Part shown: one piece after another, positions 1 through 64,000 of the stretch
Position numbering within the stretch: the stretch's first letter is position 1
Layout of the letters: each line of letters begins with the position of its first letter
Assembly (NCBI GenBank): GCA_024655865.1
Contig: JANLFM010000006.1
Coordinates: forward strand, 16,183-80,182
Length of the DNA stretch: 64,000 bases
Reading direction: 5' to 3'
DNA from: Caldisericota bacterium
Lineage (GTDB): Bacteria; Caldisericota; JANLFM01
The notes under the pieces: model-generated
Seen by the model: the letters and a program-made list of their open reading frames with translations, nothing else
Told to the model about the DNA's origin: nothing
The model's database searches: none
Made by a program: the position numbers and the translations under genes

Positions 1-645
1 CAGAGGAACCTTAGAGAAGAGGAGAAAAAAGGAAGAACCCAAAAGATATGAGAGCGTTACTGCCGAGTCAAGGCTATTCCTCAAGGCCAAAAAGATTGCC
101 CCAAGCAAAATGGCAAGAAGGGAATAGCTTCCCAGCGCCTGGTTCCCGGAACTTAAAAGGAAGAGCTCATACCATGATTTTGCCCGGATAACCGTTTGAC
201 CGGTCTCCTCCAGTGAAGGCCAGCTATAGCTTAACGCTCCCGGAAAAATAAAAAAGATAAGGATTAAGGCCAGGATCAGGGGTGAAAAAATGCTTCTCCC
301 CAACCCTCCAGGGATTGTTTTCCCTAAAAGGACAGTAAGTGCGGCCACAAGCACCGGGATGTAAAGGGGGGCTGAAGGAGGAAGAACAAGGGCCGAAAGC
401 ATGCCCATGGATATAGCCCAGCCGTCGTCCAGGGAGAAACTTTGAGAGAGGGCAAAAGAAAAAACTATCTCTGCACAAGCCGCCCCCAGGGCAGAGATCA
501 AGAGGAAAAGGAGAGAGGGCCCGATGCCGTAAGAAAGGGCTCCGGCCACAAAAGCCGGGGCTAAGGCCACGATCAAATCCCAGTTGCTCTTATAGTAGTT
601 CTTCCCAAAAATGTGAGGGGGGAAAGCAGTGGACCTTTTTCTCAT
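1..645 (-). CDS. rnfD: RnfD/NqrB-like membrane subunit, partial (C-terminus runs off the window start)
   Basis: Manual minus-strand translation is open from the ATG at 645..643 to position 1 (215 codons). The product is hydrophobic, and 'GKTIPGGLGRSIFSPLIL' matches the RnfD 'GGLGxNxFNPA' region. Its ATG overlaps the rnfC-like TGA stop (ATGA), which suggests translational coupling. It is not in the ORF track because no stop falls inside the window. Confidence 0.6.
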   Translation of the reverse strand, partial: MRKRSTAFPPHIFGKNYYKSNWDLIVALAPAFVAGALSYGIGPSLLFLLISALGAACAEIVFSFALSQSFSLDDGWAISMGMLSALVLPPSAPLYIPVLVAALTVLLGKTIPGGLGRSIFSPLILALILIFFIFPGALSYSWPSLEETGQTVIRAKSWYELFLLSSGNQALGSYSLLAILLGAIFLALRNSLDSAVTLSYLLGSSFFLLFSKVPL

Positions 646-1904
646 TTCACCAGCCTTTCCCGCGCCCTTTTCAGATACTTCTGATGAGGGATGTGAGCCG
701 GGCAAATATACGAACAAGTGCCACAGAAGATGCAATTTTCCGCGCCCAGGTCGTCCAGCGCCTTCCAGTTCCGGGACTTGACCGCCTCACAGATAAAGAC
801 AGGATAAAGCCCCATGGGGCAAGAATCGATGCAGGAGCCACAGAGAATGCAACTTGTTTCCAGGAAAGGATTTCTTTCGGGGAGAAAAACAAAGCCCCTG
901 CTGTAACGGGTGATGGGTACTTCCAGAGAATTTATCACTTGCCCTCTTAAGGGACCGCCCATAATGATCATCCCTGGTTCCACGGTGAAGCCGTCACATT
1001 GAGCTACCAGTTCCTCAAGCATGGTCCCTATCCTTACCCTTATATTTTGGGGATTTCTAATAGCCGGACCGGTTATGGTCACCACTTTTTCCATAAAGGG
1101 TTGGCGTAAGACTACTGCTTCATGAGAATAAACTGCCAGGGGGAGGTCAATGATCAAGGAATTTTCTTCAGGAACCCCGAGTATCTTTCTTATGAGCACA
1201 GGGTGATCCAGGGGATAGCGGGGCGGAAAAACTTCTAAGGAGATTTGTTTCTTAGCAAAAATCAGGTCACCGAGGTCCTCCAGGATTCCCTTATTCTCGG
1301 TGGAGATCACCAGGATCGCCCTCTCTGCCTCAACAGCCTGGACGAGAAACTCGATTCCCAAAAGGAGCTCCTTGGGTTTCTCTTCCAGGAGGCGCTGGGT
1401 GGAGGTCAGGTAGGGCTCAAGCTCGCAACCATTTACGATCAGGGTGAGAGGGGCGCTTTTCCCAATTAACTCCAGATCCAGGTTTACAACGCCCATGCGG
1501 TAAAGGAGAGAGCGCAGTTCGTCAGGGGAAAACTCCGTCTTGGCCATAGTAATGGGCAAAAGGAGCTCATCCTTCCTGGGCATAATCACGATCGTTTCCA
1601 CCGGTTCCGCGGACCATGGGACCACCGACTTCTCGACTGCCACGACCTCGCCCCATACCGGAGAAAAGAGCGGAAGCGATTCCTTCTCAGAGGGTGCGGC
1701 CACTTGCTGCCCCCTTTTTACGGAACTCCCGGGGCGAACCAGGGGCTTCAGAGGAATGGTATTTGCCCTTTCTTGCAGGGGCAGACAGACCTTTTGAGGA
1801 AGGGCTGAGGGGCGAATCAGTTTGTCAATAGTGGCATCCTGGCGTAAGGGGATCCATACGCCCTGAGGGAAAAATCTGGATTCTGACCTTCCTCTTTTCA
1901 GCAA
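642..1904 (-). CDS. rnfC: RnfC-like electron-transport subunit with two C-terminal 4Fe-4S motifs
   Basis: The N-terminus has an RnfC_N-like stretch (PLQERANTIPLKPLVRPGSSVKRGQQV). 'IVNGCELEPYLT' matches the RnfC 'NGAECEPYLT' signature, and 'IIMGGPLRG' is also present. Two ferredoxin motifs are present: CILCGSCIDSCP and CIFCGTCSYICP. The Gly-rich GGAGFP FMN/NADH motif is not recognisable. Confidence 0.6.
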   Translation of the reverse strand: MLKRGRSESRFFPQGVWIPLRQDATIDKLIRPSALPQKVCLPLQERANTIPLKPLVRPGSSVKRGQQVAAPSEKESLPLFSPVWGEVVAVEKSVVPWSAEPVETIVIMPRKDELLLPITMAKTEFSPDELRSLLYRMGVVNLDLELIGKSAPLTLIVNGCELEPYLTSTQRLLEEKPKELLLGIEFLVQAVEAERAILVISTENKGILEDLGDLIFAKKQISLEVFPPRYPLDHPVLIRKILGVPEENSLIIDLPLAVYSHEAVVLRQPFMEKVVTITGPAIRNPQNIRVRIGTMLEELVAQCDGFTVEPGMIIMGGPLRGQVINSLEVPITRYSRGFVFLPERNPFLETSCILCGSCIDSCPMGLYPVFICEAVKSRNWKALDDLGAENCIFCGTCSYICPAHIPHQKYLKRARERLVK

Positions 1905-3010
1905 ATCCTCGGTAGTTGCTCCCCTGAGAGAGGGGCAAGCACCCTTCGTCCTCCAATCCGAGTGGAGAGCAGTGCCACTCCTTCAGGTTTTTCCAAGCAT
2001 TCACCGATGAGCGTTGCCTGGGTACCCAGGGGGTGTCCTTTTAGTACGGTGAGCGCCTTCTCCGCATTCTTTTTCGGAAGTATAATTACCATTCGGCCCT
2101 CACAGGCTAAATAAAGGGGATCAAGACCGAGCATGTCACAGGCAGCGCGAACGGTTTCCCCTATGGGAATTTTATCCTCTTCCGCCTGAAGGCACAATCC
2201 CGATTCCCGGGCCAGCTCAGCAAGGGTTGTTGCCAGACCACCCCTTGTAGGATCCCTCATAGCGTTTATTTTTAACCCCGCTTTAACCAAGGAATCAATC
2301 AAAGGCCAGACCGGAGCGCAGTCGCTTTGAAGCTCTAAGTTGCGAAAGAAGCTTTCTCTGGCCTGGAGTACAGCCATTCCGTGTTCTCCAATTGGCCCGG
2401 TCACTAAAATGGCATCTCCAGGCGAGATCAGTGCCGGTTGGGGATCAGGAATTTGCCTCCTTACGCCTATGGCGCTTGTGGAGATATAAAGTTTGTCCCC
2501 TGCCCCCTTTTCCACGACCTTTGTATCCCCGGTTACTAAAGCCACTCCCGCTTCCTTGCAGGTTCTGCTCATCGATTCCAATACCCTATCCAGCTCCTCC
2601 ACCTCAAGCCCTTCTTCCAAAATCAGCGAGGCGGAAAGGAAAAGCGGCTCAGCGGCCACGGCTGCCAGATCGTTGATTGAGCCGGAAACAGCCAATTTCC
2701 CGATATCTCCTCCAGGAAAGAAAATGGGGTGTACAACGAAAGCGTCTGTCGTAAAGGCGAGTCTACCTGAGCACTCTAAAAGAGCGCTGTCTAAGAGTTG
2801 CTTCAAGGGAGCGGAATCAAATCTGGGCAGGATGTGGCGTTCGATCAAATCCTGAGTTGGCCTTCCTCCGCTTCCGTGCGCCAGCGTGATAATTTCCTTT
2901 TTCATGGGTGCTCCTCGTAATGATAGGCTGCCGCGCAGGAACCCTCGGAAGAAACCATGCACGGTCCTACCGGAGAATCTGGAGTGCAGACCCTGCCAAA
3001 AAGAGGGCAC
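1898..3010 (-). CDS. hypE: [NiFe] hydrogenase maturation protein HypE
   Basis: AIR-synthase-like fold with 'AHGSGG' near the N-terminus. The C-terminus ends in PRIC, the HypE cyanation cysteine motif. It overlaps hypD and the rnfC-like gene. Confidence 0.9.
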   Translation of the reverse strand: MPSFWQGLHSRFSGRTVHGFFRGFLRGSLSLRGAPMKKEIITLAHGSGGRPTQDLIERHILPRFDSAPLKQLLDSALLECSGRLAFTTDAFVVHPIFFPGGDIGKLAVSGSINDLAAVAAEPLFLSASLILEEGLEVEELDRVLESMSRTCKEAGVALVTGDTKVVEKGAGDKLYISTSAIGVRRQIPDPQPALISPGDAILVTGPIGEHGMAVLQARESFFRNLELQSDCAPVWPLIDSLVKAGLKINAMRDPTRGGLATTLAELARESGLCLQAEEDKIPIGETVRAACDMLGLDPLYLACEGRMVIILPKKNAEKALTVLKGHPLGTQATLIGECLEKPEGVALLSTRIGGRRVLAPLSGEQLPRIC

Positions 3011-3966
3011 TCCTGAGGGCTAATTACCCCTCTTAAGACCTCCCCGCAGCCGCACGCCGGGTATTCTCTGGAGCCCATGATCTTCAGGGGGAACCTGCGC
3101 CTGGCGTCAAAATCCCAATAGGGATGACGAAGTGCCAGACCGCTTTCCGGGATAATCCCGAGCCCTCTCCAATTGGCCTCCTGGGGCTCAAAAACCTCTT
3201 CCATCACCTTCAGGGCCTGGGGATTTCCCTCAGGCCTCACCGCTCTTCGATACTGAATTTCAATATCCGCCCTATCCTCCTTTTTTTGCTTTACAAGCAT
3301 GAAAAGGGCAAGGAGGATATCGTCTGGTTCAAAACCAGTAATTACACCGGGCAAATGGAATTCCTCCTTTAAGAAGAGGAAAGGTTTAGAACCGAGAATG
3401 GCACAGACGTGTCCAGGAAGGATAAAACCGTCGAGTTGAATCTCCTTCAAGGCTAAAAGCGCGCGCATTGCCGGGGGAATAAGCTTATGAAGGACAAGAA
3501 AGGAGAGGTTGGGTATATTTTCCGCCTTTGCTGTCTGTACTGTGCGCGCTATTAAAGGGGCGGTGGTCTCAAAGCCCACGGCCAGAAAGACCACCTCTTC
3601 TTTTGGGTGAGCGCGGGCCAGGTTCAGGGAATCCATTGGAGAATAGACTACCTCCACCTTTCCCCCAGAGGCTCGCGCTTCTAAGAGGCTTGTTTCGGTT
3701 CCCGGAACCCTGACCATGTCACCGAAGGTAGCAACGATTACCCCTGGTTGATGGGCGAGAGCTATGGCGTAATCGATATCCACTTGGGCGGTGACGCATA
3801 CGGGACATCCCGGTCCGGAAATAAGCTTCACGGAATCAGGAAGAAGCTTCTTTAATCCGGAGCGAGCGATGCTCACAGTGTGAGTACCGCAAACCTCCAT
3901 GAAACTGGCGCTCACACCCATTTTTGAAATTTTGCTCAAAACCTCTCTTGGTTCAAGGGATAACAT
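2902..3966 (-). CDS. hypD: [NiFe] hydrogenase maturation protein HypD
   Basis: Carries the GPGCPVCV and CGTH motifs and a cysteine-rich C-terminus (CTPDSPVGPCMVSSEGSCAAAY) typical of HypD. Confidence 0.9.
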   Translation of the reverse strand: MLSLEPREVLSKISKMGVSASFMEVCGTHTVSIARSGLKKLLPDSVKLISGPGCPVCVTAQVDIDYAIALAHQPGVIVATFGDMVRVPGTETSLLEARASGGKVEVVYSPMDSLNLARAHPKEEVVFLAVGFETTAPLIARTVQTAKAENIPNLSFLVLHKLIPPAMRALLALKEIQLDGFILPGHVCAILGSKPFLFLKEEFHLPGVITGFEPDDILLALFMLVKQKKEDRADIEIQYRRAVRPEGNPQALKVMEEVFEPQEANWRGLGIIPESGLALRHPYWDFDARRRFPLKIMGSREYPACGCGEVLRGVISPQECPLFGRVCTPDSPVGPCMVSSEGSCAAAYHYEEHP

Positions 3967-4171
3967 CCGCGTCCTTTAAAAGCTCAAGGGTTTCCCGAGC
4001 CTCTTCTTCCTCAAGCACGGAGATGGCAAAACCCGCGTGCACGATTACGTAATCGCCTACTTGAGCCTCAGGAACGAAATCCGTGCGAATTGTCTGCTTC
4101 AAACCCCCGACCTCTACCAGGGCCTCCTGGTCTTTAATTTCCACAATCTTTACTGGTATTCCTAAGCACAT
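3953..4171 (-). CDS. hypC: [NiFe] hydrogenase maturation chaperone HypC
   Basis: 72 aa starting with MCLGIP, the hallmark HypC/HybG N-terminus. It overlaps hypD and hypF. Confidence 0.85.
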   Translation of the reverse strand: MCLGIPVKIVEIKDQEALVEVGGLKQTIRTDFVPEAQVGDYVIVHAGFAISVLEEEEARETLELLKDADVIP

Positions 4172-6426
4172 TTTTCCTCCAATTTAGCACATGCAATTGC
4201 CCCCTGCCCTACGGAAATTGCTCCATCGTTTACGGGCAAGTTCCGAGGCAGCAGGACTTTAAAGCCTTCTTGCTCAAGCATCTCTAAAAGACGGGCAAGA
4301 AGCAAGAGATTCTGAAAGACTCCTCCCGAAAGGACGACCTGGGAAATGGCGTATCTTTCCCTTCCCCATTTACACCCCTCCAGTATTCCTCGGGCAAACG
4401 CCTCGTGAAATGAGAGGGCTAAATCCCGAGGGTTTTCCCCTCTCAGCTTGCGATAAGCGAGCTCCCTAACCATGGGGGCGGGATCGAGCAGAAAACGGTC
4501 TTCCTCCTTGTTGGGAAAATTCAGGGGAATAACGCTCCTTCCTTTTTCCGCTTCTCGCTCCAAAATAATGGCCGCCTGTCCCTCATAGGAGATCTCCCTG
4601 GAGAACCCCAAGATTGCGGAGATGGTGTCGAAGAGGCGACCAGCTGAGGAGGTCTGTGGGGAACCAAATCCCTTTCTCCACTGGGCCTCCAGAACTTTCA
4701 TTCTCTCTTCTCCAATTTCCGGGAAAATTTTTAAAGAAAGCACTGGAGAGCCTCCCTCGGCGTTCAAAAGGTGGCTCACAGCCATCCTCCATGGTTGCCT
4801 GATGGCTTCCTCTCCTCCCAGAAGAGGGAGATAATCAAGGTGACCGAACCTCTTGTAGGACCAGAGGTCGGCGATAAGAAACTCCATTCCCCAGATCGCT
4901 CCGTCATCCCCATATCCTGTCCCATCGCAGGAAACTCCGATCACGGGATGAAAAATGCGGTGCTCGAAGAGCACGGAGGCGATGTGCGCGTGGTGATGTT
5001 GCACGGGAATCTTCATCCCTACATTAAGGGAGAGGGCATACTGGGTCACGATGTACTGAGGATGCAAATCGTAAGCTACAACTTCTGGTTCTATCTGATA
5101 GAGCGCCTTTAAATGCTCAAGCGACGAAAGGAAGTGCTCGTAGCTTTCCCAGTTCTCCAGATCGCCTATGTGGTGGGAGAGAAAAAGGTAGTTTCTTTTG
5201 GTCAACGAGAAGGTGTTCTTCATCTCGGCCCCGGTGGCCAGAATGGAAGGGAAATTTCCCCAAAGCTTAAAGGGGAAGGGCGCGTACCCTCTGGCCCTTC
5301 TTACCATCTGAATTCCCCTGGAGTATGAGCCTAAAACGGAGTCGTCGAGTTTCTGAACGATTTCCCGGTCGTGCCACAGGAAAGCATCCGCAACCGCAGA
5401 AAGTTTACTCAATGCCTCCTCATTTGAAGCTACCAGGGGTTCGCCGCTCTCGTTGGCTGAGGTCATTACCAGGGCCTGAAACTCCTCCAAAAGCAGGTGA
5501 TGCAGCGGAGTGTAAGGGAGCATAATCCCGATTCGGTTATTGTCCGCGGAAAGGGAGGGTGCCAGGGGGGTACCCTCTCTCTTCGGAAGGATCACGATTG
5601 GCCTCCTCCAGCCAGTTAGCTCCCTTTGCGCTTCCTCAGAAACCCAGGCCAGGCTTTGAGCTACTTCCAGCGAGGGAACCATTATGGCCAATGCTTTGCT
5701 GGGCCTACCCTTTCTTTCCCTTAACCTGATCACGGCTTCCTCGTTTGTGGCATCGCAGGCTAAATGAAAACCGCCGAGCCCTTTGATCGCCAGTGTTTTT
5801 CCCTCCCTGAGCAATACTTTGGCGCGCTTTAGGGCTTCTTCCTCGAAAAGAACGCGCTCTCCTTCCTTCAAAGAGAGCTTTGGCCCGCACTTCGGGCAGG
5901 CCACGGGCTGAGCGTGATAGCGGCGATCCCTGATATCGTGATATTCCCGCTCACAGTCCGGGCACATAGGGAACTTCTTCATGGAGGTCCGGGCCCGATC
6001 GTAAGGCAAGGATTCGATAATCGTGAAGCGGGGACCGCAATTTGTACAGTTCAAAAAGGGGTAACGGTATCTCCGATCCGAGGGATCGCGCATTTCCCGC
6101 AAACAGTCCTCGCATGTAGCTACATCAGGGGGTATTAAGGTGATAGGCTCTTCCTCTGTCCGGGAGGAGCGAATTTGAAATTCCGCATAGCCCACGGGCT
6201 CCAGCTCCTCCACCTCCAGAGTCTCAAGGACAGCGAGCGGAGGGGGGTTATCTCTAAGTTCTCTGAGAAAAAATGGGGCCTTCTCCCCTTCCACTTCTAT
6301 CAAGACGCCTGAGGGTGAGTTCAACACCCACCCTTTAAGATTATATTTCAGAGCCAGGTTATGGACATAAGGTCGAAAGCCGACTCCCTGGACCACTCCC
6401 TCGGCCCTGATACGCAGTCTGACCAT
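4162..6426 (-). CDS. hypF: Carbamoyltransferase HypF
   Basis: N-terminal acylphosphatase domain (VQGVGFRPYV). Two CxxC zinc-finger pairs, then YrdC and Kae1-like domains, in a 754-aa protein. Confidence 0.9.
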   Translation of the reverse strand: MVRLRIRAEGVVQGVGFRPYVHNLALKYNLKGWVLNSPSGVLIEVEGEKAPFFLRELRDNPPPLAVLETLEVEELEPVGYAEFQIRSSRTEEEPITLIPPDVATCEDCLREMRDPSDRRYRYPFLNCTNCGPRFTIIESLPYDRARTSMKKFPMCPDCEREYHDIRDRRYHAQPVACPKCGPKLSLKEGERVLFEEEALKRAKVLLREGKTLAIKGLGGFHLACDATNEEAVIRLRERKGRPSKALAIMVPSLEVAQSLAWVSEEAQRELTGWRRPIVILPKREGTPLAPSLSADNNRIGIMLPYTPLHHLLLEEFQALVMTSANESGEPLVASNEEALSKLSAVADAFLWHDREIVQKLDDSVLGSYSRGIQMVRRARGYAPFPFKLWGNFPSILATGAEMKNTFSLTKRNYLFLSHHIGDLENWESYEHFLSSLEHLKALYQIEPEVVAYDLHPQYIVTQYALSLNVGMKIPVQHHHAHIASVLFEHRIFHPVIGVSCDGTGYGDDGAIWGMEFLIADLWSYKRFGHLDYLPLLGGEEAIRQPWRMAVSHLLNAEGGSPVLSLKIFPEIGEERMKVLEAQWRKGFGSPQTSSAGRLFDTISAILGFSREISYEGQAAIILEREAEKGRSVIPLNFPNKEEDRFLLDPAPMVRELAYRKLRGENPRDLALSFHEAFARGILEGCKWGRERYAISQVVLSGGVFQNLLLLARLLEMLEQEGFKVLLPRNLPVNDGAISVGQGAIACAKLEEKCA

Positions 6427-6460
6427 TTTTAAAATTATATCATATAAAAAGTTGTCCTTG

Positions 6461-9400
6461 CTATTTCAGGGGGAGGGTAAGAGAAACCGTGGTCCCCTTC
6501 CCTACCTGGCTCTCGATCCTGACTTCCCCTTGGTGGGCATCAAGGATTAGCTTGGTAATGTGCAGGCCGAGTCCGGTACCGGAAATGATGGCTTTAGAGC
6601 CGTGGGTTGAACGGAAAAACTTCTCAAAAATATGAGGCAGGTCCTCAGAGGGAATTCCCATTCCCTGGTCCTGAACTTTCAATATAGCCTTATCATTCTC
6701 CTTGGTTAGCTGAACCTTGATCGTGCCAGCCCCGAGGGAAAACTTTATAGCATTAGATAGGATGTTAGTCACGGCGAGGCGCATCAGGAACTGGTCCATT
6801 TTTACGAAAACGGGTTCCTCAGGAAGATCAAGCTCCACATTTATATTCTTTTCCCGGGCATATAGCTCAATAAAGTCCACTTCCTCCCTGACAATCCTGC
6901 TTAAGTCCTCCTTGCGAAGTTCCAGCGTGGTCAGGGATTCCTTTTTGGAGGCAATAAGCAAATTATCCACAAGGATGGCTAACCTCCTGAGGTTACGCTC
7001 CAAGACCTTAGCATATTCCCACATTTTCTCCCCAGTTTGCTTCCCGGAGCTCATAAACTCCAAAGCGGACATGGAGATCATCAATGGGGTTTTAAACTCG
7101 TGGGAGATGGTGTAGAGGAAATCCTCTTTGACCTGGGCCAGCTCTCTGATAGTCTCCACATCCCGCTCCAGTTGCCGCACTATTTCCTCTTTTTCCTTAA
7201 AAAGCAGGGCGTTTTCCACGGCGATTGAGGCTTGTTGAGCGAAAAGCCAGAGAGCTTCCTGGGCATCGGTTCCAAAAGCATCCTCCCTCTCATGATTTTC
7301 TAAACTGAAATATCCGAAAAGCTGCCCGTGGGCATAAATGGGAGCAGAAAGAAGCACTTTTATTTTTTGTAGTCCGCCTATCTCTTCCAACTGCTTTTTG
7401 ATAGTCTCTGGCAGATCTTGGCGCATGAGCTCCTCGCCCTTTGTTAAAACCGCCCTGTTTGCCGTCAACTTACGGGAAACAACGTTCTGAGGTAGCTTGA
7501 TTCCCCTTAGCTTCTGGAAATCGTAGCCCACCGCCTCCTTATAGAGGAAGTGATCGTTCTCTTTGACTAAGATGGAGCCTGTCTGGGCTCCGGGAACGAC
7601 CTGAACTGCCATCCTCAGGAGCTCCTTCAATAACTCGTCGATCTCGATTTTCTGGGAAATGTTTCTCAGCGCGGTGTTCAGGATTTCCATCAGTTTCCTT
7701 CTCTTCTCTACTTCCAGGTAGAGTCTGTTGTTTTCCAGGGCTACGGCTACGCTGGAGGCGAACGTGGAAAGCATTTCCAGATCCTTTTCCCCGAACTGAT
7801 TTAAGCCCATCTTCACCACTGAGATCACGCCGGTTGCCCTGTCTTTAACCTTCAAGGGGACCGCCATAAAGGATTCATCAATGATGGGGGTTCCTTGAAT
7901 GTGATGGCTCCTGGGATCGCGATCGGCATCGTTTAAAATCAGGGGTTCTCCAGTTTGGGCTACTAACCCTGCTAACCCCTGCCCCACCTTTTTGGGAAGC
8001 CTCTGAGGGAACTCTTCCTCGGGAAAGTTCAAATAATCGGGCCGATAGCGCCAGTAAAGAGGAGTCATTTCCCCGTCCCGCACCTCATAGATGATCACTC
8101 CCTGAGCATCCAAAAGCTGGCGCAGAGTGCTTACTGCTTGCTCCAGCGCAGCATTAATGTCCAAACCCGACACCAGGTCCAGAGAGGAGCGGTGGATGAA
8201 CTCCAGATCACGCAGGCGCTGCCTTAAAATCTCCTCCAGGCGCAGGCGAGCAAGGCCCATGCTCAGATATTGGGCCACAGTGCCCAGGAAGACCTTATCC
8301 TCCTCTTTGAACATACCTTCATGGGCAGAAAAGAGGCAGAGCATCCCTACCAGGTCTCCGGCCTGGATCAAGGGAAAGCCCAAGTAGGAGCCAATTTTAA
8401 TTCCTTCCTTCTCCAATTTGGAAAAATGAGACTCTTCTCCCTCAAGAAGGACGCTTGCTTGCGCTTCGTGGATGGGTTGAAATAGCCAGTACTCCTTTTT
8501 GGAAGCAGGCATTTTCTCCCAGGCGGAAGGAAGGATGGTCTTAAAGGAGAACTTCTCCCCTTTTTCTCCATAAAAAACCAGGGCTCCACCCTCGGCCCGG
8601 AAATATGAAACCACCTTTTCCAGGAGGTTCTGAAGGACTGAGTCTGCTCCCTGAAGGTCAAGCATGCGGCTCATATCCCGAGAGACATCGAATAAGAGGG
8701 CGATCTGCGCTGACCTTCTTTCTCTCTCCTGAGCAATAATCTTTTCCTCGGTAATATCAGCATAGAGGCCGATAACGAATTCTGGCTTCGGTCTTTGGCC
8801 CTTCACAGGAAAAATGGTAATCCGCAACCATTTTTTAGGCCTTCCGGGAAGGAGCACATGGCGCAGAGAGGAGAAGTCATACTCTACTTCCGTCTGAAGT
8901 TGTGTTCCTTCCTCAAATACCTTCATGATTTCCTTCGTTAGGCCTTGTGCGCTCAGAACCTCGTCCCGGAAGATATTGTATTTTCCCAGAAGCACGGTGT
9001 CCCTTTCCAGGGCGAAAAGCTGCATCGCCGCCTGGTTTAAACGGATAGCGGTTCCCAATCGATCAAAGACCAGAATCCCCTCAGGAGACTGATCGATGAT
9101 GGCTGAGAGAAACTGATAAGAGGATTCCAGAGCTTGTCTCTGCCGGGCAAGCTGGGTGATATCAAGAAGAATCACCGCAATCTGACCTTCAGCTCGTGAA
9201 GGTTGCCTCCAGAAAAAGGCCCGGACCCACTTCATAGTTTTGTCGTGTTCCAGAGGGAATTCCGTCTCGAAATCCTGCTTCTGGGAGCTAAGGAAGTTCT
9301 CCAGTTTTCGCTTGACCTCTTCTCGATATTCTCGTGGAAGGAGCTTGAGCCAGTCTTTGCTATTGAGGTAGTTCTCCCATTCAATTCCCTGGGAGGAGGC

Positions 9401-9997
9401 GCCTGGAGAGTAGTAAATCAGGTTCAGGGAGGAATCTAACTTCAGGAAGATGATTTCCGCTTTGGCCATCTGGTAGTCTAAAAGCTCGGCCACCTGGCGT
9501 AGCTGGACCTCAGCCTTCCTTCTTTCCAGTTCCGTGATCAAGGCCTGGGCTAAAAGGGCATAATAGTAGGTATCAGGACCATAAGGAACTCGGGGAGGCG
9601 TACGCTGTTCGCCCAAAAGGAGAATCCCGTAGGTCTTATCCCGGGAGATCAGAGGAAAAATAGCTACCGCCCCTAACTCCACTCCAAAATCGGCGACCAG
9701 CCTCTGAAACTCCTCCGGGTCGGATTCCCCTTTGATCAAAATGCGCGGTTTCCCCTCTCCTAATATGGACCAGAAAAGAGCCGGTTCGCCAGCGTAGACG
9801 TGGTTCAGCGCGGGGTTCCAGGTAGTTTCTCTTATAGGTTCAGCTGCTCTGACCTTGAGGCTATCGTCCTCCCTCAGGAGGATGCGGCAGAAGGTAGTGG
9901 GCAGTTTTTTGACGATGAACGAAGCGAGTCGCGATAGAGCCTTGTTTTCCTCGAGATCCTCCCCCAAAATTTCCAGAAATTCTGTAAATTCCTTCAT
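6461..9997 (-). CDS. Multi-GAF/PAS sensor histidine kinase (1178 aa), no receiver domain
   Basis: The C-terminus has an H-box (SHEFKTPL) followed by an HATPase_c domain (GTGLGLHITK). Several GAF/PAS-like blocks lie upstream of it. A GGAGG ribosome-binding site sits 8 nt before the ATG. Confidence 0.8.
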   Translation of the reverse strand: MKEFTEFLEILGEDLEENKALSRLASFIVKKLPTTFCRILLREDDSLKVRAAEPIRETTWNPALNHVYAGEPALFWSILGEGKPRILIKGESDPEEFQRLVADFGVELGAVAIFPLISRDKTYGILLLGEQRTPPRVPYGPDTYYYALLAQALITELERRKAEVQLRQVAELLDYQMAKAEIIFLKLDSSLNLIYYSPGASSQGIEWENYLNSKDWLKLLPREYREEVKRKLENFLSSQKQDFETEFPLEHDKTMKWVRAFFWRQPSRAEGQIAVILLDITQLARQRQALESSYQFLSAIIDQSPEGILVFDRLGTAIRLNQAAMQLFALERDTVLLGKYNIFRDEVLSAQGLTKEIMKVFEEGTQLQTEVEYDFSSLRHVLLPGRPKKWLRITIFPVKGQRPKPEFVIGLYADITEEKIIAQERERRSAQIALLFDVSRDMSRMLDLQGADSVLQNLLEKVVSYFRAEGGALVFYGEKGEKFSFKTILPSAWEKMPASKKEYWLFQPIHEAQASVLLEGEESHFSKLEKEGIKIGSYLGFPLIQAGDLVGMLCLFSAHEGMFKEEDKVFLGTVAQYLSMGLARLRLEEILRQRLRDLEFIHRSSLDLVSGLDINAALEQAVSTLRQLLDAQGVIIYEVRDGEMTPLYWRYRPDYLNFPEEEFPQRLPKKVGQGLAGLVAQTGEPLILNDADRDPRSHHIQGTPIIDESFMAVPLKVKDRATGVISVVKMGLNQFGEKDLEMLSTFASSVAVALENNRLYLEVEKRRKLMEILNTALRNISQKIEIDELLKELLRMAVQVVPGAQTGSILVKENDHFLYKEAVGYDFQKLRGIKLPQNVVSRKLTANRAVLTKGEELMRQDLPETIKKQLEEIGGLQKIKVLLSAPIYAHGQLFGYFSLENHEREDAFGTDAQEALWLFAQQASIAVENALLFKEKEEIVRQLERDVETIRELAQVKEDFLYTISHEFKTPLMISMSALEFMSSGKQTGEKMWEYAKVLERNLRRLAILVDNLLIASKKESLTTLELRKEDLSRIVREEVDFIELYAREKNINVELDLPEEPVFVKMDQFLMRLAVTNILSNAIKFSLGAGTIKVQLTKENDKAILKVQDQGMGIPSEDLPHIFEKFFRSTHGSKAIISGTGLGLHITKLILDAHQGEVRIESQVGKGTTVSLTLPLK

Positions 9998-10017
9998 TAA
10001 ACCTCCAATCCACCCCG

Positions 10018-10050
10018 TTGACGATTTGTTGACAATAAGTTGACGATTCT
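10018..10050. promoter_or_regulatory. Three 11-bp-phased direct repeats TTGACGATTTG / TTGACAATAAG / TTGACGATTCT
   Basis: Read directly in the 50-bp gap between the lipoprotein gene stop and the kinase RBS. The helical-turn spacing is typical of OmpR/PhoB-type response-regulator sites. On the plus strand they also resemble stacked -35 hexamers. Confidence 0.35.
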
Positions 10051-10549
10051 ACTTGCTTTTCTTGAGCCCCGTCACAAGCCATGGGCCTTTCTCCCAAAGC
10101 CTGCTTAGCTCAATTACCCATACCCCCTTGTTCTGGACTATGAGCTTAACGGAAGTCGTCTGGGAACCCGGGCTCGTTTCCTCTCCCTCGTAATAAGCGA
10201 GGAGCTGGTGGTCTTCCCCTAAAACCGTTATCCCCTTTCCGGAGGCTAAAAGGTCGATTTTTTCATCGGGCTTGAGCCCTATAAGGTCGGATGTGAAATA
10301 TAAAGCAGAATTCAGGGAATCATAGGCCCAATTTTTACCGAGGACTGGAAAGCCCTGGGGCTCAGTGCTTATAAGCTTTTCAATATCACCCCGCTCTAAA
10401 TTCTCCCAGCGACCCTGATTATAAATTTGATAACCTGAGGCCGAAGAGCAACTAGACAGCAGAATCAAAAGCGCAAGAAGGATGATGGTTATTCTTTTCA
10501 TATGATCTTTTATACAAAAACCAACTCCATAGGTCAAGGACTGTCTCAT
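10049..10549 (-). CDS. Small lipoprotein of unknown function
   Basis: Signal peptide with a lipobox (LLSSCSS). No recognisable domain. Confidence 0.5.
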   Translation of the reverse strand: MRQSLTYGVGFCIKDHMKRITIILLALLILLSSCSSASGYQIYNQGRWENLERGDIEKLISTEPQGFPVLGKNWAYDSLNSALYFTSDLIGLKPDEKIDLLASGKGITVLGEDHQLLAYYEGEETSPGSQTTSVKLIVQNKGVWVIELSRLWEKGPWLVTGLKKSK

Positions 10550-12348
10550 TGCGGGATTTCCATGGATGTCGCCTGGGTAGTGTAGAGGAGGTAGTAAAGG
10601 CCTCTTTTTTCCATAAGGGACTCGTGGGTTCCTTCTTCGACTACCTGTCCCCCCTCCAGGACCAGAATTTTTGTTGCGCTTCTGATTGTTGAGAGGCGGT
10701 GAGCAATGACGATTGAGGTTCGCCCTTCCATGATTTTGGCTACGGCTTCTTGAATGAGTTTTTCGGTATCAGAATCGATATTTGAGGTAGCTTCATCCAG
10801 AAGCAGGATGGATGGATGACGATAAATGGCCCTGGCGAAAGATAGAAGCTGTCTCTGACCTGCAGAAAGGTTTGCTCCGTTGGGCGCAAGCATGGTCTGG
10901 TACCTTTCGGGCAATTCCTCCACGAACCGAGCATTAACATAAAGGGAGGCTTCCCTGGCTCTTTCCTCGTCTCTCTCCCAGAGGGTGATGTTGTTGAGGA
11001 TGGTATCGCGGAACAAAGTCACATCCTGAAGCACCAGGGACATTTTTTCCCGCAGGTTTTGGAGATCGTGTGAGCGAAGCTCGACCCCGTCAACCAGAAT
11101 TTCCCCCTGGTAATCCCACCAGAAACCCAAGAGCAAGTTCAAAATGGTGGTTTTCCCGGCCCCGGTGGGGCCGACAATTGCTAAGGACTCCCCCGGGGAA
11201 ACGTGGAAGGAAACATTTCTCAATACTGGAGTCCCATTGTAGGAAAAGCTCACGTTTCTGAACTCCACTTCCCCCTTGATGGGGATTCGGAGTCTTCCTT
11301 CCCTGTATTCCCTGTCGTCCTCCTCGAAAAAATCCATGATCTTCTCTAAAGAGGCAAAGGCAGTCTGGAAGATGGAGTATTTGTCCGAAAAATCAGCAAT
11401 GGGCTCAAAGAACATGTCCAGGTAGAGGAAGAACGCCACAAGCACCCCCATCGTGCTATATCCCTGGTAGAGCGCCCACCCTCCGTAAAGCAGGATTACC
11501 GCACGGCTGAATTGCTTGAGGAAGTTTATCGAGGGGTAAAACAGGGTTCTCAGGCGAAAAGCCCTGAGGTTCTCTTGAAGAAAGCGTTGATTGATCTCCC
11601 TGAACTCCTCCCGGTTCCTCTCCTCCCTGTTAAAGGCCTTTATAATCTGAAATCCAGAGAGGTTCTCCTGGAGGTAAATGTTCATCTCCGCTACTATTTT
11701 CCGCACCCTGCGGAAAATGATCCTCATTCTGATCCCCACGTACTGGAGCATAAAAGCAATGGGCATGGCGACAAGCATGGTGATCAAGGTCAGGCGCCAA
11801 TCCATAATGAACATCACGGCTAAGATGCCCAGGAGCATAGCGGCATCGGCAATCAGAGCTGAAATTCCAGCAGTAAGGAGCTCGTTCAAGTTTTGAATGT
11901 CATTGGTCAGACGGGTTATTATTTTCCCCACGGGGTTCTGATTGTAAAAGCGGATGGAGAGGGAAAGCAGGTGTTCCATGAGATCCGAACGCATCCTCCA
12001 CATCAACTTCTGTCCCAGGGAATTGGAAATCAGAGCTCTACCCCACCCTAACAGGAAAGAGAGGACGGCGAACCCCAAAATCAGGGACGCTACGAGCGGC
12101 ACTCCCTGAAAATTCCCTGGAACGATGTACTGGTCAATTCCCAGTTTGAAAAGGTAAGGAAGGGCAACGTTGGTCAGGGAGGCAAACAGGATTGTGAGGA
12201 TACAAACTGTGAGATGGAGCGGGTAGCGTTTCAAATACCTCCAGAAGAAGAGCAGCAACTGGGAATCTTTTCTTTTACGCTCTAATTCCTGCTCCATAAG
12301 CCTTTCCTTCAAGAACCTGAGTGCGGTAAAGGTGGGAAAAATAACCAC
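10546..12348 (-). CDS. ABC exporter, fused permease/ATPase (MsbA/ABCB-like), half-transporter 2
   Basis: Six-TM domain followed by Walker A (GPTGAGKTT), the LSAGQRQ signature and Walker B (LLLDEATS). The true start is probably the internal M at 'MEQELERKRK', which shortens the overlap with the upstream gene. Confidence 0.85.
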   Translation of the reverse strand: MVIFPTFTALRFLKERLMEQELERKRKDSQLLLFFWRYLKRYPLHLTVCILTILFASLTNVALPYLFKLGIDQYIVPGNFQGVPLVASLILGFAVLSFLLGWGRALISNSLGQKLMWRMRSDLMEHLLSLSIRFYNQNPVGKIITRLTNDIQNLNELLTAGISALIADAAMLLGILAVMFIMDWRLTLITMLVAMPIAFMLQYVGIRMRIIFRRVRKIVAEMNIYLQENLSGFQIIKAFNREERNREEFREINQRFLQENLRAFRLRTLFYPSINFLKQFSRAVILLYGGWALYQGYSTMGVLVAFFLYLDMFFEPIADFSDKYSIFQTAFASLEKIMDFFEEDDREYREGRLRIPIKGEVEFRNVSFSYNGTPVLRNVSFHVSPGESLAIVGPTGAGKTTILNLLLGFWWDYQGEILVDGVELRSHDLQNLREKMSLVLQDVTLFRDTILNNITLWERDEERAREASLYVNARFVEELPERYQTMLAPNGANLSAGQRQLLSFARAIYRHPSILLLDEATSNIDSDTEKLIQEAVAKIMEGRTSIVIAHRLSTIRSATKILVLEGGQVVEEGTHESLMEKRGLYYLLYTTQATSMEIPQ

Positions 12349-14014
12349 CTTTTTCTAACAGTTCATGGGGGGAACCAAACTCTCTTACCTTTCCCTCAAA
12401 AAGCACAAGAACCAGATCCGCCCAGAGCAAGGTAGAAACTCTATGGGAAATCGTAATTACGCTCTTTCCGTGCTCTCGCGAGTGTTCCTTGAGGTTGGTG
12501 ACGAGCCTCTCTTCGGTTACCGTATCCACAGCGGAAAGGGCGTCGTCCAGAAGAAAGACTGGTCTTCCGGAAATCAGGGCTCGGGCAATGGCCACCCTCT
12601 GCCTCTGTCCCCCTGAAAGGGTCACTCCCCTTTCTCCCACCACCGTGTTCAATCCTTCAGGAAACTGCTCAATATCCTCATCCAGACAGGAGATCCGGGC
12701 CGCTTCCTCTACCTCCTTGAGCTCTGCCTGGGGGCGAGAATAGCGAATATTCTCGAGGAGCGTTGCTGAGAACAGGTAGTTGTCCTGAGGGACGAGGGCA
12801 AAAAACTGACGCAGAGTCGAAAGGGGGATGTACCTCACATCTATATCGTTGAGGAAAATTCTATTCTCTTCAGGCTCCACCAATCTCAGGATCAGGCGAA
12901 AAAGGGTGCTTTTCCCGGCCCCCACCGGACCTACAATCCCTAAAACCTGACCCCTTTCCAGGCGGAAGGAAACCCGATCCAAAACATTCCGGCCCTCAAG
13001 AGAAAAGGAGAGGCTCCTGACTTCCAGGCTCTGGAATTCCTTTCCGGGATCGCAAAGAGGCTCCTCGTGACTCTTTTCTTTTTCCGCGTAAATGATTTCC
13101 TCCACTCTCTTAAGCGAGGCTCGCGAGCGCTGAAAAGTAGTGGTGGTAAACCCCAAGGCCATCATGGGCCAGGAAAGGGTGTTAATGTAGTTCACGAAAG
13201 CTACAAGCAACCCCAGGGAGAGCTCTCCTGCCATGACCAGGTTGCTACCGTAGAAGAAGGCCAAAACTACCGAAATCATCACCAGGAAACCCATGGACGG
13301 CTCAAATACCCCTTCCAGTTTCACCAGGCGCATGTTCGTCCTGTAGTACTCCTGGTTGACCTGCTGGAAGATCTCCATCACTCTGGACTCCTTAGCAAAG
13401 GCTCTCAACACTCTGACCCCGGAGATGAACTCCTGCGCTTTTTCCGTGAGCTTACCGAAAACATCCTGCACTACCTTGAAGAGCCCGAAAACGTAGCGGC
13501 TGAAAAATAGGGCCACAATGGCAATCACGGTAATTGGTCCTACAGTGGTCAAGAAGAGCTTCCAGTTTAGGGAAACCATCAAAATTACTGTGGAAACCCC
13601 CAATACTATCACATCGGTAAATCCGATCAGGCCGAAGACCAGAAATTGCCTCACGGCCTGCATGTCGTTGGTGGCGCGAGCCATGATGTCCCCAATGTCC
13701 TCTTTCTGGAGAAAGTTAAGGGGAAGATTCAAAACCTCCCGAAAGAACTCCTCTCTTAGGTTGCGATCAAAGAATAAAGCTAACTTGCCCATCTGCCACC
13801 GGTAAGCGTAACGTAAAAGGGTGATCAAAATAGCCAGAGCCAAAAAATAGAGGCCGTAAAGGTAAGTGCCCGAAGCGTGTCTCCCCACTGCATCGATAAA
13901 GAACCCGAAGACAAGAGGGAGCAAAAGTTGAAGGCCATCCACAGCGATCAGAGCGAGGATGGCCCAGAGGTATTTCTTCCAATTTTTGAAAATATATTTC
14001 CAGACTCTCTCCAT
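12275..14014 (-). CDS. ABC exporter, fused permease/ATPase, half-transporter 1
   Basis: Walker A (GPVGAGKST), signature LSGGQRQR and Walker B (FLLDDALS). Tandem with the previous gene, which suggests a heterodimer. Confidence 0.85.
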   Translation of the reverse strand: MERVWKYIFKNWKKYLWAILALIAVDGLQLLLPLVFGFFIDAVGRHASGTYLYGLYFLALAILITLLRYAYRWQMGKLALFFDRNLREEFFREVLNLPLNFLQKEDIGDIMARATNDMQAVRQFLVFGLIGFTDVIVLGVSTVILMVSLNWKLFLTTVGPITVIAIVALFFSRYVFGLFKVVQDVFGKLTEKAQEFISGVRVLRAFAKESRVMEIFQQVNQEYYRTNMRLVKLEGVFEPSMGFLVMISVVLAFFYGSNLVMAGELSLGLLVAFVNYINTLSWPMMALGFTTTTFQRSRASLKRVEEIIYAEKEKSHEEPLCDPGKEFQSLEVRSLSFSLEGRNVLDRVSFRLERGQVLGIVGPVGAGKSTLFRLILRLVEPEENRIFLNDIDVRYIPLSTLRQFFALVPQDNYLFSATLLENIRYSRPQAELKEVEEAARISCLDEDIEQFPEGLNTVVGERGVTLSGGQRQRVAIARALISGRPVFLLDDALSAVDTVTEERLVTNLKEHSREHGKSVITISHRVSTLLWADLVLVLFEGKVREFGSPHELLEKGGYFSHLYRTQVLEGKAYGAGIRA

Positions 14015-14085
14015 GGGCTTTATATAATTTAAGCCAAATTGAGGGTTATAGCAATGAGAATAGAGGAGGAGTCACAGGCGAGGTT

Positions 14086-15261
14086 TTAGATTAGGCCCTC
14101 GTTACGGTGCTTTTCCAGGACTGCCTCTGCCAGACGATCCAGGGCTTGGAAATCCTCCTCCTTAGGCAAGCCCCTTGCCAGGACGGGCTCCAGGATCTCA
14201 ACTTTTAAATTGGAAAGCATGCCCGAAATCTGTTCCACGGTCTTGCCACCCCAGCCAAAGGAGCCGATAAGCGAGACGAAGCGCAGTCTTGGACGGAGAG
14301 CGTTCGCCAGGAAAGCGGCAAAGGCAGCGTAAGGGTGAGCACCCCCGAGAACAGTAGGCGTTCCTAAAATCAGAGTGGCTGCATCTACCAGGGCCATGGC
14401 GATTTTTCCCAGATCTGTTTGGGGCAGCTCGAACCTTTCCACCTGAATTCCTCTTTTAATCAGGGCATCAGTGAGGTAATCAACCATAATCCTCGTGGAA
14501 TTGTGCATGGAAACGAAAGGAAGTACCATGATATTCTTGGGTGCGCCGCTCGTCCACTCACGGTATTTGTCCATGATCAATTGGGGATTATCCCAGAGGG
14601 GTCCATGGCTGGGAGCGATGATGGAAACATCCAGGGTTTTGACCTTCTCGAGATTCTTTTCAATCGTGGAGCGGAAGGGCATCATAATCTCGGCAAAATA
14701 GCGTTTGGCTGCTTCTAAGGAATAATCTCCTCGGGCATAGGTTTTCGAGGTAGCGAGATGTAAGCCAAAAAAGTCACAAGTGAAAAGGATTTTGTCCTCC
14801 CTCAAATAGGTAACCATGGTTTCAGGCCAGTGCACCCAGGGAGTGTACAGGAACTCAAGGGTCTTATTTCCCAGACTGAGGGCCTCACCGTCCCCAACTA
14901 CCTGCACTCTCTCCTCAGGGATCCTGAGATGAGCCATTAGGATTTCTTTCCCCTTAGAAGAGACAACCAGTTTACTTTCCGGGAAGAGTTCCAGGACTTC
15001 CGGGATCAGGCCTGAGTGATCCTGCTCTCCATGGTGGGCGATGAGATAATCAATCCTCTTTATCCTCTTTAACTCTCTCAGGAAAACTTCCCTCATTGTG
15101 GGATCAGAGGTATCCAGAAGAGCGGTCTTTTCTGAACCTTCTATTAAGTAAGCATTGTAACTCGTTCCATCGGGCAAAGGGATTAAAGAATCAAAAAGCC
15201 GCCTGTCCCAATCAACTGATGGAAGTAGAAAAACACCCTCGCTAATTTTCCTTTTCAGCAT
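14086..15261 (-). CDS. Flavodiiron protein (FprA-type O2/NO reductase)
   Basis: Metallo-beta-lactamase-like di-iron motif (HHGEQDHSG). C-terminal flavodoxin-like domain. Confidence 0.8.
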   Translation of the reverse strand: MLKRKISEGVFLLPSVDWDRRLFDSLIPLPDGTSYNAYLIEGSEKTALLDTSDPTMREVFLRELKRIKRIDYLIAHHGEQDHSGLIPEVLELFPESKLVVSSKGKEILMAHLRIPEERVQVVGDGEALSLGNKTLEFLYTPWVHWPETMVTYLREDKILFTCDFFGLHLATSKTYARGDYSLEAAKRYFAEIMMPFRSTIEKNLEKVKTLDVSIIAPSHGPLWDNPQLIMDKYREWTSGAPKNIMVLPFVSMHNSTRIMVDYLTDALIKRGIQVERFELPQTDLGKIAMALVDAATLILGTPTVLGGAHPYAAFAAFLANALRPRLRFVSLIGSFGWGGKTVEQISGMLSNLKVEILEPVLARGLPKEEDFQALDRLAEAVLEKHRNEGLI

Positions 15262-15334
15262 TTTTTATCCTCCCTTAATTTAAGACCTGTCATCAAATTA
15301 GACAGAGAACGGCTTGAGGATATTCCTCAAATGC

Positions 15335-16366
15335 TCAGGAGAGCTCGTAATATGTTGCCCTTCCCAATCCCCGGCGCACGATCAGGCCATTTTCTAAAAG
15401 AGGATCCAGGATCCGGTTGGCCATCTCCCTGGAAACCTGAAACATCCTCTGAACATCGGAGATGCGCAGGCGACCTTCCCGCTTCAAGACCCTGATAACT
15501 TCCCTTTGTCTCTCGTCCAGGTATATCTGGCCTTTTTTCTCCTTAAGCCTGGATTCCAGGGAAAGCTCATTTATCGCTTCTTTCACTTTCTTCAGGGAGA
15601 CCGCTACCCCCTCAGCGAAGTATTCCAACCATCCCGTGAGCTCTCCCGTGCGATCAGCTAAGGCAAGAGCGGAGTAATACCCCTTGAGGTCGGTGTTGTA
15701 GTACTCGTCGAGGACGAAGAAACGCTTGGTATCGAAACCACGCAAATACAGGATCAGGGTTGCCAGAAGCCTTGCTGTCCGTCCGTTTCCATCGGTGAAG
15801 GGGTGAATACGCACAAGTTCGTAGTGAGAAACCCCCGAGACGATCACCGGGTGGAAGTCCCGGGAAGGCCCGTTAATCCATTGAAGAAGATTTTCCAAAA
15901 GCGAGGGGACTTGTTCTGCAGGTGGTGCTTGAAAGACAATCCTCCCTAAGTGATCCAATACCGCAACCCGCCCGCTGCGGATAGTCCCTAACTCCTCCTG
16001 GGGGAGCAATCCCTTCATCAGGGTAGAGTGGAGCGCCATAATCGTTTCTCTTTCAATAAGCGGCAACCCCTTGTTTCCTAACTCGTCCACGAGCCTTAAG
16101 GCGCTCAGGTAATTCAGGATCTCCTGCTTGTCCTTTTCCCTGGCCGCCACATCCTCGCCCCGAAAAAGAGAAGATACCTGTTCGCTGTTCAAGGGATTCC
16201 CCTCAATGGCCGTGGAGTGGTGAGCCATCTGGAGCATAGCCTGTCTCCTGAGTTTGAAATCCCACTGGGGAAGGATGTAAGCGGAATTGATCAATTCCCG
16301 GACGCTGGAGATTTCCGCAACCAGGTTCAGTAGTCTAGGTGTAATTTCAAAATGAGGCCGATACAC
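15335..16366 (-). CDS. Fic-family AMPylase/adenylyltransferase with C-terminal winged helix
   Basis: Canonical Fic motif (HPFTDGNGRTARL). An N-terminal inhibitory-helix motif (STAIEGN, matching (S/T)xxxE(G/N)) is present. The C-terminus carries a wHTH-like region. Confidence 0.85.
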   Translation of the reverse strand: MYRPHFEITPRLLNLVAEISSVRELINSAYILPQWDFKLRRQAMLQMAHHSTAIEGNPLNSEQVSSLFRGEDVAAREKDKQEILNYLSALRLVDELGNKGLPLIERETIMALHSTLMKGLLPQEELGTIRSGRVAVLDHLGRIVFQAPPAEQVPSLLENLLQWINGPSRDFHPVIVSGVSHYELVRIHPFTDGNGRTARLLATLILYLRGFDTKRFFVLDEYYNTDLKGYYSALALADRTGELTGWLEYFAEGVAVSLKKVKEAINELSLESRLKEKKGQIYLDERQREVIRVLKREGRLRISDVQRMFQVSREMANRILDPLLENGLIVRRGLGRATYYELS

Positions 16367-16401
16367 GACAATAGTTTATAACAAAATGCTAACTTTTGGC
16401 C

Positions 16402-17508
16402 TCAAGAAAGGGGTCTTAAAGTTATGTCTCCAGAAATGGTCTTAATCTCCAGGACAGCGTCCCGCTCGTTCAGCACCCCGGTGAATTTGTGCCCGATTCT
16501 TATCCAATCCTTTTCCAGCCAGACCGGCCCTGCCTTTTTACCCTCATTGAGGGTCTCCTCGAAAACCCGCTCGGAGGTCAAGGGCAGGTTACTGAAAAAG
16601 CTCCCGGAAAGGGTAGCAACTTTAACTTCCAGGCGTGCGCTAGGCGGAATCCTGAGATTGATGTCCCCTGAGGTCGTAGCCAGCTCGTATTTCCCCCCCG
16701 ATTTGGGAATTATAGCCAGAGAGAGGTCCCCCGAAACAGTGCTTACTTTAACGAAGGGAGCGTTTAAAACCCGGGCTTGAAGGTCTCCAGAAGTGGTCGA
16801 AGCCTGAAGCTGCCCTTCGATTTCCTCTATCCGCAAATCGCCAGAGATCAAGGAGAAGCTCCCATTTCCTTTAGTCTTTCCTAATTCCACATCCCCCGAG
16901 ACGGTCTCGCACTTCAAGTCTCCATTCGCACCTTCTAAATTGATGTCCCCGGAGGTGGTATTTATGTTCAAGGGTCCCTCAAAGCCTTCCACCCTGATGT
17001 CTCCGGAACTGGTACGCAGTCGGCCCTGGCCCTTAATTTCCCTGAGCTTGCAATCCCCGGAAGTGCTGCGAAAGTACAGTTCCCCCTCCCACTCCTGGAC
17101 CGTGAGGTCACCGGAGATGGTGTAAAAATCCAGAATTAGCCCTTTAGGCAGGGTAATCTCCAGATCGACCTCGTCCCTAATTTTTTGATCGAACTCCACG
17201 CTCAAGCTGATGCCAACTTCTTTCAAACTGGAGGAGACAGCACCCCAGATGGTCTCCCAGAGCTCGCGCCCCGGACTCCTATCGGGTTCCTTCTTGGATT
17301 CTTCCGTTATTTTTTTCGTTCCGCTCCTGATGATCAGCTCCTCTTGGGAAGCTTCGATCACCGGGACCACCGACTCCGGTCTGCGCTTGATAATCACCAC
17401 CCTGGCCTGCTCCTCATCCGTGCCCTTGATGAAGACATCAGCTGAGGATAGGCGGATGGTAACCCTCCCTCCTTTTTTCAGGCTATAAGCGCTCTCTATT
17501 TTGTCCAT
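16402..17508 (-). CDS. DUF4097-like beta-helix repeat protein (LiaF/YvlB-type 'putative adhesin' fold)
   Basis: Roughly ten tandem '(T/S)SGD(I/L)' repeats spaced about 20 aa apart. No signal peptide. Overlaps the MerR gene by 26 nt. Confidence 0.6.
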   Translation of the reverse strand: MDKIESAYSLKKGGRVTIRLSSADVFIKGTDEEQARVVIIKRRPESVVPVIEASQEELIIRSGTKKITEESKKEPDRSPGRELWETIWGAVSSSLKEVGISLSVEFDQKIRDEVDLEITLPKGLILDFYTISGDLTVQEWEGELYFRSTSGDCKLREIKGQGRLRTSSGDIRVEGFEGPLNINTTSGDINLEGANGDLKCETVSGDVELGKTKGNGSFSLISGDLRIEEIEGQLQASTTSGDLQARVLNAPFVKVSTVSGDLSLAIIPKSGGKYELATTSGDINLRIPPSARLEVKVATLSGSFFSNLPLTSERVFEETLNEGKKAGPVWLEKDWIRIGHKFTGVLNERDAVLEIKTISGDITLRPLS

Positions 17509-17899
17509 TTTTGGCTCCTTTTTTTACCGTCCACTCCAAAAGCTCCAAGGTTCTATCGCCTACGAGCTTAGCGTAAAGGCTCTCCAGAAGGATCATCAAC
17601 CACACCGGGTCGTCCTCCTCCTGAACCTGCCCGCTTTTTAACTTGGTCAGCGCCAATTCCTTGCACCCTAATTTCTGGATCACCCTGATCTCTGCGGTAG
17701 AGAGTTCGTACTCCTTGACCAGCCTGTTAATCAGGGAGAGAATACGAATCTCTTCTTCCGAGAACCTTCTCTGATTTCCAGGCGTGCGTTTGGGGAAAAT
17801 GAGACCCAGATCCTCCCAGTATCTCAGCATCCTGGGAGAGACTCCCACTTTAGAGGCTGCTTCCTCGATGGTGTAATATTTCTCGTTCATTTTCCCCAT
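17483..17899 (-). CDS. MerR-family transcriptional regulator
   Basis: N-terminal HTH (YTIEEAASKVGVSPRMLRYWEDLGLI). No metal-binding cysteine cluster. Confidence 0.8.
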   Translation of the reverse strand: MGKMNEKYYTIEEAASKVGVSPRMLRYWEDLGLIFPKRTPGNQRRFSEEEIRILSLINRLVKEYELSTAEIRVIQKLGCKELALTKLKSGQVQEEDDPVWLMILLESLYAKLVGDRTLELLEWTVKKGAKNGQNRERL

Positions 17900-18070
17900 T
17901 CTGTCTCATCGCTCAGGGTTAGCACAAGTTAATGATAATTAAGGGGGAAATTATGTCAAAAGTCTGTCAAGTTTTTTGAGGAAATTTTTTCTAATTTGAA
18001 TAAAAATAAAGAAAATATGCGCCACTTGAAGAGCGAAAGGCGTCTCCTATTTAAACGGGCCCTGATAAGT

Positions 18071-18265
18071 TTAAGCGGCTTTCCTTTCCCCTGCCCTTTG
18101 TTCTTCCTTAATGTTCCGTAGGAACTTCCCGCAGTTCTGACAGGCCCACACTCCCAAAACGTTCTCGTAACCACAGTAGGGACAGGGAGCGCTGAGCTTG
18201 GCGCCACATTTCACGCAATTTAGGGCTCCAAATACATTTTCTTCCCCGCAGTTAGGACATTTCAT
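18071..18265 (-). CDS. Zinc-ribbon protein
   Basis: 64 aa with four CxxC pairs (CPNCG..CVKCG..CPYCG..CQNCG). Confidence 0.5.
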   Translation of the reverse strand: MKCPNCGEENVFGALNCVKCGAKLSAPCPYCGYENVLGVWACQNCGKFLRNIKEEQRAGERKAA

Positions 18266-18321
18266 CCCTTTACCTCCTTAAATTAATTTTACCAGAGGAG
18301 GAACCCGGAAAGGAACTTCAA

Positions 18322-18843
18322 TTATTTTTGAAGGAGAATTTCTCTTAAGAAGGAGACTATTTTGGGGATAGCTCTTCTTACCTGGGGCGAGAGCTCCAGG
18401 GAAAACTCGATGCCTGCAGGCTTTAAGAGCAAGAATTTCACTTGAGCAGAGGAGCCCTTTTTGACCTCCTCCGCAAGTAACTTCAGGGGGAACCGGTGCG
18501 AAAAAAGGGGTTCATCCGGAAGTTCCTCCGGGTCAAAAAATTCCCAATTTCCGGAGGAACCAGGGATATCCCCCGCATCGCAGATGAGCACTGCTTCGGG
18601 ATTCAAGCGCAGAATCGGGGAAAGGAAGCTTTCTGGGGCGCTTTCTCCCCAAAATAGGTGGACGCCCTCGGGAATTGATTTCTTGAGCGCAGAAAGCAAA
18701 TAGAAAGCCCAGCCATCGTCCCCGCGCAGAGTTGAACCAGCCCCTAAGATCACCAGGGGGCGCTTTTTGAAGAAATCCTCAATACTGGAAGGCGAAAACT
18801 TACTCTTTTTGATTTTCCTTTCCGGTTTCTTCTGAAGAGGCAT
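18322..18843 (-). CDS. Hydrogenase maturation endopeptidase (HycI/HybD family) for the group-4 large subunit
   Basis: 'ILGAGSTLRGDDGWA' matches the GxGNxxxxDDGxG motif. It is the last gene of the Mbh operon. The annotated ATG adds about 30 aa and overlaps the NuoI-like gene by 44 nt. A GTG just before 'ILGAG' is an alternative start. Confidence 0.75.
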   Translation of the reverse strand: MPLQKKPERKIKKSKFSPSSIEDFFKKRPLVILGAGSTLRGDDGWAFYLLSALKKSIPEGVHLFWGESAPESFLSPILRLNPEAVLICDAGDIPGSSGNWEFFDPEELPDEPLFSHRFPLKLLAEEVKKGSSAQVKFLLLKPAGIEFSLELSPQVRRAIPKIVSFLREILLQK

Positions 18844-19216
18844 CCTCCTTGGGTTTCGGAGGTACTCCCTCTTTGCGGTCGATAAGTTGTGCTCTCTGGA
18901 AGGTGGCTAATTCAAAGATCTGACTCATGGTGATCGCCTTCCGGGGACAACTGTCCGCACACTGACCGCAATAAATGCACCGGTCCAGGGAGAAGGTGCA
19001 GGCGAAGGTCTTTTCCGCAATCTTTTCAATGGTAATTACTCCAGAGGGACAATCCCTCTCGCAGATCTTGCAGCCTACACACTTTTCCGGATCAAACACC
19101 GGACGACCACGGAAGTTTGGGGGGACAGGAAGGCGCTCTTTAGGATAGAGAACGGTAGCTGGTTTGCGGCCTAAATTTTTTGTGATTTCACGCCAGATAG
19201 CACCGGGACGAGTCAC
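18800..19216 (-). CDS. NuoI/HycF-like 2x[4Fe-4S] ferredoxin subunit of the group-4 hydrogenase
   Basis: Motifs CVGCKICERDCP and CIYCGQCADSCP. Confidence 0.85.
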   Translation of the reverse strand: MTRPGAIWREITKNLGRKPATVLYPKERLPVPPNFRGRPVFDPEKCVGCKICERDCPSGVITIEKIAEKTFACTFSLDRCIYCGQCADSCPRKAITMSQIFELATFQRAQLIDRKEGVPPKPKEDASSEETGKENQKE

Positions 19217-20172
19217 AGGATACCTCCTTTCTGGAAGAGAACCACAAGCAACATCCCCAGGAGGCTCAAAGGCGCCAGGATCTTCCAGCCAAAACTGATC
19301 ATCTGGTCAATGCGGATTCTGGCCACTGCAGCTTTGATGTAGGCCAAAATAAAGATCACGATTAAGGTCTTGATCAGGTAAGCGATAAAACCAGGGATTC
19401 CTAAAAATGACTGCGCACCGCCCAGGAAAACGGCGGAAAGCAGGGAAGCACCCACAACCATTTCCATGTCCAAAGAGAGCCTGAAGATAGCCAGGAGTCT
19501 TCCGGAATATTCCGTGAATGGCCCGGCGACCAGCTCAGTTTCCGCATCAGGGATATCGAACGGCTTGCGCTCCAATTTCCCCTGGAGGGCTATGATTCCC
19601 ACGATGAAAGCTAAAATTACCGGAATGAAGTAGAAGGGGTGAGCGAACAAAAAGGATGGCAGGTTCTGGGAGATCTCCGAGATGTTCCAGGTTCCCAAAA
19701 GCAAAGCAGGGGTGAGGAGAGCCAGGAAAAAAGGAACCTCATAAGCGAATAGCTGAGTGAGGCACCTGATTCCCCCCAGGATACTGTAGGCCGTCGCAGA
19801 ATTCCATCCTGAAAGGGAAAGCACCAAGGTGGGGATAGTCAAAAGGTAAGCCACGATTACCAAGTCCCCCTGATAAGAGTATAGGGCCTGGGGAGACCAG
19901 ACCGGAATAAAGAAAAAGGCCGTCACCACGCTGGCGAAGGCGAAATAGGGAAGGAGGGTGTAGAGGTAGTACCCAGCGGAACGGGGAACGATCACCTCCT
20001 TGGAAAAGAGCTTGATCAAGTCGGCCAGGGGTTGCCAGTAAGGAGGCCCCACTCTGTTCTGCATACGGGCATATAATTTGCGATCCAGCCATTCCGCGAA
20101 AATGGCATAAATTACCAGGAACAGGAACCCCGGAAATATTAAAAGTTGAAGGACAAAAAGCAGTTCGTTCAT
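19213..20172 (-). CDS. NuoH/HycD-like membrane subunit
   Basis: Polytopic membrane protein. The 4-bp overlaps with neighbouring genes are typical of an operon. Confidence 0.8.
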   Translation of the reverse strand: MNELLFVLQLLIFPGFLFLVIYAIFAEWLDRKLYARMQNRVGPPYWQPLADLIKLFSKEVIVPRSAGYYLYTLLPYFAFASVVTAFFFIPVWSPQALYSYQGDLVIVAYLLTIPTLVLSLSGWNSATAYSILGGIRCLTQLFAYEVPFFLALLTPALLLGTWNISEISQNLPSFLFAHPFYFIPVILAFIVGIIALQGKLERKPFDIPDAETELVAGPFTEYSGRLLAIFRLSLDMEMVVGASLLSAVFLGGAQSFLGIPGFIAYLIKTLIVIFILAYIKAAVARIRIDQMISFGWKILAPLSLLGMLLVVLFQKGGIL

Positions 20173-21344
20173 AGCGGTTTCTTTGCGATACTCCTCCTTC
20201 TCAGTTCTTCCCAGGTGAGAATCTCTCCCTCTTTTTCCCCCGCCTGTTTCAAAAGAATCAGGCGATCAGTGCAGGAAAGGCAGGGGTCGATTGCCGCAAT
20301 AATGATGGGGATGTCAGCTACTTGCTGATTCAAAAGGCAGTGCCTGATGGACATTAAATTTGCCATTGTAGGAGCGCGCACTTTCACCCTGTCCGGCTTC
20401 TCGCTTCCGTTCGCCCGCACGTAGTGGATGCATTCCCCGCGAGGGGCTTCGTAGCGAGATGTGGCTTCTCCTTGAGGAACCTTTCTGGGAACACGCGCGG
20501 TGATGGGACCTTCCGGGAGATTTTTCAGAGCGTATTTAATGATTTTCACGGATTCAAAAATCTCCCCCACCCTGACCAGTGTTCGACCCAGGACGTCACC
20601 TCTCTCAGAAGTAATTACCTGGAAGGGAATCTGGTCATAGGCGGCGTAGGGAAAATCTCTCCTGACATCGTAGTTCACGCCTGAACCTCTGGCAGTGGGA
20701 CCCACGGCGCAATAAGCAATGGCAATGTCCTTAGGGAGATACCCCACTCCGGAGACCCGGGCGATGAACGTGCTTTCCTCCCTGGCCACCTTCTCATAAT
20801 ACAGGGTGCGCTCCTCCAGAATCTTTATTCCCTTGAGGGTCTCGTCGATTTCCTCCTGATTCATATCCTTGCGCACACCGCCGAAGGTGTTCATGCCGTA
20901 GTTGACTCTATTCCCGGTGATGATCTCCAAAAGGTCCATGACGATTTCCCGATCCCTCCAGGAGACCATAAAGAGAGTATCAAATCCAATTTCGTGGCCA
21001 GCGACACCCAGCCAGAGGAGGTGACTGTGGATTCTCTCCAGCTCTCCCACTACGGTGCGCAAAAATTTTGCCCGGGGTGGGACTTCCACGTTCAGGATTT
21101 TTTCCACGGCCTGCACGAAATTAGTGGCATGTGTGTGGGAGCAAATGCCACAAATTCTCTCTATCATGTATAGATCCTGGATGTAGGTTCTTTCCTCAGC
21201 AGCTTTTTCAATTCCCCGGTGGTTATAGCCCATCCGGATGTCGGCGTCCACAATTGTTTCTCCATCCAGGGTAAAGCGGAAATGAATGGGCTCTTTTAAA
21301 AGCGGGTGCTGTGGTCCAATCGGTAAAGTCAATCTTTCACTCAT
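20169..21344 (-). CDS. Group-4 [NiFe] hydrogenase large subunit (NuoD/HycE/MbhL-like)
   Basis: N-terminal RICGICSHTHA (L1 Ni-Fe ligands) and C-terminal DPCLSCTDR (L2). A C-terminal extension follows, a substrate for the HycI-like protease. Confidence 0.9.
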   Translation of the reverse strand: MSERLTLPIGPQHPLLKEPIHFRFTLDGETIVDADIRMGYNHRGIEKAAEERTYIQDLYMIERICGICSHTHATNFVQAVEKILNVEVPPRAKFLRTVVGELERIHSHLLWLGVAGHEIGFDTLFMVSWRDREIVMDLLEIITGNRVNYGMNTFGGVRKDMNQEEIDETLKGIKILEERTLYYEKVAREESTFIARVSGVGYLPKDIAIAYCAVGPTARGSGVNYDVRRDFPYAAYDQIPFQVITSERGDVLGRTLVRVGEIFESVKIIKYALKNLPEGPITARVPRKVPQGEATSRYEAPRGECIHYVRANGSEKPDRVKVRAPTMANLMSIRHCLLNQQVADIPIIIAAIDPCLSCTDRLILLKQAGEKEGEILTWEELRRRSIAKKPL

Positions 21345-21717
21345 TGCTTTTCACCTCCCCTGGTTTGAAATCCTTGCGCAAAGGGTAAACGCCTTCCGGC
21401 CAATGCTCTGGCAAGATCAATCTCCGGCCGTCGATTATGCCCTCGAATTTCACCCCCAAAAGATCCTGGATCTCCCTTTCGTAAAGGATTCCCCCAGGTA
21501 AAACAGGGGTTATAGAGGGGAGAACGGGGTTTTCTTTAGGAACTGAAGTGCGCACGTTCAAATCGCCCTCACTGCCCACAAAGTGGTAGAGGATGTAGTA
21601 ATTATCGCCCTCTTCGTATCCGGAAATCGTGGAAAGAAGACGAAATGCTCCGCTCTTTAAAAACTCCTCCACCCAGTTTCGGATTTCGGAGGAATTGACA
21701 TCAACCCACATGCCCAC
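21337..21717 (-). CDS. NuoC-like (30 kDa) hydrogenase subunit
   Basis: Lies in the conserved NuoB-NuoC-NuoD order. Size and composition fit the Complex-I 30-kDa family. Confidence 0.75.
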   Translation of the reverse strand: MGMWVDVNSSEIRNWVEEFLKSGAFRLLSTISGYEEGDNYYILYHFVGSEGDLNVRTSVPKENPVLPSITPVLPGGILYEREIQDLLGVKFEGIIDGRRLILPEHWPEGVYPLRKDFKPGEVKSNE

Positions 21718-21720
21718 TCG

Positions 21721-22149
21721 CTATCCTCCTTTCTTTAGCTTCTCCAATAGCGCGTAAACTCCCTGGATAATGGCATCGGGGCGGGGAGGGCAACCGGGGA
21801 CATAGGCAGTCACGGGAATAACGTCGTCCATCCCTCCCAGGGTGTTGTAACAGCCGCGGAAAACTCCACCCGAGATTGCGCAGGCCCCTACGGCCACAAC
21901 GAATTTAGGATGAGGTATCTGATCGTAAATGCGTTTCAGCCTGCTCTTGATCTGCTCATTTACGGGACCAGTGCAGACAAGGATATCTGCGTGTCTGGGA
22001 GTTCCCTTGAGGAGGATACCGAAGCGCTCTACATCGAAGCGCGGGGTAAGTGCTGCCAGAACCTCTATGTCGCACCCGTTGCACCCACCAGCATTGAAGT
22101 GGATGATCCACGGGGATGCTCTTCTTGACCATTCTACAATCTTGGACAT
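21721..22149 (-). CDS. NuoB-like [4Fe-4S] small subunit of the group-4 hydrogenase
   Basis: Motifs GGCNGCDIE, GACA and GCPPRPD. Confidence 0.85.
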   Translation of the reverse strand: MSKIVEWSRRASPWIIHFNAGGCNGCDIEVLAALTPRFDVERFGILLKGTPRHADILVCTGPVNEQIKSRLKRIYDQIPHPKFVVAVGACAISGGVFRGCYNTLGGMDDVIPVTAYVPGCPPRPDAIIQGVYALLEKLKKGG

Positions 22150-22153
22150 TTCT

Positions 22154-22465
22154 TCACCTCAATATTAGAGACAGAAGGGCCAGGACAATTATTCCTGCGT
22201 AAACGAGCCCCACCCAGGCCAGACCGTAGGGGAGAAGCCCCAAAAGTAAAGCCAGGACGTGAAGCACGGTGAAAAAAAGAGCAATGGGAAAGAATACCCG
22301 GTACCCGATGAATTTTTTTTCGCCAGGTATGTCCTCGCCTCCGGCATAGGAAGTAGTAGCTTCCTCGTCGGGAGGAGCCTGGGGGGATATCCTCTTTCCT
22401 CCAAACCCCAAAAGGAGCGCCACGAGGAGGAAGAAAACAAAAGCTAAGGGAGGAACGAAGCTCAT
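22154..22465 (-). CDS. Small hydrophobic Mbh/Mrp-associated membrane subunit
   Basis: 103 aa with two or three TM helices, located between the antiporter-like subunits and NuoB. The assignment rests on position only. Confidence 0.45.
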   Translation of the reverse strand: MSFVPPLAFVFFLLVALLLGFGGKRISPQAPPDEEATTSYAGGEDIPGEKKFIGYRVFFPIALFFTVLHVLALLLGLLPYGLAWVGLVYAGIIVLALLSLILR

Positions 22466-23923
22466 CTAAAACCCTCCTTTAAGCAAGGAGAAAGCCTGAG
22501 CAACCCAGCTTCTTACGGGATCAGGCTGAACTCCAAGATAGATTGTTAGAAGGCAAAGGATAACCAGAGCGACAGTCATGGCCCAGGGGACTTCCTTTAT
22601 TGCGGGGACCTTTTCCGCCTTTTCCTTGCTGTATAAAACGCCGATTGCCGGGAGATAGTAGCCCAGGGAAAGGACAGAGTTGAAAATAGCCACGAGCGAC
22701 CCAGCCCAGCCCAAAGCGGTGCCGCTCTGAATACCGCTCTGATAGATCAAAAGTTTGCTCATGAATCCCGAGAAGGGGGGCACTCCAGCCAGAGAGAGAG
22801 CGGCGACCGAGAAAGTCAAAGCAGTGACGGGCATTCTCCATCCTGCACCCCTCATATCCTCTAAATAGCCGGAGCTTAGCCGGAAAATCAGGGCTCCGGC
22901 GCAGAGGAAGGCCAGCCCTTTCATGAAGGCGTGAGTGATGATGTGAAACACGCCTCCGGTAAACCCGCTGGCTACGCCGTAGGTGGCTCCCATCCCAATT
23001 CCTAAAAGGATGTAGCCCATCTGCGCGATGGAGGAGTAAGCGAGCATCCGTTTGAGCTGCTTCTGGGTCAGGGCCATGATATTTCCCGCGGTCATTGTCA
23101 GGAGGGCAAACCAGATCAGAATTTCTCCCCAGGGGAGGCTGGCGCCCAGGGAGAGCATTATCCTGAGCATGGTAAAAAGCCCGGTCTGAATAATGATTCC
23201 CGAAAGCATGGCAGAAATTCCCGAGGGAGCTTCAGGGTGAGCGTCGGGAAGCCAGGTATGCAGAGGGAACATAGCCGCTTTGATTCCGAAGCCAATGAGG
23301 AACAGGGTTATGGGCAACCAGATTGAGGCACCGCCAGAAGCGGTGAAGAGATAATTCAGGTCTAAATTGCCGAATTGGGCATAAACCAGGGAGATACCTA
23401 AGAGGATAAAGGCTGATCCGGTAACGGACATAACCATGAACTTGATGCCCGCCTCCACCGGTTCCCATTTGTCCTTACGAAAAGCCACCAGGGCAAAGGA
23501 AGTAATTGAGAGAAGCTCAAAGAACAGGTAAAGGTTGAAGAGGTCATAGGCAAAGGCCAGTCCGATCACCGAAAGGACCATGAGGAGCAAAAGCGGGAAG
23601 AATTTGCTCGTTCCGGTATCCTCCTCCATGTAAACGATGGAGTAAAGGGCCACGACGGTACCCAGGACAAGGCTGACTTCGGCCACAATCCACCCCAGGA
23701 GGTCGATCTGCCAAGAAAGGACGCCAAAAAGTAAAACCTTTTCGCTCGCTCCTGTCATGCGGAAAAGAAGGGAGAAACTAATCAGGCTCCCCAGAAGAGC
23801 AAGAAAAGCGATTACGCCTGAGATCAGCCTCTCCCTGTGACGGAAGAGAACCCCTCCTAAATAGCTGGCGACAGCTCCCAGGACAAGCAAAGAAATTGTG
23901 GTTTCCAGGAAGGATGCACTCAC
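22466..23923 (-). CDS. NuoN/MrpD-like antiporter-type membrane subunit
   Basis: 485-aa polytopic protein with NuoL/M/N family features. Confidence 0.8.
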   Translation of the reverse strand: MSASFLETTISLLVLGAVASYLGGVLFRHRERLISGVIAFLALLGSLISFSLLFRMTGASEKVLLFGVLSWQIDLLGWIVAEVSLVLGTVVALYSIVYMEEDTGTSKFFPLLLLMVLSVIGLAFAYDLFNLYLFFELLSITSFALVAFRKDKWEPVEAGIKFMVMSVTGSAFILLGISLVYAQFGNLDLNYLFTASGGASIWLPITLFLIGFGIKAAMFPLHTWLPDAHPEAPSGISAMLSGIIIQTGLFTMLRIMLSLGASLPWGEILIWFALLTMTAGNIMALTQKQLKRMLAYSSIAQMGYILLGIGMGATYGVASGFTGGVFHIITHAFMKGLAFLCAGALIFRLSSGYLEDMRGAGWRMPVTALTFSVAALSLAGVPPFSGFMSKLLIYQSGIQSGTALGWAGSLVAIFNSVLSLGYYLPAIGVLYSKEKAEKVPAIKEVPWAMTVALVILCLLTIYLGVQPDPVRSWVAQAFSLLKGGF

Positions 23924-23925
23924 CT

Positions 23926-25374
23926 TTAGCCTCCTACTTGAATGCCCAGAAGATTAAGAGCGCCCCTCACCAGTTGAAACGCTGGACCGGGGTATATTCC
24001 AAAGATGATCATAATTAAGAGACCGGCTGCCAGGGCCAAAGAGGTATTCCAGGGAGGCCTGATCACCGATCCCTCGTGCTCCTTTTGAAGTGGTCCGAAG
24101 AAGACGAACCTCACCAGGCGCAAGCCGTAAGCTGCCGTGAGCACGGAAGCCACTAATGCCAGGGAGGCGACCAGGTAATTTGATGAAGCAAATCCTCCCG
24201 AGAATGTGAGAAACTCGGGCCAGAATCCCAGAACTGGCGGCGCTCCAAGAAGAGAAAGCATGGCCGCTGAGGCACAGACTGCAGCAAAGGGGTGTCTTTT
24301 GGCCCAGCCCCCCAGCTCGTCCAGGCGCCAGGTAGAGGCACTCTCAGCCACCAATGCCACGGAGGTAAAGAGCACGAGCTTGGTAACCGCCTGGTTCATG
24401 ATGTTGAAAACCGAACCGGAGATTCCTAAAGGGACTAAAGTGGCGAACCCGAAAAGAACATATCCCATCTGGCTCATTGAGGAGTAAGCGATCATCCTCT
24501 TGGCGTTCTTCTCCGCAAGGGCCATCGCTCCTCCGTAGAACATATTCACCAGGCTAGCAATCAAAAAGGGAAGGGATAGTTTTAAGAGGGCTTCCCGGGG
24601 GAAGAAGGGAAGGAACCTGGCGAATCCGTAAATTCCCACCGAGGTCATCATGCCCACGAGGACCAGGGTAACTGGCATGCTGGAAGTAGTGTAAGCATCC
24701 GGAAGCCAGGTGTGGAACGGGAAGATCGCCAGTTTCACGATAAATGCCATGAAGAATAAAGCTGCCATCCAAACGAGGGTGGATACAGGCAACTTGGGTA
24801 GGAGATCCTGAAGCACGAACATGTTCGTAGTACCTAAAGTGGAATAAATCCAAAGAATGGAGGCCAGAGTGAGTACGGCGCCGATATGGGTGATGATGAA
24901 GAACTTCAATCCCGTATAGCGCACCTTTTTGGGGTCCTCGTTCCAGTTTACAACGAGCGCCCAGGCCGGGATAAGCATCGCCTCCCAGAACACGTAAAAC
25001 TGGATCAAATCCCGCGCTAAAGCCACACCCACCGTGCCGAAAAGGACAAGCAGGATCAGGGAGTAGAAGGAAGGGGACCTCTCGTGTTCCAGGGGTTTTC
25101 TCAAAGAGTAGAGAAGGGAGTAAGCGCAGGCAAAAGAAAGCACGATCAGGACAATAGCAGTTAAATAGTCAAAGGAAAGCACCATGGTCACCCCCAGGCC
25201 CAACCCCAGATAAACGGTGAGTTTCTGGGGCAGGAGAAGGAACACGAACAAAAGCTCCAGGAGGGCGGTGACCAAAGCGAGAATCGCTGCAGTTTCCTTT
25301 TTATCTTTTGGGAACAAAAGGACAATCAGCGCCCCCAGAAGGGGAAGAAATTGTAAAACTAAGAGCTCTACCAT
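23926..25374 (-). CDS. NuoM/MrpD-like antiporter-type membrane subunit
   Basis: 482-aa paralog of the neighbouring subunits. Confidence 0.8.
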   Translation of the reverse strand: MVELLVLQFLPLLGALIVLLFPKDKKETAAILALVTALLELLFVFLLLPQKLTVYLGLGLGVTMVLSFDYLTAIVLIVLSFACAYSLLYSLRKPLEHERSPSFYSLILLVLFGTVGVALARDLIQFYVFWEAMLIPAWALVVNWNEDPKKVRYTGLKFFIITHIGAVLTLASILWIYSTLGTTNMFVLQDLLPKLPVSTLVWMAALFFMAFIVKLAIFPFHTWLPDAYTTSSMPVTLVLVGMMTSVGIYGFARFLPFFPREALLKLSLPFLIASLVNMFYGGAMALAEKNAKRMIAYSSMSQMGYVLFGFATLVPLGISGSVFNIMNQAVTKLVLFTSVALVAESASTWRLDELGGWAKRHPFAAVCASAAMLSLLGAPPVLGFWPEFLTFSGGFASSNYLVASLALVASVLTAAYGLRLVRFVFFGPLQKEHEGSVIRPPWNTSLALAAGLLIMIIFGIYPGPAFQLVRGALNLLGIQVGG

Positions 25375-27188
25375 AGGATCAACCCCAGAATGATTAGTAA
25401 GGCAACTACAATGTAGAGCAGGTTCCAGTGCAGATCACCGGTTTGCATTTTCCTGCTTGAGATACTCAAGGCCACGCTGCCTTCTCCTGTGGCCCGGTTT
25501 ATCCCCTCCATCACCTTTTCCTCAAAGAAAGTGGAAAGGAGGTTGGAGGTAGCATAAATCTGCTGAGAGAGCCAGCCGTATAAAATATCAAATCCTAAAC
25601 CTACGGAAACTGCTTTGAAGAAGGCGGGAATTTTACCCTTCAGCCAGCCCAGGTTCCTGCGATAGTAAAAGATCAAAAAGCCCAATACGATTACACAGAC
25701 CGTGATCAGGAAAGCTGTGGAGGAAAAGGTCTCCCTCAAAAGCTCCAGCCAGTCAATGTGCGGAGCTTCCAGGCCTGTCCTTATCCAGGAAGTGGTCAAG
25801 GGCCCTACAAGCACCCATGAGACCAGGGAGCCCAGAGCGAGAAGCGTGAGCGGGCCGGTCATCACGACAGGCGCTTCCTTGACGTGAGCGCTGGTTCTTC
25901 TCTTTCCCCAGAACACAACGGCCGTGGTGCGCAGGGAGTAATAAGCAGTAAGGAGAGCGGCCAGCGCAGCGACGATCAAAGGCCCCCAGGAACCAGCGAT
26001 CAGGCCTTCCTCTAAAATCATGTCCTTGGAAAAGAAACCGTTGAGCACGGGGAGCCCCATCAATGCCAGGGCTCCGATCAAGAAGGTGGTTCCGGTTACG
26101 GGCATGAACTTCTGGAGTCCGCCCATCTCCCTGATGTCCCTCGTTTTAAGCTCATGGATCACGGCCCCCGCACAGAGGAAAAGCAGGGCTTTGAAGATAG
26201 CGTGGGAGAAAAGGTGGAACTGGGAGGCGAAAACTCCTCCTACCCCCACAGCGAAAACCATGTAGCCTAATTGGGAGATGGTGGAATAGGCCAGAATGCG
26301 CTTCAGGTCATTATGGAAAGCAGCCAGCAGGGAACCTAAAAGCGCGGTCAGAGCGCCAATCCACTGGATGACTACAAGCCAGGATGGAACGAGGGAAAGA
26401 AGCGGATAAACGCGAGCTAAAAGGTAGACGCCGGCGTTCACCATAGTGGCGGCGTGAATCAAAGCGGAGATCGTGGTGGGAGCTTCCATGGCGTCCGGCA
26501 GCCAGACGTGTAGCGGAAGTTGAGCCGACTTTCCCACTGCTCCCAGGATGAAGCCAAAAGCGATGAAGTTCAGGAGGGGAAGAGCGATCTTGCTGCCTTC
26601 GGCCAGTCCCTGGCTGATGGAGAAAGTCCCTGTGAAGGCATAAATTGTAAGGATGGCAGCTAAAAGCCCGATATCTCCGATCCTGGTCGTGAGGAAAGCT
26701 TTCACTCCTGCTGAGGCTGCTTTGGGATCCTTGTAGAAAAAGCCAATCAGGGCATAGGAGCACACTCCCATTACTTCCCAGAAGAAAAAGAGCGACAGAA
26801 AATTATCGGCCAGGGACATCCCGATCATAGAGGCGATGAAGAGCAAGGTGAGGGAGTAATACCGGGAGAGGTTCTCCTCGTGTTTCATGTAACCCAAGGA
26901 ATAGATCAGAACCAGGAACCCGATCCAGGTGGCGATCAATGCGGGAACAACGGAGAGAGTGTCTAACTGAAATCCAGTCTTTAACACTCCGGGTAGCCAT
27001 TCAAAGGATGCCGCCTGAGCACCGATCTGCCCCAGAAGGAAGAACCCGATCACCGCTGTCACGAGACCCACAAAAACGGAAAATAAAGGCACCGCCCTGG
27101 AAGCGAAGAAGTTAAGCAAAGGAACAAGGGCAGCTCCCGCAAGCGGCACGATCAAAAGCAGGAGGGGGATCATCTCTTTATTCATCAC
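25368..27188 (-). CDS. NuoL/MrpA-like antiporter-type membrane subunit
   Basis: 606 aa. It is the longest of the three, with a C-terminal extension like MrpA/NuoL. Confidence 0.8.
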   Translation of the reverse strand: MMNKEMIPLLLLIVPLAGAALVPLLNFFASRAVPLFSVFVGLVTAVIGFFLLGQIGAQAASFEWLPGVLKTGFQLDTLSVVPALIATWIGFLVLIYSLGYMKHEENLSRYYSLTLLFIASMIGMSLADNFLSLFFFWEVMGVCSYALIGFFYKDPKAASAGVKAFLTTRIGDIGLLAAILTIYAFTGTFSISQGLAEGSKIALPLLNFIAFGFILGAVGKSAQLPLHVWLPDAMEAPTTISALIHAATMVNAGVYLLARVYPLLSLVPSWLVVIQWIGALTALLGSLLAAFHNDLKRILAYSTISQLGYMVFAVGVGGVFASQFHLFSHAIFKALLFLCAGAVIHELKTRDIREMGGLQKFMPVTGTTFLIGALALMGLPVLNGFFSKDMILEEGLIAGSWGPLIVAALAALLTAYYSLRTTAVVFWGKRRTSAHVKEAPVVMTGPLTLLALGSLVSWVLVGPLTTSWIRTGLEAPHIDWLELLRETFSSTAFLITVCVIVLGFLIFYYRRNLGWLKGKIPAFFKAVSVGLGFDILYGWLSQQIYATSNLLSTFFEEKVMEGINRATGEGSVALSISSRKMQTGDLHWNLLYIVVALLIILGLILW

Positions 27189-27478
27189 CCTTTCAACCTT
27201 CTCATATCGTCAGTATCAAGCGAGCTCGATTTCTCGTGGAAAGCGTAAACCAGGGCCAGAAATACTGCTACCACCATAACTTCGATAGCAATGGCAATTA
27301 CTGCCAGACTCTGGGTGTAAGATAAGGAGTTGCGCAGGATGCCACTCCAGATCAAGGCAAGCGTAGCGCCTTTGCTCAGGAGTTCCAAACCAATCAGAAT
27401 CTTGATCAGATTGCGCCTGGTAAGCAGGCAGAAGATGCCCAAAGCAAAAAGGGCGAAAACAAAGGGCCAGAGGTTCAT
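27185..27478 (-). CDS. NuoK/MrpC-like membrane subunit
   Basis: 97 aa with a 'LIGLELL' core typical of NuoK/MrpC. Confidence 0.7.
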   Translation of the reverse strand: MNLWPFVFALFALGIFCLLTRRNLIKILIGLELLSKGATLALIWSGILRNSLSYTQSLAVIAIAIEVMVVAVFLALVYAFHEKSSSLDTDDMRRLKG

Positions 27479-27957
27479 CTCTCTTTACTTTCCCCCTCCT
27501 TTCTCAATAACGCCAGAATGCCTAAGACTGCTGCCAGAATTACCAGAATCTGGGGCAATAAATCAAACAGCCTTACCTTCCAAAGAATTTCGCCCACCTC
27601 TCCCCAGCTGGTTTCAGGGATGATGTCCGCCAGGACTTGAGGCCAGAGCGCCTGGAAAAGAAAAAAGACCAGCGCCGCTAAAGCCAGGGAAAGGGCAAGC
27701 CATAGGGCAGCGCCCGGTTGCTTTTTTTCCTTCCTCTTCTGGAGGAAGGAAATCGTGAGCACCGCGAGCACGGTAATCAATCCTGCACCCACTGAGAGTT
27801 CAAAAGCTCCCGCCACCGGGGAATTAAGCTGGTAGAAAGCTATAGAGAGCAGGGCGGAAACCGTCGCCAGGGAGAGGACGGAAAGCAAGGTATCCCTCAA
27901 AAAGACAGCGAGAAGAGCAAAAAACAGAAGAAAACCTAAAGTGAGATAGATCATCAT
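27475..27957 (-). CDS. MrpB-like membrane subunit, first gene of the Mbh/Mrp operon
   Basis: 160-aa hydrophobic protein followed upstream by a 270-bp AT-rich divergent promoter region. Confidence 0.55.
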   Translation of the reverse strand: MMIYLTLGFLLFFALLAVFLRDTLLSVLSLATVSALLSIAFYQLNSPVAGAFELSVGAGLITVLAVLTISFLQKRKEKKQPGAALWLALSLALAALVFFLFQALWPQVLADIIPETSWGEVGEILWKVRLFDLLPQILVILAAVLGILALLRKEGESKER

Positions 27958-28131
27958 TCAGGAACCTCTAAAAGATTTTTGTTTCCTTCTTTAATCTTAA
28001 AACGAGATTTCCAGAAAGTGCCGCATATCGTGTTCATCTTCGAGACCTTTTTATTATAAATTGCTTTCAAAACCTGTCAACGTATAGGTTAAGGGGAGCT
28101 TAAAATTTAAATCCCCTTTTTCAATATTTAG

Positions 28132-28140
28132 TGGTATAAT
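28132..28140 (+). promoter_or_regulatory. Extended -10 element TGGTATAAT upstream of the divergent sensor kinase
   Basis: The consensus TGnTATAAT sits 90 bp upstream of the ATG at 28231. The same GTGGTATAATG core recurs at 58167. Confidence 0.45.
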
Positions 28141-28230
28141 GGCAGAATAGATCTGGGGAGGGTCCGGTTCTTAATGAATAATTTTAATTTTTTACTGAAG
28201 AATAATTCTAATTAATTTTTTATTTGCCAA

Positions 28231-30336
28231 ATGAAAATCGGCCAAAAGGTCCTTTTGAGCTTCTTCTTGATTGGGGGCATTCCCCTTATCGCCCTGGCCC
28301 TCACGGTTTATTTTTTAAACTCCCGTGTTTTCCTTGGGGCTGAAGCCCAACATCTGACAAGCTCCCTTTCCACGATGGAATCCTTCCTGAAGCAGGAGAA
28401 ATCCAGGCTGGAAACCACACTTGAGGACTATGCCCTCTGGAGCGATCACTATCAAGCTCTCCTTGAGCAGAAGGATGCTTGGATCGAGGAGAACGTTACC
28501 TCCTGGGTGCCCCAGCACTTCGGTATGGAGCTGGTGATCCTCTGGGATCGTTTTGGCAAGACAATTGGCTATGCGGGAGACCCGGCCTCTCTGGATTCTC
28601 ACATCAGGGAGCTGGCGCTGACCAAAGCTTTGGGCCAGTCTCAGTTTTTCTCAGGATTCGAGCGCTTGGGTCCTTCTTTAGCCATTTTTGCTTCCGGTCC
28701 CGTCCTTACTAACGAAGGTAAGGGGCCTCCAGCCGGGGCTCTCCTTTTTGTTCGGTGCCTGAAACCAGAGGATTTATCCTTGTTCGAAAGCGAGGGCTCT
28801 TTCCCTCTTCTTCTTGTGGGAAACGACCTTCAGGTGAGCGAAAAATATTCTCAGACCCCACAGCTTACCGAGATCAAAAGCAAGGTTGGGGAAATAACTG
28901 CTAACTCTGGTTATTTGTTCCTTTCTCAAGGAGCTATTTTAACTTCCAAAGCTCTCTTAAATCCCGAGGGAAAGGTTATCGGTTATCTGGGCTTCTTCAG
29001 CTTTGCCAGAGAAGTAGCGCAGGCCAGGGAAAACACCATAATTTTCTCCCTAATAGTGGGGTGCGGGTTCTTAGGCCTGGTCATCCTGGCCTCGGGATTT
29101 TTGTATAGGTGGCTCCTTGCCCCTCTGAACACCTTGAGTCAGGACCTCCGTAGCCTGTTTTCCGGAAAAAGGATCGAGGAGAGGAAGTGGCCTCGGGATC
29201 AGGTGGGAGCCCTGGCTAGCTCCTTGATGGAACTGTACAGAGAATCCCAGGAAGCGCGCCAGAAAGCTGAGGCAGAAAATGCCTGGTTCCGCGGGATTTT
29301 GGATTCCTCTCAGGACATTCTTTTGATTTTTGATTCTCAGGGAAGGCTCGCAGATGCCAATAAGGCGGCAGAAGTGTTTTTCTCGACTTCCAAAAAACAA
29401 TTTCTGGGCTTAGAGCCCGAAGAGGCTTTAAAGAGGTTGAACATAGAACCTGAAACTCTCAGCTCCCGGTTTTGGGATGGTTTGAAAGAGGCCTACTCCT
29501 CGGGGAAGGAGACGATATACGAAGGGTACTTTGCCGCCATGGACAAACAATTGCTGGTGAGCTTCCTGCCCCTGTTTTTGAAGAAAGAGCTCAAGGGGGT
29601 AATCCTTACCATCAAGGATATTACACCGCTCAGGAATTTAGAGTTAGAAAGGCGCACTGTGCTTGAGGGTGTGGTTCATGATCTGGGTTCTCCCATTACA
29701 TCTCTTCTTGCTGCAGTGGAGCTTATGAAAAAGGGTTGTGATTCCCCCCAAGCGATGAGTTATCTCAATGGGATGGAGAACAACCTGCTTCTTCTGAGAA
29801 ACCTGGTGCAAAATTTAATAAATTTGAACCGCCTGGAAGCTGGCATGGTTAAGCTGGAGCAAGTTCCCATTAACCTTTCTCAGTTCTTGGAAAGGATTCG
29901 CTCCATGTTCCAGCCCCTCATTCAATCCCGCAGGCTGAATCTGGCAGTTGATTGCCCTGAGGACCTTCCTCCCATTAAAGCGGACCCCACGCGCTTGGAG
30001 GAAATTTTTTCCAACCTGATCTCCAACTCCGTAAAGCATACTCCTCCTGATGGTTTAATTTTGATCAGCGCAAGGAAAATTGACGATGCAATCAAGATAC
30101 GCTTTCAGGATACAGGCTATGGAATCCCCGAAGAGGAAAGGGATTTCATTTTCCAGCGTTTCGCTCAAGGAAGAAGGGGGAAAAGGGTCGGGGGTAGCGG
30201 CCTGGGCCTCTACATCACCAAATCCTTAATGGAACTGATGGGGGGAGCGATCAAGCTCGAAAGCGAGAAAGGCAAGGGCACCGTCGTGGAGCTCACGTTC
30301 CCCCTCAGCCAGGAAAACTTTAATTCAGGCTCTTGA
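28231..30336 (+). CDS. Membrane sensor histidine kinase (periplasmic domain-HAMP-PAS-HisKA-HATPase)
   Basis: Two TM segments flank a roughly 250-aa extracytoplasmic domain. H-box (HDLGSPIT), then N and G boxes (GYGIPEEE.., GGSGLGLYITK). Divergent from the Mbh operon. Confidence 0.85.
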   Translation: MKIGQKVLLSFFLIGGIPLIALALTVYFLNSRVFLGAEAQHLTSSLSTMESFLKQEKSRLETTLEDYALWSDHYQALLEQKDAWIEENVTSWVPQHFGMELVILWDRFGKTIGYAGDPASLDSHIRELALTKALGQSQFFSGFERLGPSLAIFASGPVLTNEGKGPPAGALLFVRCLKPEDLSLFESEGSFPLLLVGNDLQVSEKYSQTPQLTEIKSKVGEITANSGYLFLSQGAILTSKALLNPEGKVIGYLGFFSFAREVAQARENTIIFSLIVGCGFLGLVILASGFLYRWLLAPLNTLSQDLRSLFSGKRIEERKWPRDQVGALASSLMELYRESQEARQKAEAENAWFRGILDSSQDILLIFDSQGRLADANKAAEVFFSTSKKQFLGLEPEEALKRLNIEPETLSSRFWDGLKEAYSSGKETIYEGYFAAMDKQLLVSFLPLFLKKELKGVILTIKDITPLRNLELERRTVLEGVVHDLGSPITSLLAAVELMKKGCDSPQAMSYLNGMENNLLLLRNLVQNLINLNRLEAGMVKLEQVPINLSQFLERIRSMFQPLIQSRRLNLAVDCPEDLPPIKADPTRLEEIFSNLISNSVKHTPPDGLILISARKIDDAIKIRFQDTGYGIPEEERDFIFQRFAQGRRGKRVGGSGLGLYITKSLMELMGGAIKLESEKGKGTVVELTFPLSQENFNSGS

Positions 30337-30348
30337 ATATAACCTGCC

Positions 30349-32673
30349 TTACCAGACAGGCCCCGTATCCACGTACTCGATCAGCTTCTCGTTACCCGTG
30401 GGCATGTGCACACCTTTGTGGGAGGCGAAGGACTCCTCCCCCCATCCGTAGAACCAGTCCGTGGGATGGCAGTCAGGGAAGTGCTGGACAACTGGCCCTT
30501 CAAGGAGTGGTCCTCTTCCCAGGGCGCGGTCGATCAGGGTTACAGTCTCAGCGCGGATGATGGGATCATCGGGGTGGAAAGTGCCGTCCGGCAGTCCCTC
30601 CACAATTCCCAAAACGTAGGCGGTCTCGATTTCCTTGATCGCCCAGTGCCCGGAGATATCCGGGAAAGGAGGAGCAGGAAGGAAGACTACTGGGTCTATG
30701 TCCCGAGCCCGAATCATGGCTACGGCTACGTTGGCACGGGTGGCGGGCTCATCGGGGCGGAAGGTGCCGTCCGGGAAGCCCGTCATAATCCCAGCCCTGT
30801 GCACCGCTTCCACATACTTGAAGCTCCAGTGACTCGGTGGGACATCCGCGTAAAATTGCTCGCCGGTTACCGTGCTCTCCAGGTGGAGCAGTCGAGCAAT
30901 AATCGCTGCGATCTCGGCCCGGGTGACGTTCCGCATGGGTCCAAAAATGTTCCCTAAATCGCCAGTGTAGCCTTTAATGTAGGCTTCGTGGATTTTACCG
31001 CCCACAATGACCACTTCGTCCTCAGACTCCACGGTCAAGGGGGGTCTTGTGGAGGTGGCTACGGCTTTATTGCGGATCAGCGTGCCGTCGGGAGTGTCCG
31101 GGTCGACCTTCACGATCAACTTTAAAAGCCGCCATTCTCCAGGGGCGAGGTTCCCCAGGTCCCAGGTGGTGATCTTCGTTGCCGAATCAAAGGTGCCTGC
31201 AGGGCCCCAGAGAGTAGCTGGGGCGTCCACAAAGGTGGTGTGGTCAGGAAGGGAATCCGTGACCTTTACGTAATAGAGGGTCTGATCCCCCTTATTTGCC
31301 ACCAGGATGAAGAAGGTAATGTTCTCCCCGGCCATCACGGTATCCGCCGTGGCCTTCTTCTGAATGGTGAGAACTGGCTTTCCGGAAGGCCCGGGAACCG
31401 TTTTCAGGGCGGAAAAAAGGATGTAGCGCCAGAGAACCGCCACCGTGGCCGGGAGCTGTTCCCGATAACCCAAAACGGGAACCGGCGAACCCGATACCGC
31501 TCCGGTAGCGTTGATCCCCGAAACAAAGAACTGATAAGTAGCCCCAACCGGTGGGGAGGGGTTCATCAGGTAGACCACGAGCAGGTATTTTGGTTCTCCC
31601 AATTTGATCAAAAGCCCAGGTGCAGGGAAGGTAAAGGTAATTGAGCCGTTGTCCGAGGGGTAGGTCCCAGAAGCCAGAACGGGCTCTGTGCCGTCGTAAA
31701 GAGCGTCCTGATTGGTATCCTCAATTAAAAGCACATTGGCAATGTCGGTCTGGTCATTGCCGGTGCCGGTGGCGGTGATGGTCAGGTCGTTCAAATAAAC
31801 ATTTTCAGGAATAACGTCCTGGGATTGTTCCTCGTCAGCAGTGAGCACAAGCTCCATCATCTCGTTAAACTTGTCTCCCGGATCATAGTTATGATCGGGC
31901 GGGGAATTCTCGCTCTCGAAGATGAGCAGCCGGCCGCGGGGGGCGCCCCAGCAGTCCGAGGGAACCATATTTCCCCAGGTATTGGGAATCATCCAGTCAG
32001 CTTTTGTCGCGCTCGCAGGGGGCCAGTAATAGTAAATGGGTTTGCCGTCGGGATCCATTGCTACAGCATCAAAGAGGCAGCCCTTGGGGGAGGGATCGCA
32101 GATTTCAATCCCTAAAAAGTCATAGGGAATAGCCATCTCCACAAGCCAGTATTCCGTGCCTGAGGTGCTGATTGCCCCTGAGAACCCGGGGGGTTCGGAG
32201 ATCGTTTGCCAGCCAGTTCCTGTTCCTGTGGCGAAGATAAAGGGTGTTTCTCCCGCTGGATATTGTTGCCTGATGATGATTTGTCGGTCGTCAGTCTGGG
32301 GTTTGGAACCTAAATTGTGCAGGGAGCACCATTCAAAACTTAACGGGTGGTATATACTTGGAACGGCGTAGTACAGATAAAGTCGCCCCCCGCCGGGATA
32401 ATCCCCGGGGATGGCCTTCATGTAGACCGCTATTTGCGGCCCACCATCTATACCGAAGGAAATGTGATTGGCATCAGACCACTCATCTCTGGGAGCAAGC
32501 TGGCCGTCGATTTTGGGCGTGGTGCCAAAATCTGCGGAACAGGTCCATTCCTCGTTGTGCCCGGATGTGGAAGAGGGCAGATAGGCGAAGGAAATCAGAG
32601 AGAAAACGAGCAACCAGCTCAGGACCACCTTCAATTTTCCCAACATAAATTTACACCTCCTCATTTCTTGCAA
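30349..32673 (-). CDS. Large surface protein with a DUF11/CARDB-like region and three C-terminal SLH domains
   Basis: Signal peptide. C-terminal SLH repeats (..TGFPDGTFRPDEPATRANVAV.., ..EGLPDGTFHPDDPIIRAE..). Confidence 0.8.
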   Translation of the reverse strand: MQEMRRCKFMLGKLKVVLSWLLVFSLISFAYLPSSTSGHNEEWTCSADFGTTPKIDGQLAPRDEWSDANHISFGIDGGPQIAVYMKAIPGDYPGGGRLYLYYAVPSIYHPLSFEWCSLHNLGSKPQTDDRQIIIRQQYPAGETPFIFATGTGTGWQTISEPPGFSGAISTSGTEYWLVEMAIPYDFLGIEICDPSPKGCLFDAVAMDPDGKPIYYYWPPASATKADWMIPNTWGNMVPSDCWGAPRGRLLIFESENSPPDHNYDPGDKFNEMMELVLTADEEQSQDVIPENVYLNDLTITATGTGNDQTDIANVLLIEDTNQDALYDGTEPVLASGTYPSDNGSITFTFPAPGLLIKLGEPKYLLVVYLMNPSPPVGATYQFFVSGINATGAVSGSPVPVLGYREQLPATVAVLWRYILFSALKTVPGPSGKPVLTIQKKATADTVMAGENITFFILVANKGDQTLYYVKVTDSLPDHTTFVDAPATLWGPAGTFDSATKITTWDLGNLAPGEWRLLKLIVKVDPDTPDGTLIRNKAVATSTRPPLTVESEDEVVIVGGKIHEAYIKGYTGDLGNIFGPMRNVTRAEIAAIIARLLHLESTVTGEQFYADVPPSHWSFKYVEAVHRAGIMTGFPDGTFRPDEPATRANVAVAMIRARDIDPVVFLPAPPFPDISGHWAIKEIETAYVLGIVEGLPDGTFHPDDPIIRAETVTLIDRALGRGPLLEGPVVQHFPDCHPTDWFYGWGEESFASHKGVHMPTGNEKLIEYVDTGPVW

Positions 32674-32750
32674 TTTGATTTCTTAGCAGGATGTAATTGG
32701 TTAATCTTTCCCCCAGATTATAAGCTATTTAAACTCACAAAGAAATTATT

Positions 32751-33857
32751 TTAAAAATTTAAAAATTTTCCGTTCTCGTAGATCACCTTTCCGTCCGCTT
32801 TCACCCTTGAGCCGTTCTTCATCTCCCGCACTATATCCCAGTGGATGGCTGACTCGTTCACTCCTCCAGATTCCGAATAGGAGTTCCCCAAAGCGAGATG
32901 CACGGTGCCCCCGATCTTTTCGTCGAAAAGGACGTTTTTGGTGCAGATCTGGATGCCGAAGTTCGTGCCGAAGGAGATTTCGCCGATCCTCCTGGCCCCG
33001 GGATCAATTTCCAAAGCGGCTTTTAGGCTCTCCTCTCCCTTTTCTGCAGAAAATTTCACCACTTCCCCGCGCTCGAACTCCAGGCGTATTCCCTCCACGG
33101 GCTTCCCGTAGAACTCGCTGGGGTATTCAAAGTAAATAAATCCCTCGGCGGAATCCTCAATTGGTCCCGTGAAGATCTCCCCGTCCGGCATATTGATTTT
33201 GCCGTCGCAGTTGATCCACTTTCTTCCTTTGACCTTCATCCTCAAGTCGAGATTGGGGCCCTCAAAGTGCAGCTCCTCCACCTGACCTAAGAACTCGGCC
33301 AAACGCTCCTGCTCCTCGTGCACTTTCTTCCAGTAGCCCACGGGATCATTTTCGTCGGGCATGCAGGCCTGGAACACGAACTCCTGATAATCGGAGAGGG
33401 ACATCCCGGCCTCCTGGGCCAGAGCATTCGTGGGGTAATCAAAGCCCACCCATTTGATGCCCCCTTCCTCCCTGGACTTCATGAACCTCTTCATAAGTGG
33501 TTCCAGAACCTTGCGCCTTCTTGCAATCCTTTTGGGATCAATGCCTGCAAGCTCCCTCAAATTTGCCGGGGCTCCGATCCCGATTTGGACGTCGAGGTGC
33601 TCTATTTCGAATTTTCTGATCTCCGAAACGAAATCCAGTTGCTCCAAAGTTGCGTAGCGGAAGAAGATCTCGTCCAGCCCGTCCAGTCCCAGGCGCAACA
33701 GGGGATGGCCTCCGTGGAGGAGAACCTCCCTGTAGATTGCGCGCACCAGGTCCGCGGCTTCAAGGGTAGAGTTAATGACCACAACCTCTCCTGGTTTTAC
33801 TTCTACGGAATAATCCACAAGTAATTGAGCCAACTTATCAATTCTGGGGTCGCTCAT
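32751..33857 (-). CDS. M29-family aminopeptidase (AmpS/PepS-like)
   Basis: Overall similarity to thermophilic aminopeptidase T/S, including 'ESGGVNESAIHWDIV'. It overlaps the upstream protease gene by 20 nt. Confidence 0.7.
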   Translation of the reverse strand: MSDPRIDKLAQLLVDYSVEVKPGEVVVINSTLEAADLVRAIYREVLLHGGHPLLRLGLDGLDEIFFRYATLEQLDFVSEIRKFEIEHLDVQIGIGAPANLRELAGIDPKRIARRRKVLEPLMKRFMKSREEGGIKWVGFDYPTNALAQEAGMSLSDYQEFVFQACMPDENDPVGYWKKVHEEQERLAEFLGQVEELHFEGPNLDLRMKVKGRKWINCDGKINMPDGEIFTGPIEDSAEGFIYFEYPSEFYGKPVEGIRLEFERGEVVKFSAEKGEESLKAALEIDPGARRIGEISFGTNFGIQICTKNVLFDEKIGGTVHLALGNSYSESGGVNESAIHWDIVREMKNGSRVKADGKVIYENGKFLNF

Positions 33858-34293
33858 TCTCTTCCTCTCTTTCTTGCACTTCTTTTATCAGGTTTTCCAG
33901 TATTTTAATTCCCTTTTCGGCAGAAGCCAGGGCTTCGGGTGAGAGACCCTCGCCAAAATCAAAATTGTACCCTCTTAGAGAAAGAAGAAAGGCTCGAGGT
34001 CGGCGATGATAGAGTTCCTCGAGCCAGAACAGGAATTGCTCCGGAAGGAGGTGGTGGGAAAGGAAGGAGGGCTTATTTTCCGGGAAAATTTCCCTCACCC
34101 GCACTTCCTCCCCTTCCAAAGCCGCATCTACGAATACGGCATAATCACAAAGCGCCAATTCCTCAAGGAGGTCTAAAGAAAGCTCCTGGAGGAACAACTT
34201 CTGGGCGGAAATTTCCGCTTTCTGGACGACATAATGGCCGATCCCGTCGTCCTGGCGATAAGGATTGCCGTAGGCGATTAAAAGGAGCCTAAT
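33838..34293 (-). CDS. Hydrogenase maturation endopeptidase (HoxW/FrhD-like), extended 5' of the track ORF
   Basis: The track ORF is 119 aa and starts at a TTG. The same frame is open 47 codons further upstream and encodes 'LLLIAYGNPYRQDDGIGHYVV', the conserved GxGNxxxxDDGxG metal-binding motif. No ATG, GTG or TTG lies in that stretch. The nearest plausible start is an ATT that overlaps the TAG stop of the large-subunit gene. Confidence 0.7.
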   Translation of the reverse strand: MRLLLIAYGNPYRQDDGIGHYVVQKAEISAQKLFLQELSLDLLEELALCDYAVFVDAALEGEEVRVREIFPENKPSFLSHHLLPEQFLFWLEELYHRRPRAFLLSLRGYNFDFGEGLSPEALASAEKGIKILENLIKEVQEREEENERPQN

Positions 34294-35713
34294 CTCTTTG
34301 AATCCTTTTTTCCAGTTTCCCCTCCTGGTTGTAGATTTCTACGATCAGGGGCATCTTCCCCACAGCATGAGTGGAGCAGGAGAGGCAGGGATCGTAACAG
34401 CGGATAGCTCCTTCCACGCGGTTGAGCATCCCTTCCTTGAGGTTTTTGCCGTCCACGAATCCCCTGGCCACGAGGTCCACAGCTTTGCTCATAGCCCAGT
34501 TGTTGTGCCCGGTAGCCACGATCAGGTTGGATTTCTTCATGGTCCCAGTTCCGTCCACCCAGTAATGGTGAATCAGGGTCCCCCGGGGTGCCTCGATCAC
34601 GCCGATCCCTTCCTCGTTTTTGGGGGTGCCGAAAGTGAAGACGTCCTGAGAAAGAATGTCGGGGTCTTTCAGGATCTCTATAGCACGCTCGGCGGCATAG
34701 AGGGTCTCAATCAAGCGCGCATAGTGGTAGTAAAGCGAGCTCTCCACGGGTTTTCCCCCGTTCACCTTTTTGAACTCCAGGAACTCCTTATGAGCCAGAG
34801 GAGTGGAGATGGAGTCCGCCACATTCAGGCGCCCCAGCGGTCCCACGCGGTAGAAACCCTCTTCCGGACCGAGCTCTTTGAAGAATGGGAACTTGAGGTA
34901 GGTCCAGTCTTCAACTTTCTCCCCGATGTATTTCAGGTAATCTTTGCCCTCGAACTCCCTGACGATCTTTCCCTCCTTATCCATGAAGCGCACAATGCCG
35001 TCATAGAGCTCTAAGGAACCGTCCTTTTTCACAAGCCCCATATACCCGGAGGGGAAGGAAGCAAATTGATTGCACTCCTCCTTGTGCTCGGAAATCCACT
35101 TTTTGGCGATCTCGATTCCCTCCTGAATGTACGGGATTCCCTCCTCCAGGAAAGAGAGCATCTCATCCCTGCGAGCTTCATCGAGGGCGGCGTTCACCCC
35201 TCCGGGAACGGCGAAGGTGGGGTGGATCCTTCTTCCCGCCGTAAGCTCAATGATTCTCTGCCCAAATTTGCGCAGCTTCACGGCCTTTAAGGCTATATCC
35301 GGGTTAGCCTGAATCAGCCCCACCACATTGCGCACGGCGGGGTCCGCATCCCACCCCAAAAGGAGGTCCGGGCCAGCCAGCTCAAAGAAGTGCATGGCGT
35401 GGGACTGGACAATCTGTCCCATGTGGACAAGCTCTCGCAGAAGTTTGGCCGGCCTGGGAATGTCCACGCCGATGACGGCGTCGCAGGCTTTGGCCGAGGC
35501 TAAATGGTGAGAGATGGGGCAGATGCCGCAGATGCGCTCGGTGATCATGGGCATCTCCGAGAAGGGCCTGCCCTCGGTGAATTTTTCATAACCGCGGTAC
35601 TGATCCACGTGGAAGTAGGTCTTTTCCACCTTTCCCTGATCGTCCAGGAAGATGGAAACCCTGGCGTGACCTTCAATTCTGGTAACTGGATTTATCGTAA
35701 TTTTTTCTCCCAT
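34289..35713 (-). CDS. Group-3 [NiFe] hydrogenase large subunit (HoxH/MvhA-like)
   Basis: N-terminal RICGICPISHHLA (L1) and C-terminal DPCLSCSTH (L2). A 24-aa tail after the His is the protease substrate. Confidence 0.9.
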   Translation of the reverse strand: MGEKITINPVTRIEGHARVSIFLDDQGKVEKTYFHVDQYRGYEKFTEGRPFSEMPMITERICGICPISHHLASAKACDAVIGVDIPRPAKLLRELVHMGQIVQSHAMHFFELAGPDLLLGWDADPAVRNVVGLIQANPDIALKAVKLRKFGQRIIELTAGRRIHPTFAVPGGVNAALDEARRDEMLSFLEEGIPYIQEGIEIAKKWISEHKEECNQFASFPSGYMGLVKKDGSLELYDGIVRFMDKEGKIVREFEGKDYLKYIGEKVEDWTYLKFPFFKELGPEEGFYRVGPLGRLNVADSISTPLAHKEFLEFKKVNGGKPVESSLYYHYARLIETLYAAERAIEILKDPDILSQDVFTFGTPKNEEGIGVIEAPRGTLIHHYWVDGTGTMKKSNLIVATGHNNWAMSKAVDLVARGFVDGKNLKEGMLNRVEGAIRCYDPCLSCSTHAVGKMPLIVEIYNQEGKLEKRIQRD

Positions 35714-35721
35714 AGTTCCTC

Positions 35722-36264
35722 CTAATCGTACTTCAGAAGCTCTTCTTTGAGCTCTGGGGTTTTCCCCTCCAGGATATCCTTGAGCACTTTATAGATAGCG
35801 TCCGCCGAGGGAGGGCAACCGGGAATGTAGAAGTCCACCTTTACCACTTCGTTCAGGGCCATGCACTTCTTGAGGTGTTTGCCAATTCCCGGACCCTGGG
35901 GGATCTTTCCCTCCACCGTGCTCTCAGTGTTTACATATCCTCTTTTTAAAAGCTCCTCGATGGGAATGTAGTTTCTCATGGTGTTGATCCCGCCGAAGAC
36001 CGCACAGTCCCCTAAAGCAACCAGGATCTTGCAGCGCTCGCGGAAGAGTTTCGCTACCTCCTCGTGGTGGTCGGTGGCCACTGCTCCCTCGAGCACCCCG
36101 ATATCCGTTCCGAAAGCGGGGACCTTAAGGTCGGTTATAGGTGTGGCGGTGATCACCAACCCCTCATTGATCAGCTCCACTAATCGCTCATCCATATCTA
36201 AGAGGGACATGTGGCAACCCGCACACCCCTCTAACCAGTCGCTCGCTAAGGTTATCTTCTTCAT
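35722..36264 (-). CDS. Group-3 [NiFe] hydrogenase small subunit (HoxY-like), proximal cluster only
   Basis: 180 aa carrying the GCAGC, GDCA and GCPP cysteine motifs. Confidence 0.85.
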   Translation of the reverse strand: MKKITLASDWLEGCAGCHMSLLDMDERLVELINEGLVITATPITDLKVPAFGTDIGVLEGAVATDHHEEVAKLFRERCKILVALGDCAVFGGINTMRNYIPIEELLKRGYVNTESTVEGKIPQGPGIGKHLKKCMALNEVVKVDFYIPGCPPSADAIYKVLKDILEGKTPELKEELLKYD

Positions 36265-36286
36265 GGCGTTCCTCCTGACCTTTGCC

Positions 36287-37939
36287 TTAAATTTTTAGAA
36301 GCCGAGAGGAGATCTCTTCCACGGTCAAGACACCCTCGGCAGGGGTAACTACTCTCTGGCGCACAACTTTTTTACCCTCTAAGGTGATAAAGGTTCCCTC
36401 ATCCTCCAGATACCAGGTAATGGGGATTAACAGGTCGGCTACGGATTTGAGTTCCGGGGTTTCAAAGGGAGTAAAGGCAACGATAAAATCCCCTGGGGAA
36501 CGGGCGGAGGAAATGTTTTCCCCGACATAAATTTTCACTTTTTCCTGGGGTACTTTATGTTCGATCCCCAACTCCTTAAGGGCCATAGTGTTAGCCTCGT
36601 AGGGTAAAAAGAGATATTTGAAGCCGGATTCGGTCTCTAATCTCTCACTGATCCCCTCGGGGAGGGAAGAGTAAACGGCAACAACCTTTTCCCCTTTTCT
36701 GGCCTCTCCCAGAGCGGTATCAATGTCTTTATATTCGTAAGAGAAATCCGTAATTCCAGAGAGGCTACCCGCTTCCACAGCAATCAGCCTGGCGTTCTGG
36801 GGGACGACCCTGCGCTTGATCATGGAGCCCACGACCCCGTAGCGCTCGTTCAAATCCACGCCCACTACGAGGTAGGTATCTGCATCCTCCAGGTCCTTTA
36901 AAGTGGCCGTTGATGGGATGGGAGGATTAACCTCGTTCAGAGCGAAAACCCTGTCTCCCAAAGCCGACTTAAAGGCTTGAAGGAGCTCCAGTGGCAGGCT
37001 CCCCTCCAAAAATACCGTTGCCGCTCCCTTTTTCTCGCTGATCACTTTGAAAGCCATCTCGGGGGAAATCTGGGTCCAGATTCCTCCTTCCTTTAACTTA
37101 GGAGCGTTGAGGCGGGGCCGGTCTTCATAAAGGGGAAGGTAGCGTCCGTTCTTGCACAACACTCCCTGGTTAATCGGTGAATCCCAATCCCCGTAAACCT
37201 TCAAAATGAAGTTCGCCCGCCTGTAAACCTCGATGCCGCAACCCACGGGGCAGCGATCGCAATTCGTCTTGATGACCTCCGCTTGCTCTTTCCTTCCCAG
37301 GTAGGAAGCCCTTTTATCCACCAGCGCTCCGGTGGGACAGACCTGGACACACAGTCCACAGGAAACGCAGGAAGACTGAGCAAACTGGTTATTCAGATCA
37401 ATGTTGATCAGGCTCTGGTAACCCCGGTTCTTTACTTCCAGCACGAAATGTCCCCCAAGTTCAGCGCAAGCCCGAGCGCAACGGCGGCAGAGCACGCAGC
37501 GGTTCTGATCTAGAAGGATGTACGGGTGAGAGACATCTACAGGATACTTATCCTCATAGGGAGGGAATTCAAAATGATCCAGACCGAATTTATATCCCAG
37601 GTCCTGGAGCTCGCAGTTTCCGCTGGACTCGCAGTACATGCAGTAGTGGTTGCGCTCCCCGAAAAGGAGCTGGAGTACCGTCATCCTCACTTCCTGGATT
37701 TCCGGAGTGGAGGTCTTTACTTCCATCCCGTCCGTAACATAGGTGGCGCAAGCCGGCTTCAAGGCTCCAGGTCCAGCTTCCACCACACACATGCGGCAGG
37801 CTCCATAGGGAAGTAACTTTTCGTGGTAACAAAGGGTGGGAATTTCAATACCCGCTTCCTTCGCCGCTTCCAGTATGGTCTTACCTTCTTCTACTTCAAT
37901 TTCTTTTCCGTCTATTTTCAGTCTCACTTTTCCCATCAT
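36287..37939 (-). CDS. NuoG/HoxU-like FeS subunit with a truncated molybdopterin-type domain
   Basis: 2Fe-2S motif (CYHEKLLPYGACRMC). His-ligated cluster (HYCMYCESSGNC). Two 4Fe-4S motifs (CVLCRRCARAC, CVSCGLCVQVCP). An MopB-type N-terminal cluster (CDRCPVGCGIE) follows. Confidence 0.8.
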   Translation of the reverse strand: MMGKVRLKIDGKEIEVEEGKTILEAAKEAGIEIPTLCYHEKLLPYGACRMCVVEAGPGALKPACATYVTDGMEVKTSTPEIQEVRMTVLQLLFGERNHYCMYCESSGNCELQDLGYKFGLDHFEFPPYEDKYPVDVSHPYILLDQNRCVLCRRCARACAELGGHFVLEVKNRGYQSLINIDLNNQFAQSSCVSCGLCVQVCPTGALVDKRASYLGRKEQAEVIKTNCDRCPVGCGIEVYRRANFILKVYGDWDSPINQGVLCKNGRYLPLYEDRPRLNAPKLKEGGIWTQISPEMAFKVISEKKGAATVFLEGSLPLELLQAFKSALGDRVFALNEVNPPIPSTATLKDLEDADTYLVVGVDLNERYGVVGSMIKRRVVPQNARLIAVEAGSLSGITDFSYEYKDIDTALGEARKGEKVVAVYSSLPEGISERLETESGFKYLFLPYEANTMALKELGIEHKVPQEKVKIYVGENISSARSPGDFIVAFTPFETPELKSVADLLIPITWYLEDEGTFITLEGKKVVRQRVVTPAEGVLTVEEISSRLLKI

Positions 37940-37951
37940 TTACCTCCTGAA

Positions 37952-39526
37952 TTATTGAACAAGGGGAAGGAATTCTTCCCGGAAGTTTTCCAAAGCAGAT
38001 TTCACAGGCATGATCAGAGATTGCCCCAGAGGACATAGTGAGGAGTACCACAAGGCTTCTGACAGCTTGACCATTGTATTCAGATCCTCCGCTTTCCCTT
38101 TTCTCTCCAGAAGGTGTCCGGAAATGCGGTATAACTCTCGCGTCCCGGAGCGACAAGGAGAGCACTGTCCACAGGACTCGTGACGGAAGAAATAGAGTAC
38201 TGAGTGCAACATTTTTGGGATGGAGGCTTCTTGACTCATCACCAAAATAGCGCCCGACCCGAGGACGGCTTTGTACTGCTTCAAGTTATCGAAATCCATG
38301 CGCACATTGAGGAGGGATTCCGGGAGGAAAACCCCTGCTGCCCCACCCACTAAGGCTGCTTTGAACTTTTTCCCTCCTTTAATGCCCCCTCCGTAGCCAA
38401 AAATAATTTCATAAAGCGTAGTTCCCATCTCAACTTCTATCAGGCCAGGAAAGTTCACGTCGCCTAAAATGGTGTACACCTTCGTTCCGGGACAGGACTC
38501 CGTACCCATAGTGCGGAACCAATCCGCTCCTTTTCTGATAATTGCGGGAATATTCGCTAAGGTCTCCACGTTGTTGATCACGGTGGGACTGCCAAAAAGG
38601 CCTACTACTGTGGGATAAGGGGGTTTAATGCGGGGGTTGCCCCTTTTGCCCTCCAGGGATTCCATGAGCGCGGTTTCCTCTCCGCAGACATAGGCGCCGG
38701 CCCCTTCTTTGATTTCCAGATTAAAGGAGAATCCGCTGCCCAAAATGTCTTCTCCTAAGAGCCCATATTTTCGGGCATCCTCGATGGCCTTGTGCATCCT
38801 GTGCAGGGAAAGAGCATACTCCCCTCTGATGTAGATATATCCTTTCCTGGCACCCACGGCGTAGCCCGCGATGATCAATCCTTCAATCAGTTTATGGGGG
38901 TCACCCTCCAGAATCAGCCTGTCCTTGAAGGTCCCGGGCTCCCCTTCGTCAGCGTTGCAGATGATGAATTTTTCCATAGCCGAGGCCTTGCGCGCTCCCT
39001 CCCATTTAATTCCTGTGGGGAATCCGGCTCCTCCTCTTCCTCTCAGGCCGGATTTCTTGACCTCGGCAATGACCTCATCCGGGGTCAGGGAGAGGGCTTT
39101 TTCCAGAGCAGTGTAACCATCTCGCGCCAGGTACTCCTCGATTTTCTCAGGATCGATTATACCTGAGTTCTCAAGGACCACCCTCTTTTGCTCCCTCATG
39201 GGGCCTATCAGGTCCCTTCTTACTGCCCTAACAACCTCTTCTTTTATGATCAGGTCCTGAACCGGACGGCCCTTGAGGAAATGCTCCTCCACGATCCGAG
39301 GACAGTCCTCAGGTTTCACCTTCCCGTAATATATGCGCTCTGGATAGACTGCCAGAACCACGCCCAGCCCGGTAACTCCCAGGGTTCCAGTTTCCAGAAC
39401 TTTAATTTCCTCCAAGAGGCCTCTCCGGGAAATCTCCTCTTTCAGTCTTTTTAAAACCTCCCAGGCTCCTGAGGCCACGCTTTCGATATCAATCGATACC
39501 AGGACATGACTGCGAGCTAATCTCAT
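37952..39526 (-). CDS. NuoF/HoxF-like NADH-binding flavoprotein subunit
   Basis: FMN motif (GRGGAGFPTG). N3 cluster (ESCGQCSPCRSG). The N-terminal thioredoxin-like domain lacks the usual 2Fe-2S cysteines. Confidence 0.85.
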   Translation of the reverse strand: MRLARSHVLVSIDIESVASGAWEVLKRLKEEISRRGLLEEIKVLETGTLGVTGLGVVLAVYPERIYYGKVKPEDCPRIVEEHFLKGRPVQDLIIKEEVVRAVRRDLIGPMREQKRVVLENSGIIDPEKIEEYLARDGYTALEKALSLTPDEVIAEVKKSGLRGRGGAGFPTGIKWEGARKASAMEKFIICNADEGEPGTFKDRLILEGDPHKLIEGLIIAGYAVGARKGYIYIRGEYALSLHRMHKAIEDARKYGLLGEDILGSGFSFNLEIKEGAGAYVCGEETALMESLEGKRGNPRIKPPYPTVVGLFGSPTVINNVETLANIPAIIRKGADWFRTMGTESCPGTKVYTILGDVNFPGLIEVEMGTTLYEIIFGYGGGIKGGKKFKAALVGGAAGVFLPESLLNVRMDFDNLKQYKAVLGSGAILVMSQEASIPKMLHSVLYFFRHESCGQCSPCRSGTRELYRISGHLLERKGKAEDLNTMVKLSEALWYSSLCPLGQSLIMPVKSALENFREEFLPLVQ

Positions 39527-39981
39527 TTTCCCCTCCGCAAATCATTAAGGACAGAACGAACTTTCTCCGGTGTCAGGTTTCCGTAGACCTCCTCGTTGAC
39601 CATCATCGCCGGAGCTACACCGCAGACCCCGAGGCAGGAGGATAATTCCAGGGTGAAAAGGCCATCCGGGGTGGTCTCTCCCACTTTTATGCCCAAAAAG
39701 TTGCTCACCGTATCAATAATTGACTCGGCGCCCACCAGATGGCAGGGAGGGGATTCACAGATGCGGATGATGTATTTCCCCCGGGGCTTCAGGCTGAACA
39801 TGGAATAGAAAGTGGCCACACTGCTCACAAAGCTCAAGGGAAGGGAAAGGTAATTTGCCGCCAGTTTCAAATCCTCTTCCTCGAGATAGTTCTGAGGGTT
39901 GCTCCTCTGAAGAGCATGGAGCAGGGATAAGAGGTTTTCCTTTCTGGGCTCAAACCTTTTCAGGATTCTCACCTTTTCCAT
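39523..39981 (-). CDS. NuoE/HoxE-like [2Fe-2S] subunit
   Basis: Motifs CESPPCH and CLGVCGVAP. Confidence 0.8.
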   Translation of the reverse strand: MEKVRILKRFEPRKENLLSLLHALQRSNPQNYLEEEDLKLAANYLSLPLSFVSSVATFYSMFSLKPRGKYIIRICESPPCHLVGAESIIDTVSNFLGIKVGETTPDGLFTLELSSCLGVCGVAPAMMVNEEVYGNLTPEKVRSVLNDLRRGK

Positions 39982-40038
39982 AAAGGTCCCTCTTTCCCGG
40001 ATGATCTATTAACCGTTAATTGCTTTTTTCCGGTCATC

Positions 40039-43000
40039 TCAACCTCCTAAAGGAATTCTCACTTTTTCCTTTTCCAATTTTTCGCTCACGACCTCCTTGC
40101 CCCTATCGCACTTCAGGCACCTCTTCGATTCCTCAAGGGCCTCCTGAAGAAGAATCCCCTTATTCACTTCGATGAATGATTTAATTCTCTCCTCAACCAT
40201 TTCCAGAGCTGGAGTTTTCCTGGGGATCACCTTCAGGTATTCCTCCTCGTTGAAAGAGGTCTCTACCACTTCCCTCCTGGGGAAGGGGAATTTTCCTTCA
40301 TACCCGAAGTGTCTGTCAATGGAGAGGGCGGCCTTCCTTCCCTGGCCCACAGCTTCCACAACGGTCGCGGGGCCCAGCACAGCGTCACCGCCTGCGAAGA
40401 CTCCGGTTAAACTCGTCTCCAGGGTATCCTTGTCAACCTTTATCGTTCCGTCCCTATTGGTCTCCAATTCCTCAGCAAATCCTGAAAGCTCTGGCCTCTG
40501 CCCGAGGCACAGGAGCACGAAATCCGCCTCTATTTCGAATTCCGTTCCCTCTTTGGGCACCGGTCTCCTTCTTCCGCTCTTATCGAACCCCTGGAATTCC
40601 ATCTGCACGCACCTTATCTTTTCCACTCTTGTTGATCCGGTGAATTCTATGGGGTTCGTCAGGAAGTAGAATTTGATGCCTTCTTCGATGGCTTCCTCCA
40701 CTTCCGTAGCCTGCGCGGGCATTTCCTCCCTGGACCTTCTGTAGATTACGGAAACTTCGCTGGCCTTAAGCCTTAAGGCAGTTCGGGCCGCATCCATGGC
40801 GGTTGAGCCACCACCGACCACTGCCACCCTCTTCCCCTTGAGGTCCATTTTCTTCCCCAGGTTCACTTCGCGCAGGAAATCAATGCCGCCTGTAATCCCT
40901 TCCAGCTCCTCGCCTTTGACGTTTAACTTTTCTGAGCGGTGGGCCCCTATGCTGATAAAGACAGCGTCAAAGCCCATCTCCTTCAGCTCCTGAAGGCTCG
41001 AAACCGGAGAATTAAGTCTCAGCTCCACCCCTGATTCCACAATCCTGGCGATCTCCTCATTCAGGACATCCTTGGGGAGTCGGTAGTCCGGGATGCCCAC
41101 GCGCATCATTCCCCCGGGCACAGGAAGGGACTCGAACACTACGGGCCTGTAGCCCAGCCTGGTAAGGAAGTAAGCGCAGGAAAGTCCCGCAGGGCCAGCA
41201 CCGACAATGGCCACTTTTTCCTTCCTAAGTTCTAAGGGAGGGTTGAATTGCACGTCGTTTTCTCTGGCCCAATCCGCAAAGAGCCTCTTTACCTCCCTGA
41301 TAGCGATGGGTTCATCGAATTTGCCCCTCTCGCACGGTCTTTCACAGAATGCGGGACAGACCCTGGCGCACACGCTGGGGAAAGGATTGTTCTCCATGTG
41401 CACCAGGAAAGCCTCTTTGAGTCTTCCCTCCGTCATATGGGCGAGGTAGCGAGGGACATCCACACCCGCGGGACAGGCATTGGTGCAGGGGGCATAGAAA
41501 AGCGAAGCGCACACTCCGGCGCGACACTTCTTGTAAAGAACGTGTTCCAGAAACTCTTCAGGGAAATATTTTAAACCGGTAAGGACCGGGTTGGGGGCTG
41601 TCTGCCCCAGAGCGCACATAGAGGAGCTCTTTATCTGTTTTCCCAGTTTTTCCAAAAGAGTTAGGTCCTCCAGCGTGCCCTGCCCGTTCGTGATTCTGTC
41701 GAGAATGCTGTACATTTGCTTCAGGCCCACCCTGCAGGGGGTGCACTGGCCACAGGATTCCGACATCGTGAACTCCACGAAGAACTTGGCCATGTTCACC
41801 ATACAGTTGTCCTCGTCGAGGACGATCATTCCTGCAGAGCCGATTATGGAACCCGTCTTCTCTATTTCCTTATAATCCACAGGCAGGTTCAAAAATTCGC
41901 TCGTGATGTAACCGCCTGAAGGGCCACCCATCTGGATGGCCTTGAATCTTTTCCCTTTGGGGATCCCGCCGCCAATATCGAAGATTACCTCCCCCAGAGT
42001 CAATCCGAAGGGAACCTCAATCAAACCGGTATTGTTCACCTTTCCTGAGAGCGCGAAGAGTTTAGTGCCCTTGCTGTTCTCCGTGCCCATGGAGGCGAAC
42101 CACTCTCCCCCGTTTAAAATGATGTGCCTGATGTTGGCCAGAGTTTCCACGTTGTTGACCAGCGTGGGTTTTCCCCAAACACCCTTCTGGGCAGGATATG
42201 GAGGCTTGAAGCGCGGCGTGCCTCTTTTCCCCTCAAGGGAATTTAAAAGAGCGGTTTCCTCTCCAGCGACGAATGCTCCGGCTCCCATTCTCAGCTCTAT
42301 ATCAAAATCAAACCCTGTCTCTAAGATGTTTTTCCCCAGTAAACCGTATTTCCTTGCCTGTTCCAGGGCAATTTCCAGCCTCTTGATGGCCAGAGGATAC
42401 TCGGCGCGGATGTAGATATATCCGTGGTGGGCGCCTATGGTGTAGCCGGCAATAATCATCCCTTCGATTACCGCATGAGGATCGCCTTCGAGGATTGCCC
42501 TGTCTTTGAAAGCCCCAGGGTCTCCTTCATCGGCATTGCAGACGACGTATTTTTCATCGCCCTTCGCTTCCCGTGTGAATTTCCATTTCAGGCCCGTGGG
42601 AAAACCGGCGCCTCCTCTTCCTACTAATTTCGACTTGATCAGTTCCTCGATCACCTTTTCAGGCGTCATCTCTGACATGACTTTGGCTAAGGCCTCGTAC
42701 CCTCCGTAGGCGATATACTCCTCGATGTTTTCCGGGTCGATTCTGCCGCAGTTTTTAAGGACAACCTTCTCTTGCTTTTCGAAGAAGGGGATCTTCTTTT
42801 TTTCCTCGACGATCTTCGCGGCCTCAGGGGCAGTCCATAAAAGCCTTTTTACGGGTCTTCCCTTGAGGAAGTGCTCTTCAACTATTTGGGGAATGTCCTC
42901 GTCCTTGAGCTTTACGTAAAAGGAACCCTCGGGGTAGACAATCATCACTGGGCCCAGCTGACAGGGACCCATGCACCCGGTTCCCACTATGTTGACTTCC

Positions 43001-43113
43001 TCTTGAAGTTGCCTCCTCTCTAATTCCTCCTCCAGCTTCTTCTTGAACTCCAGGCTGTGCGAGGAGAGGCAGTTTGCTCCCGTACAGATGAGAACGTCCA
43101 GTCTTTTCCTCAT
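40039..43113 (-). CDS. NuoF-like flavoprotein fused to a 2x[4Fe-4S] ferredoxin and a GltD/SudA-like NAD(P)H FAD oxidoreductase (1024 aa)
   Basis: N-terminal thioredoxin-like 2Fe-2S (CTGANC..GCMGPC). FMN motif (GRGGAGFPTG) and N3 cluster (ESCGQCTPCRVG). Two Cys4 clusters follow. Then come Rossmann motifs (VAIVGAGPAGLSCAY and VAVVGGGSTAMDAA). Confidence 0.8.
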   Translation of the reverse strand: MRKRLDVLICTGANCLSSHSLEFKKKLEEELERRQLQEEVNIVGTGCMGPCQLGPVMIVYPEGSFYVKLKDEDIPQIVEEHFLKGRPVKRLLWTAPEAAKIVEEKKKIPFFEKQEKVVLKNCGRIDPENIEEYIAYGGYEALAKVMSEMTPEKVIEELIKSKLVGRGGAGFPTGLKWKFTREAKGDEKYVVCNADEGDPGAFKDRAILEGDPHAVIEGMIIAGYTIGAHHGYIYIRAEYPLAIKRLEIALEQARKYGLLGKNILETGFDFDIELRMGAGAFVAGEETALLNSLEGKRGTPRFKPPYPAQKGVWGKPTLVNNVETLANIRHIILNGGEWFASMGTENSKGTKLFALSGKVNNTGLIEVPFGLTLGEVIFDIGGGIPKGKRFKAIQMGGPSGGYITSEFLNLPVDYKEIEKTGSIIGSAGMIVLDEDNCMVNMAKFFVEFTMSESCGQCTPCRVGLKQMYSILDRITNGQGTLEDLTLLEKLGKQIKSSSMCALGQTAPNPVLTGLKYFPEEFLEHVLYKKCRAGVCASLFYAPCTNACPAGVDVPRYLAHMTEGRLKEAFLVHMENNPFPSVCARVCPAFCERPCERGKFDEPIAIREVKRLFADWARENDVQFNPPLELRKEKVAIVGAGPAGLSCAYFLTRLGYRPVVFESLPVPGGMMRVGIPDYRLPKDVLNEEIARIVESGVELRLNSPVSSLQELKEMGFDAVFISIGAHRSEKLNVKGEELEGITGGIDFLREVNLGKKMDLKGKRVAVVGGGSTAMDAARTALRLKASEVSVIYRRSREEMPAQATEVEEAIEEGIKFYFLTNPIEFTGSTRVEKIRCVQMEFQGFDKSGRRRPVPKEGTEFEIEADFVLLCLGQRPELSGFAEELETNRDGTIKVDKDTLETSLTGVFAGGDAVLGPATVVEAVGQGRKAALSIDRHFGYEGKFPFPRREVVETSFNEEEYLKVIPRKTPALEMVEERIKSFIEVNKGILLQEALEESKRCLKCDRGKEVVSEKLEKEKVRIPLGG

Positions 43114-43124
43114 TATTGGGCTCC

Positions 43125-43487
43125 TTATTCTTCAACCTGAATTACGTACTCGGAGACCACCACCCCATTCACTATGTGTTCTGCCACTATCCTTTTCGCC
43201 ACTTCCGGCGTAACCATTCCATAGACTATCCCGGGTTTTCCAGACTCCTCCACGATCACCACCGGTTCCTGGGAAGCCAGCCCTTTTTCTCCGGTCTGCG
43301 TCACGAGGACGTCTGTGAGATTTCTATTTTCAATTTCCGACAAAAAGGCCCTTAAGGTCTCCCTTGCTCCGGCCGCAATGCCGCTGGTTCCCATTCCAAT
43401 GATGATTTTTATTCTTGCTTTTCCCTCTCTCAGGCTCAGTTCCTGTTGAACCCTTTCTCTTATTTTTCTCAGCTCTTCCAGCTTCAT
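43125..43487 (-). CDS. HndB-like thioredoxin-fold protein, cysteine-free
   Basis: 120 aa with the fold of a NuoF N-terminal domain (..IIIGMGTSGIAAG..) and no Cys. It sits between the NuoE-like and NuoF-like genes as HndB does in Hnd operons. Confidence 0.55.
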   Translation of the reverse strand: MKLEELRKIRERVQQELSLREGKARIKIIIGMGTSGIAAGARETLRAFLSEIENRNLTDVLVTQTGEKGLASQEPVVIVEESGKPGIVYGMVTPEVAKRIVAEHIVNGVVVSEYVIQVEE

Positions 43488-43552
43488 TCTCCATCCTCCG
43501 TATTTTTATTTTTTATCTTGTAAGTTTTGAGGGATCAGATCAAAGGTAAGGC

Positions 43553-44086
43553 TCAGCGATCGAGCTCCCTTTCCCGGATCCCCTTTATGACATTGACCAC
43601 CTTGAGGGGAGTCAACCTGCCGTAAATCTCCTCGTTAACCATCATGGTTGGGGCTAAACCACAGGCACCAAAACAGCGAGCAGTAGACAGGGTGAAGAGC
43701 CTGTCCTCCGTGGTCTCCCCTACATCGATCTTGAGCTCCTTACAGACGGCCTTCAAAACGTCAGCCGCTCCCTTTACGTGACAGGCAGTCCCCAGGCAGA
43801 GGTTTATGACGTACTTCCCTACGGGCTGTGTGCGGAAAAAATGGTAAAACGTGATCACTCCCAGGATCTGGGATGGGGGAACATGCAGCTCTCTGGAAAT
43901 GAAATATTGCACTTCCCTGGGAAGGTATCCAAAAAGTGACTGGGCTTTATAGAGAACGTTGAGCAAGGCGCCTTTAGAGTTTTTGTGTTCCGCTATGAAT
44001 TCCCTCAGTTCCTGGTACTGCTCGTTCTCAGGAATAACAATCTGCTCGTTCATTGAAACCTCCTGTTCAGTTGAGGGCTTTTTCAA
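43553..44086 (-). CDS. NuoE/HndA-like [2Fe-2S] subunit
   Basis: Motifs CLGTACHVKG and CFGACGLAP. Confidence 0.8.
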   Translation of the reverse strand: MKKPSTEQEVSMNEQIVIPENEQYQELREFIAEHKNSKGALLNVLYKAQSLFGYLPREVQYFISRELHVPPSQILGVITFYHFFRTQPVGKYVINLCLGTACHVKGAADVLKAVCKELKIDVGETTEDRLFTLSTARCFGACGLAPTMMVNEEIYGRLTPLKVVNVIKGIRERELDR

Positions 44087-44165
44087 TTAGCCAATATTTT
44101 ATCAAATATTTTACTCAGGATTACTTTATTTAAAATGCTTCCTGAATTCAAGGCAAATATTTTTC

Positions 44166-44726
44166 TTAATCTTGTTCAGGAAAGATCCTCTCCAGCTCCT
44201 TTACTTTCTCATTTATGAATTCTCTCAAAAACTTAATCACCGAGGGATGAGAAAGGGGCACATCATTTAAAATCGCTTTTATTTCTCGAGTGTCCAGAAC
44301 CAGTTCCCTTCCGTTTTTTAAATAGCGGAAAAGGATGTCCGCTCTTTCTGAAGCGTAAACCAGGGCCAGTATGGTCCCGCGCAAATCCCCCAGCGGGGGA
44401 AGGTCAATATGGCTGCGCGGAAATTGTGCTTTTATCCTCGTGCCTTTCCCGGCCTGGGATTTGACCTTTAAATCACCTCCGGTGGAGAGGGCCGTCTGCT
44501 TCAAAAGGGGAATTCCCAGGCCCACTTTCTTTCCGGACTTGGTGGTGAAAAAGGGATCTTCCACCATTTTCAGAGTCTCTTCATCCATACCCCGGCCGTT
44601 ATCTTCCACCGTGATCTCCAGAAGATCCTCCTTGATTCGTTCTCTGATCTCTACGGAGATCAAGCTGGCTCCTGCGCTAATCGAGTTCTGCACAATATCC
44701 AGAACGTGGAGAAGGAGTTCATCCAT
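44166..44726 (-). CDS. Stand-alone HATPase_c (histidine-kinase-like ATPase) protein
   Basis: N box (ITVEDNGRGMD) and G box (GLGIPL) with no HisKA or sensor domain. Part of the putative sensory [FeFe]-hydrogenase module. Confidence 0.6.
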   Translation of the reverse strand: MDELLLHVLDIVQNSISAGASLISVEIRERIKEDLLEITVEDNGRGMDEETLKMVEDPFFTTKSGKKVGLGIPLLKQTALSTGGDLKVKSQAGKGTRIKAQFPRSHIDLPPLGDLRGTILALVYASERADILFRYLKNGRELVLDTREIKAILNDVPLSHPSVIKFLREFINEKVKELERIFPEQD

Positions 44727-45510
44727 TTCCTAAGGGTTCCCTCCCGATTTCTAAGCGGATTATCCCTCTTCCCCCTTTCCCCTCCAGAGCGTACCTCAAT
44801 TCTTCAAGGGTGGGGCTTTCCATCTGGAGTACCGTTACCGCCCTGCCGATTTCCTCGGGATAGTGGGCATCGGAAAAGGATACCAGAGGATACCCCAAGA
44901 GGTCGCGCGCTGAGGGATTCTTTTTCAAAAAGGCGTGGGAGACCTCAAGGGCAGGAAAGTGCAGTTCAGGAGGGATAAATCCCAACTGCCCGGCAAGGCT
45001 GAAGTGAAAGGAGTCCACATGTGCGGGAATAACCAGTCCTCCCATTTTTGTAACAAGGCGCGAGAGGCCCTCCAAAGAAATCGCCACGGAGTTCAGAAGA
45101 AGCTTCTCCTCAAAATAGATCACGTTTTCCTCCTCGTCCACGGCCACCTGGTCTCCAAAGTGCTGAGGGTCGTTCTTCACCTGCGGGAGACGGTCGTAAA
45201 TTTCCTTTCCAAAAAGTTCAAAGGAGGAGGGGTCATCAAAATAAACGAGGAGGTGCGCCTCCTCCTGAGTTTGCACTTCTATTCCATAAAAGAAGGGCAG
45301 GCTCCTCTTCCGCGCCATTTTTCCCAGCGTTACGCTGTTTAAAGTTGCGTTGTGGTCTGTGATGGCCACTAAATTTATCCCCATTCCCACTACACTTTCC
45401 AGGATGCGCGAGGGGGACATTTTCAGGCTTCCGCAGGGGGAAAGCGTGGAGTGGATATGAAGGTCAGCGCGGAATTTTTCCACCTTGAAGCAACTGGAAA
45501 ATTTTTCCAC
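44719..45510 (-). CDS. PHP-domain phosphoesterase
   Basis: 'ADLHIHSTLSPCGS' matches the N-terminal PHP metal-binding motif. Confidence 0.7.
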   Translation of the reverse strand: MEKFSSCFKVEKFRADLHIHSTLSPCGSLKMSPSRILESVVGMGINLVAITDHNATLNSVTLGKMARKRSLPFFYGIEVQTQEEAHLLVYFDDPSSFELFGKEIYDRLPQVKNDPQHFGDQVAVDEEENVIYFEEKLLLNSVAISLEGLSRLVTKMGGLVIPAHVDSFHFSLAGQLGFIPPELHFPALEVSHAFLKKNPSARDLLGYPLVSFSDAHYPEEIGRAVTVLQMESPTLEELRYALEGKGGRGIIRLEIGREPLGNG

Positions 45511-45811
45511 TCAGGGTAAAGGCATCATCCGGACTTCCTAAAAGCCAGATCCCCTCTTCCTCAGCTTTCTTCATCACATCCTCTTCCGGAAGTAGCTCCT
45601 GAGCGATGATTATTGCGGGAATTTCCTTAAGCGCTGCTACGGCCACGATGTTCACGTGCCTTTGCACGGTAATCCACAGGGCCCCAGAAGGAGCGGAACC
45701 AATCACCAGGGAAAGGAGGTCCCCAGTATATCCCTTATCTATGGAAGCTTCTTTCCCGGTGGCATACACCTTTAAATTTAAATGGTCGATTATTTCTTTA
45801 ATACTCACCAT
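45464..45811 (-). CDS. DRTGG-domain protein
   Basis: 'YTGDLLS' lies in a roughly 110-aa stand-alone DRTGG-like fold. Confidence 0.55.
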   Translation of the reverse strand: MVSIKEIIDHLNLKVYATGKEASIDKGYTGDLLSLVIGSAPSGALWITVQRHVNIVAVAALKEIPAIIIAQELLPEEDVMKKAEEEGIWLLGSPDDAFTLSGKIFQLLQGGKIPR

Positions 45812-45863
45812 TTTCAGCTACACCTCGCTTCTAATTTAGCCCGGGGGCAAACTAACCCTTCTT

Positions 45864-47075
45864 TTAGAGGAAGATGCAGTCCTCAAGAGAAGCTTCGCCC
45901 TTGGCAACGTCCTCTGCCAGTGCCCTGCAAGTGGGAGCACCACATGACCCGCAGTCTATTTTGGGAAGTTTCTCGTAGAACTTATCAATCATCTTCAGGA
46001 GCTTGGCGGCGGCTTCCATATTTTCGGAGAGAAAGTACTGCGGTCTTGGTTGGATGGGCATAGTTAAATAGAGAAAATCCGCCATATCCTCCCTGGAAAG
46101 AGGGGAAATCGCATTTTCCCTCTTTCGCTCTTCCTGCTCCAGACGGTAAAGGTTCAAAAAGGAGTCCCTCTCAGGGAGGAGGATGCCCCCCACGCACCCA
46201 TTGGGACAGGAGCGGCCTTCAATCAGGTCAAGGGCGGGCACCTTTTCCATCTCGAGCTCTTTTAAAAATCTGACCACGTTGGTGATCCCGTCAATCGCCA
46301 GCACCCTTAAGGGAGAGAGGAATTCCTTTTCCCCGCCAATTCTGCCAATGGCTACCCCGCTCGGACCCGAAAGGTGTACTTTCCCCGAGGTAGTCTCATT
46401 GACCCTGAGGATTTCCCGATAGAGGATATTCGCTGCGATCACACCATCGTAAGGGGATTTCTCGATCCCCTGGGGGTTCCTGATGGCAGTAATTTTGGCG
46501 GGGCAGGGTGCAAGATAGAAAAGCCCCGAATTTTTTCCTAACTTACGCCTGACTGTGGCCCCCAAAATGTCCCTGGGAGTATTCAAGGGGGAAAGATGTG
46601 AGAGCAGATCAGGAAACCTGACCTGCATCAGCCTGATCACGGCCGGGCAGGCGACGGAAATCAAAGGTTTCTTCACATTCCCCTTTGTCAGGATGCGGCG
46701 CGTTTCCTCTAAATAGGCTTCCTCGCCTATCCCCTCCTCGTAGACCTCCTGGAACCCCAGGGCAAAGATTCGGCCCATTACTTCGGATGTGCTTAATCCC
46801 AGGAAATCCAGGGAGAGAAAGGCGGGAGGAATCACCAGCACTCTGTATTCGTAGTGAGAGAGAACCGAAAGGTCATCGGTTAAAACCTCGTTCGCTCCCC
46901 AGGGGCAGAAGCGCACGCAATCGCCGCAATCAATGCACTTTAAATCCTTGATTTGAGCTAAACGGTTTCTCACCCTGATGGCCTCTGTGGGACAATTGCG
47001 CAGGCAATGGGTACAGCCCTTGCACACGTCCTCCTTTATGCGCAGTGAATGGAAATAAAGGTTAAACGCTGGCAT
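45864..47075 (-). CDS. [FeFe]-hydrogenase-like protein, putative sensory HydS-type (2x[4Fe-4S] + H-domain)
   Basis: N-terminus has CKGCTHCLRNCP and CIDCGDCVRFCP. The H-cluster motifs are variant. L1 is 'SVACPAV', where the first Cys of TSCCP is replaced by Ala. L2 is 'APCPAK' (PCxxK). L3 is 'EGRSCPNGCVGG'. An extra C-terminal CGSCGAPTC motif is present. Confidence 0.75.
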   Translation of the reverse strand: MPAFNLYFHSLRIKEDVCKGCTHCLRNCPTEAIRVRNRLAQIKDLKCIDCGDCVRFCPWGANEVLTDDLSVLSHYEYRVLVIPPAFLSLDFLGLSTSEVMGRIFALGFQEVYEEGIGEEAYLEETRRILTKGNVKKPLISVACPAVIRLMQVRFPDLLSHLSPLNTPRDILGATVRRKLGKNSGLFYLAPCPAKITAIRNPQGIEKSPYDGVIAANILYREILRVNETTSGKVHLSGPSGVAIGRIGGEKEFLSPLRVLAIDGITNVVRFLKELEMEKVPALDLIEGRSCPNGCVGGILLPERDSFLNLYRLEQEERKRENAISPLSREDMADFLYLTMPIQPRPQYFLSENMEAAAKLLKMIDKFYEKLPKIDCGSCGAPTCRALAEDVAKGEASLEDCIFL

Positions 47076-47502
47076 TGGGAATATCTATTTCAAAAATCAC
47101 TTTCGTGCCCTTTCCGGGGTGGCTCTCAATAAGCAATCGGTCGGCATTTTTCTTGATATTGGGTAAGCCCATCCCTGATCCAAAACCCATTTCCCGAATC
47201 TCCGGAGGAGCAGTGGAGTATCCCTCCTTCATGGCTAACTCCACGTCCTCGATCCCTGGTCCGCGGTCCGTGGCGGTAACCCTGATCATTTTCGGATAGA
47301 CTTCAAGTAAGAGCTCTCCTTTTTCCGTATACACGATGATGTTCATTTCCGCTTCGTATGAGGCGATGGCTGTCCTTTTTATAACCTGGGGATTGATCCC
47401 CATGCGCTTTAAAGCCTCCTTTATGTCTGAAGAAGCCTCACCCCCGTGCTCAAAGTCTCGCCCCTGAATCTGGTATGTGTGGCTGTAAAGCAGGTCGTTC
47501 AA
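47062..47502 (-). CDS. RsbW-like HATPase_c serine kinase / anti-sigma-type ATPase
   Basis: 146 aa with N box (ATDRGPGIED) and G box (GFGSGMGL). Confidence 0.65.
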   Translation of the reverse strand: MNDLLYSHTYQIQGRDFEHGGEASSDIKEALKRMGINPQVIKRTAIASYEAEMNIIVYTEKGELLLEVYPKMIRVTATDRGPGIEDVELAMKEGYSTAPPEIREMGFGSGMGLPNIKKNADRLLIESHPGKGTKVIFEIDIPNASV

Positions 47503-47870
47503 GGTCCCCTGGTTATTCGGGCCCCTTCGATTCCAGCTTTATAGAGCAGCCCGCAGGTAACGAAAACGATGAGCTCCGTGGATACTACGATTACTCCTTT
47601 TTCCTCACCCAGGGTTATCGTTTCCCAGGGGACGCGTTTCCCTCGGGCCACGATTACCATGGGAATGTCCATGAGCACTGCTGTGCGCACAATTTGAGGG
47701 TTAGTTATTCCTGTTATCAGGACCACGTCCCTGTTCTCTACTTCCACCAGGGCCAGTACGTCGCTTAATAAGTCAGCGGCGAATCCCCTTTTAATTTCCA
47801 CTTCATCCAGCAGGGATTCTCCGGATAGGACTTTGCCCTTAATTAAGCTCACAATTTCTCGCGCTCTCAT
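47499..47870 (-). CDS. DRTGG-domain protein (second copy)
   Basis: Paralog of 45464..45811 (..VVLITGITN..). Confidence 0.55.
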   Translation of the reverse strand: MRAREIVSLIKGKVLSGESLLDEVEIKRGFAADLLSDVLALVEVENRDVVLITGITNPQIVRTAVLMDIPMVIVARGKRVPWETITLGEEKGVIVVSTELIVFVTCGLLYKAGIEGARITRGP

Positions 47871-47887
47871 CTTCCCTATTCTACACC

Positions 47888-48611
47888 AAAAATAGGGACA
47901 GTCCCTATTTTTTTCTGGGCCTTCCCCTCAGCTTCGGAAGCGCCTCCTGGCCGAGCCTTTTTATAATTTCCTCCGCCCACCCTCTGCTTCCGAAAGGGAC
48001 CTGCCTGTTGGCACAGGCTCTCAATTTTTCCAGCTCTCCGGGGCTTACTGCTTCCATGACATAGGTGCCCCAGTCTCGGGGAAGAGGGACCGGGCTGGCA
48101 TCAAGAAGGGGGATCTTCACGTTTCCCCCTTCCCTTTCCCGGAAAGAAGACCACTTCCACTCGCCAGGAAGAGAGGCCAATCCCGCCCTCAAGGGATTGG
48201 CCTCCACATAGCGCATAACCATGAGAAAATGCTCGTCCTCCTGAACGAGAAAGCATCGGAAGCGGTCCTGCCAGATGTGGCCGCTCGTCCCATGCTCCTT
48301 GTGATAGCGGCGAACATGGCTGGTGCAAAGCCAGTGCATTCCCCGGCTCAGGTCTTTACCCTCTGGAGAAGAGAGGACCAGATGAAAGTGGTTGGGCATC
48401 AGGCAATAAGAAAAAATTGACCAGAAATACTTTTCCTTCGTTTCCTTAAGCAGCTGGAGGAAGGAGAGATAGTCCTTTTCCTTGTAGAAAACGGTCTGCC
48501 TGCCATTCCCCCGGTTGAGCACGTGGTAAATTGCTCCCCCGATGACATTTCGAGCTGTCCGTGGCATCCTCAGTTTCCTCCTTCAAAAATAGGGACAGTC
48601 CCTATTTTTTT
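47888..48611. mobile_element. REP-RAYT-REP unit: IS200-like REP-associated tyrosine transposase flanked by palindromic REP hairpins
   Basis: The palindrome AAAAATAGGGACAGTCCCTATTTTT occurs at 47888..47914 and 48585..48611 in the same orientation. Each is followed by TCTGGGCC. Confidence 0.7.
47905..48567 (-). CDS. REP-associated tyrosine transposase (RAYT, IS200/IS605 TnpA-like)
   Basis: HUH motif (MPNHFHLV). 'YHVLNRG' near the N-terminus. A downstream catalytic-Tyr region (RYVEANPLRAGL). The TAG stop lies inside REP-A. Confidence 0.8.
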   Translation of the reverse strand: MPRTARNVIGGAIYHVLNRGNGRQTVFYKEKDYLSFLQLLKETKEKYFWSIFSYCLMPNHFHLVLSSPEGKDLSRGMHWLCTSHVRRYHKEHGTSGHIWQDRFRCFLVQEDEHFLMVMRYVEANPLRAGLASLPGEWKWSSFREREGGNVKIPLLDASPVPLPRDWGTYVMEAVSPGELEKLRACANRQVPFGSRGWAEEIIKRLGQEALPKLRGRPRKK

Positions 48612-48650
48612 CTGGGCCCGGCGATCCGCTTCCAGAACCTCTTCCAGAGC
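48585..48650. repeat. REP hairpin plus 39-bp copy of the dxr 3' tail (direct repeat of 52750..52815)
   Basis: About 66 bp with roughly four mismatches to the copy at the true dxr 3' end. The repeat includes GATCCGCTTCCAGAACCTCTTCCAGAG. Confidence 0.8.
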
Positions 48651-48844
48651 TACCCTTCTAATAAATCCAGCGCCCCAGCAGCCAAAGTCTCTGAATCTCT
48701 GGAAATCTCTGAGAAGAATTATAGCAAAACTGGGGCCGCATCCCTTGGGAGCATGAATCCTTTGACGAACAAGCCTTTAATCGCTTTCACCCATTCTTTA
48801 AATTTCGGCAAAAAATCAAAAAACTGAAAATCTGAAAATCGACA

Positions 48845-48882
48845 GGCTGCAAATAAGGAGGGGCGCGCCCTGCGCCCCTCCC
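48845..48882 (-). terminator. GC-rich hairpin terminator downstream of the nucleotidase gene
   Basis: GGAGGGGCGC-gccct-GCGCCCCTCC. On the minus strand it is followed by UUAUUUG. Confidence 0.5.
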
Positions 48883-48910
48883 AAAAAAATGGGGACAGTC
48901 CCCAGTTTAT
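48883..48910. repeat. Degenerate REP-like palindrome (AAAAAAATGGGGACAGTCCCCA)
   Basis: Variant of the REP core at the 3' end of the nucleotidase gene. Confidence 0.45.
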
Positions 48911-51900
48911 GGGGCTATCGTAATCCGGCCCTCAATGGCTGCCGTGATGGGGGTATTGGCGGGAGGAGTCCCGAACTTCCAGAGGATATAATCGATGAAC
49001 GCTGTGAGATCGCGAATGGCGGTGCGCTGGACGTTAGTCCCCTGGAGGAAGACCGTAAATTTGTCTCCGCCTGTGGCGATGAATTCATTACACACCACAC
49101 TGTACTTAGTTGCTGGATCGATAGGCGTCCCGTCCTCCAGGGTCAGGGAGACAATCCTTGATCCCGGAGGGTTGGTTGGCCTGTAAGAGTACTTGATTCC
49201 GGAGATCTGAAGCGTCCTCGTGGCAGTCTGCGTGGGCGGCCACTGCTGCTCGAGAAGGGCGGCAATCTGGGCCCCCGTGAGCTCCATAGTCACAAGCTCG
49301 TTATCGAAGGGCTGGATGGTATAGAGGTCTCCCCAGGTCACATCCTTGGGATAGGAAGTGCCCACAAGGTCCGCGCGGATTCCGCCCGGGTTCATGAAGG
49401 CAATCTGGGTCCCCGTTTTCCACCTCTGGGAATCAGCGATCAGGTTGCCCAGAGCGGACTCCCCAGCGGTATTCTGAGTTCGTGTGATGGGGCCGGTTAT
49501 AGTCCCCAGTACCTGGTTGACGATGGGGGCAATAGCGTCCTTGTAGTACTGGACTAAGGCCGCGATTTCGGGATCAGGTGTGATGCCTGCATTATATGTG
49601 GTGATCACGGAGAGGTCATAGGAGAAGAGCTTGTTGTTCAGGCGGTCCACCCGGAGTTTAGCTACTCCTAAAGCGGTCCCGGAGGAGTAAGCCTGGGTGA
49701 TGGGTATGGAGTTCGCCGTCCCGGCGATATTGGTGTGGGAGTGTCCGGAAACGATGTAATCCACACCCGTGAGGTTCTGGGCCAGGGTTGCTACTTCACC
49801 CGTGATCACCTTGGTCGTGGTATCCTGCGTTCCTCCCATGTGCGCCAGGACGATAATCACGTTCACACCAGAGGCTCGCAATTGCTGCGCTAACTGGTTA
49901 ATTATCGGCGCCGGATCCCTGAATTCCAGTCCCGCAAGGTTTCCCGCCATGACGATTGAGGGGGTCTCCAGCGTGGTGGCTCCGATCAATCCGATCTTCA
50001 GGCCCTTGGCCTGGATAATCGTGTAGGGCTTAATCCAGGAAGGTCGATCATTGGTACCAGCCGTGAAGATGTTGCAGGATAAACGGGGGAAATCAGCCTG
50101 GGCAACGCGCTCCTGGAGCACTGCCTGCCCCCAGTCGAACTCATGGTTACCGAATGCGGAAGCCTGATATCCCATGTGATTGAAGACGTCGATCACGGAT
50201 TCACCCTTGACCAGATTGGAGATGGGCGTTCCCTGCATGGTGTCCCCGGCGTCCACAAGGATTGTTCCTAAGGGATTCTGAGCGCGATAGTTTTTGATAT
50301 ACGTCATATTGTACGCAGCGCCGCCAGCCCACTGCCCGGATACTGTCTTGGGCTCAAGCTGTCCGTGGAAGTCGTTGGTGGAAAGGACGGTTAAAGAGGG
50401 ATACCTGGTCTCAGAGATCCACTGGAGTGCGGTCCAGTTGGTCAGGGCGGCTTTAGGATTAAGAGAGGACTGTCCGTAGAAAAGTCCTATCTGTATACTG
50501 TAAGTGTAAGCCGAGGCGGACCAAGGGGAAATGCTCTTATAGTCGCCAAAATCGTCCAGAAGCGTCCAGTCAACTGAAGGAGAAACAATACCGCTCATCG
50601 CCTGGTTCACGAGGAAAACCTGCGCACGCTCGGCATCAAAGGCCGTAGGCAGGTCTCGGGACAGAAGCAGGTATCTTTTGCCTGTTTTCTTATCAAGAAC
50701 AGTCACATTGGACGGCCCGCCTTTAAGACTTAAATTGGCATTAACAAAAAGATCGTTTGCGCTATAAGAGAACTTTAAAACGCTTGAGGTAGCAAATATC
50801 CTGGAAGCAGAACGGACGCCGTAGGTTTTCTCCCCCGCAAAGAACTGAAACTTCTTGTTCGATACATCCACCACAATCGCCGTTTTTCTTGAGGGATCCG
50901 CAAAAAGGTACGTCTTTTCGCTGGGCTCACCAAAAGCCAACCCCAGAAGCGCAAGATAAGAATCCTTTGTTATCACCTCATTGGGGCGGAGGAAGTTATC
51001 CGGGTAAAGACTCCAGTTCTTGATGAAGATAGCATTGGGGTCAAGCGGTGAATGAGCCTCTACCCATTGCACAATCAGATCCCTGACTTCCGTTGTGGAG
51101 CTGTAGAGTACGGTGGCGCCTCTGGGTACGAACTGCCCCGTGGCACGGTAGTTGTTCACCGCTACCCTGATCTTCTGGCTCATAGAGATGGGCACGCCGT
51201 TTAATTTCAAATCGAAGATCCTCTGGCCAGGCGGCTTTGTGATGTCAATCTTATATTGAATCCCGGACCACATGTCGTAGTTGTAATCCCTAACAGCAGG
51301 ATTCTTGGTAACCCCCGTGGGGCTGAAATCGTAGGTATTGAAGTACTGAGCCGTCCACTCCAAGACGTCTTTGACAATTTGACCCGTGGCCTCAACCACG
51401 TAAAGAGTGTTGTCGTAAATATAAAGACCGTAAATGTCCTTTAGTCTGATGGGGCCTTGTGCTAATTGTGCCGCATCAGTGAACAGAGCAGCGCAGGAAG
51501 CATCAACGGGATAACCGGCGGCTGCAGCCGCTTCAGTTTGTACCAGGTTAATCAGATCAGCCGTGGGACCATCCTGAATGCGAGCGGGGAATCCACCGGG
51601 GAAGGGCCCAAGAGCCTCTCCCACCGGGGTGTTCACGTAAGTCCTTGTGGCATCATGATAGGGTTGCATGGTAGCAAGGAAGCCGGAATCCTCCGCCACG
51701 GCATCCATGGATTGAACAACTCCGGACTTGGAGGAGACCGTCCAATCGGAGCCCGATCCGGTGAGATTCAGCGTGACATCGCAGACGTCCCTTCCGGCGT
51801 TGCGCGGGGCTACGATTAATACTCCATTAACCGTGGTATTCACCACCACGTGAGCGTGTCCCGCGAGGATAACATCCACTCCAGAAACGTTATTGGCCAG

Positions 51901-52668
51901 ATCAAGGATGAAGTTCTCCTCGTGTCCATAGCCGTAGGTGACATCGGTTCCCGAATGGGCGGCGATCACAATCACATCTGCTCCAGCCGCTCTCATCTGG
52001 GGGACATAAGTATTTGCTTCCGCAACCGGATCGGTGAAGCTCAGCCCGGCGATGTTTTCCGGTTTCTCCCAGTGTGGGATGGCCTGGTTGGTCAGTCCTA
52101 AAATTCCCACCTGCACTCCTCCGATATCCTTGATTGTGTAGGGAGTGTAGGCCGGGGTATTGTCCGCTGTTTTCCTCACGTTGGCCGCAAGAACGGGGAA
52201 GCTGGCCTCAGAGATGAACTTTCCCAAGACAGTCTGGCCGAAGTTGAACTCGTGATTGCCCAGGGTCATGGCATCGTAGCCGATGTAGTTCATAGCTACC
52301 GCCATGGGATTGGGATCTGTGGGACGAAGGACGTTATAAAGGTAGTTTACCGGAGTCCCCTGAATGGTGTCTCCGTTGTCAATCACAAGGGTATAAGGGT
52401 TGGCGGCCCTTACCTGGTTAACGTAGGTACAAATTTTTGCCATCCCTCGCTTGGAGCTCGTGATGGCGGTGTCGGAAAAGTAATCCCAGTTCTGAATCTG
52501 ACCGTGGATGTCGGATGTCCCGATCAACCTCAGGGTCCTGGATTCAGCTGCACTTGCAGGACCAACGGTGAAGGTGAAAGAAAAGAAAAGGACGAAAGCG
52601 AGAAGAAAACTGAGAAACCTAACCCCTTTTGACTCTCTCAATCTCAATTGACATACCCCCCTCTGCAA
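48907..52668 (-). CDS. Secreted tandem (2x) UshA-like 5'-nucleotidase / 2',3'-cyclic-nucleotide phosphodiesterase (1253 aa)
   Basis: Signal peptide. Two full calcineurin-like metallophosphatase modules plus 5'-nucleotidase C-terminal modules. First module: GTSDIHG..NGDTIQGTP..GNHEFN. Second module: STNDFHG..AGDTMQGTP..GNHEFD. Confidence 0.8.
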   Translation of the reverse strand: MQRGVCQLRLRESKGVRFLSFLLAFVLFFSFTFTVGPASAAESRTLRLIGTSDIHGQIQNWDYFSDTAITSSKRGMAKICTYVNQVRAANPYTLVIDNGDTIQGTPVNYLYNVLRPTDPNPMAVAMNYIGYDAMTLGNHEFNFGQTVLGKFISEASFPVLAANVRKTADNTPAYTPYTIKDIGGVQVGILGLTNQAIPHWEKPENIAGLSFTDPVAEANTYVPQMRAAGADVIVIAAHSGTDVTYGYGHEENFILDLANNVSGVDVILAGHAHVVVNTTVNGVLIVAPRNAGRDVCDVTLNLTGSGSDWTVSSKSGVVQSMDAVAEDSGFLATMQPYHDATRTYVNTPVGEALGPFPGGFPARIQDGPTADLINLVQTEAAAAAGYPVDASCAALFTDAAQLAQGPIRLKDIYGLYIYDNTLYVVEATGQIVKDVLEWTAQYFNTYDFSPTGVTKNPAVRDYNYDMWSGIQYKIDITKPPGQRIFDLKLNGVPISMSQKIRVAVNNYRATGQFVPRGATVLYSSTTEVRDLIVQWVEAHSPLDPNAIFIKNWSLYPDNFLRPNEVITKDSYLALLGLAFGEPSEKTYLFADPSRKTAIVVDVSNKKFQFFAGEKTYGVRSASRIFATSSVLKFSYSANDLFVNANLSLKGGPSNVTVLDKKTGKRYLLLSRDLPTAFDAERAQVFLVNQAMSGIVSPSVDWTLLDDFGDYKSISPWSASAYTYSIQIGLFYGQSSLNPKAALTNWTALQWISETRYPSLTVLSTNDFHGQLEPKTVSGQWAGGAAYNMTYIKNYRAQNPLGTILVDAGDTMQGTPISNLVKGESVIDVFNHMGYQASAFGNHEFDWGQAVLQERVAQADFPRLSCNIFTAGTNDRPSWIKPYTIIQAKGLKIGLIGATTLETPSIVMAGNLAGLEFRDPAPIINQLAQQLRASGVNVIIVLAHMGGTQDTTTKVITGEVATLAQNLTGVDYIVSGHSHTNIAGTANSIPITQAYSSGTALGVAKLRVDRLNNKLFSYDLSVITTYNAGITPDPEIAALVQYYKDAIAPIVNQVLGTITGPITRTQNTAGESALGNLIADSQRWKTGTQIAFMNPGGIRADLVGTSYPKDVTWGDLYTIQPFDNELVTMELTGAQIAALLEQQWPPTQTATRTLQISGIKYSYRPTNPPGSRIVSLTLEDGTPIDPATKYSVVCNEFIATGGDKFTVFLQGTNVQRTAIRDLTAFIDYILWKFGTPPANTPITAAIEGRITIAP

Positions 52669-52744
52669 AATTCGGTTTTCAAGTTTTTCAAGCTTTTTCT
52701 CAAAAACCAGGATATTTTTAGTTTAAAACCACCAAAAGAAAAGT

Positions 52745-53911
52745 TCAATAAAAAATAGGGACTGTCCCTATTTTTTTTCGGGCCCAGCGATCCGCTTCCA
52801 GAACCTCTTCCAGAGTCTCCCCCGAAAGGGGCACGTGGCAGGACAGCACTTCCTCCACTACTTGAACGATTCTGGTAAACGAAATCCTTCCCCCAAGGAA
52901 GGCCTCAACCGCTACCTCATCCGCGGCAGAGAGCACGGTGGGTGCGGTGCCTCCCATCTCGAGGGCCAGATATGCAAGCCTCAGAGCCGGGAAGCGCTCC
53001 AGGTCAGCCCTTTGGAACTCTAACTTCCCCACCTCCGCCAGATCCAGTGTACGGACGAGGGAGGGAAGCCTCTCCGGATAAAGGAGGGCATACTGAATGG
53101 GAAGCCTCATATCAGGGACCGAGAGCTGGGCCAGCATAGCCCCGTCCTTGAACCGAACCAAGGAATGAACCACGCTCTGGGGATGAATTAGGACCTCGAT
53201 CTTCTCCGGAGGCAGTCCAAACAAATAGTGGGCCTCGATCACCTCCAATCCTTTATTCATCAAAGTGGCAGAATCTACCGTGATCTTTTTCCCCATCTTC
53301 CAGACAGGGTGAGCCAGGGCCTCCTCCACCGTCACCCTTTCAAGCTCGGCCGGGTTCCGGCGCCAGAATGGTCCCCCGCTGGCGGTGAGGACGATCTTGT
53401 CCACAGCCTCCATCGACTCCCCTTGCAGGCACTGGAAAATCGCCGAGTGCTCGGAGTCCACAGGGATCAAGCGCCCTCCCCCTTCTTTGATTGCCCTCTC
53501 TACCAGCTTCCCCCCGGCAACCAGCGCCTCCTTCGTAGCCAGAGCTACGGTCTTCCCTCTTCTCAAAGCCTCCAGAGTGGGTGCCAGGCCCGCGATCCCC
53601 ACAACCGCCACGAGCACAAGATCCACATCCTCCCTCGTTACGAGCTCCACGAGCCCCTCCTCCCCCAGATAGAGGCCGGTTCCGGGGGGAAGGAATGAGC
53701 CGAGAAGGTTCGCTCTCGAAGGATCGGTGGAGGCCGGGTGGGTAAGTGCCACAGCTTTTGGATGATGCCGCAACACGATCTTTCCCAGCTCTTCCACGGA
53801 GCGGGAAGCAGAAACCCCTACGAGCTCCAGGCGCTCGGGGAAGCGCTCCACGACCTCAAGAGCCTGTCTGCCAATGGAACCTGTGGCGCCTAAAATTGAA
53901 ATGCGCTTCAT
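52745..53911 (-). CDS. dxr: 1-deoxy-D-xylulose 5-phosphate reductoisomerase
   Basis: N-terminal 'ISILGATGSIGRQALEV' NADPH motif and overall Dxr architecture. The last 12 codons (..KKIGTVPIFY*) are encoded by the REP element. Confidence 0.9.
   Translation of the reverse strand: MKRISILGATGSIGRQALEVVERFPERLELVGVSASRSVEELGKIVLRHHPKAVALTHPASTDPSRANLLGSFLPPGTGLYLGEEGLVELVTREDVDLVLVAVVGIAGLAPTLEALRRGKTVALATKEALVAGGKLVERAIKEGGGRLIPVDSEHSAIFQCLQGESMEAVDKIVLTASGGPFWRRNPAELERVTVEEALAHPVWKMGKKITVDSATLMNKGLEVIEAHYLFGLPPEKIEVLIHPQSVVHSLVRFKDGAMLAQLSVPDMRLPIQYALLYPERLPSLVRTLDLAEVGKLEFQRADLERFPALRLAYLALEMGGTAPTVLSAADEVAVEAFLGGRISFTRIVQVVEEVLSCHVPLSGETLEEVLEADRWARKKIGTVPIFY
52750..52815. repeat. REP hairpin embedded in the dxr 3' end (partner of 48585..48650)
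   Basis: AAAAAATAGGGACTGTCCCTATTTTTTTT followed by CGGGCCCAGCGATCCGCTTCCAGAACCTCTTCCAGAG. The dxr reading frame passes through the hairpin. Confidence 0.8.
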
Positions 53912-54390
53912 ACACAGGATTATAACTTTATTATTAATAAAAAGGGCGGTCCCTACTGCACTTTTTCACATGCGCCCGGACAATAGGATTAATTTCCACT
54001 TTCATGTGAGCAGTCGCAGTGGCAGTGGTCCTTTTAAATTAAATGCTTCTTTTATACCTCTTCGAAGACTTTAGTGTTCCCTATCCATCCTTAAAACAGG
54101 GTGCTGGCTTAACCGCTCCAGGACCGTTTACCGGAAGCCCGAACTAATTCTCAACCCTATTCCGTTACACTGCTTTTTAATCCTTGAAGTCTTAAGATCC
54201 TTCAACTACAGAAATTTTCAAAAATAATTTGCTACTTCGCTGGAAATGCCTATAATAAATGCCTATAATTCCGTTAAAAGCACGTTCAGAATCGGAGGGC
54301 AAAGAAAGCAAAAAGAAAGAAGGGGGGTTTGTAGTAAAAAATAATTTTAAATTTAAGCTAAAAGCCTTTTAAGGAAAGGAGGTTCGAATT

Positions 54391-57300
54391 TTGAAGAGAT
54401 CAAAAGTTATTTCGCTTGTAGCCATTGTCTTTCTCCTTGTCTTTTTCACCACCAGTATTGGCATGGCTACCCCCTTGGTTACCCCTGGCCGCACCATTCC
54501 CGAATCCTGGAAGGTGTCTCCGCAGAAAATCGTGGAAAATCACCTTGCTCAAGCAAGCAAGGTGGATTCCTCTCTATCCAAATCCAGTCCGGTTTTCCAG
54601 AAGTCGCTTCCCGAGGAGGGTATACAGGCGCCTGTGCCTGATGATGGCGTGGCCAAAGGAAATTTCCGGGTGGAAGAGGACGGAAAAATCACGGCCATTA
54701 TTGGTCTGAAGGAAGCGCCCGTGGCCGCAGTTCAGGACAAGAACCTGATCAGCAGGAACCTTCTCAAAGTAAAAAGTGAGCAGATCATGGCCGAGGACGT
54801 CCTGGCCTCCATCGGGGATGTCGAGGTTAAGGAGAAGCTTCAGTACGCTTACAACGGCCTGGTCGTTCGCTTCCCCAAAGAGAAGCTTTCGGAAATCCAA
54901 AAGCGCTTCGGCGCGGAGAACATTCACCCCTCCAAGACCTATTACCTGGACATGGCCTACAGCACCGTGCTCACAGGAGCCACGACTGTCTGGTCTAACC
55001 TCGGTTACGACGGTACGGGAGTGGTGGTAGGCGTTGTGGACACCGGTGTGGACTACAATCACCCTGATTTAGGTGGAGGATTCGGCAACAAGGTAATCGC
55101 TATGATTGACACCGGAGACGACGACAACGACGCTATGGATTCAAACGGTCACGGCACGCACGTTGCTGGCACAATGGCGGCAAAGGCCGCAGCACCGGGT
55201 GGAGTCACAGGCATGGCTCCGGAAGCGAAAATCATTGCAGCCAAGATCGTAAAAGGCGGGGAGGGCTCTGCTTCGAACGCTGACATCGCTGCTGCCTTCG
55301 ACTGGATGCTCCAGAAGAAGTTGGAGGGTGTAAATCTGGTCTCCATCAATATGTCCTTCGGCTTCCCCGGTGGCTGGAACAACCCCACTGATCCCGAGCA
55401 GGTGGCGATCCAGAACTGCGTGGATAACGGGATTTTTGTCTCCCTCTCCGCAGGAAACGAGTACTGGTCGGTTTATCCCTATAACCAGGTTTACTACTAC
55501 GGGGAAAATTACCCTAGGACCACCTGGTACCCCGCCGACATCAGCACTGTCGGCTCTCCTGCTACTACACCTGGTGCAGCTTCAGTCGCCGCTTCCTGGA
55601 ACACGAATTCTATGTATCCCAGCTTCCTCGAAGTAACGGGGTCAAGGCGCATTCCTTATGTCGTAGGAAGCCCCTCCCCTGACCCTGTAAATGTCTTTGG
55701 CACATCCAGCCAATTGGAGTATGTTTACTGCGGCCTCGGCGGAACACCAGCGGATTTCCCCTCTTCAGTAGCAGGAAAGATCGCCCTGATTGAGAGAGGA
55801 GTGTACACATTCCTGACAAAGGTTCAAAATGCTCAGGCTGCTGGCGCTATCGGTGTGATTGTTTATAACAGCGCTGCCGGTGGGGAAGCTTTCGTCACCA
55901 TGGCGCTGGATGCGAGCGTCACCATTCCTGCGGTCTTTATCCGCAGAAGTGACGGCTTGTATCTTCAGGGTCTTACCAGCCCACCGGCAAAGGTGCAGTT
56001 TGACGGTCAGGTGACCGCGGTAGCCAACCCCACTGCCGACAAGATGGTGGACTTCTCCTCCTGGGGTACTGACCCCAATTTGAACTTTAAACCCGAGATC
56101 GCGGCTCCCGGTGGCGGAATCTGGTCCACAGTGCCTCTGGCCATGGGCGGGTACGCCAACTACTCCGGAACATCCATGTCCTCCCCTCATGTGGGCGGCG
56201 CTGCTGCTTTGATCATGCAGGCTCATCCCGACTGGACGCCCGCTCAGGTTAAGGCTGCCTTAATGAACACGGCTACGCTCCTCACAGATCCTACAACCGG
56301 CCTTCCCTACAGCCCCAGGCTCCAGGGCGCCGGCCGTATCAACGTCTATGACGCTCTCCTCACTCCGGTTTTCGTCGCCGACAACACCACGAATTACCCC
56401 GCTGAGCCCCTGGGAGACACAGATTCTGCTACCTCGAAGAGCTTCACTTTAAAGCTCACCAATACCGCAACTTATGACATCACTTACAATCTCAGCGCCA
56501 CCATCCAGAGGTATAGTACCACCCGCGTTCCTTACGCTCTTACTGGGGGAAGCGTTACCTTCCCGGGAGGCACTTCTGTGACAGTTCCCGCTGGGGGCAC
56601 AGCCCTGGTGGATGTAATAGTTAGCGTGGCGGGAAACATTACCTACGAGAACATCTTTGTGGACGGGTTCGTGAACTTCACCCCTCAAGGGGCGACGGTT
56701 CCCGAGCTCCACGTTCCCTACACCCTCTTCTGGGGTGACTGGCAGGATACCAGATACACGGAAGACTGGGCGCATAACCCGGTAATCGATCCTCCTCCCG
56801 ATGATCCCACAGGCTGGTGGTGGTGGGGCTACACCTGGCTCTACACTCAGATGGGCACCTCCTACTACTACCTCGGTTACACATTCAGCGGCGACCTCGA
56901 CCGCAACGCCATCGCTATCTCTCCCAATGGGGACGGGATCTGGGATAACCTCTATCCCCTAATTTCCTTAATGAGGGGCACTCCCGAGACCTATGTTCAC
57001 AAGAACTTCAACCGCTATCCCTACTGGGATTCCTGGGACAACTGGTGGCTCTGGGCTCCTGCGCCAGGGGCGATCCCTGATGGCAACTACTTCCTGAGAT
57101 TTAAGGCTGAGATTCCGGGAACCCTCACCCAGCATTCCGGAATTTACCAGACGGTTGACCTGCCCTTCATCGTGGATACGGCGGTACCCCAGGTGAACGT
57201 CTCTACCAGCATTTCAAAGGTCCCCTCCGGTTCTTACGACTTCACCATTAACTGGACTGCCTCCGACGACAGGAGCGGCCTCTGGGGGTTCGACCTCTAC

Positions 57301-57945
57301 TTAGATGGGGAATACTACGACTCTGTAGGGCCGGATGTCACGAGCTACACCTTCACCGGCCTTCCCGACGCTCCCCATTCCTTTATGGTTGTGGCCTGGG
57401 ATAACGCCCAGAACTACGCCTTCTCTGCTTACCTCTACAACGCCTTCACCTTCAATATGAGCGCGGGCTGGAACTTCTTCTCCTTCCCGGTTCAGACCAA
57501 CCCCGATCCCAGTAAAGTACTTCCTTCAACTCCTGCGCCATTCACTCTTAAATGGTTCAACGACGCTACCCAGAAGTGGGTAACAAAGAACATCACCTTC
57601 ACCCTGGGAGACGCCTACTGGCTGATGCTCAAAAAGGCCACTTCATTCACCTTCTCCGGCGTACTGAACGGCCAGCCCTCCTTCTCTATCGCTCTCTATA
57701 CGGGCAGAAACGATATCGGTGTACCCTATCCGGCGAACTTCAGCTGGACGGACGTGAAAGTGCAGAAGGGCAACACCGTGCTCACCCTCAAGGACGCTTT
57801 AAAGGCCAAGTGGATCAGAAATGTCTTCTACTGGGATCGCGGCGTGTACCGCAGTGCCCTGAATAAGGATTTGATCCCCGGCAACGGTTACATTATTTAC
57901 GCCAACACCCCGCTGACTCTGATCTTCCCGAATCCCCTCTATTGA
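54391..57945 (+). CDS. Secreted S8 subtilisin-like serine protease with PA domain and long C-terminal extension (1184 aa)
   Basis: TTG start after a GGAGG RBS. Signal peptide. Catalytic triad motifs: VGVVDTGVDYNHPDL (Asp), HGTHVAGT (His) and GTSMSSPHVGG (Ser). Confidence 0.9.
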   Translation: MKRSKVISLVAIVFLLVFFTTSIGMATPLVTPGRTIPESWKVSPQKIVENHLAQASKVDSSLSKSSPVFQKSLPEEGIQAPVPDDGVAKGNFRVEEDGKITAIIGLKEAPVAAVQDKNLISRNLLKVKSEQIMAEDVLASIGDVEVKEKLQYAYNGLVVRFPKEKLSEIQKRFGAENIHPSKTYYLDMAYSTVLTGATTVWSNLGYDGTGVVVGVVDTGVDYNHPDLGGGFGNKVIAMIDTGDDDNDAMDSNGHGTHVAGTMAAKAAAPGGVTGMAPEAKIIAAKIVKGGEGSASNADIAAAFDWMLQKKLEGVNLVSINMSFGFPGGWNNPTDPEQVAIQNCVDNGIFVSLSAGNEYWSVYPYNQVYYYGENYPRTTWYPADISTVGSPATTPGAASVAASWNTNSMYPSFLEVTGSRRIPYVVGSPSPDPVNVFGTSSQLEYVYCGLGGTPADFPSSVAGKIALIERGVYTFLTKVQNAQAAGAIGVIVYNSAAGGEAFVTMALDASVTIPAVFIRRSDGLYLQGLTSPPAKVQFDGQVTAVANPTADKMVDFSSWGTDPNLNFKPEIAAPGGGIWSTVPLAMGGYANYSGTSMSSPHVGGAAALIMQAHPDWTPAQVKAALMNTATLLTDPTTGLPYSPRLQGAGRINVYDALLTPVFVADNTTNYPAEPLGDTDSATSKSFTLKLTNTATYDITYNLSATIQRYSTTRVPYALTGGSVTFPGGTSVTVPAGGTALVDVIVSVAGNITYENIFVDGFVNFTPQGATVPELHVPYTLFWGDWQDTRYTEDWAHNPVIDPPPDDPTGWWWWGYTWLYTQMGTSYYYLGYTFSGDLDRNAIAISPNGDGIWDNLYPLISLMRGTPETYVHKNFNRYPYWDSWDNWWLWAPAPGAIPDGNYFLRFKAEIPGTLTQHSGIYQTVDLPFIVDTAVPQVNVSTSISKVPSGSYDFTINWTASDDRSGLWGFDLYLDGEYYDSVGPDVTSYTFTGLPDAPHSFMVVAWDNAQNYAFSAYLYNAFTFNMSAGWNFFSFPVQTNPDPSKVLPSTPAPFTLKWFNDATQKWVTKNITFTLGDAYWLMLKKATSFTFSGVLNGQPSFSIALYTGRNDIGVPYPANFSWTDVKVQKGNTVLTLKDALKAKWIRNVFYWDRGVYRSALNKDLIPGNGYIIYANTPLTLIFPNPLY

Positions 57946-57967
57946 GCGAAAAAGGTATTTGAATCTT

Positions 57968-58008
57968 CGAGCGGCTGGCTTGGGCCCAAGCCAGCCGCTC
58001 GTCTTTTG
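57968..58008 (+). terminator. Rho-independent terminator of the subtilase gene
   Basis: Perfect 17-bp inverted repeat CGAGCGGCTGGCTTGGG/CCCAAGCCAGCCGCTCG followed by TCTTTTGG. Confidence 0.7.
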
Positions 58009-58166
58009 GAATCAATTTTATGAGCATTCGCCCTTTTTCACAGCTTTAATCTCCTCCCTGACGCACCGGGAGAAGGAGGTTTACGAAGAGAGGTCACTTC
58101 AGGATAATTTGAAAGTAAAAACTGAGGAAAAAGGGTTGTTCTCGCTCTGAAAGAGAAAATTTTTGT

Positions 58167-58175
58167 GGTATAATG
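58167..58175 (+). promoter_or_regulatory. Extended -10 element TGGTATAAT for the C1 peptidase gene
   Basis: 'TTTTGTGGTATAATG' lies 28 bp upstream of the ATG. It has the same core as the kinase promoter at 28132. Confidence 0.45.
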
Positions 58176-58203
58176 TTGAAAAATCCAAAGGACACGAGGC
58201 GAG

Positions 58204-60822
58204 ATGAAAAAAGGATTGAGCGGAGCGATTGCGGCGGTTCTTTTAACTTTTCTTTTTATTTTCCCTGCCATGCCACCGGCGTTTTCCCAGCAGCCCCCGC
58301 CGCAGATTGCCCCGGTAAGCAGCGCTTTTTTAAACCGAATTTCGGAAATCGGCCAGAAAGCTGATTATAATTTAACAGAAGAGCAAGCCCTGGGATATTT
58401 CCCCTCCCCTTTGGACCGCTCCCATTTGATGGGAATGGGCACTCGTTTTAGCGAAGCCAACTCCTTCCCCTCCTCCTACGACCTCCGCTCTTCAGGAAAG
58501 GTTTCTCCTGTGAGAGACCAGAACCCTTACGGCACCTGCTGGGCTTTTGCGGCCTACGGTTCCCTGGAGTCCGCCCTCTTGCCATCTGAGTCCTGGGATT
58601 TCTCTGAGGACAACCTGGTGAATGGAAGCGGCTTTGATTTCGATCCCTACAACGGCGGAGGAAATCAGGATATGACCACAGCCTATCTTACCCGCTGGAG
58701 CGGGCCGGTGCGGGAGGATCAGGATCCTTACCCAACCCCGGGAGTTCTGACGCTTCCTCCCCAGAAGCACGTGCAGGAAGTTCTTTACCTGCCGGGAAGA
58801 TCCGGGGCACTCGACAATTCTACCATTAAAAGTGCGGTTATGACCTACGGCGGGGTTTACACATCAATTTACTGGAGCAACTCTTACTACAATTCCACTC
58901 GCCGCAGTTATTTCTACAATGGAACCCGGGCACCCAATCACGCCGTGGTGATCGTGGGCTGGAACGACGATTTCCCGGCCTCCTATTTTTCAAGCAGGCC
59001 TCCGGGAAACGGGGCTTTCATCGTCAGGAACAGCTGGGGAAGCTCCTGGGGCGAGGACGGTTATTTTTACGTCTCTTACTATGATTCCAAAATCGGGGGA
59101 GATCTTGCCGTCTTCAACAACGCGGAGCCTGTTTCCAATTACTCCAGAATCTACCAGTACGACCCCCTGGGTTGGACTGCTTCAGCGGGTTACGGACAGG
59201 AAACGGCCTGGTTTGCCAACGCCTTCACCGCTTCCGCATCCGAGACCCTTGTGGCCGTGAGCTTCTACACCCCCTCCTTAAACAGCGCTTACCAGATCTA
59301 TACGGGAAGCTCCCTCCAGAGCCTAAATCTTTGCGGGTCGGGTTCCCTAACTTTACCTGGCTATCACACAGTAACACTGGATTCACCTTTTCCCCTGAGC
59401 GCAGGAACAAAATTCCTGGTGGCGATTAAGCTCACTACGCCCGGTTACTTATACCCCATTCCTCTGGAATATCCCTTTTCGAATTACAGTAGTGGGGCTT
59501 CTGCCTCATCCGGACAGAGCTACATGAGCCCTGAGGGATCAAGCTGGCAGGATGTCACCTCCCTTTATGCCAAAACCAATGTCTGCCTGAAGGCTTTCAC
59601 CGCTCCTTCTTCAGGATCTCCTCTAGTTTCCATTACCCCTACCCAGTTTGTCTTTCAGGCCCTTGAAGGTGGCGGCAACCCGCCCCCTCAAACCCTATCC
59701 ATTCAGAACACGGGCGGGGGAACCTTGAGGTGGCAGGTCTCCGAGAGCGCCTCCTGGCTCAGCCTCTCTCCTTTAAACGGTTCCTCGACGGGTGAGGTTG
59801 ATCAGGTGACCGTGAGCGCGAATACGAGCGGTCTGGGCGCCGGCACATATAACGCCACGATCACGGTGAAAAATTCAGACACCCTGCAAGTGCTTGAAAC
59901 CGTTCCGGTAACCTTACAGGTCTCCCCCCAGGGTGGCGCAAGCGGCCTGAGGGCTATTCCCCCCGCATCCTTGAGCGTCCAGAAGGGGACGGGCGCGGGG
60001 CTTCTTTCCAGCCTCTTTTTCGATGACTCCAGCTACTTCCAGGTGGCCTCCGCTTTCATTTCTCCGTACTACTACATTGAGTGGACGGCTGATTTTCAGG
60101 TCCCCGATTACGGGAACGCCAAGTTTTTGGGGGTGAGGTTCAAGGGGTTTAATTCCCGCTCTGTGAGCACCTACCTCAAGCTCTACAACTGGTCCACGAA
60201 GAGGTGGGACAGCCTGAAGTCGGCCTCCATTTCCACAAGCGAGAAGGAGATCCTGGGAACCACGCTCGATTGCGGAAAGTACATCTCCGCAAGCGGCCAG
60301 GTGAGGGTGCAGATCTACGGGAGGACCTCTTACAGCTCCTTCACGAACAGTGCGGACCTGTTAGAGGTGCTTGCGGGATATTCTCTGAGGACCGTCCCGC
60401 CTTCCTCCTTGAGCGTCCAGAAGGGGACGGGCGCGGGGCTTCTTTCCAGCCTCTTTTTCGATGACTCCAGCTACTTCCAGGTGGCCTCCGCTTTCATTTC
60501 TCCGTACTACTACATTGAGTGGACGGCTGATTTTCAGGTCCCCGATTACGGGAACGCCAAGTTTTTGGGGGTGAGGTTCAAGGGGTTTAATTCCCGCTCT
60601 GTGAGCACCTACCTCAAGCTCTACAACTGGTCCACGAAGAGGTGGGACAGCCTGAAGTCGGCCTCCATTTCCACAAGCGAGAAGGAGATCCTGGGAACCA
60701 CGCTCGATTGCGGAAAGTACATCTCCGCAAGCGGCCAGGTGAGGGTGCAGATCTACGGGAGGACCTCTTACAGCTCCTTCACGAACAGTGCGGACCTGTT
60801 AGAGGTAATAGCGGGGTATTAG
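58204..60822 (+). CDS. Secreted papain-like (C1A) cysteine peptidase with C-terminal duplicated beta-domain (872 aa)
   Basis: Signal peptide. Catalytic Cys (NPYGTCWAFAA), His (NHAVVIVGWND) and Asn/Trp (VRNSWGSSWGEDGYF) motifs. Confidence 0.85.
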   Translation: MKKGLSGAIAAVLLTFLFIFPAMPPAFSQQPPPQIAPVSSAFLNRISEIGQKADYNLTEEQALGYFPSPLDRSHLMGMGTRFSEANSFPSSYDLRSSGKVSPVRDQNPYGTCWAFAAYGSLESALLPSESWDFSEDNLVNGSGFDFDPYNGGGNQDMTTAYLTRWSGPVREDQDPYPTPGVLTLPPQKHVQEVLYLPGRSGALDNSTIKSAVMTYGGVYTSIYWSNSYYNSTRRSYFYNGTRAPNHAVVIVGWNDDFPASYFSSRPPGNGAFIVRNSWGSSWGEDGYFYVSYYDSKIGGDLAVFNNAEPVSNYSRIYQYDPLGWTASAGYGQETAWFANAFTASASETLVAVSFYTPSLNSAYQIYTGSSLQSLNLCGSGSLTLPGYHTVTLDSPFPLSAGTKFLVAIKLTTPGYLYPIPLEYPFSNYSSGASASSGQSYMSPEGSSWQDVTSLYAKTNVCLKAFTAPSSGSPLVSITPTQFVFQALEGGGNPPPQTLSIQNTGGGTLRWQVSESASWLSLSPLNGSSTGEVDQVTVSANTSGLGAGTYNATITVKNSDTLQVLETVPVTLQVSPQGGASGLRAIPPASLSVQKGTGAGLLSSLFFDDSSYFQVASAFISPYYYIEWTADFQVPDYGNAKFLGVRFKGFNSRSVSTYLKLYNWSTKRWDSLKSASISTSEKEILGTTLDCGKYISASGQVRVQIYGRTSYSSFTNSADLLEVLAGYSLRTVPPSSLSVQKGTGAGLLSSLFFDDSSYFQVASAFISPYYYIEWTADFQVPDYGNAKFLGVRFKGFNSRSVSTYLKLYNWSTKRWDSLKSASISTSEKEILGTTLDCGKYISASGQVRVQIYGRTSYSSFTNSADLLEVIAGY
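59971..60822 (+). repeat. Perfect tandem duplication, period 438 bp (146 aa), inside the C1 peptidase gene
   Basis: The roughly 400-bp stretch at about 59971..60371 is repeated base-for-base at about 60409..60809. The identical minus-frame ORFs at 60204..60464 and 60642..60839 confirm it. Confidence 0.9.
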
Positions 60823-60828
60823 GAAAAC

Positions 60829-61512
60829 TCAAGGGGTGAAGATTAACCGGTAAAGAAGAACCGCGGCCTGCGCTCTGGTTGCAGGAAGGTCAGGGGAAAA
60901 AGTATATCCCACAATCTCTTTGTGGTAGGCTCCGATGGGCTTCGAGACTTCCTCGGTAAGTCCAGGATCTGGCACGCGCAGAATGTTGAAGGAAAGAGCC
61001 GTCTGAATGTAGGGGAAAAACCAGTCTTCCTCACGGCAGTCCAAAAAAGCACCTTTTTTATAAACGCTCGCAGGCAGTTTCCTGGCCACCACGATCACTT
61101 TTACGATCTCTGCTTTGCTGATCGTTTTCTCCGGTTCGAATCTTCCGTCCGGGTACCCGGAAATCCATCCTAATTTAACGCAGGCTTCCACATAGCCAAA
61201 GGCCCAGTGCCGGCGGGGGACATCGGGGAAAGTCGGCGCGGCGGGGAACTGGGGTTCAGCTTTGTGCAGAGAAGAAAGCAGGGTGAGTTTAGCGAATTCC
61301 GCCCTGGTGACGGGATTCTCCGGGCGGAAAGCCCCGTCCGGATAGCCGGAAATGATTCCTTCCTGAGTTAGAAACTGGATCTCCTTATAAGCCCAGTGAT
61401 CCGGGGACAAGTCTTGAAAGGAAGGGGTCTTTGAGTAAACGCCCGGACCGGAGAGGCTCAGGAGGAACCAAAAAACCAGAAGAAGAACCGTTGCTCGCAA
61501 GATTACCTTCAT
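60829..61512 (-). CDS. SLH-domain surface protein (three SLH repeats)
   Basis: Signal peptide. SLH motifs (..SGYPDGAFRPENPVTRAEFAKL.., ..SGYPDGRFEPEKTISKAEIV..). Confidence 0.75.
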   Translation of the reverse strand: MKVILRATVLLLVFWFLLSLSGPGVYSKTPSFQDLSPDHWAYKEIQFLTQEGIISGYPDGAFRPENPVTRAEFAKLTLLSSLHKAEPQFPAAPTFPDVPRRHWAFGYVEACVKLGWISGYPDGRFEPEKTISKAEIVKVIVVARKLPASVYKKGAFLDCREEDWFFPYIQTALSFNILRVPDPGLTEEVSKPIGAYHKEIVGYTFSPDLPATRAQAAVLLYRLIFTP

Positions 61513-61787
61513 TTTTTCCTCCCTCTTTTCATTGCCTTCAATTTTAACAGAACTTCTAAGAAGGCGCTGCGAAAAGCCCTGGATTTTTTAATAATCCAAA
61601 GAAGGACGGGAGAAACTTCCCAAAATAACCTTTCCTCCTTCTTGAGCCAGGCCGGGAATAAACAAGAACCAGGAACGCTCCGCTTTTAAAGCTTAAAAAC
61701 TGAGAAATCGAGAGCAAAATGACTCTCATCAAGAGGATGTTTGAAAAACCAGTAAGAGCTTCAGGCAGACTAAATGAGCGCCCGAAA

Positions 61788-61828
61788 AAGGACAAAAGAA
61801 AAAGAGGGGGCCTTGCGGCCCCCTCTTT
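61788..61828 (-). terminator. Rho-independent terminator of the large secreted protein gene
   Basis: AAAGAGGGGGCC-ttgc-GGCCCCCTCTTT hairpin. On the minus strand it is followed by UUUUUCUUUUGUC. Confidence 0.65.
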
Positions 61829-61844
61829 CGTTCAAAAAACGGCC

Positions 61845-64000
61845 TTAGTCGACGAAAATCTCGAAGTCTTTGCCAGAGTATGAGCCACCAAAGGGATCCA
61901 CGGGCTCTGTGATGTAGCCATCATCGGGAGTGATGATGATGGTGTTGGGAGCATACCTGCCGTCGTAATCGAGGCGGATGGTGACATCGTGGAAGTTGTA
62001 GAACTGGATTCCGGTGAACGCGTAGGAGCCGGTGGAATCGGTGTAGGTTACTTCCTCATGGGGGTTGCCGCAGGCGTCAGTCCATTCAAGGTAAACAGGC
62101 ATGTCAGAAGGGGTTTCCGTCACTTCGCCTGTAGCTGTCACCGTGCCGGAGAAGTCCCAAGCACCAAGGGTGAAGTTGAGGTCGAATTCCCAGGTACCGG
62201 TCAGGACCTCCGTTCCGGTATCAGCGTCCACGGCGTTGTAGAAGACGATGTAGTGTCCGGGAACCAGTCCGCAGGGGGTGAAGACCATGGTGTCGTTGGG
62301 GTAGATCCCGGTCTGGGTGAAGGTAAACTCACCGCAGTAGGGGTAATTTCCAGGATCGGCAGTGAACCATTGGCCATCGTCTACATTGTAGAACAACATC
62401 CAGCTCTTGGCGGTGTTCAGGGGCTCGTTGAACTGCATCCAGACGTGGAAGCCTTCCTGTGGTACATATTCTTCAGTAGTAGGTTCGTATCCGGAATCGA
62501 TTATCCTGAGCTCGGTCCCCAGCATGGGTCGAATGACGATGAACTTCACCACGGGGATGTACTGGCCATTGACCAGCATCCAGTCGCACATGTAGGGGTT
62601 AGCGGGTTCTTCGACGGGTTGGAAGAAGACCTGGACGAACTGCTCGCGCTGGAGGTCGGCCATCTTCTTGATCAGGATGTTGCCGTCGGGAGTGGGAACG
62701 TTGGGAGCGGGCAGGGTAGCGTCGTAGATCACGGTTCCGGGCTGACGAATAGAAGGGTTAGAGGAGCTAGCAGGCCATGGGACTGTGATGATATCCTTGG
62801 CGGCCAGCCAGGTGGTCTCATATTGTTCGTAGGGGATGGGGTTCGGCTTCCAAGCGGTTGAGGGAGTGAAGGTCCAGTAGAGCTGCTCGCGGCTCGTGTT
62901 CTCTAAGGAGAAGATAGTTCCGTCGAAGGTGGGCCCGATCTCGTCAATGATGCCCTCGGTGTTGTAGGCCTGGAGCGCACCAGGATTGGTGGCCAGCTCC
63001 TCGATCTTGAGAATATCTCCTAAGCTGGTGGTAACTTTGGAGAGCTTAACAACGTCGCGCACCAGGTTCTGGAGCTTCTGCCAGACAGCGTAAAGGGTGG
63101 TGTAGTCAGTAATGGCTGCGCTTCCGTCTTCGATTGCTTTGGTGCCACGGTTATGATCGTTGTACCAGCTGAATTTCCAGAAGATGCTGGTAACTCCAGA
63201 GGAATCAGCGAGCTCTGTCAGCGGGTAGTTCACTACAGTTCCATCACCCTTCATGACGTCAATGGAGAGGTGGTAACCGGTGGAATCCTGGTTCATGTTC
63301 ACGCGGGTGACCATGCCGTACTCAAGGTAGGCTGTAGTGGTCACCGGGTTAGCATTAGTCAAGAGGCGAACTTTGCCATCGGCATTCAGTACAATGAGAA
63401 CGTTTGTTCCCAGCCAATCCTCTCTCTCATCCCAGAGGTTGTTGAAAACATATTCGTAGTCAAGCCAGTACCAGTAGCCTCCAACCCAAGTTGATGTGCC
63501 GAATGTGGCGCCGGATTCCACGGCTCCCACTTGTCCCACAGGAGCGGTGGGCTCCTCTTTGGTTCCGGTTGTAGAAGCGGCGATGGCCGGGAATTCACCG
63601 CGGCCGGGGAAAAGCACATCGTAGACCTTGCCGGAAACCTTGATCTGGGTGACCCAGTCATTGCCCCACTGATCCTTGGTGCGATAGATGTCCTCCAGGA
63701 CCCCAGTCTGTGTAACCTCGTTCCCCTCGAAGCGGACCACAGAGAACCTGTTCTCCTCATCAAGGTTCTTGACAGGAGCCATGTACACGGTTCCCACTGG
63801 ATAAATTGTCGAATAGAACCAGTCTAAAGCTGAGTAGGCGCCACCTACTGCCGCATACCAGTTCCAGTTGGTGTAATCGCCACCGCCTAAGACGAACTTA
63901 GCATCATCCTCAACTAAAGCCGTGTAGGTATCGGCGGAAGTGGGATAAGGAGTGGGAAGTCTCTTGTTGAAGGTATTGTCGTCGGTATAGGAGAAGGACA
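61845..64000 (-). CDS. Large secreted protein of unknown function, partial (N-terminus beyond window end)
   Basis: The frame stays open upstream of the GTG at 63797 through to position 64000, checked manually over about 40 codons. The product is Trp/Tyr-rich with a C-terminal prealbumin/CarboxypepD_reg-like region. Confidence 0.6.
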   Translation of the reverse strand, partial: SFSYTDDNTFNKRLPTPYPTSADTYTALVEDDAKFVLGGGDYTNWNWYAAVGGAYSALDWFYSTIYPVGTVYMAPVKNLDEENRFSVVRFEGNEVTQTGVLEDIYRTKDQWGNDWVTQIKVSGKVYDVLFPGRGEFPAIAASTTGTKEEPTAPVGQVGAVESGATFGTSTWVGGYWYWLDYEYVFNNLWDEREDWLGTNVLIVLNADGKVRLLTNANPVTTTAYLEYGMVTRVNMNQDSTGYHLSIDVMKGDGTVVNYPLTELADSSGVTSIFWKFSWYNDHNRGTKAIEDGSAAITDYTTLYAVWQKLQNLVRDVVKLSKVTTSLGDILKIEELATNPGALQAYNTEGIIDEIGPTFDGTIFSLENTSREQLYWTFTPSTAWKPNPIPYEQYETTWLAAKDIITVPWPASSSNPSIRQPGTVIYDATLPAPNVPTPDGNILIKKMADLQREQFVQVFFQPVEEPANPYMCDWMLVNGQYIPVVKFIVIRPMLGTELRIIDSGYEPTTEEYVPQEGFHVWMQFNEPLNTAKSWMLFYNVDDGQWFTADPGNYPYCGEFTFTQTGIYPNDTMVFTPCGLVPGHYIVFYNAVDADTGTEVLTGTWEFDLNFTLGAWDFSGTVTATGEVTETPSDMPVYLEWTDACGNPHEEVTYTDSTGSYAFTGIQFYNFHDVTIRLDYDGRYAPNTIIITPDDGYITEPVDPFGGSYSGKDFEIFVD

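Follow-up and report, generated by a model that had tools for sequence, protein, structure and literature searches.

A Caldisericota gene array that appears to join a Bfu-kind [NiFe] hydrogenase with two NADH-binding modules, an NADPH-binding domain and an [FeFe]-type sensor

In a Caldisericota bacterium, we found a single array of 15 minus-strand genes (positions 33838–47870 of the 64 kb stretch analysed, here called the window) that, judging from sequence, joins a [NiFe] hydrogenase of the Bfu/HydABCSL kind (an electron-bifurcating type described only recently), two NADH-binding modules, an NADPH-binding domain and an [FeFe]-type sensor. This combination of a NiFe Bfu-kind enzyme, two NADH modules, an added NADPH domain and an FeFe-type sensor has not previously been studied. 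With a probability of roughly 60%, the array would encode a [NiFe] hydrogenase of the Bfu (HydABCSL) family that is soluble and linked to pyridine nucleotides, along with its control proteins. This reading is based on gene content, cofactor-ligand patterns, homology and synteny, and we infer the subunit pairing, substrates, direction and regulatory route of the enzyme.

All 15 genes, in the order first described in an earlier note on this DNA, were confirmed by the open reading frame (ORF) listing and by Pfam and NCBIfam scans (Table 1). Neighbouring genes overlap or are separated by gaps of at most 79 bp, and the same order is present in three other assemblies (L002, a Caldisericota MAG, L062 and L064) at 62–100% amino-acid identity. 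Because the order recurs in these assemblies, the array is not a product of chance or an assembly artefact. Promoter and terminator scans of the array gave no signal above shuffled expectation. The tightly packed array is probably co-transcribed as a single unit in this bacterium. An IS200/Y1 transposase lies directly upstream, here and in L002. Hyp maturation genes are found within the window and no [FeFe] HydA catalytic subunit is detectable in the whole of it, as the earlier note had said.

Table 1. Genes of the array in the order in which they are read.
Feature	Coordinates	Strand	Evidence
DRTGG-domain protein, 123 aa, first gene of accessory/regulatory set	47499..47870	-	Pfam DRTGG 25.3 bits, at cut-off
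Stand-alone GHKL ATPase domain protein, 146 aa, SpoIIAB-like	47062..47502	-	Pfam HATPase_c, HATPase_c_2
Group D (M2e)-type putative sensory [FeFe] hydrogenase (HydS), 403 aa	45864..47075	-	Pfam 2x Fer4, Fe_hyd_lg_C, PF04060
Second DRTGG / HPr-kinase-N-like protein, 115 aa	45464..45811	-	Pfam Hpr_kinase_N 29.5 bits, DRTGG 23.8 bits
PHP-family phosphoesterase, 263 aa	44719..45510	-	Pfam PHP, PHP_C
Second GHKL ATPase domain protein, 186 aa	44166..44726	-	Pfam HATPase_c 63.7 bits
NuoE1, BfuC/HydC-like [2Fe-2S] subunit (NuoE/HoxE-like), 177 aa	43553..44086	-	Pfam 2Fe-2S_thioredx 171 bits
Cys-less thioredoxin-like (HndB/HydD-like) protein, 120 aa	43125..43487	-	Weak NCBIfam 2Fe-2S ferredoxin match, 41 bits
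Fusion: BfuB/HydB fused to NfnA/GltD-like FAD-NADPH domain, 1024 aa	40039..43113	-	Matches to HydB, NfnA, StnA
NuoE2, second [2Fe-2S] NuoE/HydC-like subunit, 152 aa	39523..39981	-	Pfam 2Fe-2S_thioredx 160 bits
NuoF2, cluster-depleted HydB paralogue, 524 aa, FMN + B1 only	37952..39526	-	Alignment to A. mobile HydB residues 2-524
HydA', NuoG-like BfuA/HydA', 550 aa	36287..37939	-	Pfam Fer2_4, NADH-G_4Fe-4S_3, 2x Fer4, Molybdop_Fe4S4
[NiFe] small subunit, 180 aa, single proximal cluster	35722..36264	-	Pfam Oxidored_q6
[NiFe] large subunit, group 3, 474 aa	34289..35713	-	RICGICPISH + DPCLSCSTH motifs
Hydrogenase maturation endopeptidase, 151 aa from ATT 34293	33838..34293	-	NCBIfam hydrog_prot

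The NuoG-like, small-subunit, large-subunit and protease genes form a cassette whose closest solved relative is the NiFe-HydABCSL (NiFe-Bfu) enzyme of Acetomicrobium mobile (PDB 7T2R/7T30; Feng et al. 2022, PMC8880783), in which a NuoEFG-type module with a group 3 NiFe dimer is already characterised (PMC8880783; PMC9304861). Both array subunits of the group 3 dimer have their best solved match there: the large subunit is 56% identical to A. mobile HydL over its full length, with MvhA and HoxH scoring lower, and the small subunit matches A. mobile HydS (7T2R_E) over its full length. The NiFe end had been called a Hox-like dimer; a plain Hox identity was rejected because HoxH scores below A. mobile HydL. 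The large subunit has a 25-residue C-terminal extension beyond DPCLSCSTH. HydA' is, like A. mobile HydA, a NuoG-like protein that lacks an H-cluster; it also lacks a pterin-binding domain and holds a weak Pfam Molybdopterin remnant. Its residues 3–301 match A. mobile HydA (7T2R_A) with 268 bits, formate dehydrogenase alpha subunits being next best, and no match to A. mobile HydA is detectable in its C-terminal 250 residues; HydA' has 550 aa as compared to 692 aa in A. mobile HydA, and the likeness is limited to the first 300 residues. The A. mobile operon, like the array, also encodes a protease and a [2Fe-2S] subunit of the HydC type, and it has accessory genes of the HisK/HydP type, HisK and HydP having been reported there (PMC8880783). 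A. mobile belongs to the Synergistota. The maturation protease, described earlier as HoxW-like, is present; however, the GNxxRxDDGxG motif is missing from the mechanical ORF, which begins at TTG 34197. This 119-aa ORF covers hydrog_prot model positions 40–143 (NCBIfam) and the in-frame sequence upstream of it encodes LLLIAYGNPYRQDDGIG. The full 151 aa are reached only with a start at ATT 34293, overlapping the large-subunit stop. L002, L062 and L064 share this ATT, and TTG or ATG is found at the site in other relatives.

Upstream of the cassette are two flavoprotein modules. In the first, NuoE1 has four of four cluster cysteines and, among solved proteins, matches T. kivui HydC, NfnC and A. 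mobile HydC best. The HndB-like protein that follows gave no match in the Pfam scan and contains zero cysteines, as do its orthologues from 15 related loci. In the fusion, residues 4–587 align with A. mobile HydB (768 bits) and residues 541–958 align with NfnA and StnA, the NfnA counterpart being residues 105–520. As in A. mobile HydB, the cysteines of the N-terminal [2Fe-2S] (B5) domain, B1 and the B2-site ligands (C437, H523, C529 and C534) are retained, and the flavin-site signatures, scored after Losey 2020, are AFK, GAGAF and GGPSG. In contrast to the A. mobile protein, an NfnA/GltD-type FAD-NADPH domain with clusters stands where the ferredoxin-type B3/B4 end domain would be. It carries a GGGSTA NADP-type motif (GxGxxA) and the conserved Lys, so the earlier proposal of an extra NADPH site on a bifurcating-type core is reasonable. 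The B3/B4 domain is assigned ferredoxin reduction in the Bfu definition and in the A. mobile model. The fusion lacks this domain, and its residue at the signature Met position is Lys, which makes it doubtful that the protein truly bifurcates with ferredoxin. In the NfnABC/StnABC transhydrogenases (Nfn-Bfu; PDB 9N5U, 8OH5; PMC7483475, PMC11829005), an NfnB/GltD-like FAD domain with GxGxxA, its own [4Fe-4S] sites and the conserved Lys is also joined to a BfuBC core. However, it is inserted in BfuA and feeds B1 via the A clusters, whereas here it is appended to BfuB at the usual site of the ferredoxin-binding domain and the locus ends in a hydrogenase. A GltD domain that replaces the two-[4Fe-4S] domain after the FMN/NADH domain was noted in HydB of a trimeric [FeFe] hydrogenase in the Vallitalea guaymasensis L81 genome and interpreted as a second NAD(P)H site (PMC6163223); that enzyme, known from annotation only, has an [FeFe] catalytic subunit and neither a second NuoEF pair nor NiFe genes. 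A full bifurcating-type flavoprotein with an NfnA/GltD-like FAD/NADPH domain for its ferredoxin-type end domain appears to be a new feature.

The second module is absent from the A. mobile enzyme. NuoE2, with top solved matches to NfnC and HydC, is in relatives always partnered by NuoF2. In NuoF2, every cysteine of the N-terminal domain is replaced, Ser and Leu occupy the Cys438 and Cys476 positions, the end domain is missing, and the signatures are TFK, GAGAY and GGAAG. Like the flavoprotein modules of non-bifurcating NADH-dependent HydAB/Hox/FdsABG-type enzymes (PMC7311640; PDB 5XF9, 6TG9), NuoF2 has FMN and B1 only, has no C-terminal ferredoxin domain and shows Thr/Lys, Tyr and non-GGPSG signatures; unlike them, it retains a Cys-less N-terminal thioredoxin-like domain, and its nearest relatives in sequence are HydB proteins of the bifurcating type (A. 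mobile HydB, 563 bits). The Cys-less NuoF2 subfamily (more than 120 clusters at ≥61% identity) spans at least four phyla at 59–88% identity with intact ORFs throughout, and its hosts include the cultured Dictyoglomus thermophilum. NuoE2F2 is without companions in Dictyoglomus and elsewhere lies ahead of FdhA or [FeFe] HydA; in most loci seen, a full BfuB adjoins NuoF2. A conserved second NuoE/NuoF pair between fusion and cassette, without the extra clusters and with non-bifurcating signatures, also appears to be new. The first reading had missed that the bifurcation-associated clusters, all retained in the fusion, are without exception gone from the NuoF beside the NiFe genes. It is also corrected in that the second NuoF, too, is Cys-less in its N-terminal domain.

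The HydS-like sensor described earlier proved to be a protein of group D/M2e architecture. All four H-cluster cysteines and every cluster ligand are kept, with the motifs SVACP, APCPAK and EGRSCPNGCVGG and a C-terminal Cx2Cx4Cx16C. HydE/F/G are required to build the H-cluster of HydS; none of them is detectable anywhere in the 64 kb window. The AF2 model has a pLDDT of 94.8 and its best 50 PDB fold matches are all [FeFe] hydrogenases. On this model, HydS is a structurally intact, sensory-type member of group D (family definition in PMC8163306). Like TamHydS of Thermoanaerobacter mathranii, a putative sensory hydrogenase of this group (PMC8163306), it has two N-terminal [4Fe-4S] sites, the H-domain and the C-terminal cysteine motif, lacks the proton-transfer Cys299 and any detected PAS domain, and has a histidine-kinase-like ATPase gene alongside. 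In contrast, HydS has Ala at the M353 position, which in group D is usually Ser/Thr, and identity to Firmicutes members is ~40%. TamHydS precedes a trimeric group A [FeFe] hydrogenase, whereas the partner here is a NiFe enzyme and in sister Caldisericota a formate dehydrogenase. The A. mobile enzyme has neither a group D HydS gene nor the two DRTGG genes. Linkage of a group D sensory [FeFe] hydrogenase to a NiFe enzyme appears to be a new feature, seen in this clade only.

The remaining accessory genes are conserved in position. The first DRTGG gene has same-position orthologues in L001–L003, L007–L013, L062, L064, L097, L101 and L104, and the position of the second is conserved in related loci. 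The 146-aa GHKL ATPase lacks a HisKA domain, and its top NCBIfam match is the anti-sigma F factor SpoIIAB (45 bits, under its cut-off). In at least 15 loci, the PHP gene has DRTGG and ATPase genes as neighbours, and the second GHKL ATPase gene swaps order with NuoE1 in several relatives; in L012 (Bipolaricaulota), every part of the array is kept and the order is changed. Across the related loci compared, the accessory set accompanies the Bfu core regardless of catalytic partner. The same front end precedes [FeFe] HydA in L004, L015 and L058, formate dehydrogenase in L001 and L006, the nuo operon (complex I genes) in L008 and the NiFe cassette in 17 metagenomic loci. Thus, the set of DRTGG/ATPase/PHP, NuoE1, HndB-like and NuoF-GltD genes travels with the Bfu flavoprotein core and is not [FeFe]-specific, contrary to the earlier note, whose FeFe/NiFe hybrid holds for gene order and the FeFe-type sensor but not for the front end. 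Among 59 usable metagenomic loci holding the NiFe cassette, the fusion lies directly upstream without a second NuoF in 17, an unfused HydB in 12 and NuoE2F2 only in two (L063 and L065); the cassette is by itself in 25, and fusion and second NuoF occur together in three.

Taken together, these data suggest how the array might work. HydA' with five Fe-S sites, the small and large subunits and the endopeptidase make up a portable catalytic cassette. Its NiFe site would cleave or form H2, and the clusters, first that of the small subunit and then those of HydA', would carry electrons on to a flavoprotein. We infer the flavoprotein partner of HydA' here only from gene adjacency in other genomes, and both upstream modules may be able to dock. 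NuoE1 and the fusion would form a bifurcating-type BfuBC core (FMN/NADH, B1, the B2 site, the N-terminal cluster and C1) ending in an NfnA-like two-cluster FAD domain that would bind NADP(H) in place of the ferredoxin-binding domain; NuoE2 and NuoF2, with their non-bifurcating signature residues, would form a pared-down, NADH-only module that has FMN, B1 and C1. Most probably, two enzyme forms or one mixed assembly would result, allowing direct electron exchange between H2 and NADH in the cell and, via the bifurcating-type core, exchange among H2, NADH and NADPH, possibly also ferredoxin. HydS may use its H-cluster and C-terminal cluster to signal the presence of H2 to the DRTGG, GHKL-ATPase and PHP proteins. 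No gene of the array encodes a DNA-binding protein, so the target of these control proteins may be the enzyme itself or a regulator that is not linked to the array.

An unlikely but credible alternative is that the array encodes two independent neighbouring enzymes: NuoE2-NuoF2-HydA'-S-L as a non-bifurcating, NADH-dependent Hox/FdsABG-like [NiFe] hydrogenase, and NuoE1, the HndB-like protein and the fusion as a free-standing BfuA-less (Type 4) Nfn-like transhydrogenase linking NADH, NADPH and perhaps ferredoxin. NuoE2F2 immediately adjoins HydA' here, in L063 and in L065, its limited cofactor set and signatures fit such a hydrogenase, and BfuA-less Type 4 enzymes have been proposed (PMC9304861). 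In L001, the fusion and NuoE2F2 precede a formate dehydrogenase only, and the fusion there has no obvious BfuA of its own. However, the fusion is the sole flavoprotein beside a BfuA-type gene (NiFe cassette, [FeFe] HydA or FdhA) in the 17 metagenomic loci and in L004, L006 and L015, and thus normally works with BfuA. A. mobile HydB is also nearer to the fusion than to NuoF2 (768 versus 563 bits), and the two modules are kept together in at least four phyla despite gene reshuffling.

A very improbable reading, set against that of a Bfu-family hydrogenase with control proteins, is that the array is a recent IS200-associated juxtaposition in which NuoE2F2, the HndB-like protein or HydS is a decaying, non-functional remnant, with no integrated function past that of an ordinary NAD-linked NiFe hydrogenase. 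The upstream transposase, the cysteines gone from the NuoF2 N-terminal domain and the HndB-like protein, the cassette usually found alone (25/59 loci) and a protease without a canonical start codon would all fit. In contrast, the Cys-less NuoF2 subfamily is widely conserved and intact, the Cys-less HndB-like proteins are conserved in 15 loci, HydS combines every cluster ligand with a confident hydrogenase fold, the gene order is kept in four assemblies at identities as low as 62%, and even the ATT start of the protease is conserved.

The array consists of fifteen ORFs that overlap or are closely spaced on one strand, and their contents and order, as the earlier note had described them, were borne out by an ORF listing and by Pfam and NCBIfam scans (see table). 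The array is collinear in related loci of other assemblies, namely L002 (a Caldisericota MAG), L062 and L064, at 62–100% amino-acid identity. L002 also has an IS200/Y1 transposase at the place matching that of the transposase gene upstream of the array, with 80% identity. A promoter and terminator scan of the region from 32.5 to 49 kb gave counts no higher than the shuffled expectation and is uninformative on operon boundaries; the sole convincing terminator in the scan lies upstream of the IS200 gene. Neither Rfam nor tRNA scans gave a match anywhere in the window.

Features of the array, its flanks and other loci in the window
Feature	Coordinates	Strand	Content	Basis
Array, fifteen ORFs	47870 to 33838	minus		ORF listing; Pfam and NCBIfam
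Array genes 1–3		minus	DRTGG protein; stand-alone GHKL ATPase; 403-aa HydS	Pfam/NCBIfam
HydS domains			two ferredoxin-type motifs, [FeFe]-hydrogenase H-domain, PF04060 Fe-S motif	Pfam
Array genes 4–6		minus	DRTGG/HPr-kinase-N-like; PHP phosphoesterase; second GHKL ATPase	Pfam/NCBIfam
Array genes 7–9		minus	NuoE1; 120-aa Cys-less thioredoxin-like protein; 1024-aa NuoF-GltD fusion	Pfam/NCBIfam
Array genes 10–12		minus	NuoE2; NuoF2; 550-aa NuoG-like protein	Pfam/NCBIfam
Array genes 13–15		minus	[NiFe] small subunit; [NiFe] large subunit; maturation protease	Pfam/NCBIfam
Maturation protease, ATT start	34289–34293	minus	overlaps large-subunit stop (gATTAGg)	
Array upstream flank			IS200-type transposase; 5'-nucleotidase	Pfam/NCBIfam
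IS200/Y1 transposase gene	47905–48567	minus	34 bp upstream of the array's first gene	
Array downstream flank			M29 aminopeptidase; SLH protein	Pfam/NCBIfam
Hyp genes	642–6426	minus	HypF, HypD, HypE and RnfC-like protein; ~28 kb from the NiFe structural genes	
Histidine kinase	6461–9997		large GAF/PAS kinase, next to the Hyp genes	
Membrane-type cluster	19213–27188	minus	NuoH-like subunit; 391-aa NuoD/NiFe-large-like subunit; three Mrp/NuoL-type antiporter subunits	
650-aa ORF	61845–63797	minus	no match at E <= 1e-8	Pfam

At its catalytic end, the array resembles NiFe-HydABCSL of Acetomicrobium mobile, an electron-bifurcating hydrogenase that has been purified and whose structure has been solved (PMC8880783). 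The large subunit carries the motifs RICGICPISH and DPCLSCSTH, with the four NiFe-ligand cysteines present (group 3), and is 56% identical to A. mobile HydL (7T2R_D) over its full length, including DPCLSCSTH and the cleavable tail; its bit score against HydL is 587 as compared to 425 against HoxH (5XF9_D). The single-cluster small subunit (180 aa) has as its best match among solved structures the small subunit of the same enzyme, there also called HydS (7T2R_E). In the NuoG-like protein (HydA'), the Cys motifs of Fer2_4, NADH-G_4Fe-4S_3 and two Fer4 domains correspond to the A1 [2Fe-2S] and A2–A4 [4Fe-4S] sites, a fifth Fe-S site lies in Molybdop_Fe4S4 (Pfam and motif reading), and the H-cluster domain Fe_hyd_lg_C was not found by Pfam. 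HydA' residues 3–301 align to A. mobile HydA (7T2R_A); residues 302–550 gave no sequence match to 7T2R_A, just a weak Molybdopterin remnant in Pfam. When we compared its Pfam domains with those of the FdhA in L001, we found that HydA' is without the Molydop_binding domain and that most of the molybdopterin domain is missing, which argues against a remnant of a catalytically active formate dehydrogenase. The [NiFe] dimer had been described as Hox-like. In contrast to the group 3d enzymes (HoxEFUYH), which have a short HoxU of ~240 aa and one HoxEF diaphorase, the array has a NuoG-like protein of 550 aa, of which the HoxU model covers residues 5–223, and two NuoE/NuoF sets; together with the higher score to A. 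mobile HydL, these differences do not fit the Hox label. Because A. mobile NiFe-HydABCSL is known, the combination of a NuoEFG-type module, a group 3 NiFe dimer and kinase-/phosphatase-like genes is not a new category; the array is a variant of interest to hydrogenase and bifurcation specialists.

In many anaerobes, redox balance is set by electron-bifurcating hydrogenases; how Bfu enzymes work remains a matter of debate. In the array, the NuoF-GltD fusion and NuoF2 each carry Complex1_51K, SLBB and NADH_4Fe-4S domains in Pfam (FMN/NADH, SLBB and cluster B1). Judged by the A. mobile HydB assignments and by sequence alignments, the fusion retains the B2-site ligands C437, H523, C529 and C534 (Cys438, His525, Cys531 and Cys536 in A. 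mobile) and the N-terminal [2Fe-2S] (B5) cysteines C10, C15, C47 and C51. BfuB is defined as including a C-terminal ferredoxin-type 2x[4Fe-4S] domain (IPR017896; clusters B3/B4; PMC9304861), and in A. mobile HydB the B3/B4 domain is the proposed ferredoxin site. Directly after the B2 ligands, where A. mobile HydB has a segment with two CxxCxxCxxxCP motifs, the fusion has an NfnA/GltD-type Fer4_20 domain instead; this added domain aligns to residues 105–520 of Caldicellulosiruptor NfnA and to StnA and has a conserved Lys and a GGGSTA NADP-type motif. In the Nfn-Bfu/Stn transhydrogenase, the NfnB/GltD-like FAD-NADPH domain is carried on BfuA, whereas in the window it is carried on BfuB. We found the full-length fusion architecture in about a dozen of the best 150 matches in a library of 50%-identity representatives. 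The swap of a presumed ferredoxin-binding domain for an NADPH-binding flavin domain would be a direct natural test of the end of the low-potential branch.

NuoF2 aligns to A. mobile HydB residues 2–524 and ends at residue 524, with the C-terminal domain missing; there is no Cys in its N-terminal domain and there are no B2 ligands (Ser at the Cys438 site, and no His/Cys/Cys). Both NuoE1 and NuoE2 have the four C1 [2Fe-2S] cysteines, and their best matches among solved structures are HydC/NfnC. The bifurcating-type flavin-site signature is A/E-x-M, Phe and GGPSG (Losey et al., PMC7311640). The fusion (AFK, GAGAF, GGPSG) has three of the four bifurcating-type positions and NuoF2 (TFK, GAGAY, GGAAG) has none, with an approximate mapping of the Phe/Tyr site, which we equated with the GAGA(F/Y) site and which does not exactly match the numbering of PMC7311640. 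On this mapping, the flavin-site signatures split the fusion and NuoF2 along the same line as the cluster ligands. The Cys-less NuoF2 subfamily is conserved in Caldisericota, Thermodesulfobacteriota, Bipolaricaulota and Aminicenantes and comprises more than 120 clusters at at least 61% identity, one of them from Dictyoglomus thermophilum; this conservation argues against NuoF2 being a decaying duplicate. NuoF2 stands alone in L057 and precedes [FeFe] HydA or FdhA in L058, L001 and L041. Upstream of the cassette of HydA', small subunit, large subunit and protease, a NuoF with the non-bifurcating signature next to a BfuB with the bifurcating one recurs in L012, L098 and L128, as scored on the AFM and F/Y positions alone (the GGPSG pattern search is noisy). 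The pairing of a conserved cluster-stripped flavoprotein with a full one in several phyla suggests that one hydrogenase runs in two coupling modes, a way of operating so far unrecognised, or that there is a larger assembly. It is possible that the NuoE2F2 pair is itself bifurcating, because recent work leaves the minimum requirements for bifurcation undecided: NfnB has Zn in its B2 and B5 sites and a minimal bifurcation site of FMN-B1-C1, and a 2026 preprint describes bifurcation by a cyanobacterial HoxEFUYH.

To place the array among its relatives, we ran the window proteins as tblastn queries on two sets of loci, 52 from genomes, collected by searching with the fusion, and 79 from metagenomes, collected with the NuoG-like protein. 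We found a front-end block of DRTGG, ATPase, DRTGG, PHP, ATPase/NuoE1, HndB-like and BfuB genes whose catalytic partners differ among loci: the block stands before [FeFe] HydA in L004, L015 and L058, before a full formate dehydrogenase in L001 and L006, before NuoB/C/D/G/H...L of a complex I operon in L008 (Aquificota), and before the NuoG-like/S/L/protease cassette as in the window. Because Fdh, Nuo and NiFe partners also occur with this DRTGG/ATPase/PHP set, we reject the idea of a regulatory module specific to [FeFe] enzymes; the set goes with the Bfu core, not with [FeFe] enzymes. The earlier note was right that an [FeFe] catalytic subunit (HydA/HndD) is absent; we found none within the 64-kb window, which in this differs from Hnd (HndABCD) with its HndD. 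Its reading of the front end as an [FeFe]-type unit is not supported, and that of the whole as an FeFe/NiFe hybrid is right only in part: because front end and cassette each recur in varied contexts, the array is one of several combinations of a modular Bfu system and not a NiFe enzyme that has gained an [FeFe] regulatory unit.

We counted cassette contexts in 59 usable metagenomic loci. The cassette has no flavoprotein gene upstream in 25 loci, the fusion directly upstream and no second NuoF in 17, an unfused HydB of the A. mobile type in 12, the fusion and a second NuoF in three, and NuoE2F2 only in two. Lone cassettes are also present in Dictyoglomaceae and Caldisericia genomes. In L053–L056, L059–L061, L066–L090 and others, the cassette is usually alone, often with HypA/B and HypF, and no NuoE/NuoF gene was found within 10 kb of it; its flavoprotein partner would therefore come from another place in the genome, and other enzymes may use it too. 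Two further loci show unusual combinations. At ~4.4–21.6 kb of L058 (GCA_017880035.1), the accessory set (DRTGG/GHKL ATPase/PHP), NuoE1, HndB-like protein, a 554-aa HydB without the end domain, NuoE2 and NuoF2 are found with [FeFe] HydA, HydG/E/F, a full FdhA and a formate transporter, so that two catalytic heads and two flavoprotein pairs share a single locus. At 6.6–22.3 kb of L008, an Aquificota MAG, the accessory set, NuoE1, HndB-like protein and NuoF-GltD fusion sit within the complex I (nuo) operon, with nuoE on one side and nuoB/C/D/G/H...L on the other.

The architecture of HydS, a putative sensory [FeFe] hydrogenase, matches group D (M2e) as defined for TamHydS (PMC8163306). By Pfam and motif reading, it has two N-terminal [4Fe-4S] sites, an H-domain with four H-cluster cysteines (motifs SVACP, APCPAK and EGRSCPNGCVGG) and no PAS domain, and its C-terminal Cx2Cx4Cx16C is exact (C375-x2-C378-x4-C383-x16-C400). 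These group D features, C-terminal motif included, are common to all 120 of its 120 nearest relatives. The AlphaFold model has a pLDDT of 94.8, and 50 of the 50 best PDB matches are [FeFe] hydrogenases, with TM-scores of 0.65–0.71 normalised to query length. HydS has Ala at the proton-transfer Cys299 position, the Cys being absent as in group D. Ala is also found at the Met353 position, where 97/120 nearest relatives have Ser/Thr; the four of 120 that share this Ala are all 84–100% identical to the window HydS, which itself matches an NCBI protein from a "Caldiserica bacterium" MAG at 100% identity; this match puts the window in Caldisericota. In three Caldisericota relatives (P0254, P0262 and P0267), the L2 motif is ATYPCK as compared to (S/A)PCPAK, and the ligand Cys is shifted by two positions. 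By the group D pattern, the sensor gene precedes those of a group A multimeric [FeFe] hydrogenase, whereas the catalytic genes downstream of this HydS are of the NiFe type. HydE/F/G maturases were not found within the 64-kb window. Among the sampled NiFe loci, HydS is confined to the window's own clade, and sister Caldisericota loci pair it with formate dehydrogenase; such partners, NiFe and formate dehydrogenase, would give the [FeFe]-type H2 sensors of group D a wider role than had been proposed.

Going past cofactor patterns and homology, we infer that H2 would be activated at the NiFe site and that electrons would reach a flavoprotein by way of the small-subunit cluster and the clusters of HydA'. 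Judged by synteny, both flavoprotein modules can probably serve the cassette, and our preferred reading is accordingly that there are two enzyme forms, or else a mixed assembly. One form would be NADH-only, using NuoE2F2; the other would be of the bifurcating type, using NuoE1 and the fusion, with an NADPH site added at the usual docking place of ferredoxin. Through HydS and the DRTGG/ATPase/PHP proteins, the enzyme would be tuned to the H2 level, and the accessory set may act on the enzyme itself because no DNA-binding protein is encoded in the 15-gene array.

The main rival to two enzyme forms or a mixed assembly is that the array encodes two independent enzymes, a Hox-like hydrogenase and a Nfn-like transhydrogenase without BfuA; however, in 17 loci no flavoprotein other than the fusion adjoins the cassette, which makes this explanation less likely. 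A more far-reaching proposal, which we consider unlikely, is that all redox subunits form one complex, in which HydA'SL would be wired both to the NADH-only NuoE2F2 and to a BfuBC core with an NfnB-like FAD, and not a ferredoxin-binding domain, at the end of its low-potential branch, maybe with two bifurcation-competent flavins in series, switched post-translationally by the group D H2 sensor via DRTGG/GHKL/PHP. If true, H2, NADH and NADPH (with or without ferredoxin) would be linked in a single machine.

In a literature search, we found no paper on a NiFe-Bfu enzyme with a GltD-extended BfuB, on the dual flavoprotein arrangement or on the association of a NiFe enzyme with a group D HydS; the sole mention of a GltD-extended HydB that we found is in a genome note and concerns an [FeFe] enzyme (PMC6163223). 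A 2022 census lists six NiFe-Bfu members and defines BfuB by the ferredoxin-type domain (PMC9304861). Fusion-bearing NiFe loci in metagenomes are far commoner than these six, and they may have been left out of the census because its definition of BfuB demands that domain.

The frame of the maturation protease is without ATG, GTG or TTG at its true 5' end and opens at ATT, and ORF callers would shorten the protein to 119 aa. The ATT is kept in L002, L062 and L064, and its exact position is taken by TTG or ATG in more distant relatives; conservation of the ATT start and of an intact N-terminal motif in four assemblies argues against a pseudogene. Elsewhere in the window, the gap between HypF and HypD is large enough for HypC, and the gene content of the membrane-type cluster suggests a group 4 hydrogenase or a complex related to one.

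Follow-up and report, generated by a model that had tools for sequence, protein, structure and literature searches.

A putative Group D (M2e) sensory [FeFe] hydrogenase encoded next to a predicted electron-bifurcating [NiFe] hydrogenase in a Caldisericota-affiliated MAG

Introduction

TamHydS, the model enzyme of the Group D (M2e) [FeFe] hydrogenases, has been under biochemical study since 2020 (Land et al. 2020, PMC8163306; Cabotaje et al. 2023, PMC10407848; Schumann et al. 2026, PMC13104023). It was found to bind a normal H-cluster and to turn over H2 ~10^4-10^5-fold more slowly than the catalytic enzymes, with a lower Km for H2 of ~0.1 mM and changes of secondary structure under H2, and the role of Group D enzymes is still termed 'putative' sensory (PMC8163306, PMC10407848, PMC13104023). 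A C-terminal Cx2Cx4Cx16C motif has been published for M2e (PMC8163306), as has a Group-D-specific alternative proton path, E252 - E289 - S249 - D265 in TamHydS numbering (PMC10407848); Ser or Thr in place of M353 is described in the literature as a 'well-conserved property of M2e'. Tolerance of CO/O2 likewise counts among the traits of Group D. [quoted passage not shown] Among the bifurcating hydrogenases, a 'HisK' gene has been noted in the operons of T. maritima and A. mobile (PMC9304861, PMC8880783).

In the present study a HydS-like gene and its surroundings have been analysed in a window of 64,000 nucleotides, by which we mean the whole stretch of DNA under study. An earlier note, made from the letters of this window, had read the gene as a HydS-like protein among separate small signalling genes.

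Results and Discussion

Domain architecture and active site of HydS

The gene and its parts are as follows.

45864..47075, minus strand: putative Group D (M2e) sensory [FeFe] hydrogenase, HydS-like; ATG start, 403 aa
46893..47042, minus strand: N-terminal F-domain with two [4Fe-4S] motifs (Pfam Fer4_10/Fer4_7 at aa 12-61)
46638..46658, minus strand: L1 motif SVACPAV, aa 140-146; Ala142 replaces CpI Cys299, Cys143 = CpI Cys300
46494..46511, minus strand: L2 motif APCPAK, aa 189-194; Cys191 = C355, Lys194 = K358, Ala189 at the M353 position
46185..46220, minus strand: L3 motif EGRSCPNGCVGG, aa 286-297; Glu286 = TamHydS E289, Arg288 at the M497 position, Cys290 = C499, Cys294 = C503
45870..45968, minus strand: C-terminal [4Fe-4S] domain of the RnfB / CFeSP type (PF04060), Cx2Cx4Cx16C = C375, C378, C383, C400

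The open reading frame with its three H-cluster motifs was found exactly as the earlier note had given it. Pfam places a 4Fe-4S dicluster at aa 12-61, whose ligands C18, C21, C24, C28, C47, C50, C53 and C57 are all invariant in the family alignment, followed by Fe_hyd_lg_C (E=7.3e-20) and by PF04060 'FeS' at aa 370-402 (E=1.2e-14); by these E-values the identity of the H-domain is far above chance. The CxxCxxxxC tail that had been noticed is present and forms in full a four-Cys motif, C375-x2-C378-x4-C383-x16-C400, and the residues 366-402 around it match PDB 4DJD_C and 9ERI_B. The protein ends three residues past the last Cys and shows no PAS domain in the Pfam scan (E<=0.01), which bears out the earlier reading on this point as well. 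The AlphaFold2 model of HydS reached a pLDDT of 91.3 and a pTM of 0.90, and a PDB fold search with this predicted structure returned exclusively [FeFe] hydrogenases as top matches, at TM 0.6-0.72.

The earlier note also claimed an Ala at the Cys299-equivalent position, for which alignment had been set as the test beforehand. Three HMMER alignments laid SVACP onto the SCCP of the solved HydA chains 7QV7_D, 8A6T_A and 7P5H_A, and MAFFT against CpI, with a CpI sequence which reproduced all the canonical residue numbers, matched A142 = C299, C143 = C300, C191 = C355, K194 = K358, C290 = C499 and C294 = C503. Both confirm the Ala, and all four H-cluster cysteines as well as the K358 equivalent, Lys194, are present. 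The Ala142 codon is GCC (46650-46652), from which a Cys codon differs at two bases, and Ala is the majority residue of this family column (A 81, S 35, other residues 3; n=119); a sequencing error was rejected on these two grounds. The same change has indeed been described for putative sensory enzymes, as A131 in TmHydS and A137 in TamHydS (PMC10407848).

Assignment to Group D

The protein is almost certainly a member of the Group D (M2e) [FeFe] hydrogenases of the PAS-less 'HydS' type. This placement rests on the best 120 homologues and on the match to P0050. HydS has more than 2700 homologues, of which the best 120 all carry Fer4, Fe_hyd_lg_C and FeS without PAS, and at least 594 genome loci of the HydS type were counted. 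P0050 was used as a stand-in for the TamHydS sequence, agreeing with 18 of 18 published TamHydS residue numbers, and the protein shares 39% identity with it (E=2e-102). In the Group D proton path, E249, E286 and D262 correspond to TamHydS E252, E289 and D265, and Ile246 stands at S249, a 'moderately conserved' position with Ile in 33 of 119 family sequences. Most of the Group A proton path is missing, with Thr for E279, Ile for E282 and a gap at R286, and the S319 position is Ser. Membership of the catalytic Group A was ruled out, since L1 reads SVACP and not TSCCP and S319 is the only position kept of that path; Group C was rejected for want of the PAS domain. At the M353 position, where the family column holds Ser in 65, Thr in 38 and Ala in 16 of 119 sequences, Ala189 lacks the hydroxyl group taken as characteristic of M2e and, as judged from the alignment, is a minority variant within the family.

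HydS is therefore a further member of a published class and not a new kind of protein, and its [NiFe] neighbour is the sole unusual aspect. The HydS-like reading of the earlier note is thus supported; what it had overlooked is that this architecture is already named Group D / M2e and that the adjacent operon is of the [NiFe] and not the [FeFe] type. The features which had raised its interest are those by which this class, already characterised under that name, is defined. Still, a distant member from another phylum, at 39% identity to the model enzyme, is added to a class whose physiological role is called 'putative'. Ala189 and Arg288 frame the di-iron site, and such natural variants would be useful for active-site engineering of TamHydS.

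Signalling-type genes flanking hydS

Five genes with signalling-type domains surround hydS, and their conservation was counted in 80 independent genome loci other than the present one.

47499..47870, minus strand: DRTGG-domain protein a, 123 aa (Pfam DRTGG 25.3 bits); in 76/80 Group D loci
47062..47502, minus strand: small GHKL ATPase a, 146 aa, SpoIIAB/RsbW-like (Pfam HATPase_c, HATPase_c_2); in 79/80 loci
45464..45811, minus strand: DRTGG / HPr-kinase-N-like protein b, 115 aa (Hpr_kinase_N 29.5 bits, DRTGG 23.8 bits); in 71/80 loci
44719..45510, minus strand: PHP-family metal-dependent phosphoesterase, longest ORF 263 aa (Pfam PHP, PHP_C); in 71/80 loci
44166..44726, minus strand: GHKL ATPase b, 186 aa, the 'HisK' of HydABC-type operons (Pfam HATPase_c 63.7 bits)

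Pfam thus located the two DRTGG, two HATPase and one PHP neighbours that had been listed before, with DRTGG protein b lying below the DRTGG cut-off and above that of the related Hpr_kinase_N. The picture of separate small signalling genes is borne out, the HydS family being regularly accompanied by DRTGG, HATPase and PHP genes; the two HATPases, which it had counted together, differ in kind and in module. ATPase a has as its sole PDB matches the anti-sigma F factor SpoIIAB, at E about 4e-4 and equal length. ATPase b is the catalytic domain of a histidine kinase without the DHp/His domain, its PDB matches spanning the catalytic domains alone, and it always lies on the strand of the enzyme operon and travels with the enzyme genes (44/44 loci). 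ATPase a belongs to the sensor module and ATPase b to the enzyme module. The order of the former is DRTGG - SpoIIAB-like ATPase - HydS - DRTGG - PHP, directly upstream of the redox-enzyme genes. The stop of DRTGG protein a overlaps the start of ATPase a by 4 nt, and ATPase a overlaps the hydS start by 14 nt. The true PHP start is probably ~30 codons downstream of the longest-ORF start, because the 87% relative (L001) is called at 233 aa. Judging by strand and spacing, the cluster would be co-transcribed; the number of sites in a promoter and terminator scan did not exceed that in shuffled sequence.

In its length and its HATPase_c_2 match, ATPase a resembles the partner-switching kinases SpoIIAB and RsbW, but the similarity is weak and the cluster has DRTGG and PHP where a STAS antagonist, a PP2C phosphatase and a sigma factor would be expected. 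Pfam and NCBIfam scans of the gene cluster found no DNA-binding protein, STAS partner, PP2C phosphatase or sigma factor. Membership of the partner-switching systems was rejected, the likeness being an analogy alone with the STAS and PP2C domains missing. A literature search for a link of DRTGG or PHP with hydrogenase returned nothing relevant, and the module seems not to have been described under these domain names in the literature searched. Neomoorella also has this Fer4 / H-domain / FeS architecture in fusion with an HTH-containing sigma-54 activator; therefore this domain type serves as a regulatory input there.

The neighbouring [NiFe] operon

Downstream of the module lie the redox-enzyme genes.

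43553..44086, minus strand: HydC/NuoE-like [2Fe-2S] subunit 1 (Pfam 2Fe-2S_thioredx E=2e-50; NCBIfam HoxE/NuoE)
43125..43487, minus strand: HydD-like small thioredoxin-like ferredoxin, 120 aa (NCBIfam fdxn_Clost E=1.7e-10); position conserved in loci L001-L007
40039..43113, minus strand: HydB/NuoF fused to a GltD/NfnA-like NAD(P)H flavoprotein, 1024 aa (Pfam; PDB matches)
39523..39981, minus strand: HydC/NuoE-like subunit 2 (NCBIfam NuoE E=1.5e-40)
37952..39526, minus strand: HydB/NuoF-like subunit 2, 524 aa (NCBIfam nuoF_fam E=8e-157)
36287..37939, minus strand: HydA'-type NuoG-like Fe-S subunit without H-cluster domain, 550 aa (best PDB 7T2R_A, E=1.7e-78, 268 bits)
35722..36264, minus strand: [NiFe] hydrogenase small subunit, 180 aa (NCBIfam VhuG/FrhG-type; Pfam Oxidored_q6 in relatives)
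34289..35713, minus strand: [NiFe] group-3 hydrogenase large subunit, 474 aa (best PDB 7T2R_D, E=2.6e-175, 587 bits; HoxH Pfam in relatives)
33838..34197, minus strand: [NiFe] maturation endopeptidase (TIGR00072 match)

In the HydB-GltD fusion, the N-terminal part has 7T2R_B (768 bits) and the C-terminal part NfnA of 9N5U (407 bits) as best match. The best match of HydA', 7T2R_A, is labelled 'NiFe hydrogenase subunit A', and models of [FeFe] hydrogenases cover only its residues 5-210. The endopeptidase frame runs on upstream to ~34290 with a GNPYRQDDGIG motif, as seen by comparison with L103-L105; a truncated protease was rejected on account of this conserved continuation, and a non-canonical start codon is likely. 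By these matches the partner enzyme is an Acetomicrobium-type (Bfu) [NiFe] HydABCSL accompanied by a HydB-GltD fusion, for which electron bifurcation is predicted. Also encoded in the window are HypC/D/E/F and two [NiFe] hydrogenases, one of group 4 and one of group 3; profile scans of its 64 kb found no catalytic [FeFe] enzyme.

Occurrence and arrangement in other genomes

A location near histidine-kinase-like ATPase genes and a Group A (bifurcating) [FeFe] hydrogenase is characteristic of Group D genes; the present locus has the ATPase, DRTGG and PHP genes, and its adjacent hydrogenase is of the [NiFe] HydABCSL type. The hydrogenase adjoining the Group D gene is a bifurcating [FeFe] HydABC in 45 of the 80 comparison loci and a [NiFe] enzyme in none. 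Sensor and enzyme genes are co-directional in 26 of those 45 loci and divergent in 17, and the occurrence of both orientations is typical of a regulator and its target. A metagenome scan gave three true close relatives of the locus, and the [NiFe] layout is common to relatives at 99%, 88%, 87% and 55% identity. A Group D sensor-type gene in front of a [NiFe] operon is a hitherto undescribed context. In Caldisericia and Dictyoglomaceae, the sensor with HydC/HydB (L005, L006) is separate from HypAB-HydA'-S-L (L103, L104), and the present arrangement appears to derive from the joining of two such loci.

The Caldisericia loci L005 and L006, which have no hydrogenase-like gene other than the sensor-type one beside their NuoE/NuoF genes, are also among the facts which favour a different function. 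HydS may not be a sensor but a slow, physiologically relevant second H2-activating or electron-input subunit on NuoE/NuoF (BfuBC), giving a mixed [FeFe]/[NiFe] system. TamHydS is after all a genuine bidirectional H2 catalyst, merely slower, and physical [FeFe]+[NiFe] hybrid complexes are known in archaea (PMC11216029). Moreover, the cluster has two HydC/HydB pairs and one HydA'SL catalytic arm, which leaves one flavoprotein pair without an obvious catalytic partner. Against this, the unpartnered HydB is fused to the GltD/NfnA-like domain, already a second substrate site for NADP(H), and signalling-type genes separate hydS from the enzyme genes, with divergent transcription from them in 17 of 45 other loci. 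Cys299 and the Group A proton path are missing. The model enzyme has a specific activity of about 0.1 umol H2 per mg per min, and no subunit of this kind is found in the HydABC and NiFe-HydABCSL complexes that have been purified (PDB 7T2R, 7P5H, 8A6T; PMC8880783). A subunit role is on balance rather unlikely.

The skeleton sensor module - HydC - HisK - HydD - HydB is that of the [FeFe] operons with HydA replaced, and hydS could be seen as a decaying relic, with no current function, of an [FeFe] HydABC operon in an ancestor, in which [NiFe] subunits took the place of HydA. The gene was found to be under strong purifying selection, with dN/dS of 0.061 against the 87% relative and 0.068 against the 99% relative, the latter comparison holding 13 synonymous and 3 non-synonymous changes. 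With an intact frame, dN/dS of 0.06 across a synonymous divergence above 1 and every cofactor ligand conserved in relatives of 55-99% identity, a remnant is highly improbable, and the status of pseudogene or relic is effectively refuted by dN/dS.

Maturases and the [2Fe] subcluster

Pfam scans of all large ORFs found no HydE/F/G in the window, nor were they present in the 9 kb past its left edge, reached via a HypD anchor (~73 kb of contig in total), and tblastn with the HydG and HydF sequences of L105 gave no match in the window or in the Caldisericota-type loci. The literature on hydrogenases of Caldiserica/Caldisericota yielded no information on this point. HydG or HydF was found within 10 kb of the Group D gene in only 3 of 80 loci, and because maturases are normally unlinked, their absence from the contig is uninformative.

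This bears on a further alternative, in which the host would have no HydEFG and HydS, without the [2Fe] subcluster, would be an iron-sulfur protein free of the H-cluster which senses redox state (or CO/O2) with its four [4Fe-4S] sites. The lack of HydE/F/G in ~73 kb of contig and in the Caldisericota-type loci examined fits such a protein, as does a full [NiFe] system in a window with no catalytic [FeFe] enzyme. In several homologues from Caldisericia the L2 cysteine is shifted (ATYPCK), and in one relative the C299 position is Ile, which hints at relaxed constraint on the [2Fe] pocket in the phylum. The present protein and its relatives of 55-99% identity, on the contrary, keep the four H-cluster cysteines, K358, E249, E286 and D262 at a dN/dS of about 0.06, and a proton path would be purposeless without a [2Fe] site; together with the usual lack of linkage of the maturases, these facts make an H-cluster-free sensor unlikely. 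If hydS is the only [FeFe]-family gene of the host, either HydEFG is kept for the sensor or the protein is without the [2Fe] subcluster, and HydEFG kept just for the sensor would strongly support a non-catalytic function.

Possible mode of action

Taken as a whole, the best explanation, which we consider likely, is a Group D HydS whose H2-triggered switch tunes the adjacent electron-bifurcating [NiFe] hydrogenase. For the H2-sensing or regulatory role of HydS on its own, the evidence makes it reasonably probable. Binding or oxidation of H2 at the H-cluster would alter the conformation of HydS, and the SpoIIAB-like ATPase, which is translationally coupled to HydS, may read this change together with the DRTGG proteins, most likely through a kinase / PHP-phosphatase switch which would tune the expression or the activity of the adjacent electron-bifurcating hydrogenase. 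The phospho-switch as a mechanism is tentative and somewhat doubtful. The enzyme under control here would be the Acetomicrobium-type [NiFe] HydABCSL with its HydB-GltD (Nfn-like) module and not an [FeFe] HydABC, so the control of a [NiFe] enzyme, and with it of the NAD(P)H/ferredoxin balance, would lie with an [FeFe]-type sensor.

It is possible, at a little under an even chance, that an [FeFe]-family H2 sensor with its DRTGG/ATPase/PHP switch has been recruited to control a bifurcating [NiFe] hydrogenase plus HydB-GltD, with HydEFG kept solely for sensing. If true, the locus would be the first case of a sensor and an enzyme paired across classes, with an [FeFe] sensor governing a [NiFe] enzyme, and a natural experiment indicating that the bifurcating flavoprotein core (BfuBC), and not the H-cluster enzyme, is what Group D proteins serve. 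If Group D proteins do sense H2, the sensor module would follow the bifurcating NuoE/NuoF core with an [FeFe] and with a [NiFe] catalytic site alike. Such a pairing narrows what the sensor regulates and why.

Comparison with described systems

HydS shares with TamHydS the domain order 2x[4Fe-4S] - H-domain - Cx2Cx4Cx16C, the lack of PAS and Ala at C299. Both are without the Group A proton path, and the path residues E252, E289 and D265 are conserved. The TamHydS residues R30, R32, E392, D393, D378 and D403, which are conserved inter-domain and cluster-adjacent positions of that enzyme (PMC13104023), are retained as R34, R36, E388, D389, D374 and D399, and the TamHydS-numbered locus L003 has the same DRTGG / HATPase / DRTGG flanking genes. 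On the other hand, M353 is Ala here and Ser in TamHydS, M497 is Arg here and Leu in TamHydS, S249 is replaced by Ile, and K35 and K58 near the N-terminal clusters are replaced by Leu and Asn. The C-terminal helix of ~28 residues is missing, since the present protein ends three residues after its last Cys. The neighbour of TamHydS is an [FeFe] HydABC whereas it is a [NiFe]-Bfu enzyme here, and the host is a Firmicute in the one case and a Caldisericota-affiliated MAG in the other.

TmHydS of Thermotoga maritima (Group C / M2f) resembles the present protein in its N-terminal 2x[4Fe-4S], Ala at C299 (A131), C-terminal four-Cys cluster and a gene near a bifurcating hydrogenase operon. By its published description Group C is set apart by a C-terminal PAS domain, and it is without the conserved E252 and D265 (PMC10407848), both of which are found here. 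In case of Group A (CpI; HydA of HydABC; PDB 4XDC, 7P5H, 8A6T), the H-domain fold (TM 0.6-0.7 for the model), the four H-cluster cysteines, K358 and the proximal 2x[4Fe-4S] ferredoxin-like domain are shared, whereas C299 is Ala, E279 Thr, E282 Ile, M353 Ala and M497 Arg in the present protein, the R286 equivalent is missing, and a PF04060 cluster domain takes the place of the small-subunit-like C-terminal region.

With regard to the enzyme genes, the large subunit, HydA' and HydB have their best matches in the 7T2R chains of Acetomicrobium mobile HydABCSL (PDB 7T2R/7T30; PMC8880783, PMC9304861), whose operon likewise includes the non-enzyme 'HisK' and 'HydD' genes and a maturation protease. 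It differs from the present locus, which has two HydC/HydB pairs with one HydB fused to a GltD/NfnA-like domain, and an [FeFe]-type sensor gene beside the A. mobile operon finds no mention in PMC8880783 and PMC9304861. The archaeal group F/G [FeFe] - group 3f/3g [NiFe] hybrids (Greening et al. 2024, PMC11216029) also combine, in one shared gene cluster, an [FeFe]-family gene with a group 3 [NiFe] hydrogenase and HydB, HydC and NuoG-like subunits. In those hybrids the [FeFe] H-domain forms a fusion with the small subunit of the [NiFe] enzyme and has been put forward as a catalytic part of one complex, whereas the locus described here has a separate Group D sensor-type protein inside a signalling module.

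Domain architecture and class of HydS

Pfam analysis of HydS, the 403-aa product of the ORF at 45864..47075 (minus strand), placed a 4Fe-4S dicluster domain at aa 12-61, the [FeFe] hydrogenase H-domain Fe_hyd_lg_C at aa 96-297 (E=7.3e-20) and a PF04060 'FeS' domain at aa 370-402 (E=1.2e-14). No PAS domain was detected in the 403 aa, in agreement with an earlier note on this DNA, and the three H-cluster motifs which that note had read are located at aa 140-146 (SVACPAV), aa 189-194 (APCPAK) and aa 286-297 (EGRSCPNGCVGG). The alanine suggested for the Cys299-equivalent position was confirmed by MAFFT alignment of 119 family members with CpI, the Group A reference (A142=C299, C143=C300, C191=C355, K194=K358, C290=C499, C294=C503), and by HMMER, which aligned SVACP with SCCP of three solved HydA chains. 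All canonical CpI residue numbers were reproduced by the CpI sequence used. The cysteine tail is also present, but it had been described too shortly as CxxCxxxxC and is really a four-Cys motif, C375-x2-C378-x4-C383-x16-C400. The AlphaFold2 model, predicted from an input alignment of 18 sequences, is confident (pLDDT 91.3, pTM 0.90), and only [FeFe] hydrogenases stand among its best PDB matches (TM 0.6-0.72). HydS is under strong purifying selection, with dN/dS of 0.061 against the 87% identical relative and 0.068 against the 99% identical one (13 synonymous, 3 non-synonymous differences). These values refute a relic gene.

The published definition of M2e (Group D) includes the C-terminal Cx2Cx4Cx16C motif without the PAS domain that marks Group C/TmHydS, and this class conserves neither Cys299 nor the Group A proton path (Land et al. 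2020, PMC8163306). The C299 position is mostly occupied by Ala, as A131 in TmHydS and A137 in TamHydS, the Group D model from Thermoanaerobacter mathranii (Cabotaje et al. 2023, PMC10407848). HydS is therefore almost certainly a Group D enzyme, and the features noted first are those by which this group is defined. More than 2700 homologues were found at E<=1e-10, the best 120 of which all have the PAS-less architecture, and the genome scan gave at least 594 Group D loci in species-representative genomes. Among the family, five Caldisericia homologues (P0012, P0014, P0020, P0022 and P0027; 45-49% identical) have ATYPCK in place of xPCxxK at L2, so that the H-cluster-ligating Cys is moved two positions and Tyr occupies the canonical Cys column, as it does in 15 of 119 members. 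The 55% identical homologue P0006 (L004 6661-7941), from the same [NiFe] context, has Ile (STICPAV) and not Ala at the Cys299-equivalent position.

Signalling module around hydS

The flanking genes named earlier, two DRTGG-type, two HATPase and one PHP, were all recovered by Pfam. Their occurrence was followed in 80 genome loci among the scan matches listed (mostly Bacillota, plus WOR-3, Muiribacteriota and Spirochaetes), classified by tblastn with the window's own proteins. Group D genes were accompanied by DRTGG-a in 76/80, the small ATPase in 79/80, DRTGG-b in 71/80 and PHP in 71/80 loci, and by the second ATPase, NuoE and NuoF in 57, 58 and 55 of the 80. Because of this frequency, the split signalling partners are normal Group D companions; the TamHydS-numbered locus (L003) carries them too.

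The 146-aa ATPase gene lies directly upstream of hydS, overlapping its start by 14 nt, and the sole solved-structure match of its product, a weak one of equal length, is the anti-sigma-F serine kinase SpoIIAB. The 186-aa ATPase consists of the catalytic domain of a histidine kinase and has no DHp/His domain; it is encoded on the enzyme-gene strand in 44/44 loci. It corresponds to the 'HisK' gene of HydABC-type operons, noted as encoding no part of the holoenzyme (Feng et al. 2022, Schut et al. 2022; PMC9304861, PMC8880783). A hydrogenase adjoins the Group D gene in 45/80 loci, co-directionally downstream in 26 and divergently in 17, which is the pattern expected of a regulator and its target.

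Upstream of the sensor module, at a distance of 35 bp, lies an IS200-like Y1 transposase gene (47905-48567, minus strand; Y1_Tnp E=2e-17). It occupies the same place in the 87% relative (L001 2817-3479, L002 1457-2119) and hence has not been inserted recently but is a stable resident; the gene immediately before the module in the 55% relative is instead dxr. At the Neomoorella mulderi locus L007, a 748-aa protein running off the locus (20797-21374) fuses Fer4, Fe_hyd_lg_C and PF04060 FeS domains to a sigma-54 AAA+ activator and HTH_8; the Group D gene is about 9 kb away. Thus, a hydrogenase-like input domain is here wired directly to a transcription factor.

The partner enzyme

In the comparison loci, each of the 45 adjacent hydrogenases is an [FeFe] HydA with about 50% identity to the H-domain of CpI, and a [NiFe] subunit was found in 0/80. 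In the window, the sensor module is followed on the same strand by the following genes.

Genes following the sensor module
43553-44086, minus, HydC/NuoE
43125-43487, minus, HydD-like ferredoxin
40039-43113, minus, HydB/NuoF fused to GltD-like flavoprotein, 1024 aa
39523-39981, minus, second NuoE
37952-39526, minus, second NuoF, 524 aa
36287-37939, minus, NuoG-like protein (HydA') without H-domain, 550 aa
35722-36264, minus, [NiFe] small subunit
34289-35713, minus, [NiFe] large subunit
33838-34300, minus, [NiFe] maturation protease (119-aa ORF from TTG; open frame further upstream with GNPYRQDDGIG)

The protease probably starts at a non-ATG/GTG/TTG codon near 34290, overlapping the large-subunit stop. 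The best solved matches of the large subunit (587 bits), NuoG-like protein (268 bits) and NuoF part (768 bits) are chains of PDB 7T2R, the electron-bifurcating [NiFe] HydABCSL of Acetomicrobium mobile (PMC8880783). Within the 1024-aa fusion, the NuoF part matches 7T2R_B best and the GltD part matches NfnA of the Bfu-type transhydrogenase 9N5U, which at the sequence level suggests an NADP(H)-linked Bfu variant with a fusion order unlike NfnABC. The fusion is also seen at L007 13923-16958, before [FeFe] HydA, and at the Caldisericia-type locus L006 16062-19136. Two consecutive NuoE/NuoF pairs (37952-39981 and 40039-44086) stand against a single catalytic arm, HydA'-S-L. The C-terminal extension of the first NuoF is absent from the second, and the duplication is kept across Caldisericota-type loci (L004, L005, L006).

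The window holds a further region rich in [NiFe] hydrogenase genes (642-27957, minus strand), with an RnfC-like gene at the window's left edge.

Other [NiFe]-related genes
1898-6426, minus, HypF, HypC, HypD and HypE
6461-9997, minus, PAS-GAF-HisKA kinase, 1178 aa, adjoining HypF
18322-27957, minus, group-4 membrane-bound hydrogenase, Mrp-type antiporter subunits and own protease

The sensor and [NiFe] layout is shared by relatives with HydS 99% (L089), 88% (L090), 87% (L001/L002) and 55% (L004/L091) identical. In a Dictyoglomaceae MAG (L103 6596-11859) and a Caldisericia MAG (L104 1991-11861), [NiFe] large-subunit homologues with 72-75% identity are encoded in compact operons of the order HypA-HypB-HydA'-S-L-protease, which include neither NuoEF genes nor a sensor. 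The Caldisericia sensor loci L005 and L006 have NuoE/NuoF but no catalytic subunit within the stretch covered. These gene layouts suggest that two loci which are separate elsewhere were joined in the lineage of the window. At L105 (1-5886 and 7789-11858), the genes directly upstream of a HydA'-SSU-LSU [NiFe] operon encode [FeFe] HydA, a TM1266-like protein, HydG, a Lyase_1 protein and HydF. The large subunit of this operon shares 67% identity with that of the window, so this type of [NiFe] enzyme can be encoded next to [FeFe] maturases.

Proposed role of HydS

TamHydS binds the H-cluster, turns over H2 slowly and in both directions (about 0.1 umol per mg per min), has a Km for H2 of about 0.1 mM and changes its secondary structure with H2 (PMC8163306, PMC10407848, PMC13104023); its C-terminal cluster is not reduced by H2 (PMC13104023). 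By analogy, an H2-sensory role of HydS appears somewhat favoured. The H2 state of the H-cluster would alter the conformation of HydS, and this change would act on the DRTGG proteins and on the SpoIIAB-like ATPase, which is translationally coupled to HydS, with PHP as the opposing phosphoesterase; the output may tune how strongly the neighbouring bifurcating hydrogenase and NAD(P)H module are expressed or how active they are. Such a phospho-switch of ATPase/DRTGG against PHP is rather doubtful. Profile searches of the cluster ORFs found no DNA-binding protein encoded in the hydS cluster.

It is possible that HydS instead works with the HydC/HydB pair that otherwise lacks a partner, as its slow catalytic subunit or its electron input; H2 turnover by TamHydS and the two flavoprotein pairs in the cluster would allow this. 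This is disfavoured by the signalling genes intervening between hydS and the enzyme genes, the divergent arrangements at other loci and the purified HydABC and HydABCSL complexes, which contain no such subunit. If the genome lacked HydEFG, HydS might be an H-cluster-free Fe-S redox sensor, and HydE, HydF and HydG were indeed not found in about 73 kb of the contig. However, HydG or HydF lies within 10 kb in only 3/80 Group D loci, which makes this absence uninformative, and the kept proton-path residues argue for a [2Fe] site. A tentative reading, nearly as plausible as not, is that an [FeFe]-type sensor here serves a [NiFe] enzyme exclusively and that HydEFG are retained for sensing alone. The [NiFe] association makes the question of Group D sensing and its targets somewhat more testable.

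Comparison with known systems

No description of a Group D sensor beside a [NiFe] enzyme was found in the literature searched; as far as checked, the association with a [NiFe] bifurcating hydrogenase is undescribed and limited to a small clade. The only published [FeFe]/[NiFe] pairings found are archaeal group F/G catalytic fusions (PMC11216029), distinct from the separate sensor-type protein of the window. The classic version at the Neomoorella mulderi locus has the same HydB-GltD fusion and ends in [FeFe] HydA, whereas the window's ends in [NiFe] subunits.

HydS was compared with TamHydS through the homologue P0050, a stand-in picked by the published numbering (18/18 numbered residues fit), to which it is 39% identical (E=2e-102). 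In the Group-D-specific proton path E252-E289-S249-D265 (Cabotaje et al. 2023, PMC10407848), the acidic residues are kept as E249, E286 and D262, and the 'moderately conserved' S249 is replaced by Ile246. Among the conserved residues between the domains and next to the clusters that Schumann et al. 2026 (PMC13104023) describe, the alignment also shows R34, R36, E388, D389, D374 and D399 to be kept. On the other hand, Leu39 and Asn62 replace K35 and K58, Arg288 occupies the M497 position, itself variable, and Ala189 stands where Ser/Thr is usual in M2e (S 65, T 38, A 16; n=119). In TamHydS-like proteins, the C-terminus is formed by a helix of about 28 or more residues, modelled along the axis of the predicted TamHydS homodimer, whereas HydS ends 3 residues past its last Cys (...CIFL*, stop region 45864-45875) and, like the Caldisericota-type clade, lacks it; the L089 (99%) and L001 (87%) proteins are four residues longer (QKKG). 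With HydS, a known class whose biochemistry has been characterised gains a new and fairly distant member.

What the first reader, a model, noticed from the sequence alone, without database searches (positions are those of the whole stretch)
48585..52815. 66-bp direct repeat (REP + dxr 3' tail) flanking a 4.1-kb segment that carries only the tandem-UshA nucleotidase gene
Two copies of 'REP + GGGCCCrGCGATCCGCTTCCAGAACCTCTTCCAGAG' are about 94% identical and share orientation. They bracket the nucleotidase gene. One copy is the real 3' end of dxr. The other sits beside the RAYT. This pattern fits REP-mediated insertion or duplication that brought the nucleotidase in. It could equally reflect RAYT-driven copying of the dxr terminus.
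Basis: seen in the sequence. Interest (0 to 1): 0.65.

Follow-up and report, generated by a model that had tools for sequence, protein, structure and literature searches.

The report
Leftover dxr tail marks gene reshuffling
The 66-base repeat is real: one copy is the working end of the essential gene dxr, and the other is a dead leftover of that same end, showing that the nucleotidase gene was moved in between dxr and a domesticated transposase gene by a rearrangement at small palindromic repeats.

Summary
Positions 48585-48649 and 52751-52815 match at 61 of 65 bases. The 36-nt dxr-derived part occurs nowhere else in the window.

All genes lie on the minus strand, in this order:
- dxr, whose last 9 codons are a REP palindrome
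- an 82-nt leader
- a tandem 5'-nucleotidase, followed by a REP and a GC hairpin
- a 207-nt spacer
- the dxr-tail relic with its REP
- a RAYT (REP-associated tyrosine transposase, Y1 HUH type) with a REP
- DRTGG

Related Caldiserica-like metagenome contigs settle the direction of change. In five other haplotype groups, dxr-REP-RAYT is contiguous. There the nucleotidase is upstream of dxr, downstream of RAYT, or absent. So the RAYT-side copy is a relic of the ancestral dxr-REP-RAYT junction.

The nucleotidase was not imported from afar. It is a resident, REP-bounded neighbour that was relocated. One junction lies exactly at a REP. The other is an illegitimate join 38 nt inside the dxr 3' end.

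The most likely cause is REP-anchored duplication followed by loss. RAYT catalysis is possible but has no specific support.

This is an ordinary kind of event, unusually well documented. The locus is hypervariable within one species-level population. The same 21-nt palindrome occurs in contigs of 39-72% GC.

The parts
52751..52815 (-). Repeat copy A: the functional 3' end of dxr (codons for ..LEEVLEADRWARKKIGTVPIF) including REP_a (palindrome about 52750-52778)
   Evidence: The tail is identical through GGGCCCG to the dxr of L084, which lacks both RAYT and nucleotidase, so it is native dxr sequence.
48585..48649 (-). Repeat copy B: a dead relic of a dxr 3' end (tail', 48612-48649) plus REP_c (48585-48611), directly upstream of RAYT
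   Evidence: It carries Trp->Arg (TGG->CGG) and is not in any conserved ORF. The same relic is in L083. The block tail'-REP_c-linker-RAYT 5' is 96-98% identical to L088, where dxr is intact at that place.
52745..53911 (-). dxr (1-deoxy-D-xylulose-5-phosphate reductoisomerase), 388 aa
   Evidence: (three Dxr Pfam domains)
52669..52750 (-). Leader 'X' of the nucleotidase gene. In all arrangements it is always preceded by a REP.
   Evidence: alignment A1
48907..52668 (-). Tandem (two-module) secreted 5'-nucleotidase / 2',3'-cyclic phosphodiesterase family protein, 1253 aa
   Evidence: The middle part (about 50050-51550) is mosaic relative to L083.
48883..48908 (-). REP_b (variant TGGGGACAGTCCCCA), abutting the nucleotidase stop codon
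   Evidence: It is at the same place in L083, L217 and L219.
48857..48881 (-). GC-rich hairpin (terminator-like) that travels with the nucleotidase gene
   Evidence: -20 kcal/mol together with REP_b. It is conserved after the nucleotidase gene in L217, L219 and L083, and in weaker form in L093.
48650..48856 (-). Spacer of unknown origin between the hairpin and the relic. Its end (..GGGTAG|CTCTGG..) is the one junction that is not at a REP.
   Evidence: Matches only L083 (94%) among all fetched loci and the window itself.
47905..48567 (-). RAYT (REP-associated tyrosine transposase, Y1 HUH), 220 aa. The gene is mosaic, with a recombination breakpoint near 48420.
47888..47914 (-). REP_d, overlapping the RAYT stop codon and followed by the DRTGG gene leader
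53936..53956 (-). Decayed REP (GTAGGGACCGCCCTTTTTATT) just upstream of a TATAAT box and the dxr start. L088 has an intact REP at the corresponding place.
   Evidence: read by eye, not statistically tested
54215..54390 (-). Subtilase-proximal intergenic DNA, 97% identical to L219. The homology stops exactly where L219 has the REP that precedes its nucleotidase gene.

Best explanation
The RAYT-side copy (48585-48649) is a non-functional relic of the ancestral junction 'dxr 3' end - REP - RAYT'. In this lineage a resident module (REP - leader - nucleotidase - REP - GC hairpin) was relocated from elsewhere in the same REP-dense neighbourhood to between dxr and RAYT, by a duplicative rearrangement.

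One junction was made by exchange between two REPs. The REP that ends dxr was fused with the REP that precedes the nucleotidase leader, giving dxr-REP_a-leader-nucleotidase. The other junction (spacer|CTCTGG) is an illegitimate join or deletion end-point 38 nt inside the 3' end of a second dxr copy.

Because dxr is presumably essential, only products that kept one complete dxr survive. What remains is a complete dxr plus a 38-nt stump of the other copy with its REP. This is a tandem-duplication / loss-of-redundant-copies type of path. A one-step equivalent is a replication template switch at the REP hairpin, or homology-anchored illegitimate recombination between two haplotypes.

Shown here: the relic status, the derived position of the nucleotidase, and the REP-edge breakpoints. 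Inferred: the order and enzymology of the steps. The repeat itself does nothing today. At most its 29-nt perfect block could allow rare deletion of the nucleotidase segment.
For: (1) dxr-REP-RAYT-REP-DRTGG is contiguous in L219, L217/218 and L221. These contigs have right-hand core identity to the window of 97%, 78% and 75%, so this adjacency is ancestral.
(2) The relic, REP_c, the 20-nt linker and the first ~150 nt of RAYT match L088 and L220, where an intact dxr occupies the relic's place.
(3) The tail is native dxr coding sequence: it is identical in L084, which has neither RAYT nor nucleotidase.
(4) REP-leader-nucleotidase-REP-hairpin is a conserved module found in three different positions: T1 in L219/L217, T2 in the window/L083/L216, and T3 in L088/L115.
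(5) Breakpoints coincide with REP edges. L216 and L220 are 99.5% identical over 9.26 kb and diverge exactly after the T-run of the dxr REP, into leader-nucleotidase and linker-RAYT respectively. Window/L219 homology ends exactly at the A-run of L219's REP0.
(6) The same kind of scar recurs. In L219 a 103-nt REP+flank direct repeat brackets the SLH gene, and a RAYT fragment lies between two REP+flank copies.
(7) The relic shows relaxed constraint (Trp->Arg; an ORF through it is not conserved between the window and L083).
(8) The arrangement and the relic are shared by L083 (about 96% nt identity, different sample), so this is an inherited structure.
Against: No intermediate was found, that is, no haplotype with two dxr copies or a longer dxr fragment. 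Contigs of the L088, L216 and L220 types all end inside or before the nucleotidase gene. The 207-nt spacer matches nothing in T1 or T3 relatives, so the sequence that once lay next to the illegitimate junction is unknown. REP x REP homologous exchange and RAYT-catalysed strand transfer at REPs predict the same breakpoints, so the enzymology is not resolved. The REP identity block is only about 25-35 nt, marginal for RecA-dependent exchange (my own knowledge). Dxr alleles are so divergent within one species-level group that part of the history is inter-haplotype recombination. The direction of individual steps therefore remains uncertain.
Confidence: 0.6

Rival explanations
1. RAYT-catalysed single-strand cut-and-paste or copy. 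The Y1 HUH enzyme cleaves at or near REP hairpins and transfers strands, moving REP-bounded gene modules such as the nucleotidase cassette. Cleavage at a distant site in the dxr tail produced the 38-nt carry-over.
For: The RAYT gene is intact, has the HUH motif and catalytic Tyr, and sits in the middle of the shuffled modules. Every module ends in the cognate hairpin. All but one junction are at REP edges. E. coli TnpAREP cleaves at CT dinucleotides that can lie on either side of, and far from, the hairpin, and it can transfer strands (PMC3479197). The relic begins with CT.
Against: There is no direct evidence of activity. CT is too frequent to carry weight. The RAYT family is regarded as domesticated, single-copy, and acting on REP doublets rather than on 4-kb gene cassettes (PMC5581495). 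Homologous exchange between REPs explains the same breakpoints. The relic is easily explained as a stump of a deleted gene copy.
Confidence: 0.15
2. Campbell-type or site-specific integration. A circular DNA carrying the nucleotidase gene plus a copy of the dxr tail + REP recombined with the chromosomal dxr tail, so that the 66-nt repeats are attL/attR-like and the segment is an excisable islet.
For: Direct repeats made of the 3' end of a target gene flanking an inserted segment are the classic signature of integrative elements (established knowledge). The gene is restored by the repeat. Strains that are 99.5% identical differ by what follows the dxr REP. A 29-nt perfect block remains in the repeat.
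Against: There is no tyrosine or serine recombinase in or beside the segment. The cargo is not foreign: the same module lies a few kb away in relatives. The left junction is shared with T3, where the leader follows a different gene's REP. The right boundary is arbitrary, with no inverted repeats and no conserved core.
Confidence: 0.12
3. Artefact or coincidence. Either the repeat reflects a chimeric metagenome assembly across REP copies, or independent REP insertions happen to have similar flanks.
For: The source is a metagenome contig, and REPs are repeated sequences at which assemblers can mis-join.
Against: The same arrangement with the relic was assembled independently from another sample (L083). 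It is also in the NCBI MAG version of the contig (P0001 and P0121 on an 89-kb contig). The 36-nt tail part is dxr coding sequence, with zero chance expectation. REPs of about 30 nt are shorter than the final assembly k-mers (contig names show k141), which is my inference.
Confidence: 0.03

Closest known systems
REP / RAYT systems (E. coli TnpAREP with REP/BIME; Pseudomonas REPIN-RAYT)
   Same: The gene encodes a Y1 HUH protein that passes the NCBIfam RAYT model, and its only solved relative is TnpAREP 4ER8. It is flanked by copies of a short palindrome that also occurs elsewhere, often as inverted doublets in other genomes. It sits at a fixed chromosomal position across diverged relatives (PMC3116915, PMC5581495, PMC3479197).
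   Different: REP density is low and clustered: 4-5 copies within 6 kb of the RAYT in 64 kb. Two REPs overlap coding 3' ends, and one is translated as the last 7-9 residues of Dxr. The palindrome is a perfect AT-flanked stem rather than an imperfect GC-rich hairpin. The same 21-nt sequence is shared by contigs of 39-72% GC, whereas classical REPs are lineage-specific (my own knowledge). The host belongs to an uncultured Caldiserica-like lineage.
REP-mediated chromosomal duplications and rearrangements in enterobacteria (REP at duplication join-points; my own knowledge of Shyamala et al. 1990, not retrieved here)
   Same: Short palindromic repeats serve as the exchange points of unequal recombination, and junctions fall at REP copies.
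   Different: Here the event is fossilised rather than observed in the laboratory. It is followed by loss of redundant copies, so gene order changed. One junction is non-REP and left a gene stump.
Tandem duplication - random loss model of gene-order change (animal mitochondrial genomes; established knowledge)
   Same: Gene order is permuted among the same set of neighbours on one strand, with a pseudogene stump left at the boundary of a retained gene.
   Different: This is a bacterial chromosome. The losses are probably guided by REP x REP deletion, and no duplicated intermediates have been observed.
Genomic islets integrated at the 3' end of a gene with att direct repeats
   Same: The flanking direct repeat contains the 3' end of the target gene, and the gene stays intact.
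   Different: There is no integrase and no foreign cargo. One repeat boundary is a REP edge shared with other arrangements.
Homology-facilitated illegitimate recombination during natural transformation (Acinetobacter, pneumococcus; my own knowledge)
   Same: A homologous anchor on one side (dxr) plus an illegitimate join on the other would give exactly such a partial duplication when two haplotypes recombine. The RAYT gene itself shows an inter-haplotype crossover.
   Different: Competence is unknown in this organism, and a donor haplotype has not been demonstrated beyond L216-like contigs.

Membership tests
RAYT (REP-associated tyrosine transposase) | [quoted passage not shown] | tested here: met
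   Pfam Y1_Tnp E=2e-17. In the alignment to E. coli TnpAREP 4ER8, HFH aligns with HMH and RYVEANP with DYIYINP.
RAYT (REP-associated tyrosine transposase) | Scores as RAYT rather than as an IS200 transposase | tested here: met
   NF047646 REP_Tyr_transpos scores 82.5 bits (cut-off 80; a narrow pass). NF033573 transpos_IS200 scores 19.3 bits (cut-off 55).
RAYT (REP-associated tyrosine transposase) | Gene flanked by its cognate REP sequences | tested here: met
   REP_c lies 17 nt upstream of the start and REP_d overlaps the stop. The same is seen in L083, L088, L217, L219 and L221. In L217 and L219 the two differ in the central base (A vs T), which means inverted orientation.
RAYT (REP-associated tyrosine transposase) | Single copy per genome, vertically inherited at a stable locus | tested here: inconclusive
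   There is one copy in the 64-kb window. The position dxr-RAYT-DRTGG is kept in contigs whose core identity to the window is 75-98%. No complete genome was available. L084 lacks the gene, and L219 carries an extra RAYT fragment.
REP (repetitive extragenic palindrome) | Short palindrome able to form a hairpin | tested here: met
   11-12 bp stem with a 3-nt loop, -9 to -10 kcal/mol as ssDNA, z-score -2.3 to -3.2.
REP (repetitive extragenic palindrome) | Many dispersed copies in the genome, often as inverted doublets (REPINs) | tested here: inconclusive
   In this lineage copies cluster near the RAYT: 4-5 in the window and 6 in L219. One further copy lies elsewhere on the L219 contig (L130). Other ~50% GC contigs carry 1-3 copies. 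Doublets are common in high-GC contigs. Genome-wide copy number is not measurable here.
REP (repetitive extragenic palindrome) | Extragenic location | tested here: not met
   REP_a encodes the last 9 residues of Dxr, and REP_d contains the RAYT stop codon. The Dxr C-terminus K(K)[IM]GTVPIF is kept in Dxr proteins down to 69% identity, and nearly so (KKLGTVPTF) in a further relative, P0015.
Integrative island with att repeats | Tyrosine or serine recombinase (integrase) in or next to the segment | tested here: not met
   Between the repeats there is only the nucleotidase gene. The neighbours are dxr, RAYT and DRTGG.
Integrative island with att repeats | Cargo foreign to the locus, with an empty site in relatives | tested here: not met
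   Empty dxr-RAYT sites exist, but the same nucleotidase module lies within a few kb in L219, L217 and L088.
Transposon insertion with target-site duplication | Short fixed-length duplication, terminal inverted repeats, transposase inside the element | tested here: not met
   The duplication is 65-67 nt. The ends of the 4.1-kb segment are not inverted repeats. There is no transposase inside the segment.
IS200/IS605 insertion sequence | Multi-copy element, TnpA matching the IS200 model, distinct left and right end hairpins | tested here: not met
   The IS200 HMM score is far below its cut-off. The exact protein was found on one contig only. The gene sits at a conserved locus.
Tandem duplication - loss footprint | Pseudogene stump of a duplicated gene at the boundary of a retained neighbour | tested here: met
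   A 38-nt dxr stump sits in front of REP_c-RAYT, co-linear with intact dxr-REP-RAYT in L088 and L220.
Tandem duplication - loss footprint | Intermediates with both copies present | not testable with these tools

The most novel reading that the evidence does not exclude
The REP/RAYT pair works here as a gene-cassette shuffler. Each gene in the cluster (nucleotidase, SLH protein, dxr, RAYT) ends in the cognate hairpin. The RAYT would excise and re-insert hairpin-bounded gene modules as single strands, in the manner of an integron but with an HUH enzyme. This would create the different gene orders (T1, T2, T3, T4) seen within one species-level population. The REP+flank duplications (the dxr tail here, and the 103-nt repeat around SLH in L219) would be its footprints. 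The near-identical 21-nt hairpin across contigs of 39-72% GC would then mark a widespread, conserved machinery with a host-level role in diversifying surface and secreted-protein loci.
Probability: 0.1. Interest if true: 0.8.

Novelty: new member of a known kind. Interest (0 to 1): 0.4.

Why it matters
On its own the repeat is a rearrangement scar with no present function.

Its value is as a dated, readable record. It shows that in an uncultured Caldiserica-like lineage, gene order around an essential gene is reshuffled at REP palindromes next to the RAYT gene. At least three arrangements coexist among contigs that are 95-98% identical in the adjacent core.

This gives a natural before/after series for an open question: whether RAYT/REP systems do anything for the host beyond propagating REPs. 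The contrast between L216 and L220, which are 99.5% identical, is especially clean.

Two side observations would interest REP specialists more than the repeat itself:
- A REP is translated as the conserved C-terminal peptide of Dxr.
- An identical 21-nt palindrome is shared across contigs of very different GC content.

Tried and rejected
1. The scan of one genome per species (GTDB) with Dxr found no close relative. The best hit was 54% identity, so it was useless for synteny.
2. Rfam at gathering thresholds and a tRNA/tmRNA scan of the whole window found nothing, so the segment is not tRNA-associated and the spacer is not a known RNA.
3. I looked for a distant donor locus through the closest nucleotidase homologues (L093 at 86% aa, L094 at 68%). 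Homology is confined to the coding region and the terminator hairpin, and the contexts are unrelated. I dropped this line once L088/L115, L217 and L219 showed the gene is a local resident.
4. I searched for the origin of the 207-nt spacer and of the ~300 nt upstream of dxr by sensitive blastn against all 220 loci and the window. Only L083 matched.
5. Using Dxr identity as a proxy for relatedness was rejected. The right-hand core shows that L219 (Dxr 69%) and L084 are the same species-level group as the window.
6. I considered an ORF running through the relic: 88 aa on the plus strand in the JGI calls, and 74 aa on the gene strand in L083. It is not conserved between the window and L083 and has no family hit.
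7. The GTAG|CT motif at the illegitimate junction resembles the E. coli REP guide and cleavage motifs. I give it no weight: this is a different RAYT/REP family and the motif is short.
8. A full-text search for the palindrome string returned only unrelated eukaryotic primer hits.
9. The promoter/terminator scan was not enriched over shuffles. Only REP_b was called terminator-like.

Full report
**1. Observation**

The repeat exists as described. Positions 48585-48649 and 52751-52815 align without gaps at 61 of 65 positions. It has two parts.

The first part is a nearly perfect palindrome, AAAAATAGGGAC(A/T)GTCCCTATTTTT. It occurs four times in the window, all between 47.9 and 52.8 kb, against 1.9 expected.

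The second part is 36-38 nt of dxr coding sequence. It occurs only at these two places even with three mismatches allowed, against 0 in shuffles.

All genes in the region are on the minus strand:
- dxr: 52745-53911, three Dxr domains
- a 1253-aa protein with two Metallophos + 5_nucleotid_C modules: 48907-52668
- a 220-aa Y1_Tnp protein: 47905-48567
- a DRTGG protein: 47499-47870

The Dxr domain ends at residue 379. The last nine residues (KIGTVPIFY) are encoded by the palindrome itself.

**2. Anatomy in gene orientation (minus strand, 5'->3')**

| Element | Coordinates |
|---|---|
| dxr tail | 52815->52780 |
| REP_a | 52778->52750 |
| leader X | 52750->52669 |
| nucleotidase | 52668->48907 |
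| REP_b, variant core | 48908->48883 |
| GC hairpin | 48881->48857 |
| spacer, 207 nt | 48856->48650 |
| relic tail' | 48649->48612 |
| REP_c | 48611->48585 |
| linker, 17 nt | 48584->48568 |
| RAYT | 48567->47905 |
| REP_d | 47914->47888 |
| DRTGG | from 47870 |

The REP hairpins fold with an 11-12 bp stem at -9 to -10 kcal/mol as single-stranded DNA. The relic differs from the working tail by TGG->CGG (Trp->Arg) and by CCCGAAAAAAAA->CCCAGAAAAAAA. No ORF through it is conserved.

**3. Identity of the transposase-like gene**

- It passes the NCBIfam equivalog model for REP-associated tyrosine transposase, narrowly (82.5 bits, cut-off 80).
- It fails the IS200 model (19.3 bits, cut-off 55).
- Its only solved relative is E. 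coli TnpAREP (4ER8). The HUH motif and the catalytic tyrosine are aligned.

The background for these families comes from PMC3116915, PMC5581495 and PMC3479197.

**4. Source and relatives**

The window comes from a JGI metagenome contig (3300038743, Ga0417229_000213). NCBI names the identical protein as from a Caldiserica bacterium MAG.

The one-genome-per-species collection has no close relative; the best Dxr match is 54%. Metagenome proteins gave a graded series of Dxr relatives, and I fetched their contigs.

| Type | Contigs | Gene order |
|---|---|---|
| T1 | L219; L217/218 (partial) | subtilase(-) \| REP \| nucleotidase REP hairpin \| SLH \| dxr REP \| RAYT REP \| DRTGG |
| T2 | window, L083; L216 (left part) | subtilase(-) \| dxr REP \| X nucleotidase REP hairpin spacer relic REP \| RAYT REP \| DRTGG |
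| T3 | L088-L092, L115 (six independent assemblies) | subtilase(-) \| REP \| dxr REP \| RAYT REP \| SLH REP \| X nucleotidase ... |
| T4 | L084-L086 | dxr, decayed palindrome \| DRTGG; no RAYT, no nucleotidase |
| - | L221 (Caldiserica MAG GCA_024655965.1) | subtilase(-) \| dxr REP \| RAYT \| DRTGG |
| - | L220 | dxr REP \| RAYT |

**5. What the comparison shows**

(a) The adjacency dxr-REP-RAYT-REP-DRTGG is ancestral. It is present in contigs whose conserved right-hand region is 97%, 78% and 75% identical to the window (L219, L217 and L221). The nucleotidase between dxr and RAYT is therefore the derived state.

(b) The tail is native dxr sequence. L084, which has neither RAYT nor nucleotidase, has exactly the same tail through GGGCCCG.

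(c) The relic is co-linear with an intact dxr elsewhere. The relic, REP_c, the linker and the first ~150 nt of RAYT are 96-98% identical to L088 and 93% identical to L220. In both of those contigs a complete dxr sits where the relic is.

(d) The nucleotidase is not an import. Its leader X, always preceded by a REP, and its trailing REP and GC hairpin are conserved wherever the gene sits (alignment A1).

(e) Breakpoints coincide with REP edges.
- L216 and L220 are 99.5% identical over 9.26 kb. They diverge immediately after the T-run of the dxr REP, into X-nucleotidase and linker-RAYT respectively.
- The window's subtilase-side intergenic DNA is 97% identical to L219 up to the first base of L219's upstream REP.
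- A decayed REP remains in front of the window's dxr promoter.

(f) The only junction not at a REP is spacer|relic (..GGGTAG|CTCTGG..). It is identical in the window and L083.

**6. Mechanism**

One class of event explains every feature: a duplicative rearrangement anchored at REPs, followed by loss of the redundant copies.

Starting from T1, the path would be:
- Unequal exchange between the REP upstream of the nucleotidase and the REP at the end of dxr duplicates [X-nucleotidase-SLH-dxr]. This directly creates the junction dxr-REP-X-nucleotidase.
- Deletion of the second SLH and most of the second dxr leaves the 38-nt stump in front of REP-RAYT.
- Deletion of the first nucleotidase-SLH copy leaves the decayed REP upstream of dxr.

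Starting from T3, an equivalent path has the same single illegitimate junction. A single template switch at the hairpin during replication would give the same product. So would homology-anchored illegitimate recombination between an L216-like and an L220-like haplotype.

I cannot choose among these paths. Selection explains why a duplicated tail is seen: dxr is the committed MEP-pathway enzyme (established knowledge), so only products that retain a full copy persist.

I put 0.6 on this recombination/duplication-loss class. The rivals get the following:
- 0.15 on RAYT-catalysed strand transfer. This is plausible because E. coli TnpAREP can cleave at CT sites distant from the hairpin and can transfer strands (PMC3479197). 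Nothing here demands it.
- 0.12 on Campbell-type or site-specific integration. There is no integrase and the cargo is not foreign.
- 0.03 on artefact. The structure was assembled independently twice.

**7. Wider context found on the way**

*A conservation boundary at the locus.* To the right of about 48420 (inside RAYT), the window is 98-100% identical to L219. The right-hand core is 95.6-98.1% identical to L083, L219 and L084. To the left, the same contigs carry dxr alleles only ~71-75% identical in nucleotides (L219) and different gene orders. One species-level population therefore holds several deeply diverged haplotypes of a region encoding secreted or surface proteins (subtilases, SLH proteins, nucleotidase), with dxr embedded in it.

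*The REP inside dxr is old.* Dxr proteins down to 69% identity end in K(K)[IM]GTVPIF, which is the palindrome translated; one further relative (P0015) ends in KKLGTVPTF. More distant ones do not.

*REP+flank duplications recur.* In L219 a 103-nt repeat (81%) brackets the SLH gene. A RAYT fragment also sits between two REP+GGT(GT)AGAAT copies.

- Most are from contigs of 60-72% GC, and some are at 39-55% GC.
- It often occurs as doublets whose central bases are A then T, that is, inverted and REPIN-like.
- In several cases it lies next to RAYT homologues of only 32-36% identity.
- I found no paper containing this sequence.

**8. Verdict**

It is wrong in implying imported cargo or a functional repeat.

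The repeat is a fossil stump of dxr left by a REP-anchored local rearrangement. That is a known kind of event. Its interest lies mainly in the unusually clear comparative series and in the side observations about this REP/RAYT family.

Noticed in passing
The contigs range from 39 to 72% GC, so many unrelated lineages carry it. It is frequently in doublets 30-60 nt apart whose central bases are A then T (inverted, REPIN-like). Classical REPs are lineage-specific, so a hairpin this conserved across such different genomes is unexpected. No paper in the library contains the string.
   Followed up: partly
L140 9351-10086; L176 155-787; L192 6101-7745; L159 10774-11538: In high-GC contigs the same palindrome lies next to RAYT homologues only 32-36% identical to the window's protein. 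In L159 two copies lie 744 nt apart and bracket an ORF starting MPR.., the same architecture as here. The DNA hairpin is far better conserved than the protein.
   Followed up: partly
window 52745-52778 (dxr codons 380-388); proteins P0001-P0015: The REP palindrome is translated as the C-terminus of Dxr. The peptide K(K)[IM]GTVPIF is kept in Dxr relatives down to 69% identity (KKLGTVPTF in P0015) and is absent from more distant ones. In T1/T3-type contigs the dxr stop lies 0-17 nt from the RAYT start. This suggests that RAYT expression may be coupled to this essential gene.
   Followed up: partly
window 47885-48649, breakpoint near 48420: The RAYT gene is mosaic. The first ~150 nt, with the linker, REP_c and the relic, are 96-98% identical to L088 but ~75% to L219. 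The remaining 530 nt are 98-100% identical to L219 but 50-65% to L088. This indicates an inter-haplotype crossover inside the gene.
   Followed up: yes
window 38000-47877 versus 52750-58000; loci L083, L084, L219: There is a sharp conservation boundary at the dxr/RAYT locus. The [FeFe]-hydrogenase-like/DRTGG cluster to the right is 95.6-98.1% identical among the window, L083, L084 and L219. To the left, dxr, the nucleotidase and the subtilase are 70-90% identical or unalignable, and gene order differs (T1, T2, T4). This is a hypervariable surface/secreted-protein region within one species-level group.
   Followed up: partly
window about 50050-51550 (inside the nucleotidase gene): The linker and middle part between the two nucleotidase modules is only 16-80% identical to L083, with many gaps. 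The rest of the gene is 92-99% identical, and the L083 protein is 1120 aa against 1253 aa here. This looks like a replaced or rapidly evolving central segment.
   Followed up: no
L219 8423-8525 and 9336-9438; L219 11921-12276: A 103-nt direct repeat (81%), made of a REP plus the GC hairpin and its downstream flank, brackets the SLH gene. A RAYT fragment (aa 135-219, 56% identity) lies between two copies of REP+GGT(GT)AGAAT. These are the same kind of 'REP + flank' scar as the finding, at two other places.
   Followed up: partly
L084 8270-8409 (corresponds to window 52779...47877): A haplotype 98% identical to the window in the core lacks both RAYT and nucleotidase. Its dxr ends in a decayed palindrome (AAAATAGGGACCATCTCCAGTTTTTAA; protein ..RWARFEARKKIGTISSF), and it has 46 nt not present in the window. 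It is unclear whether this is an old RAYT loss or a separate allele.
   Followed up: partly
window 53936-53956: A decayed REP-like sequence (GTAGGGACCGCCCTTTTTATT) lies immediately upstream of a TATAAT box and the dxr start codon. L088 has an intact REP at the equivalent position.
   Followed up: no
window 48561-48827 (+): JGI called an 88-aa gene on the opposite strand across the RAYT start, REP_c, the relic and the spacer. It has no family hit. In L083 a different 74-aa ORF was called on the gene strand instead. It is probably spurious.
   Followed up: partly
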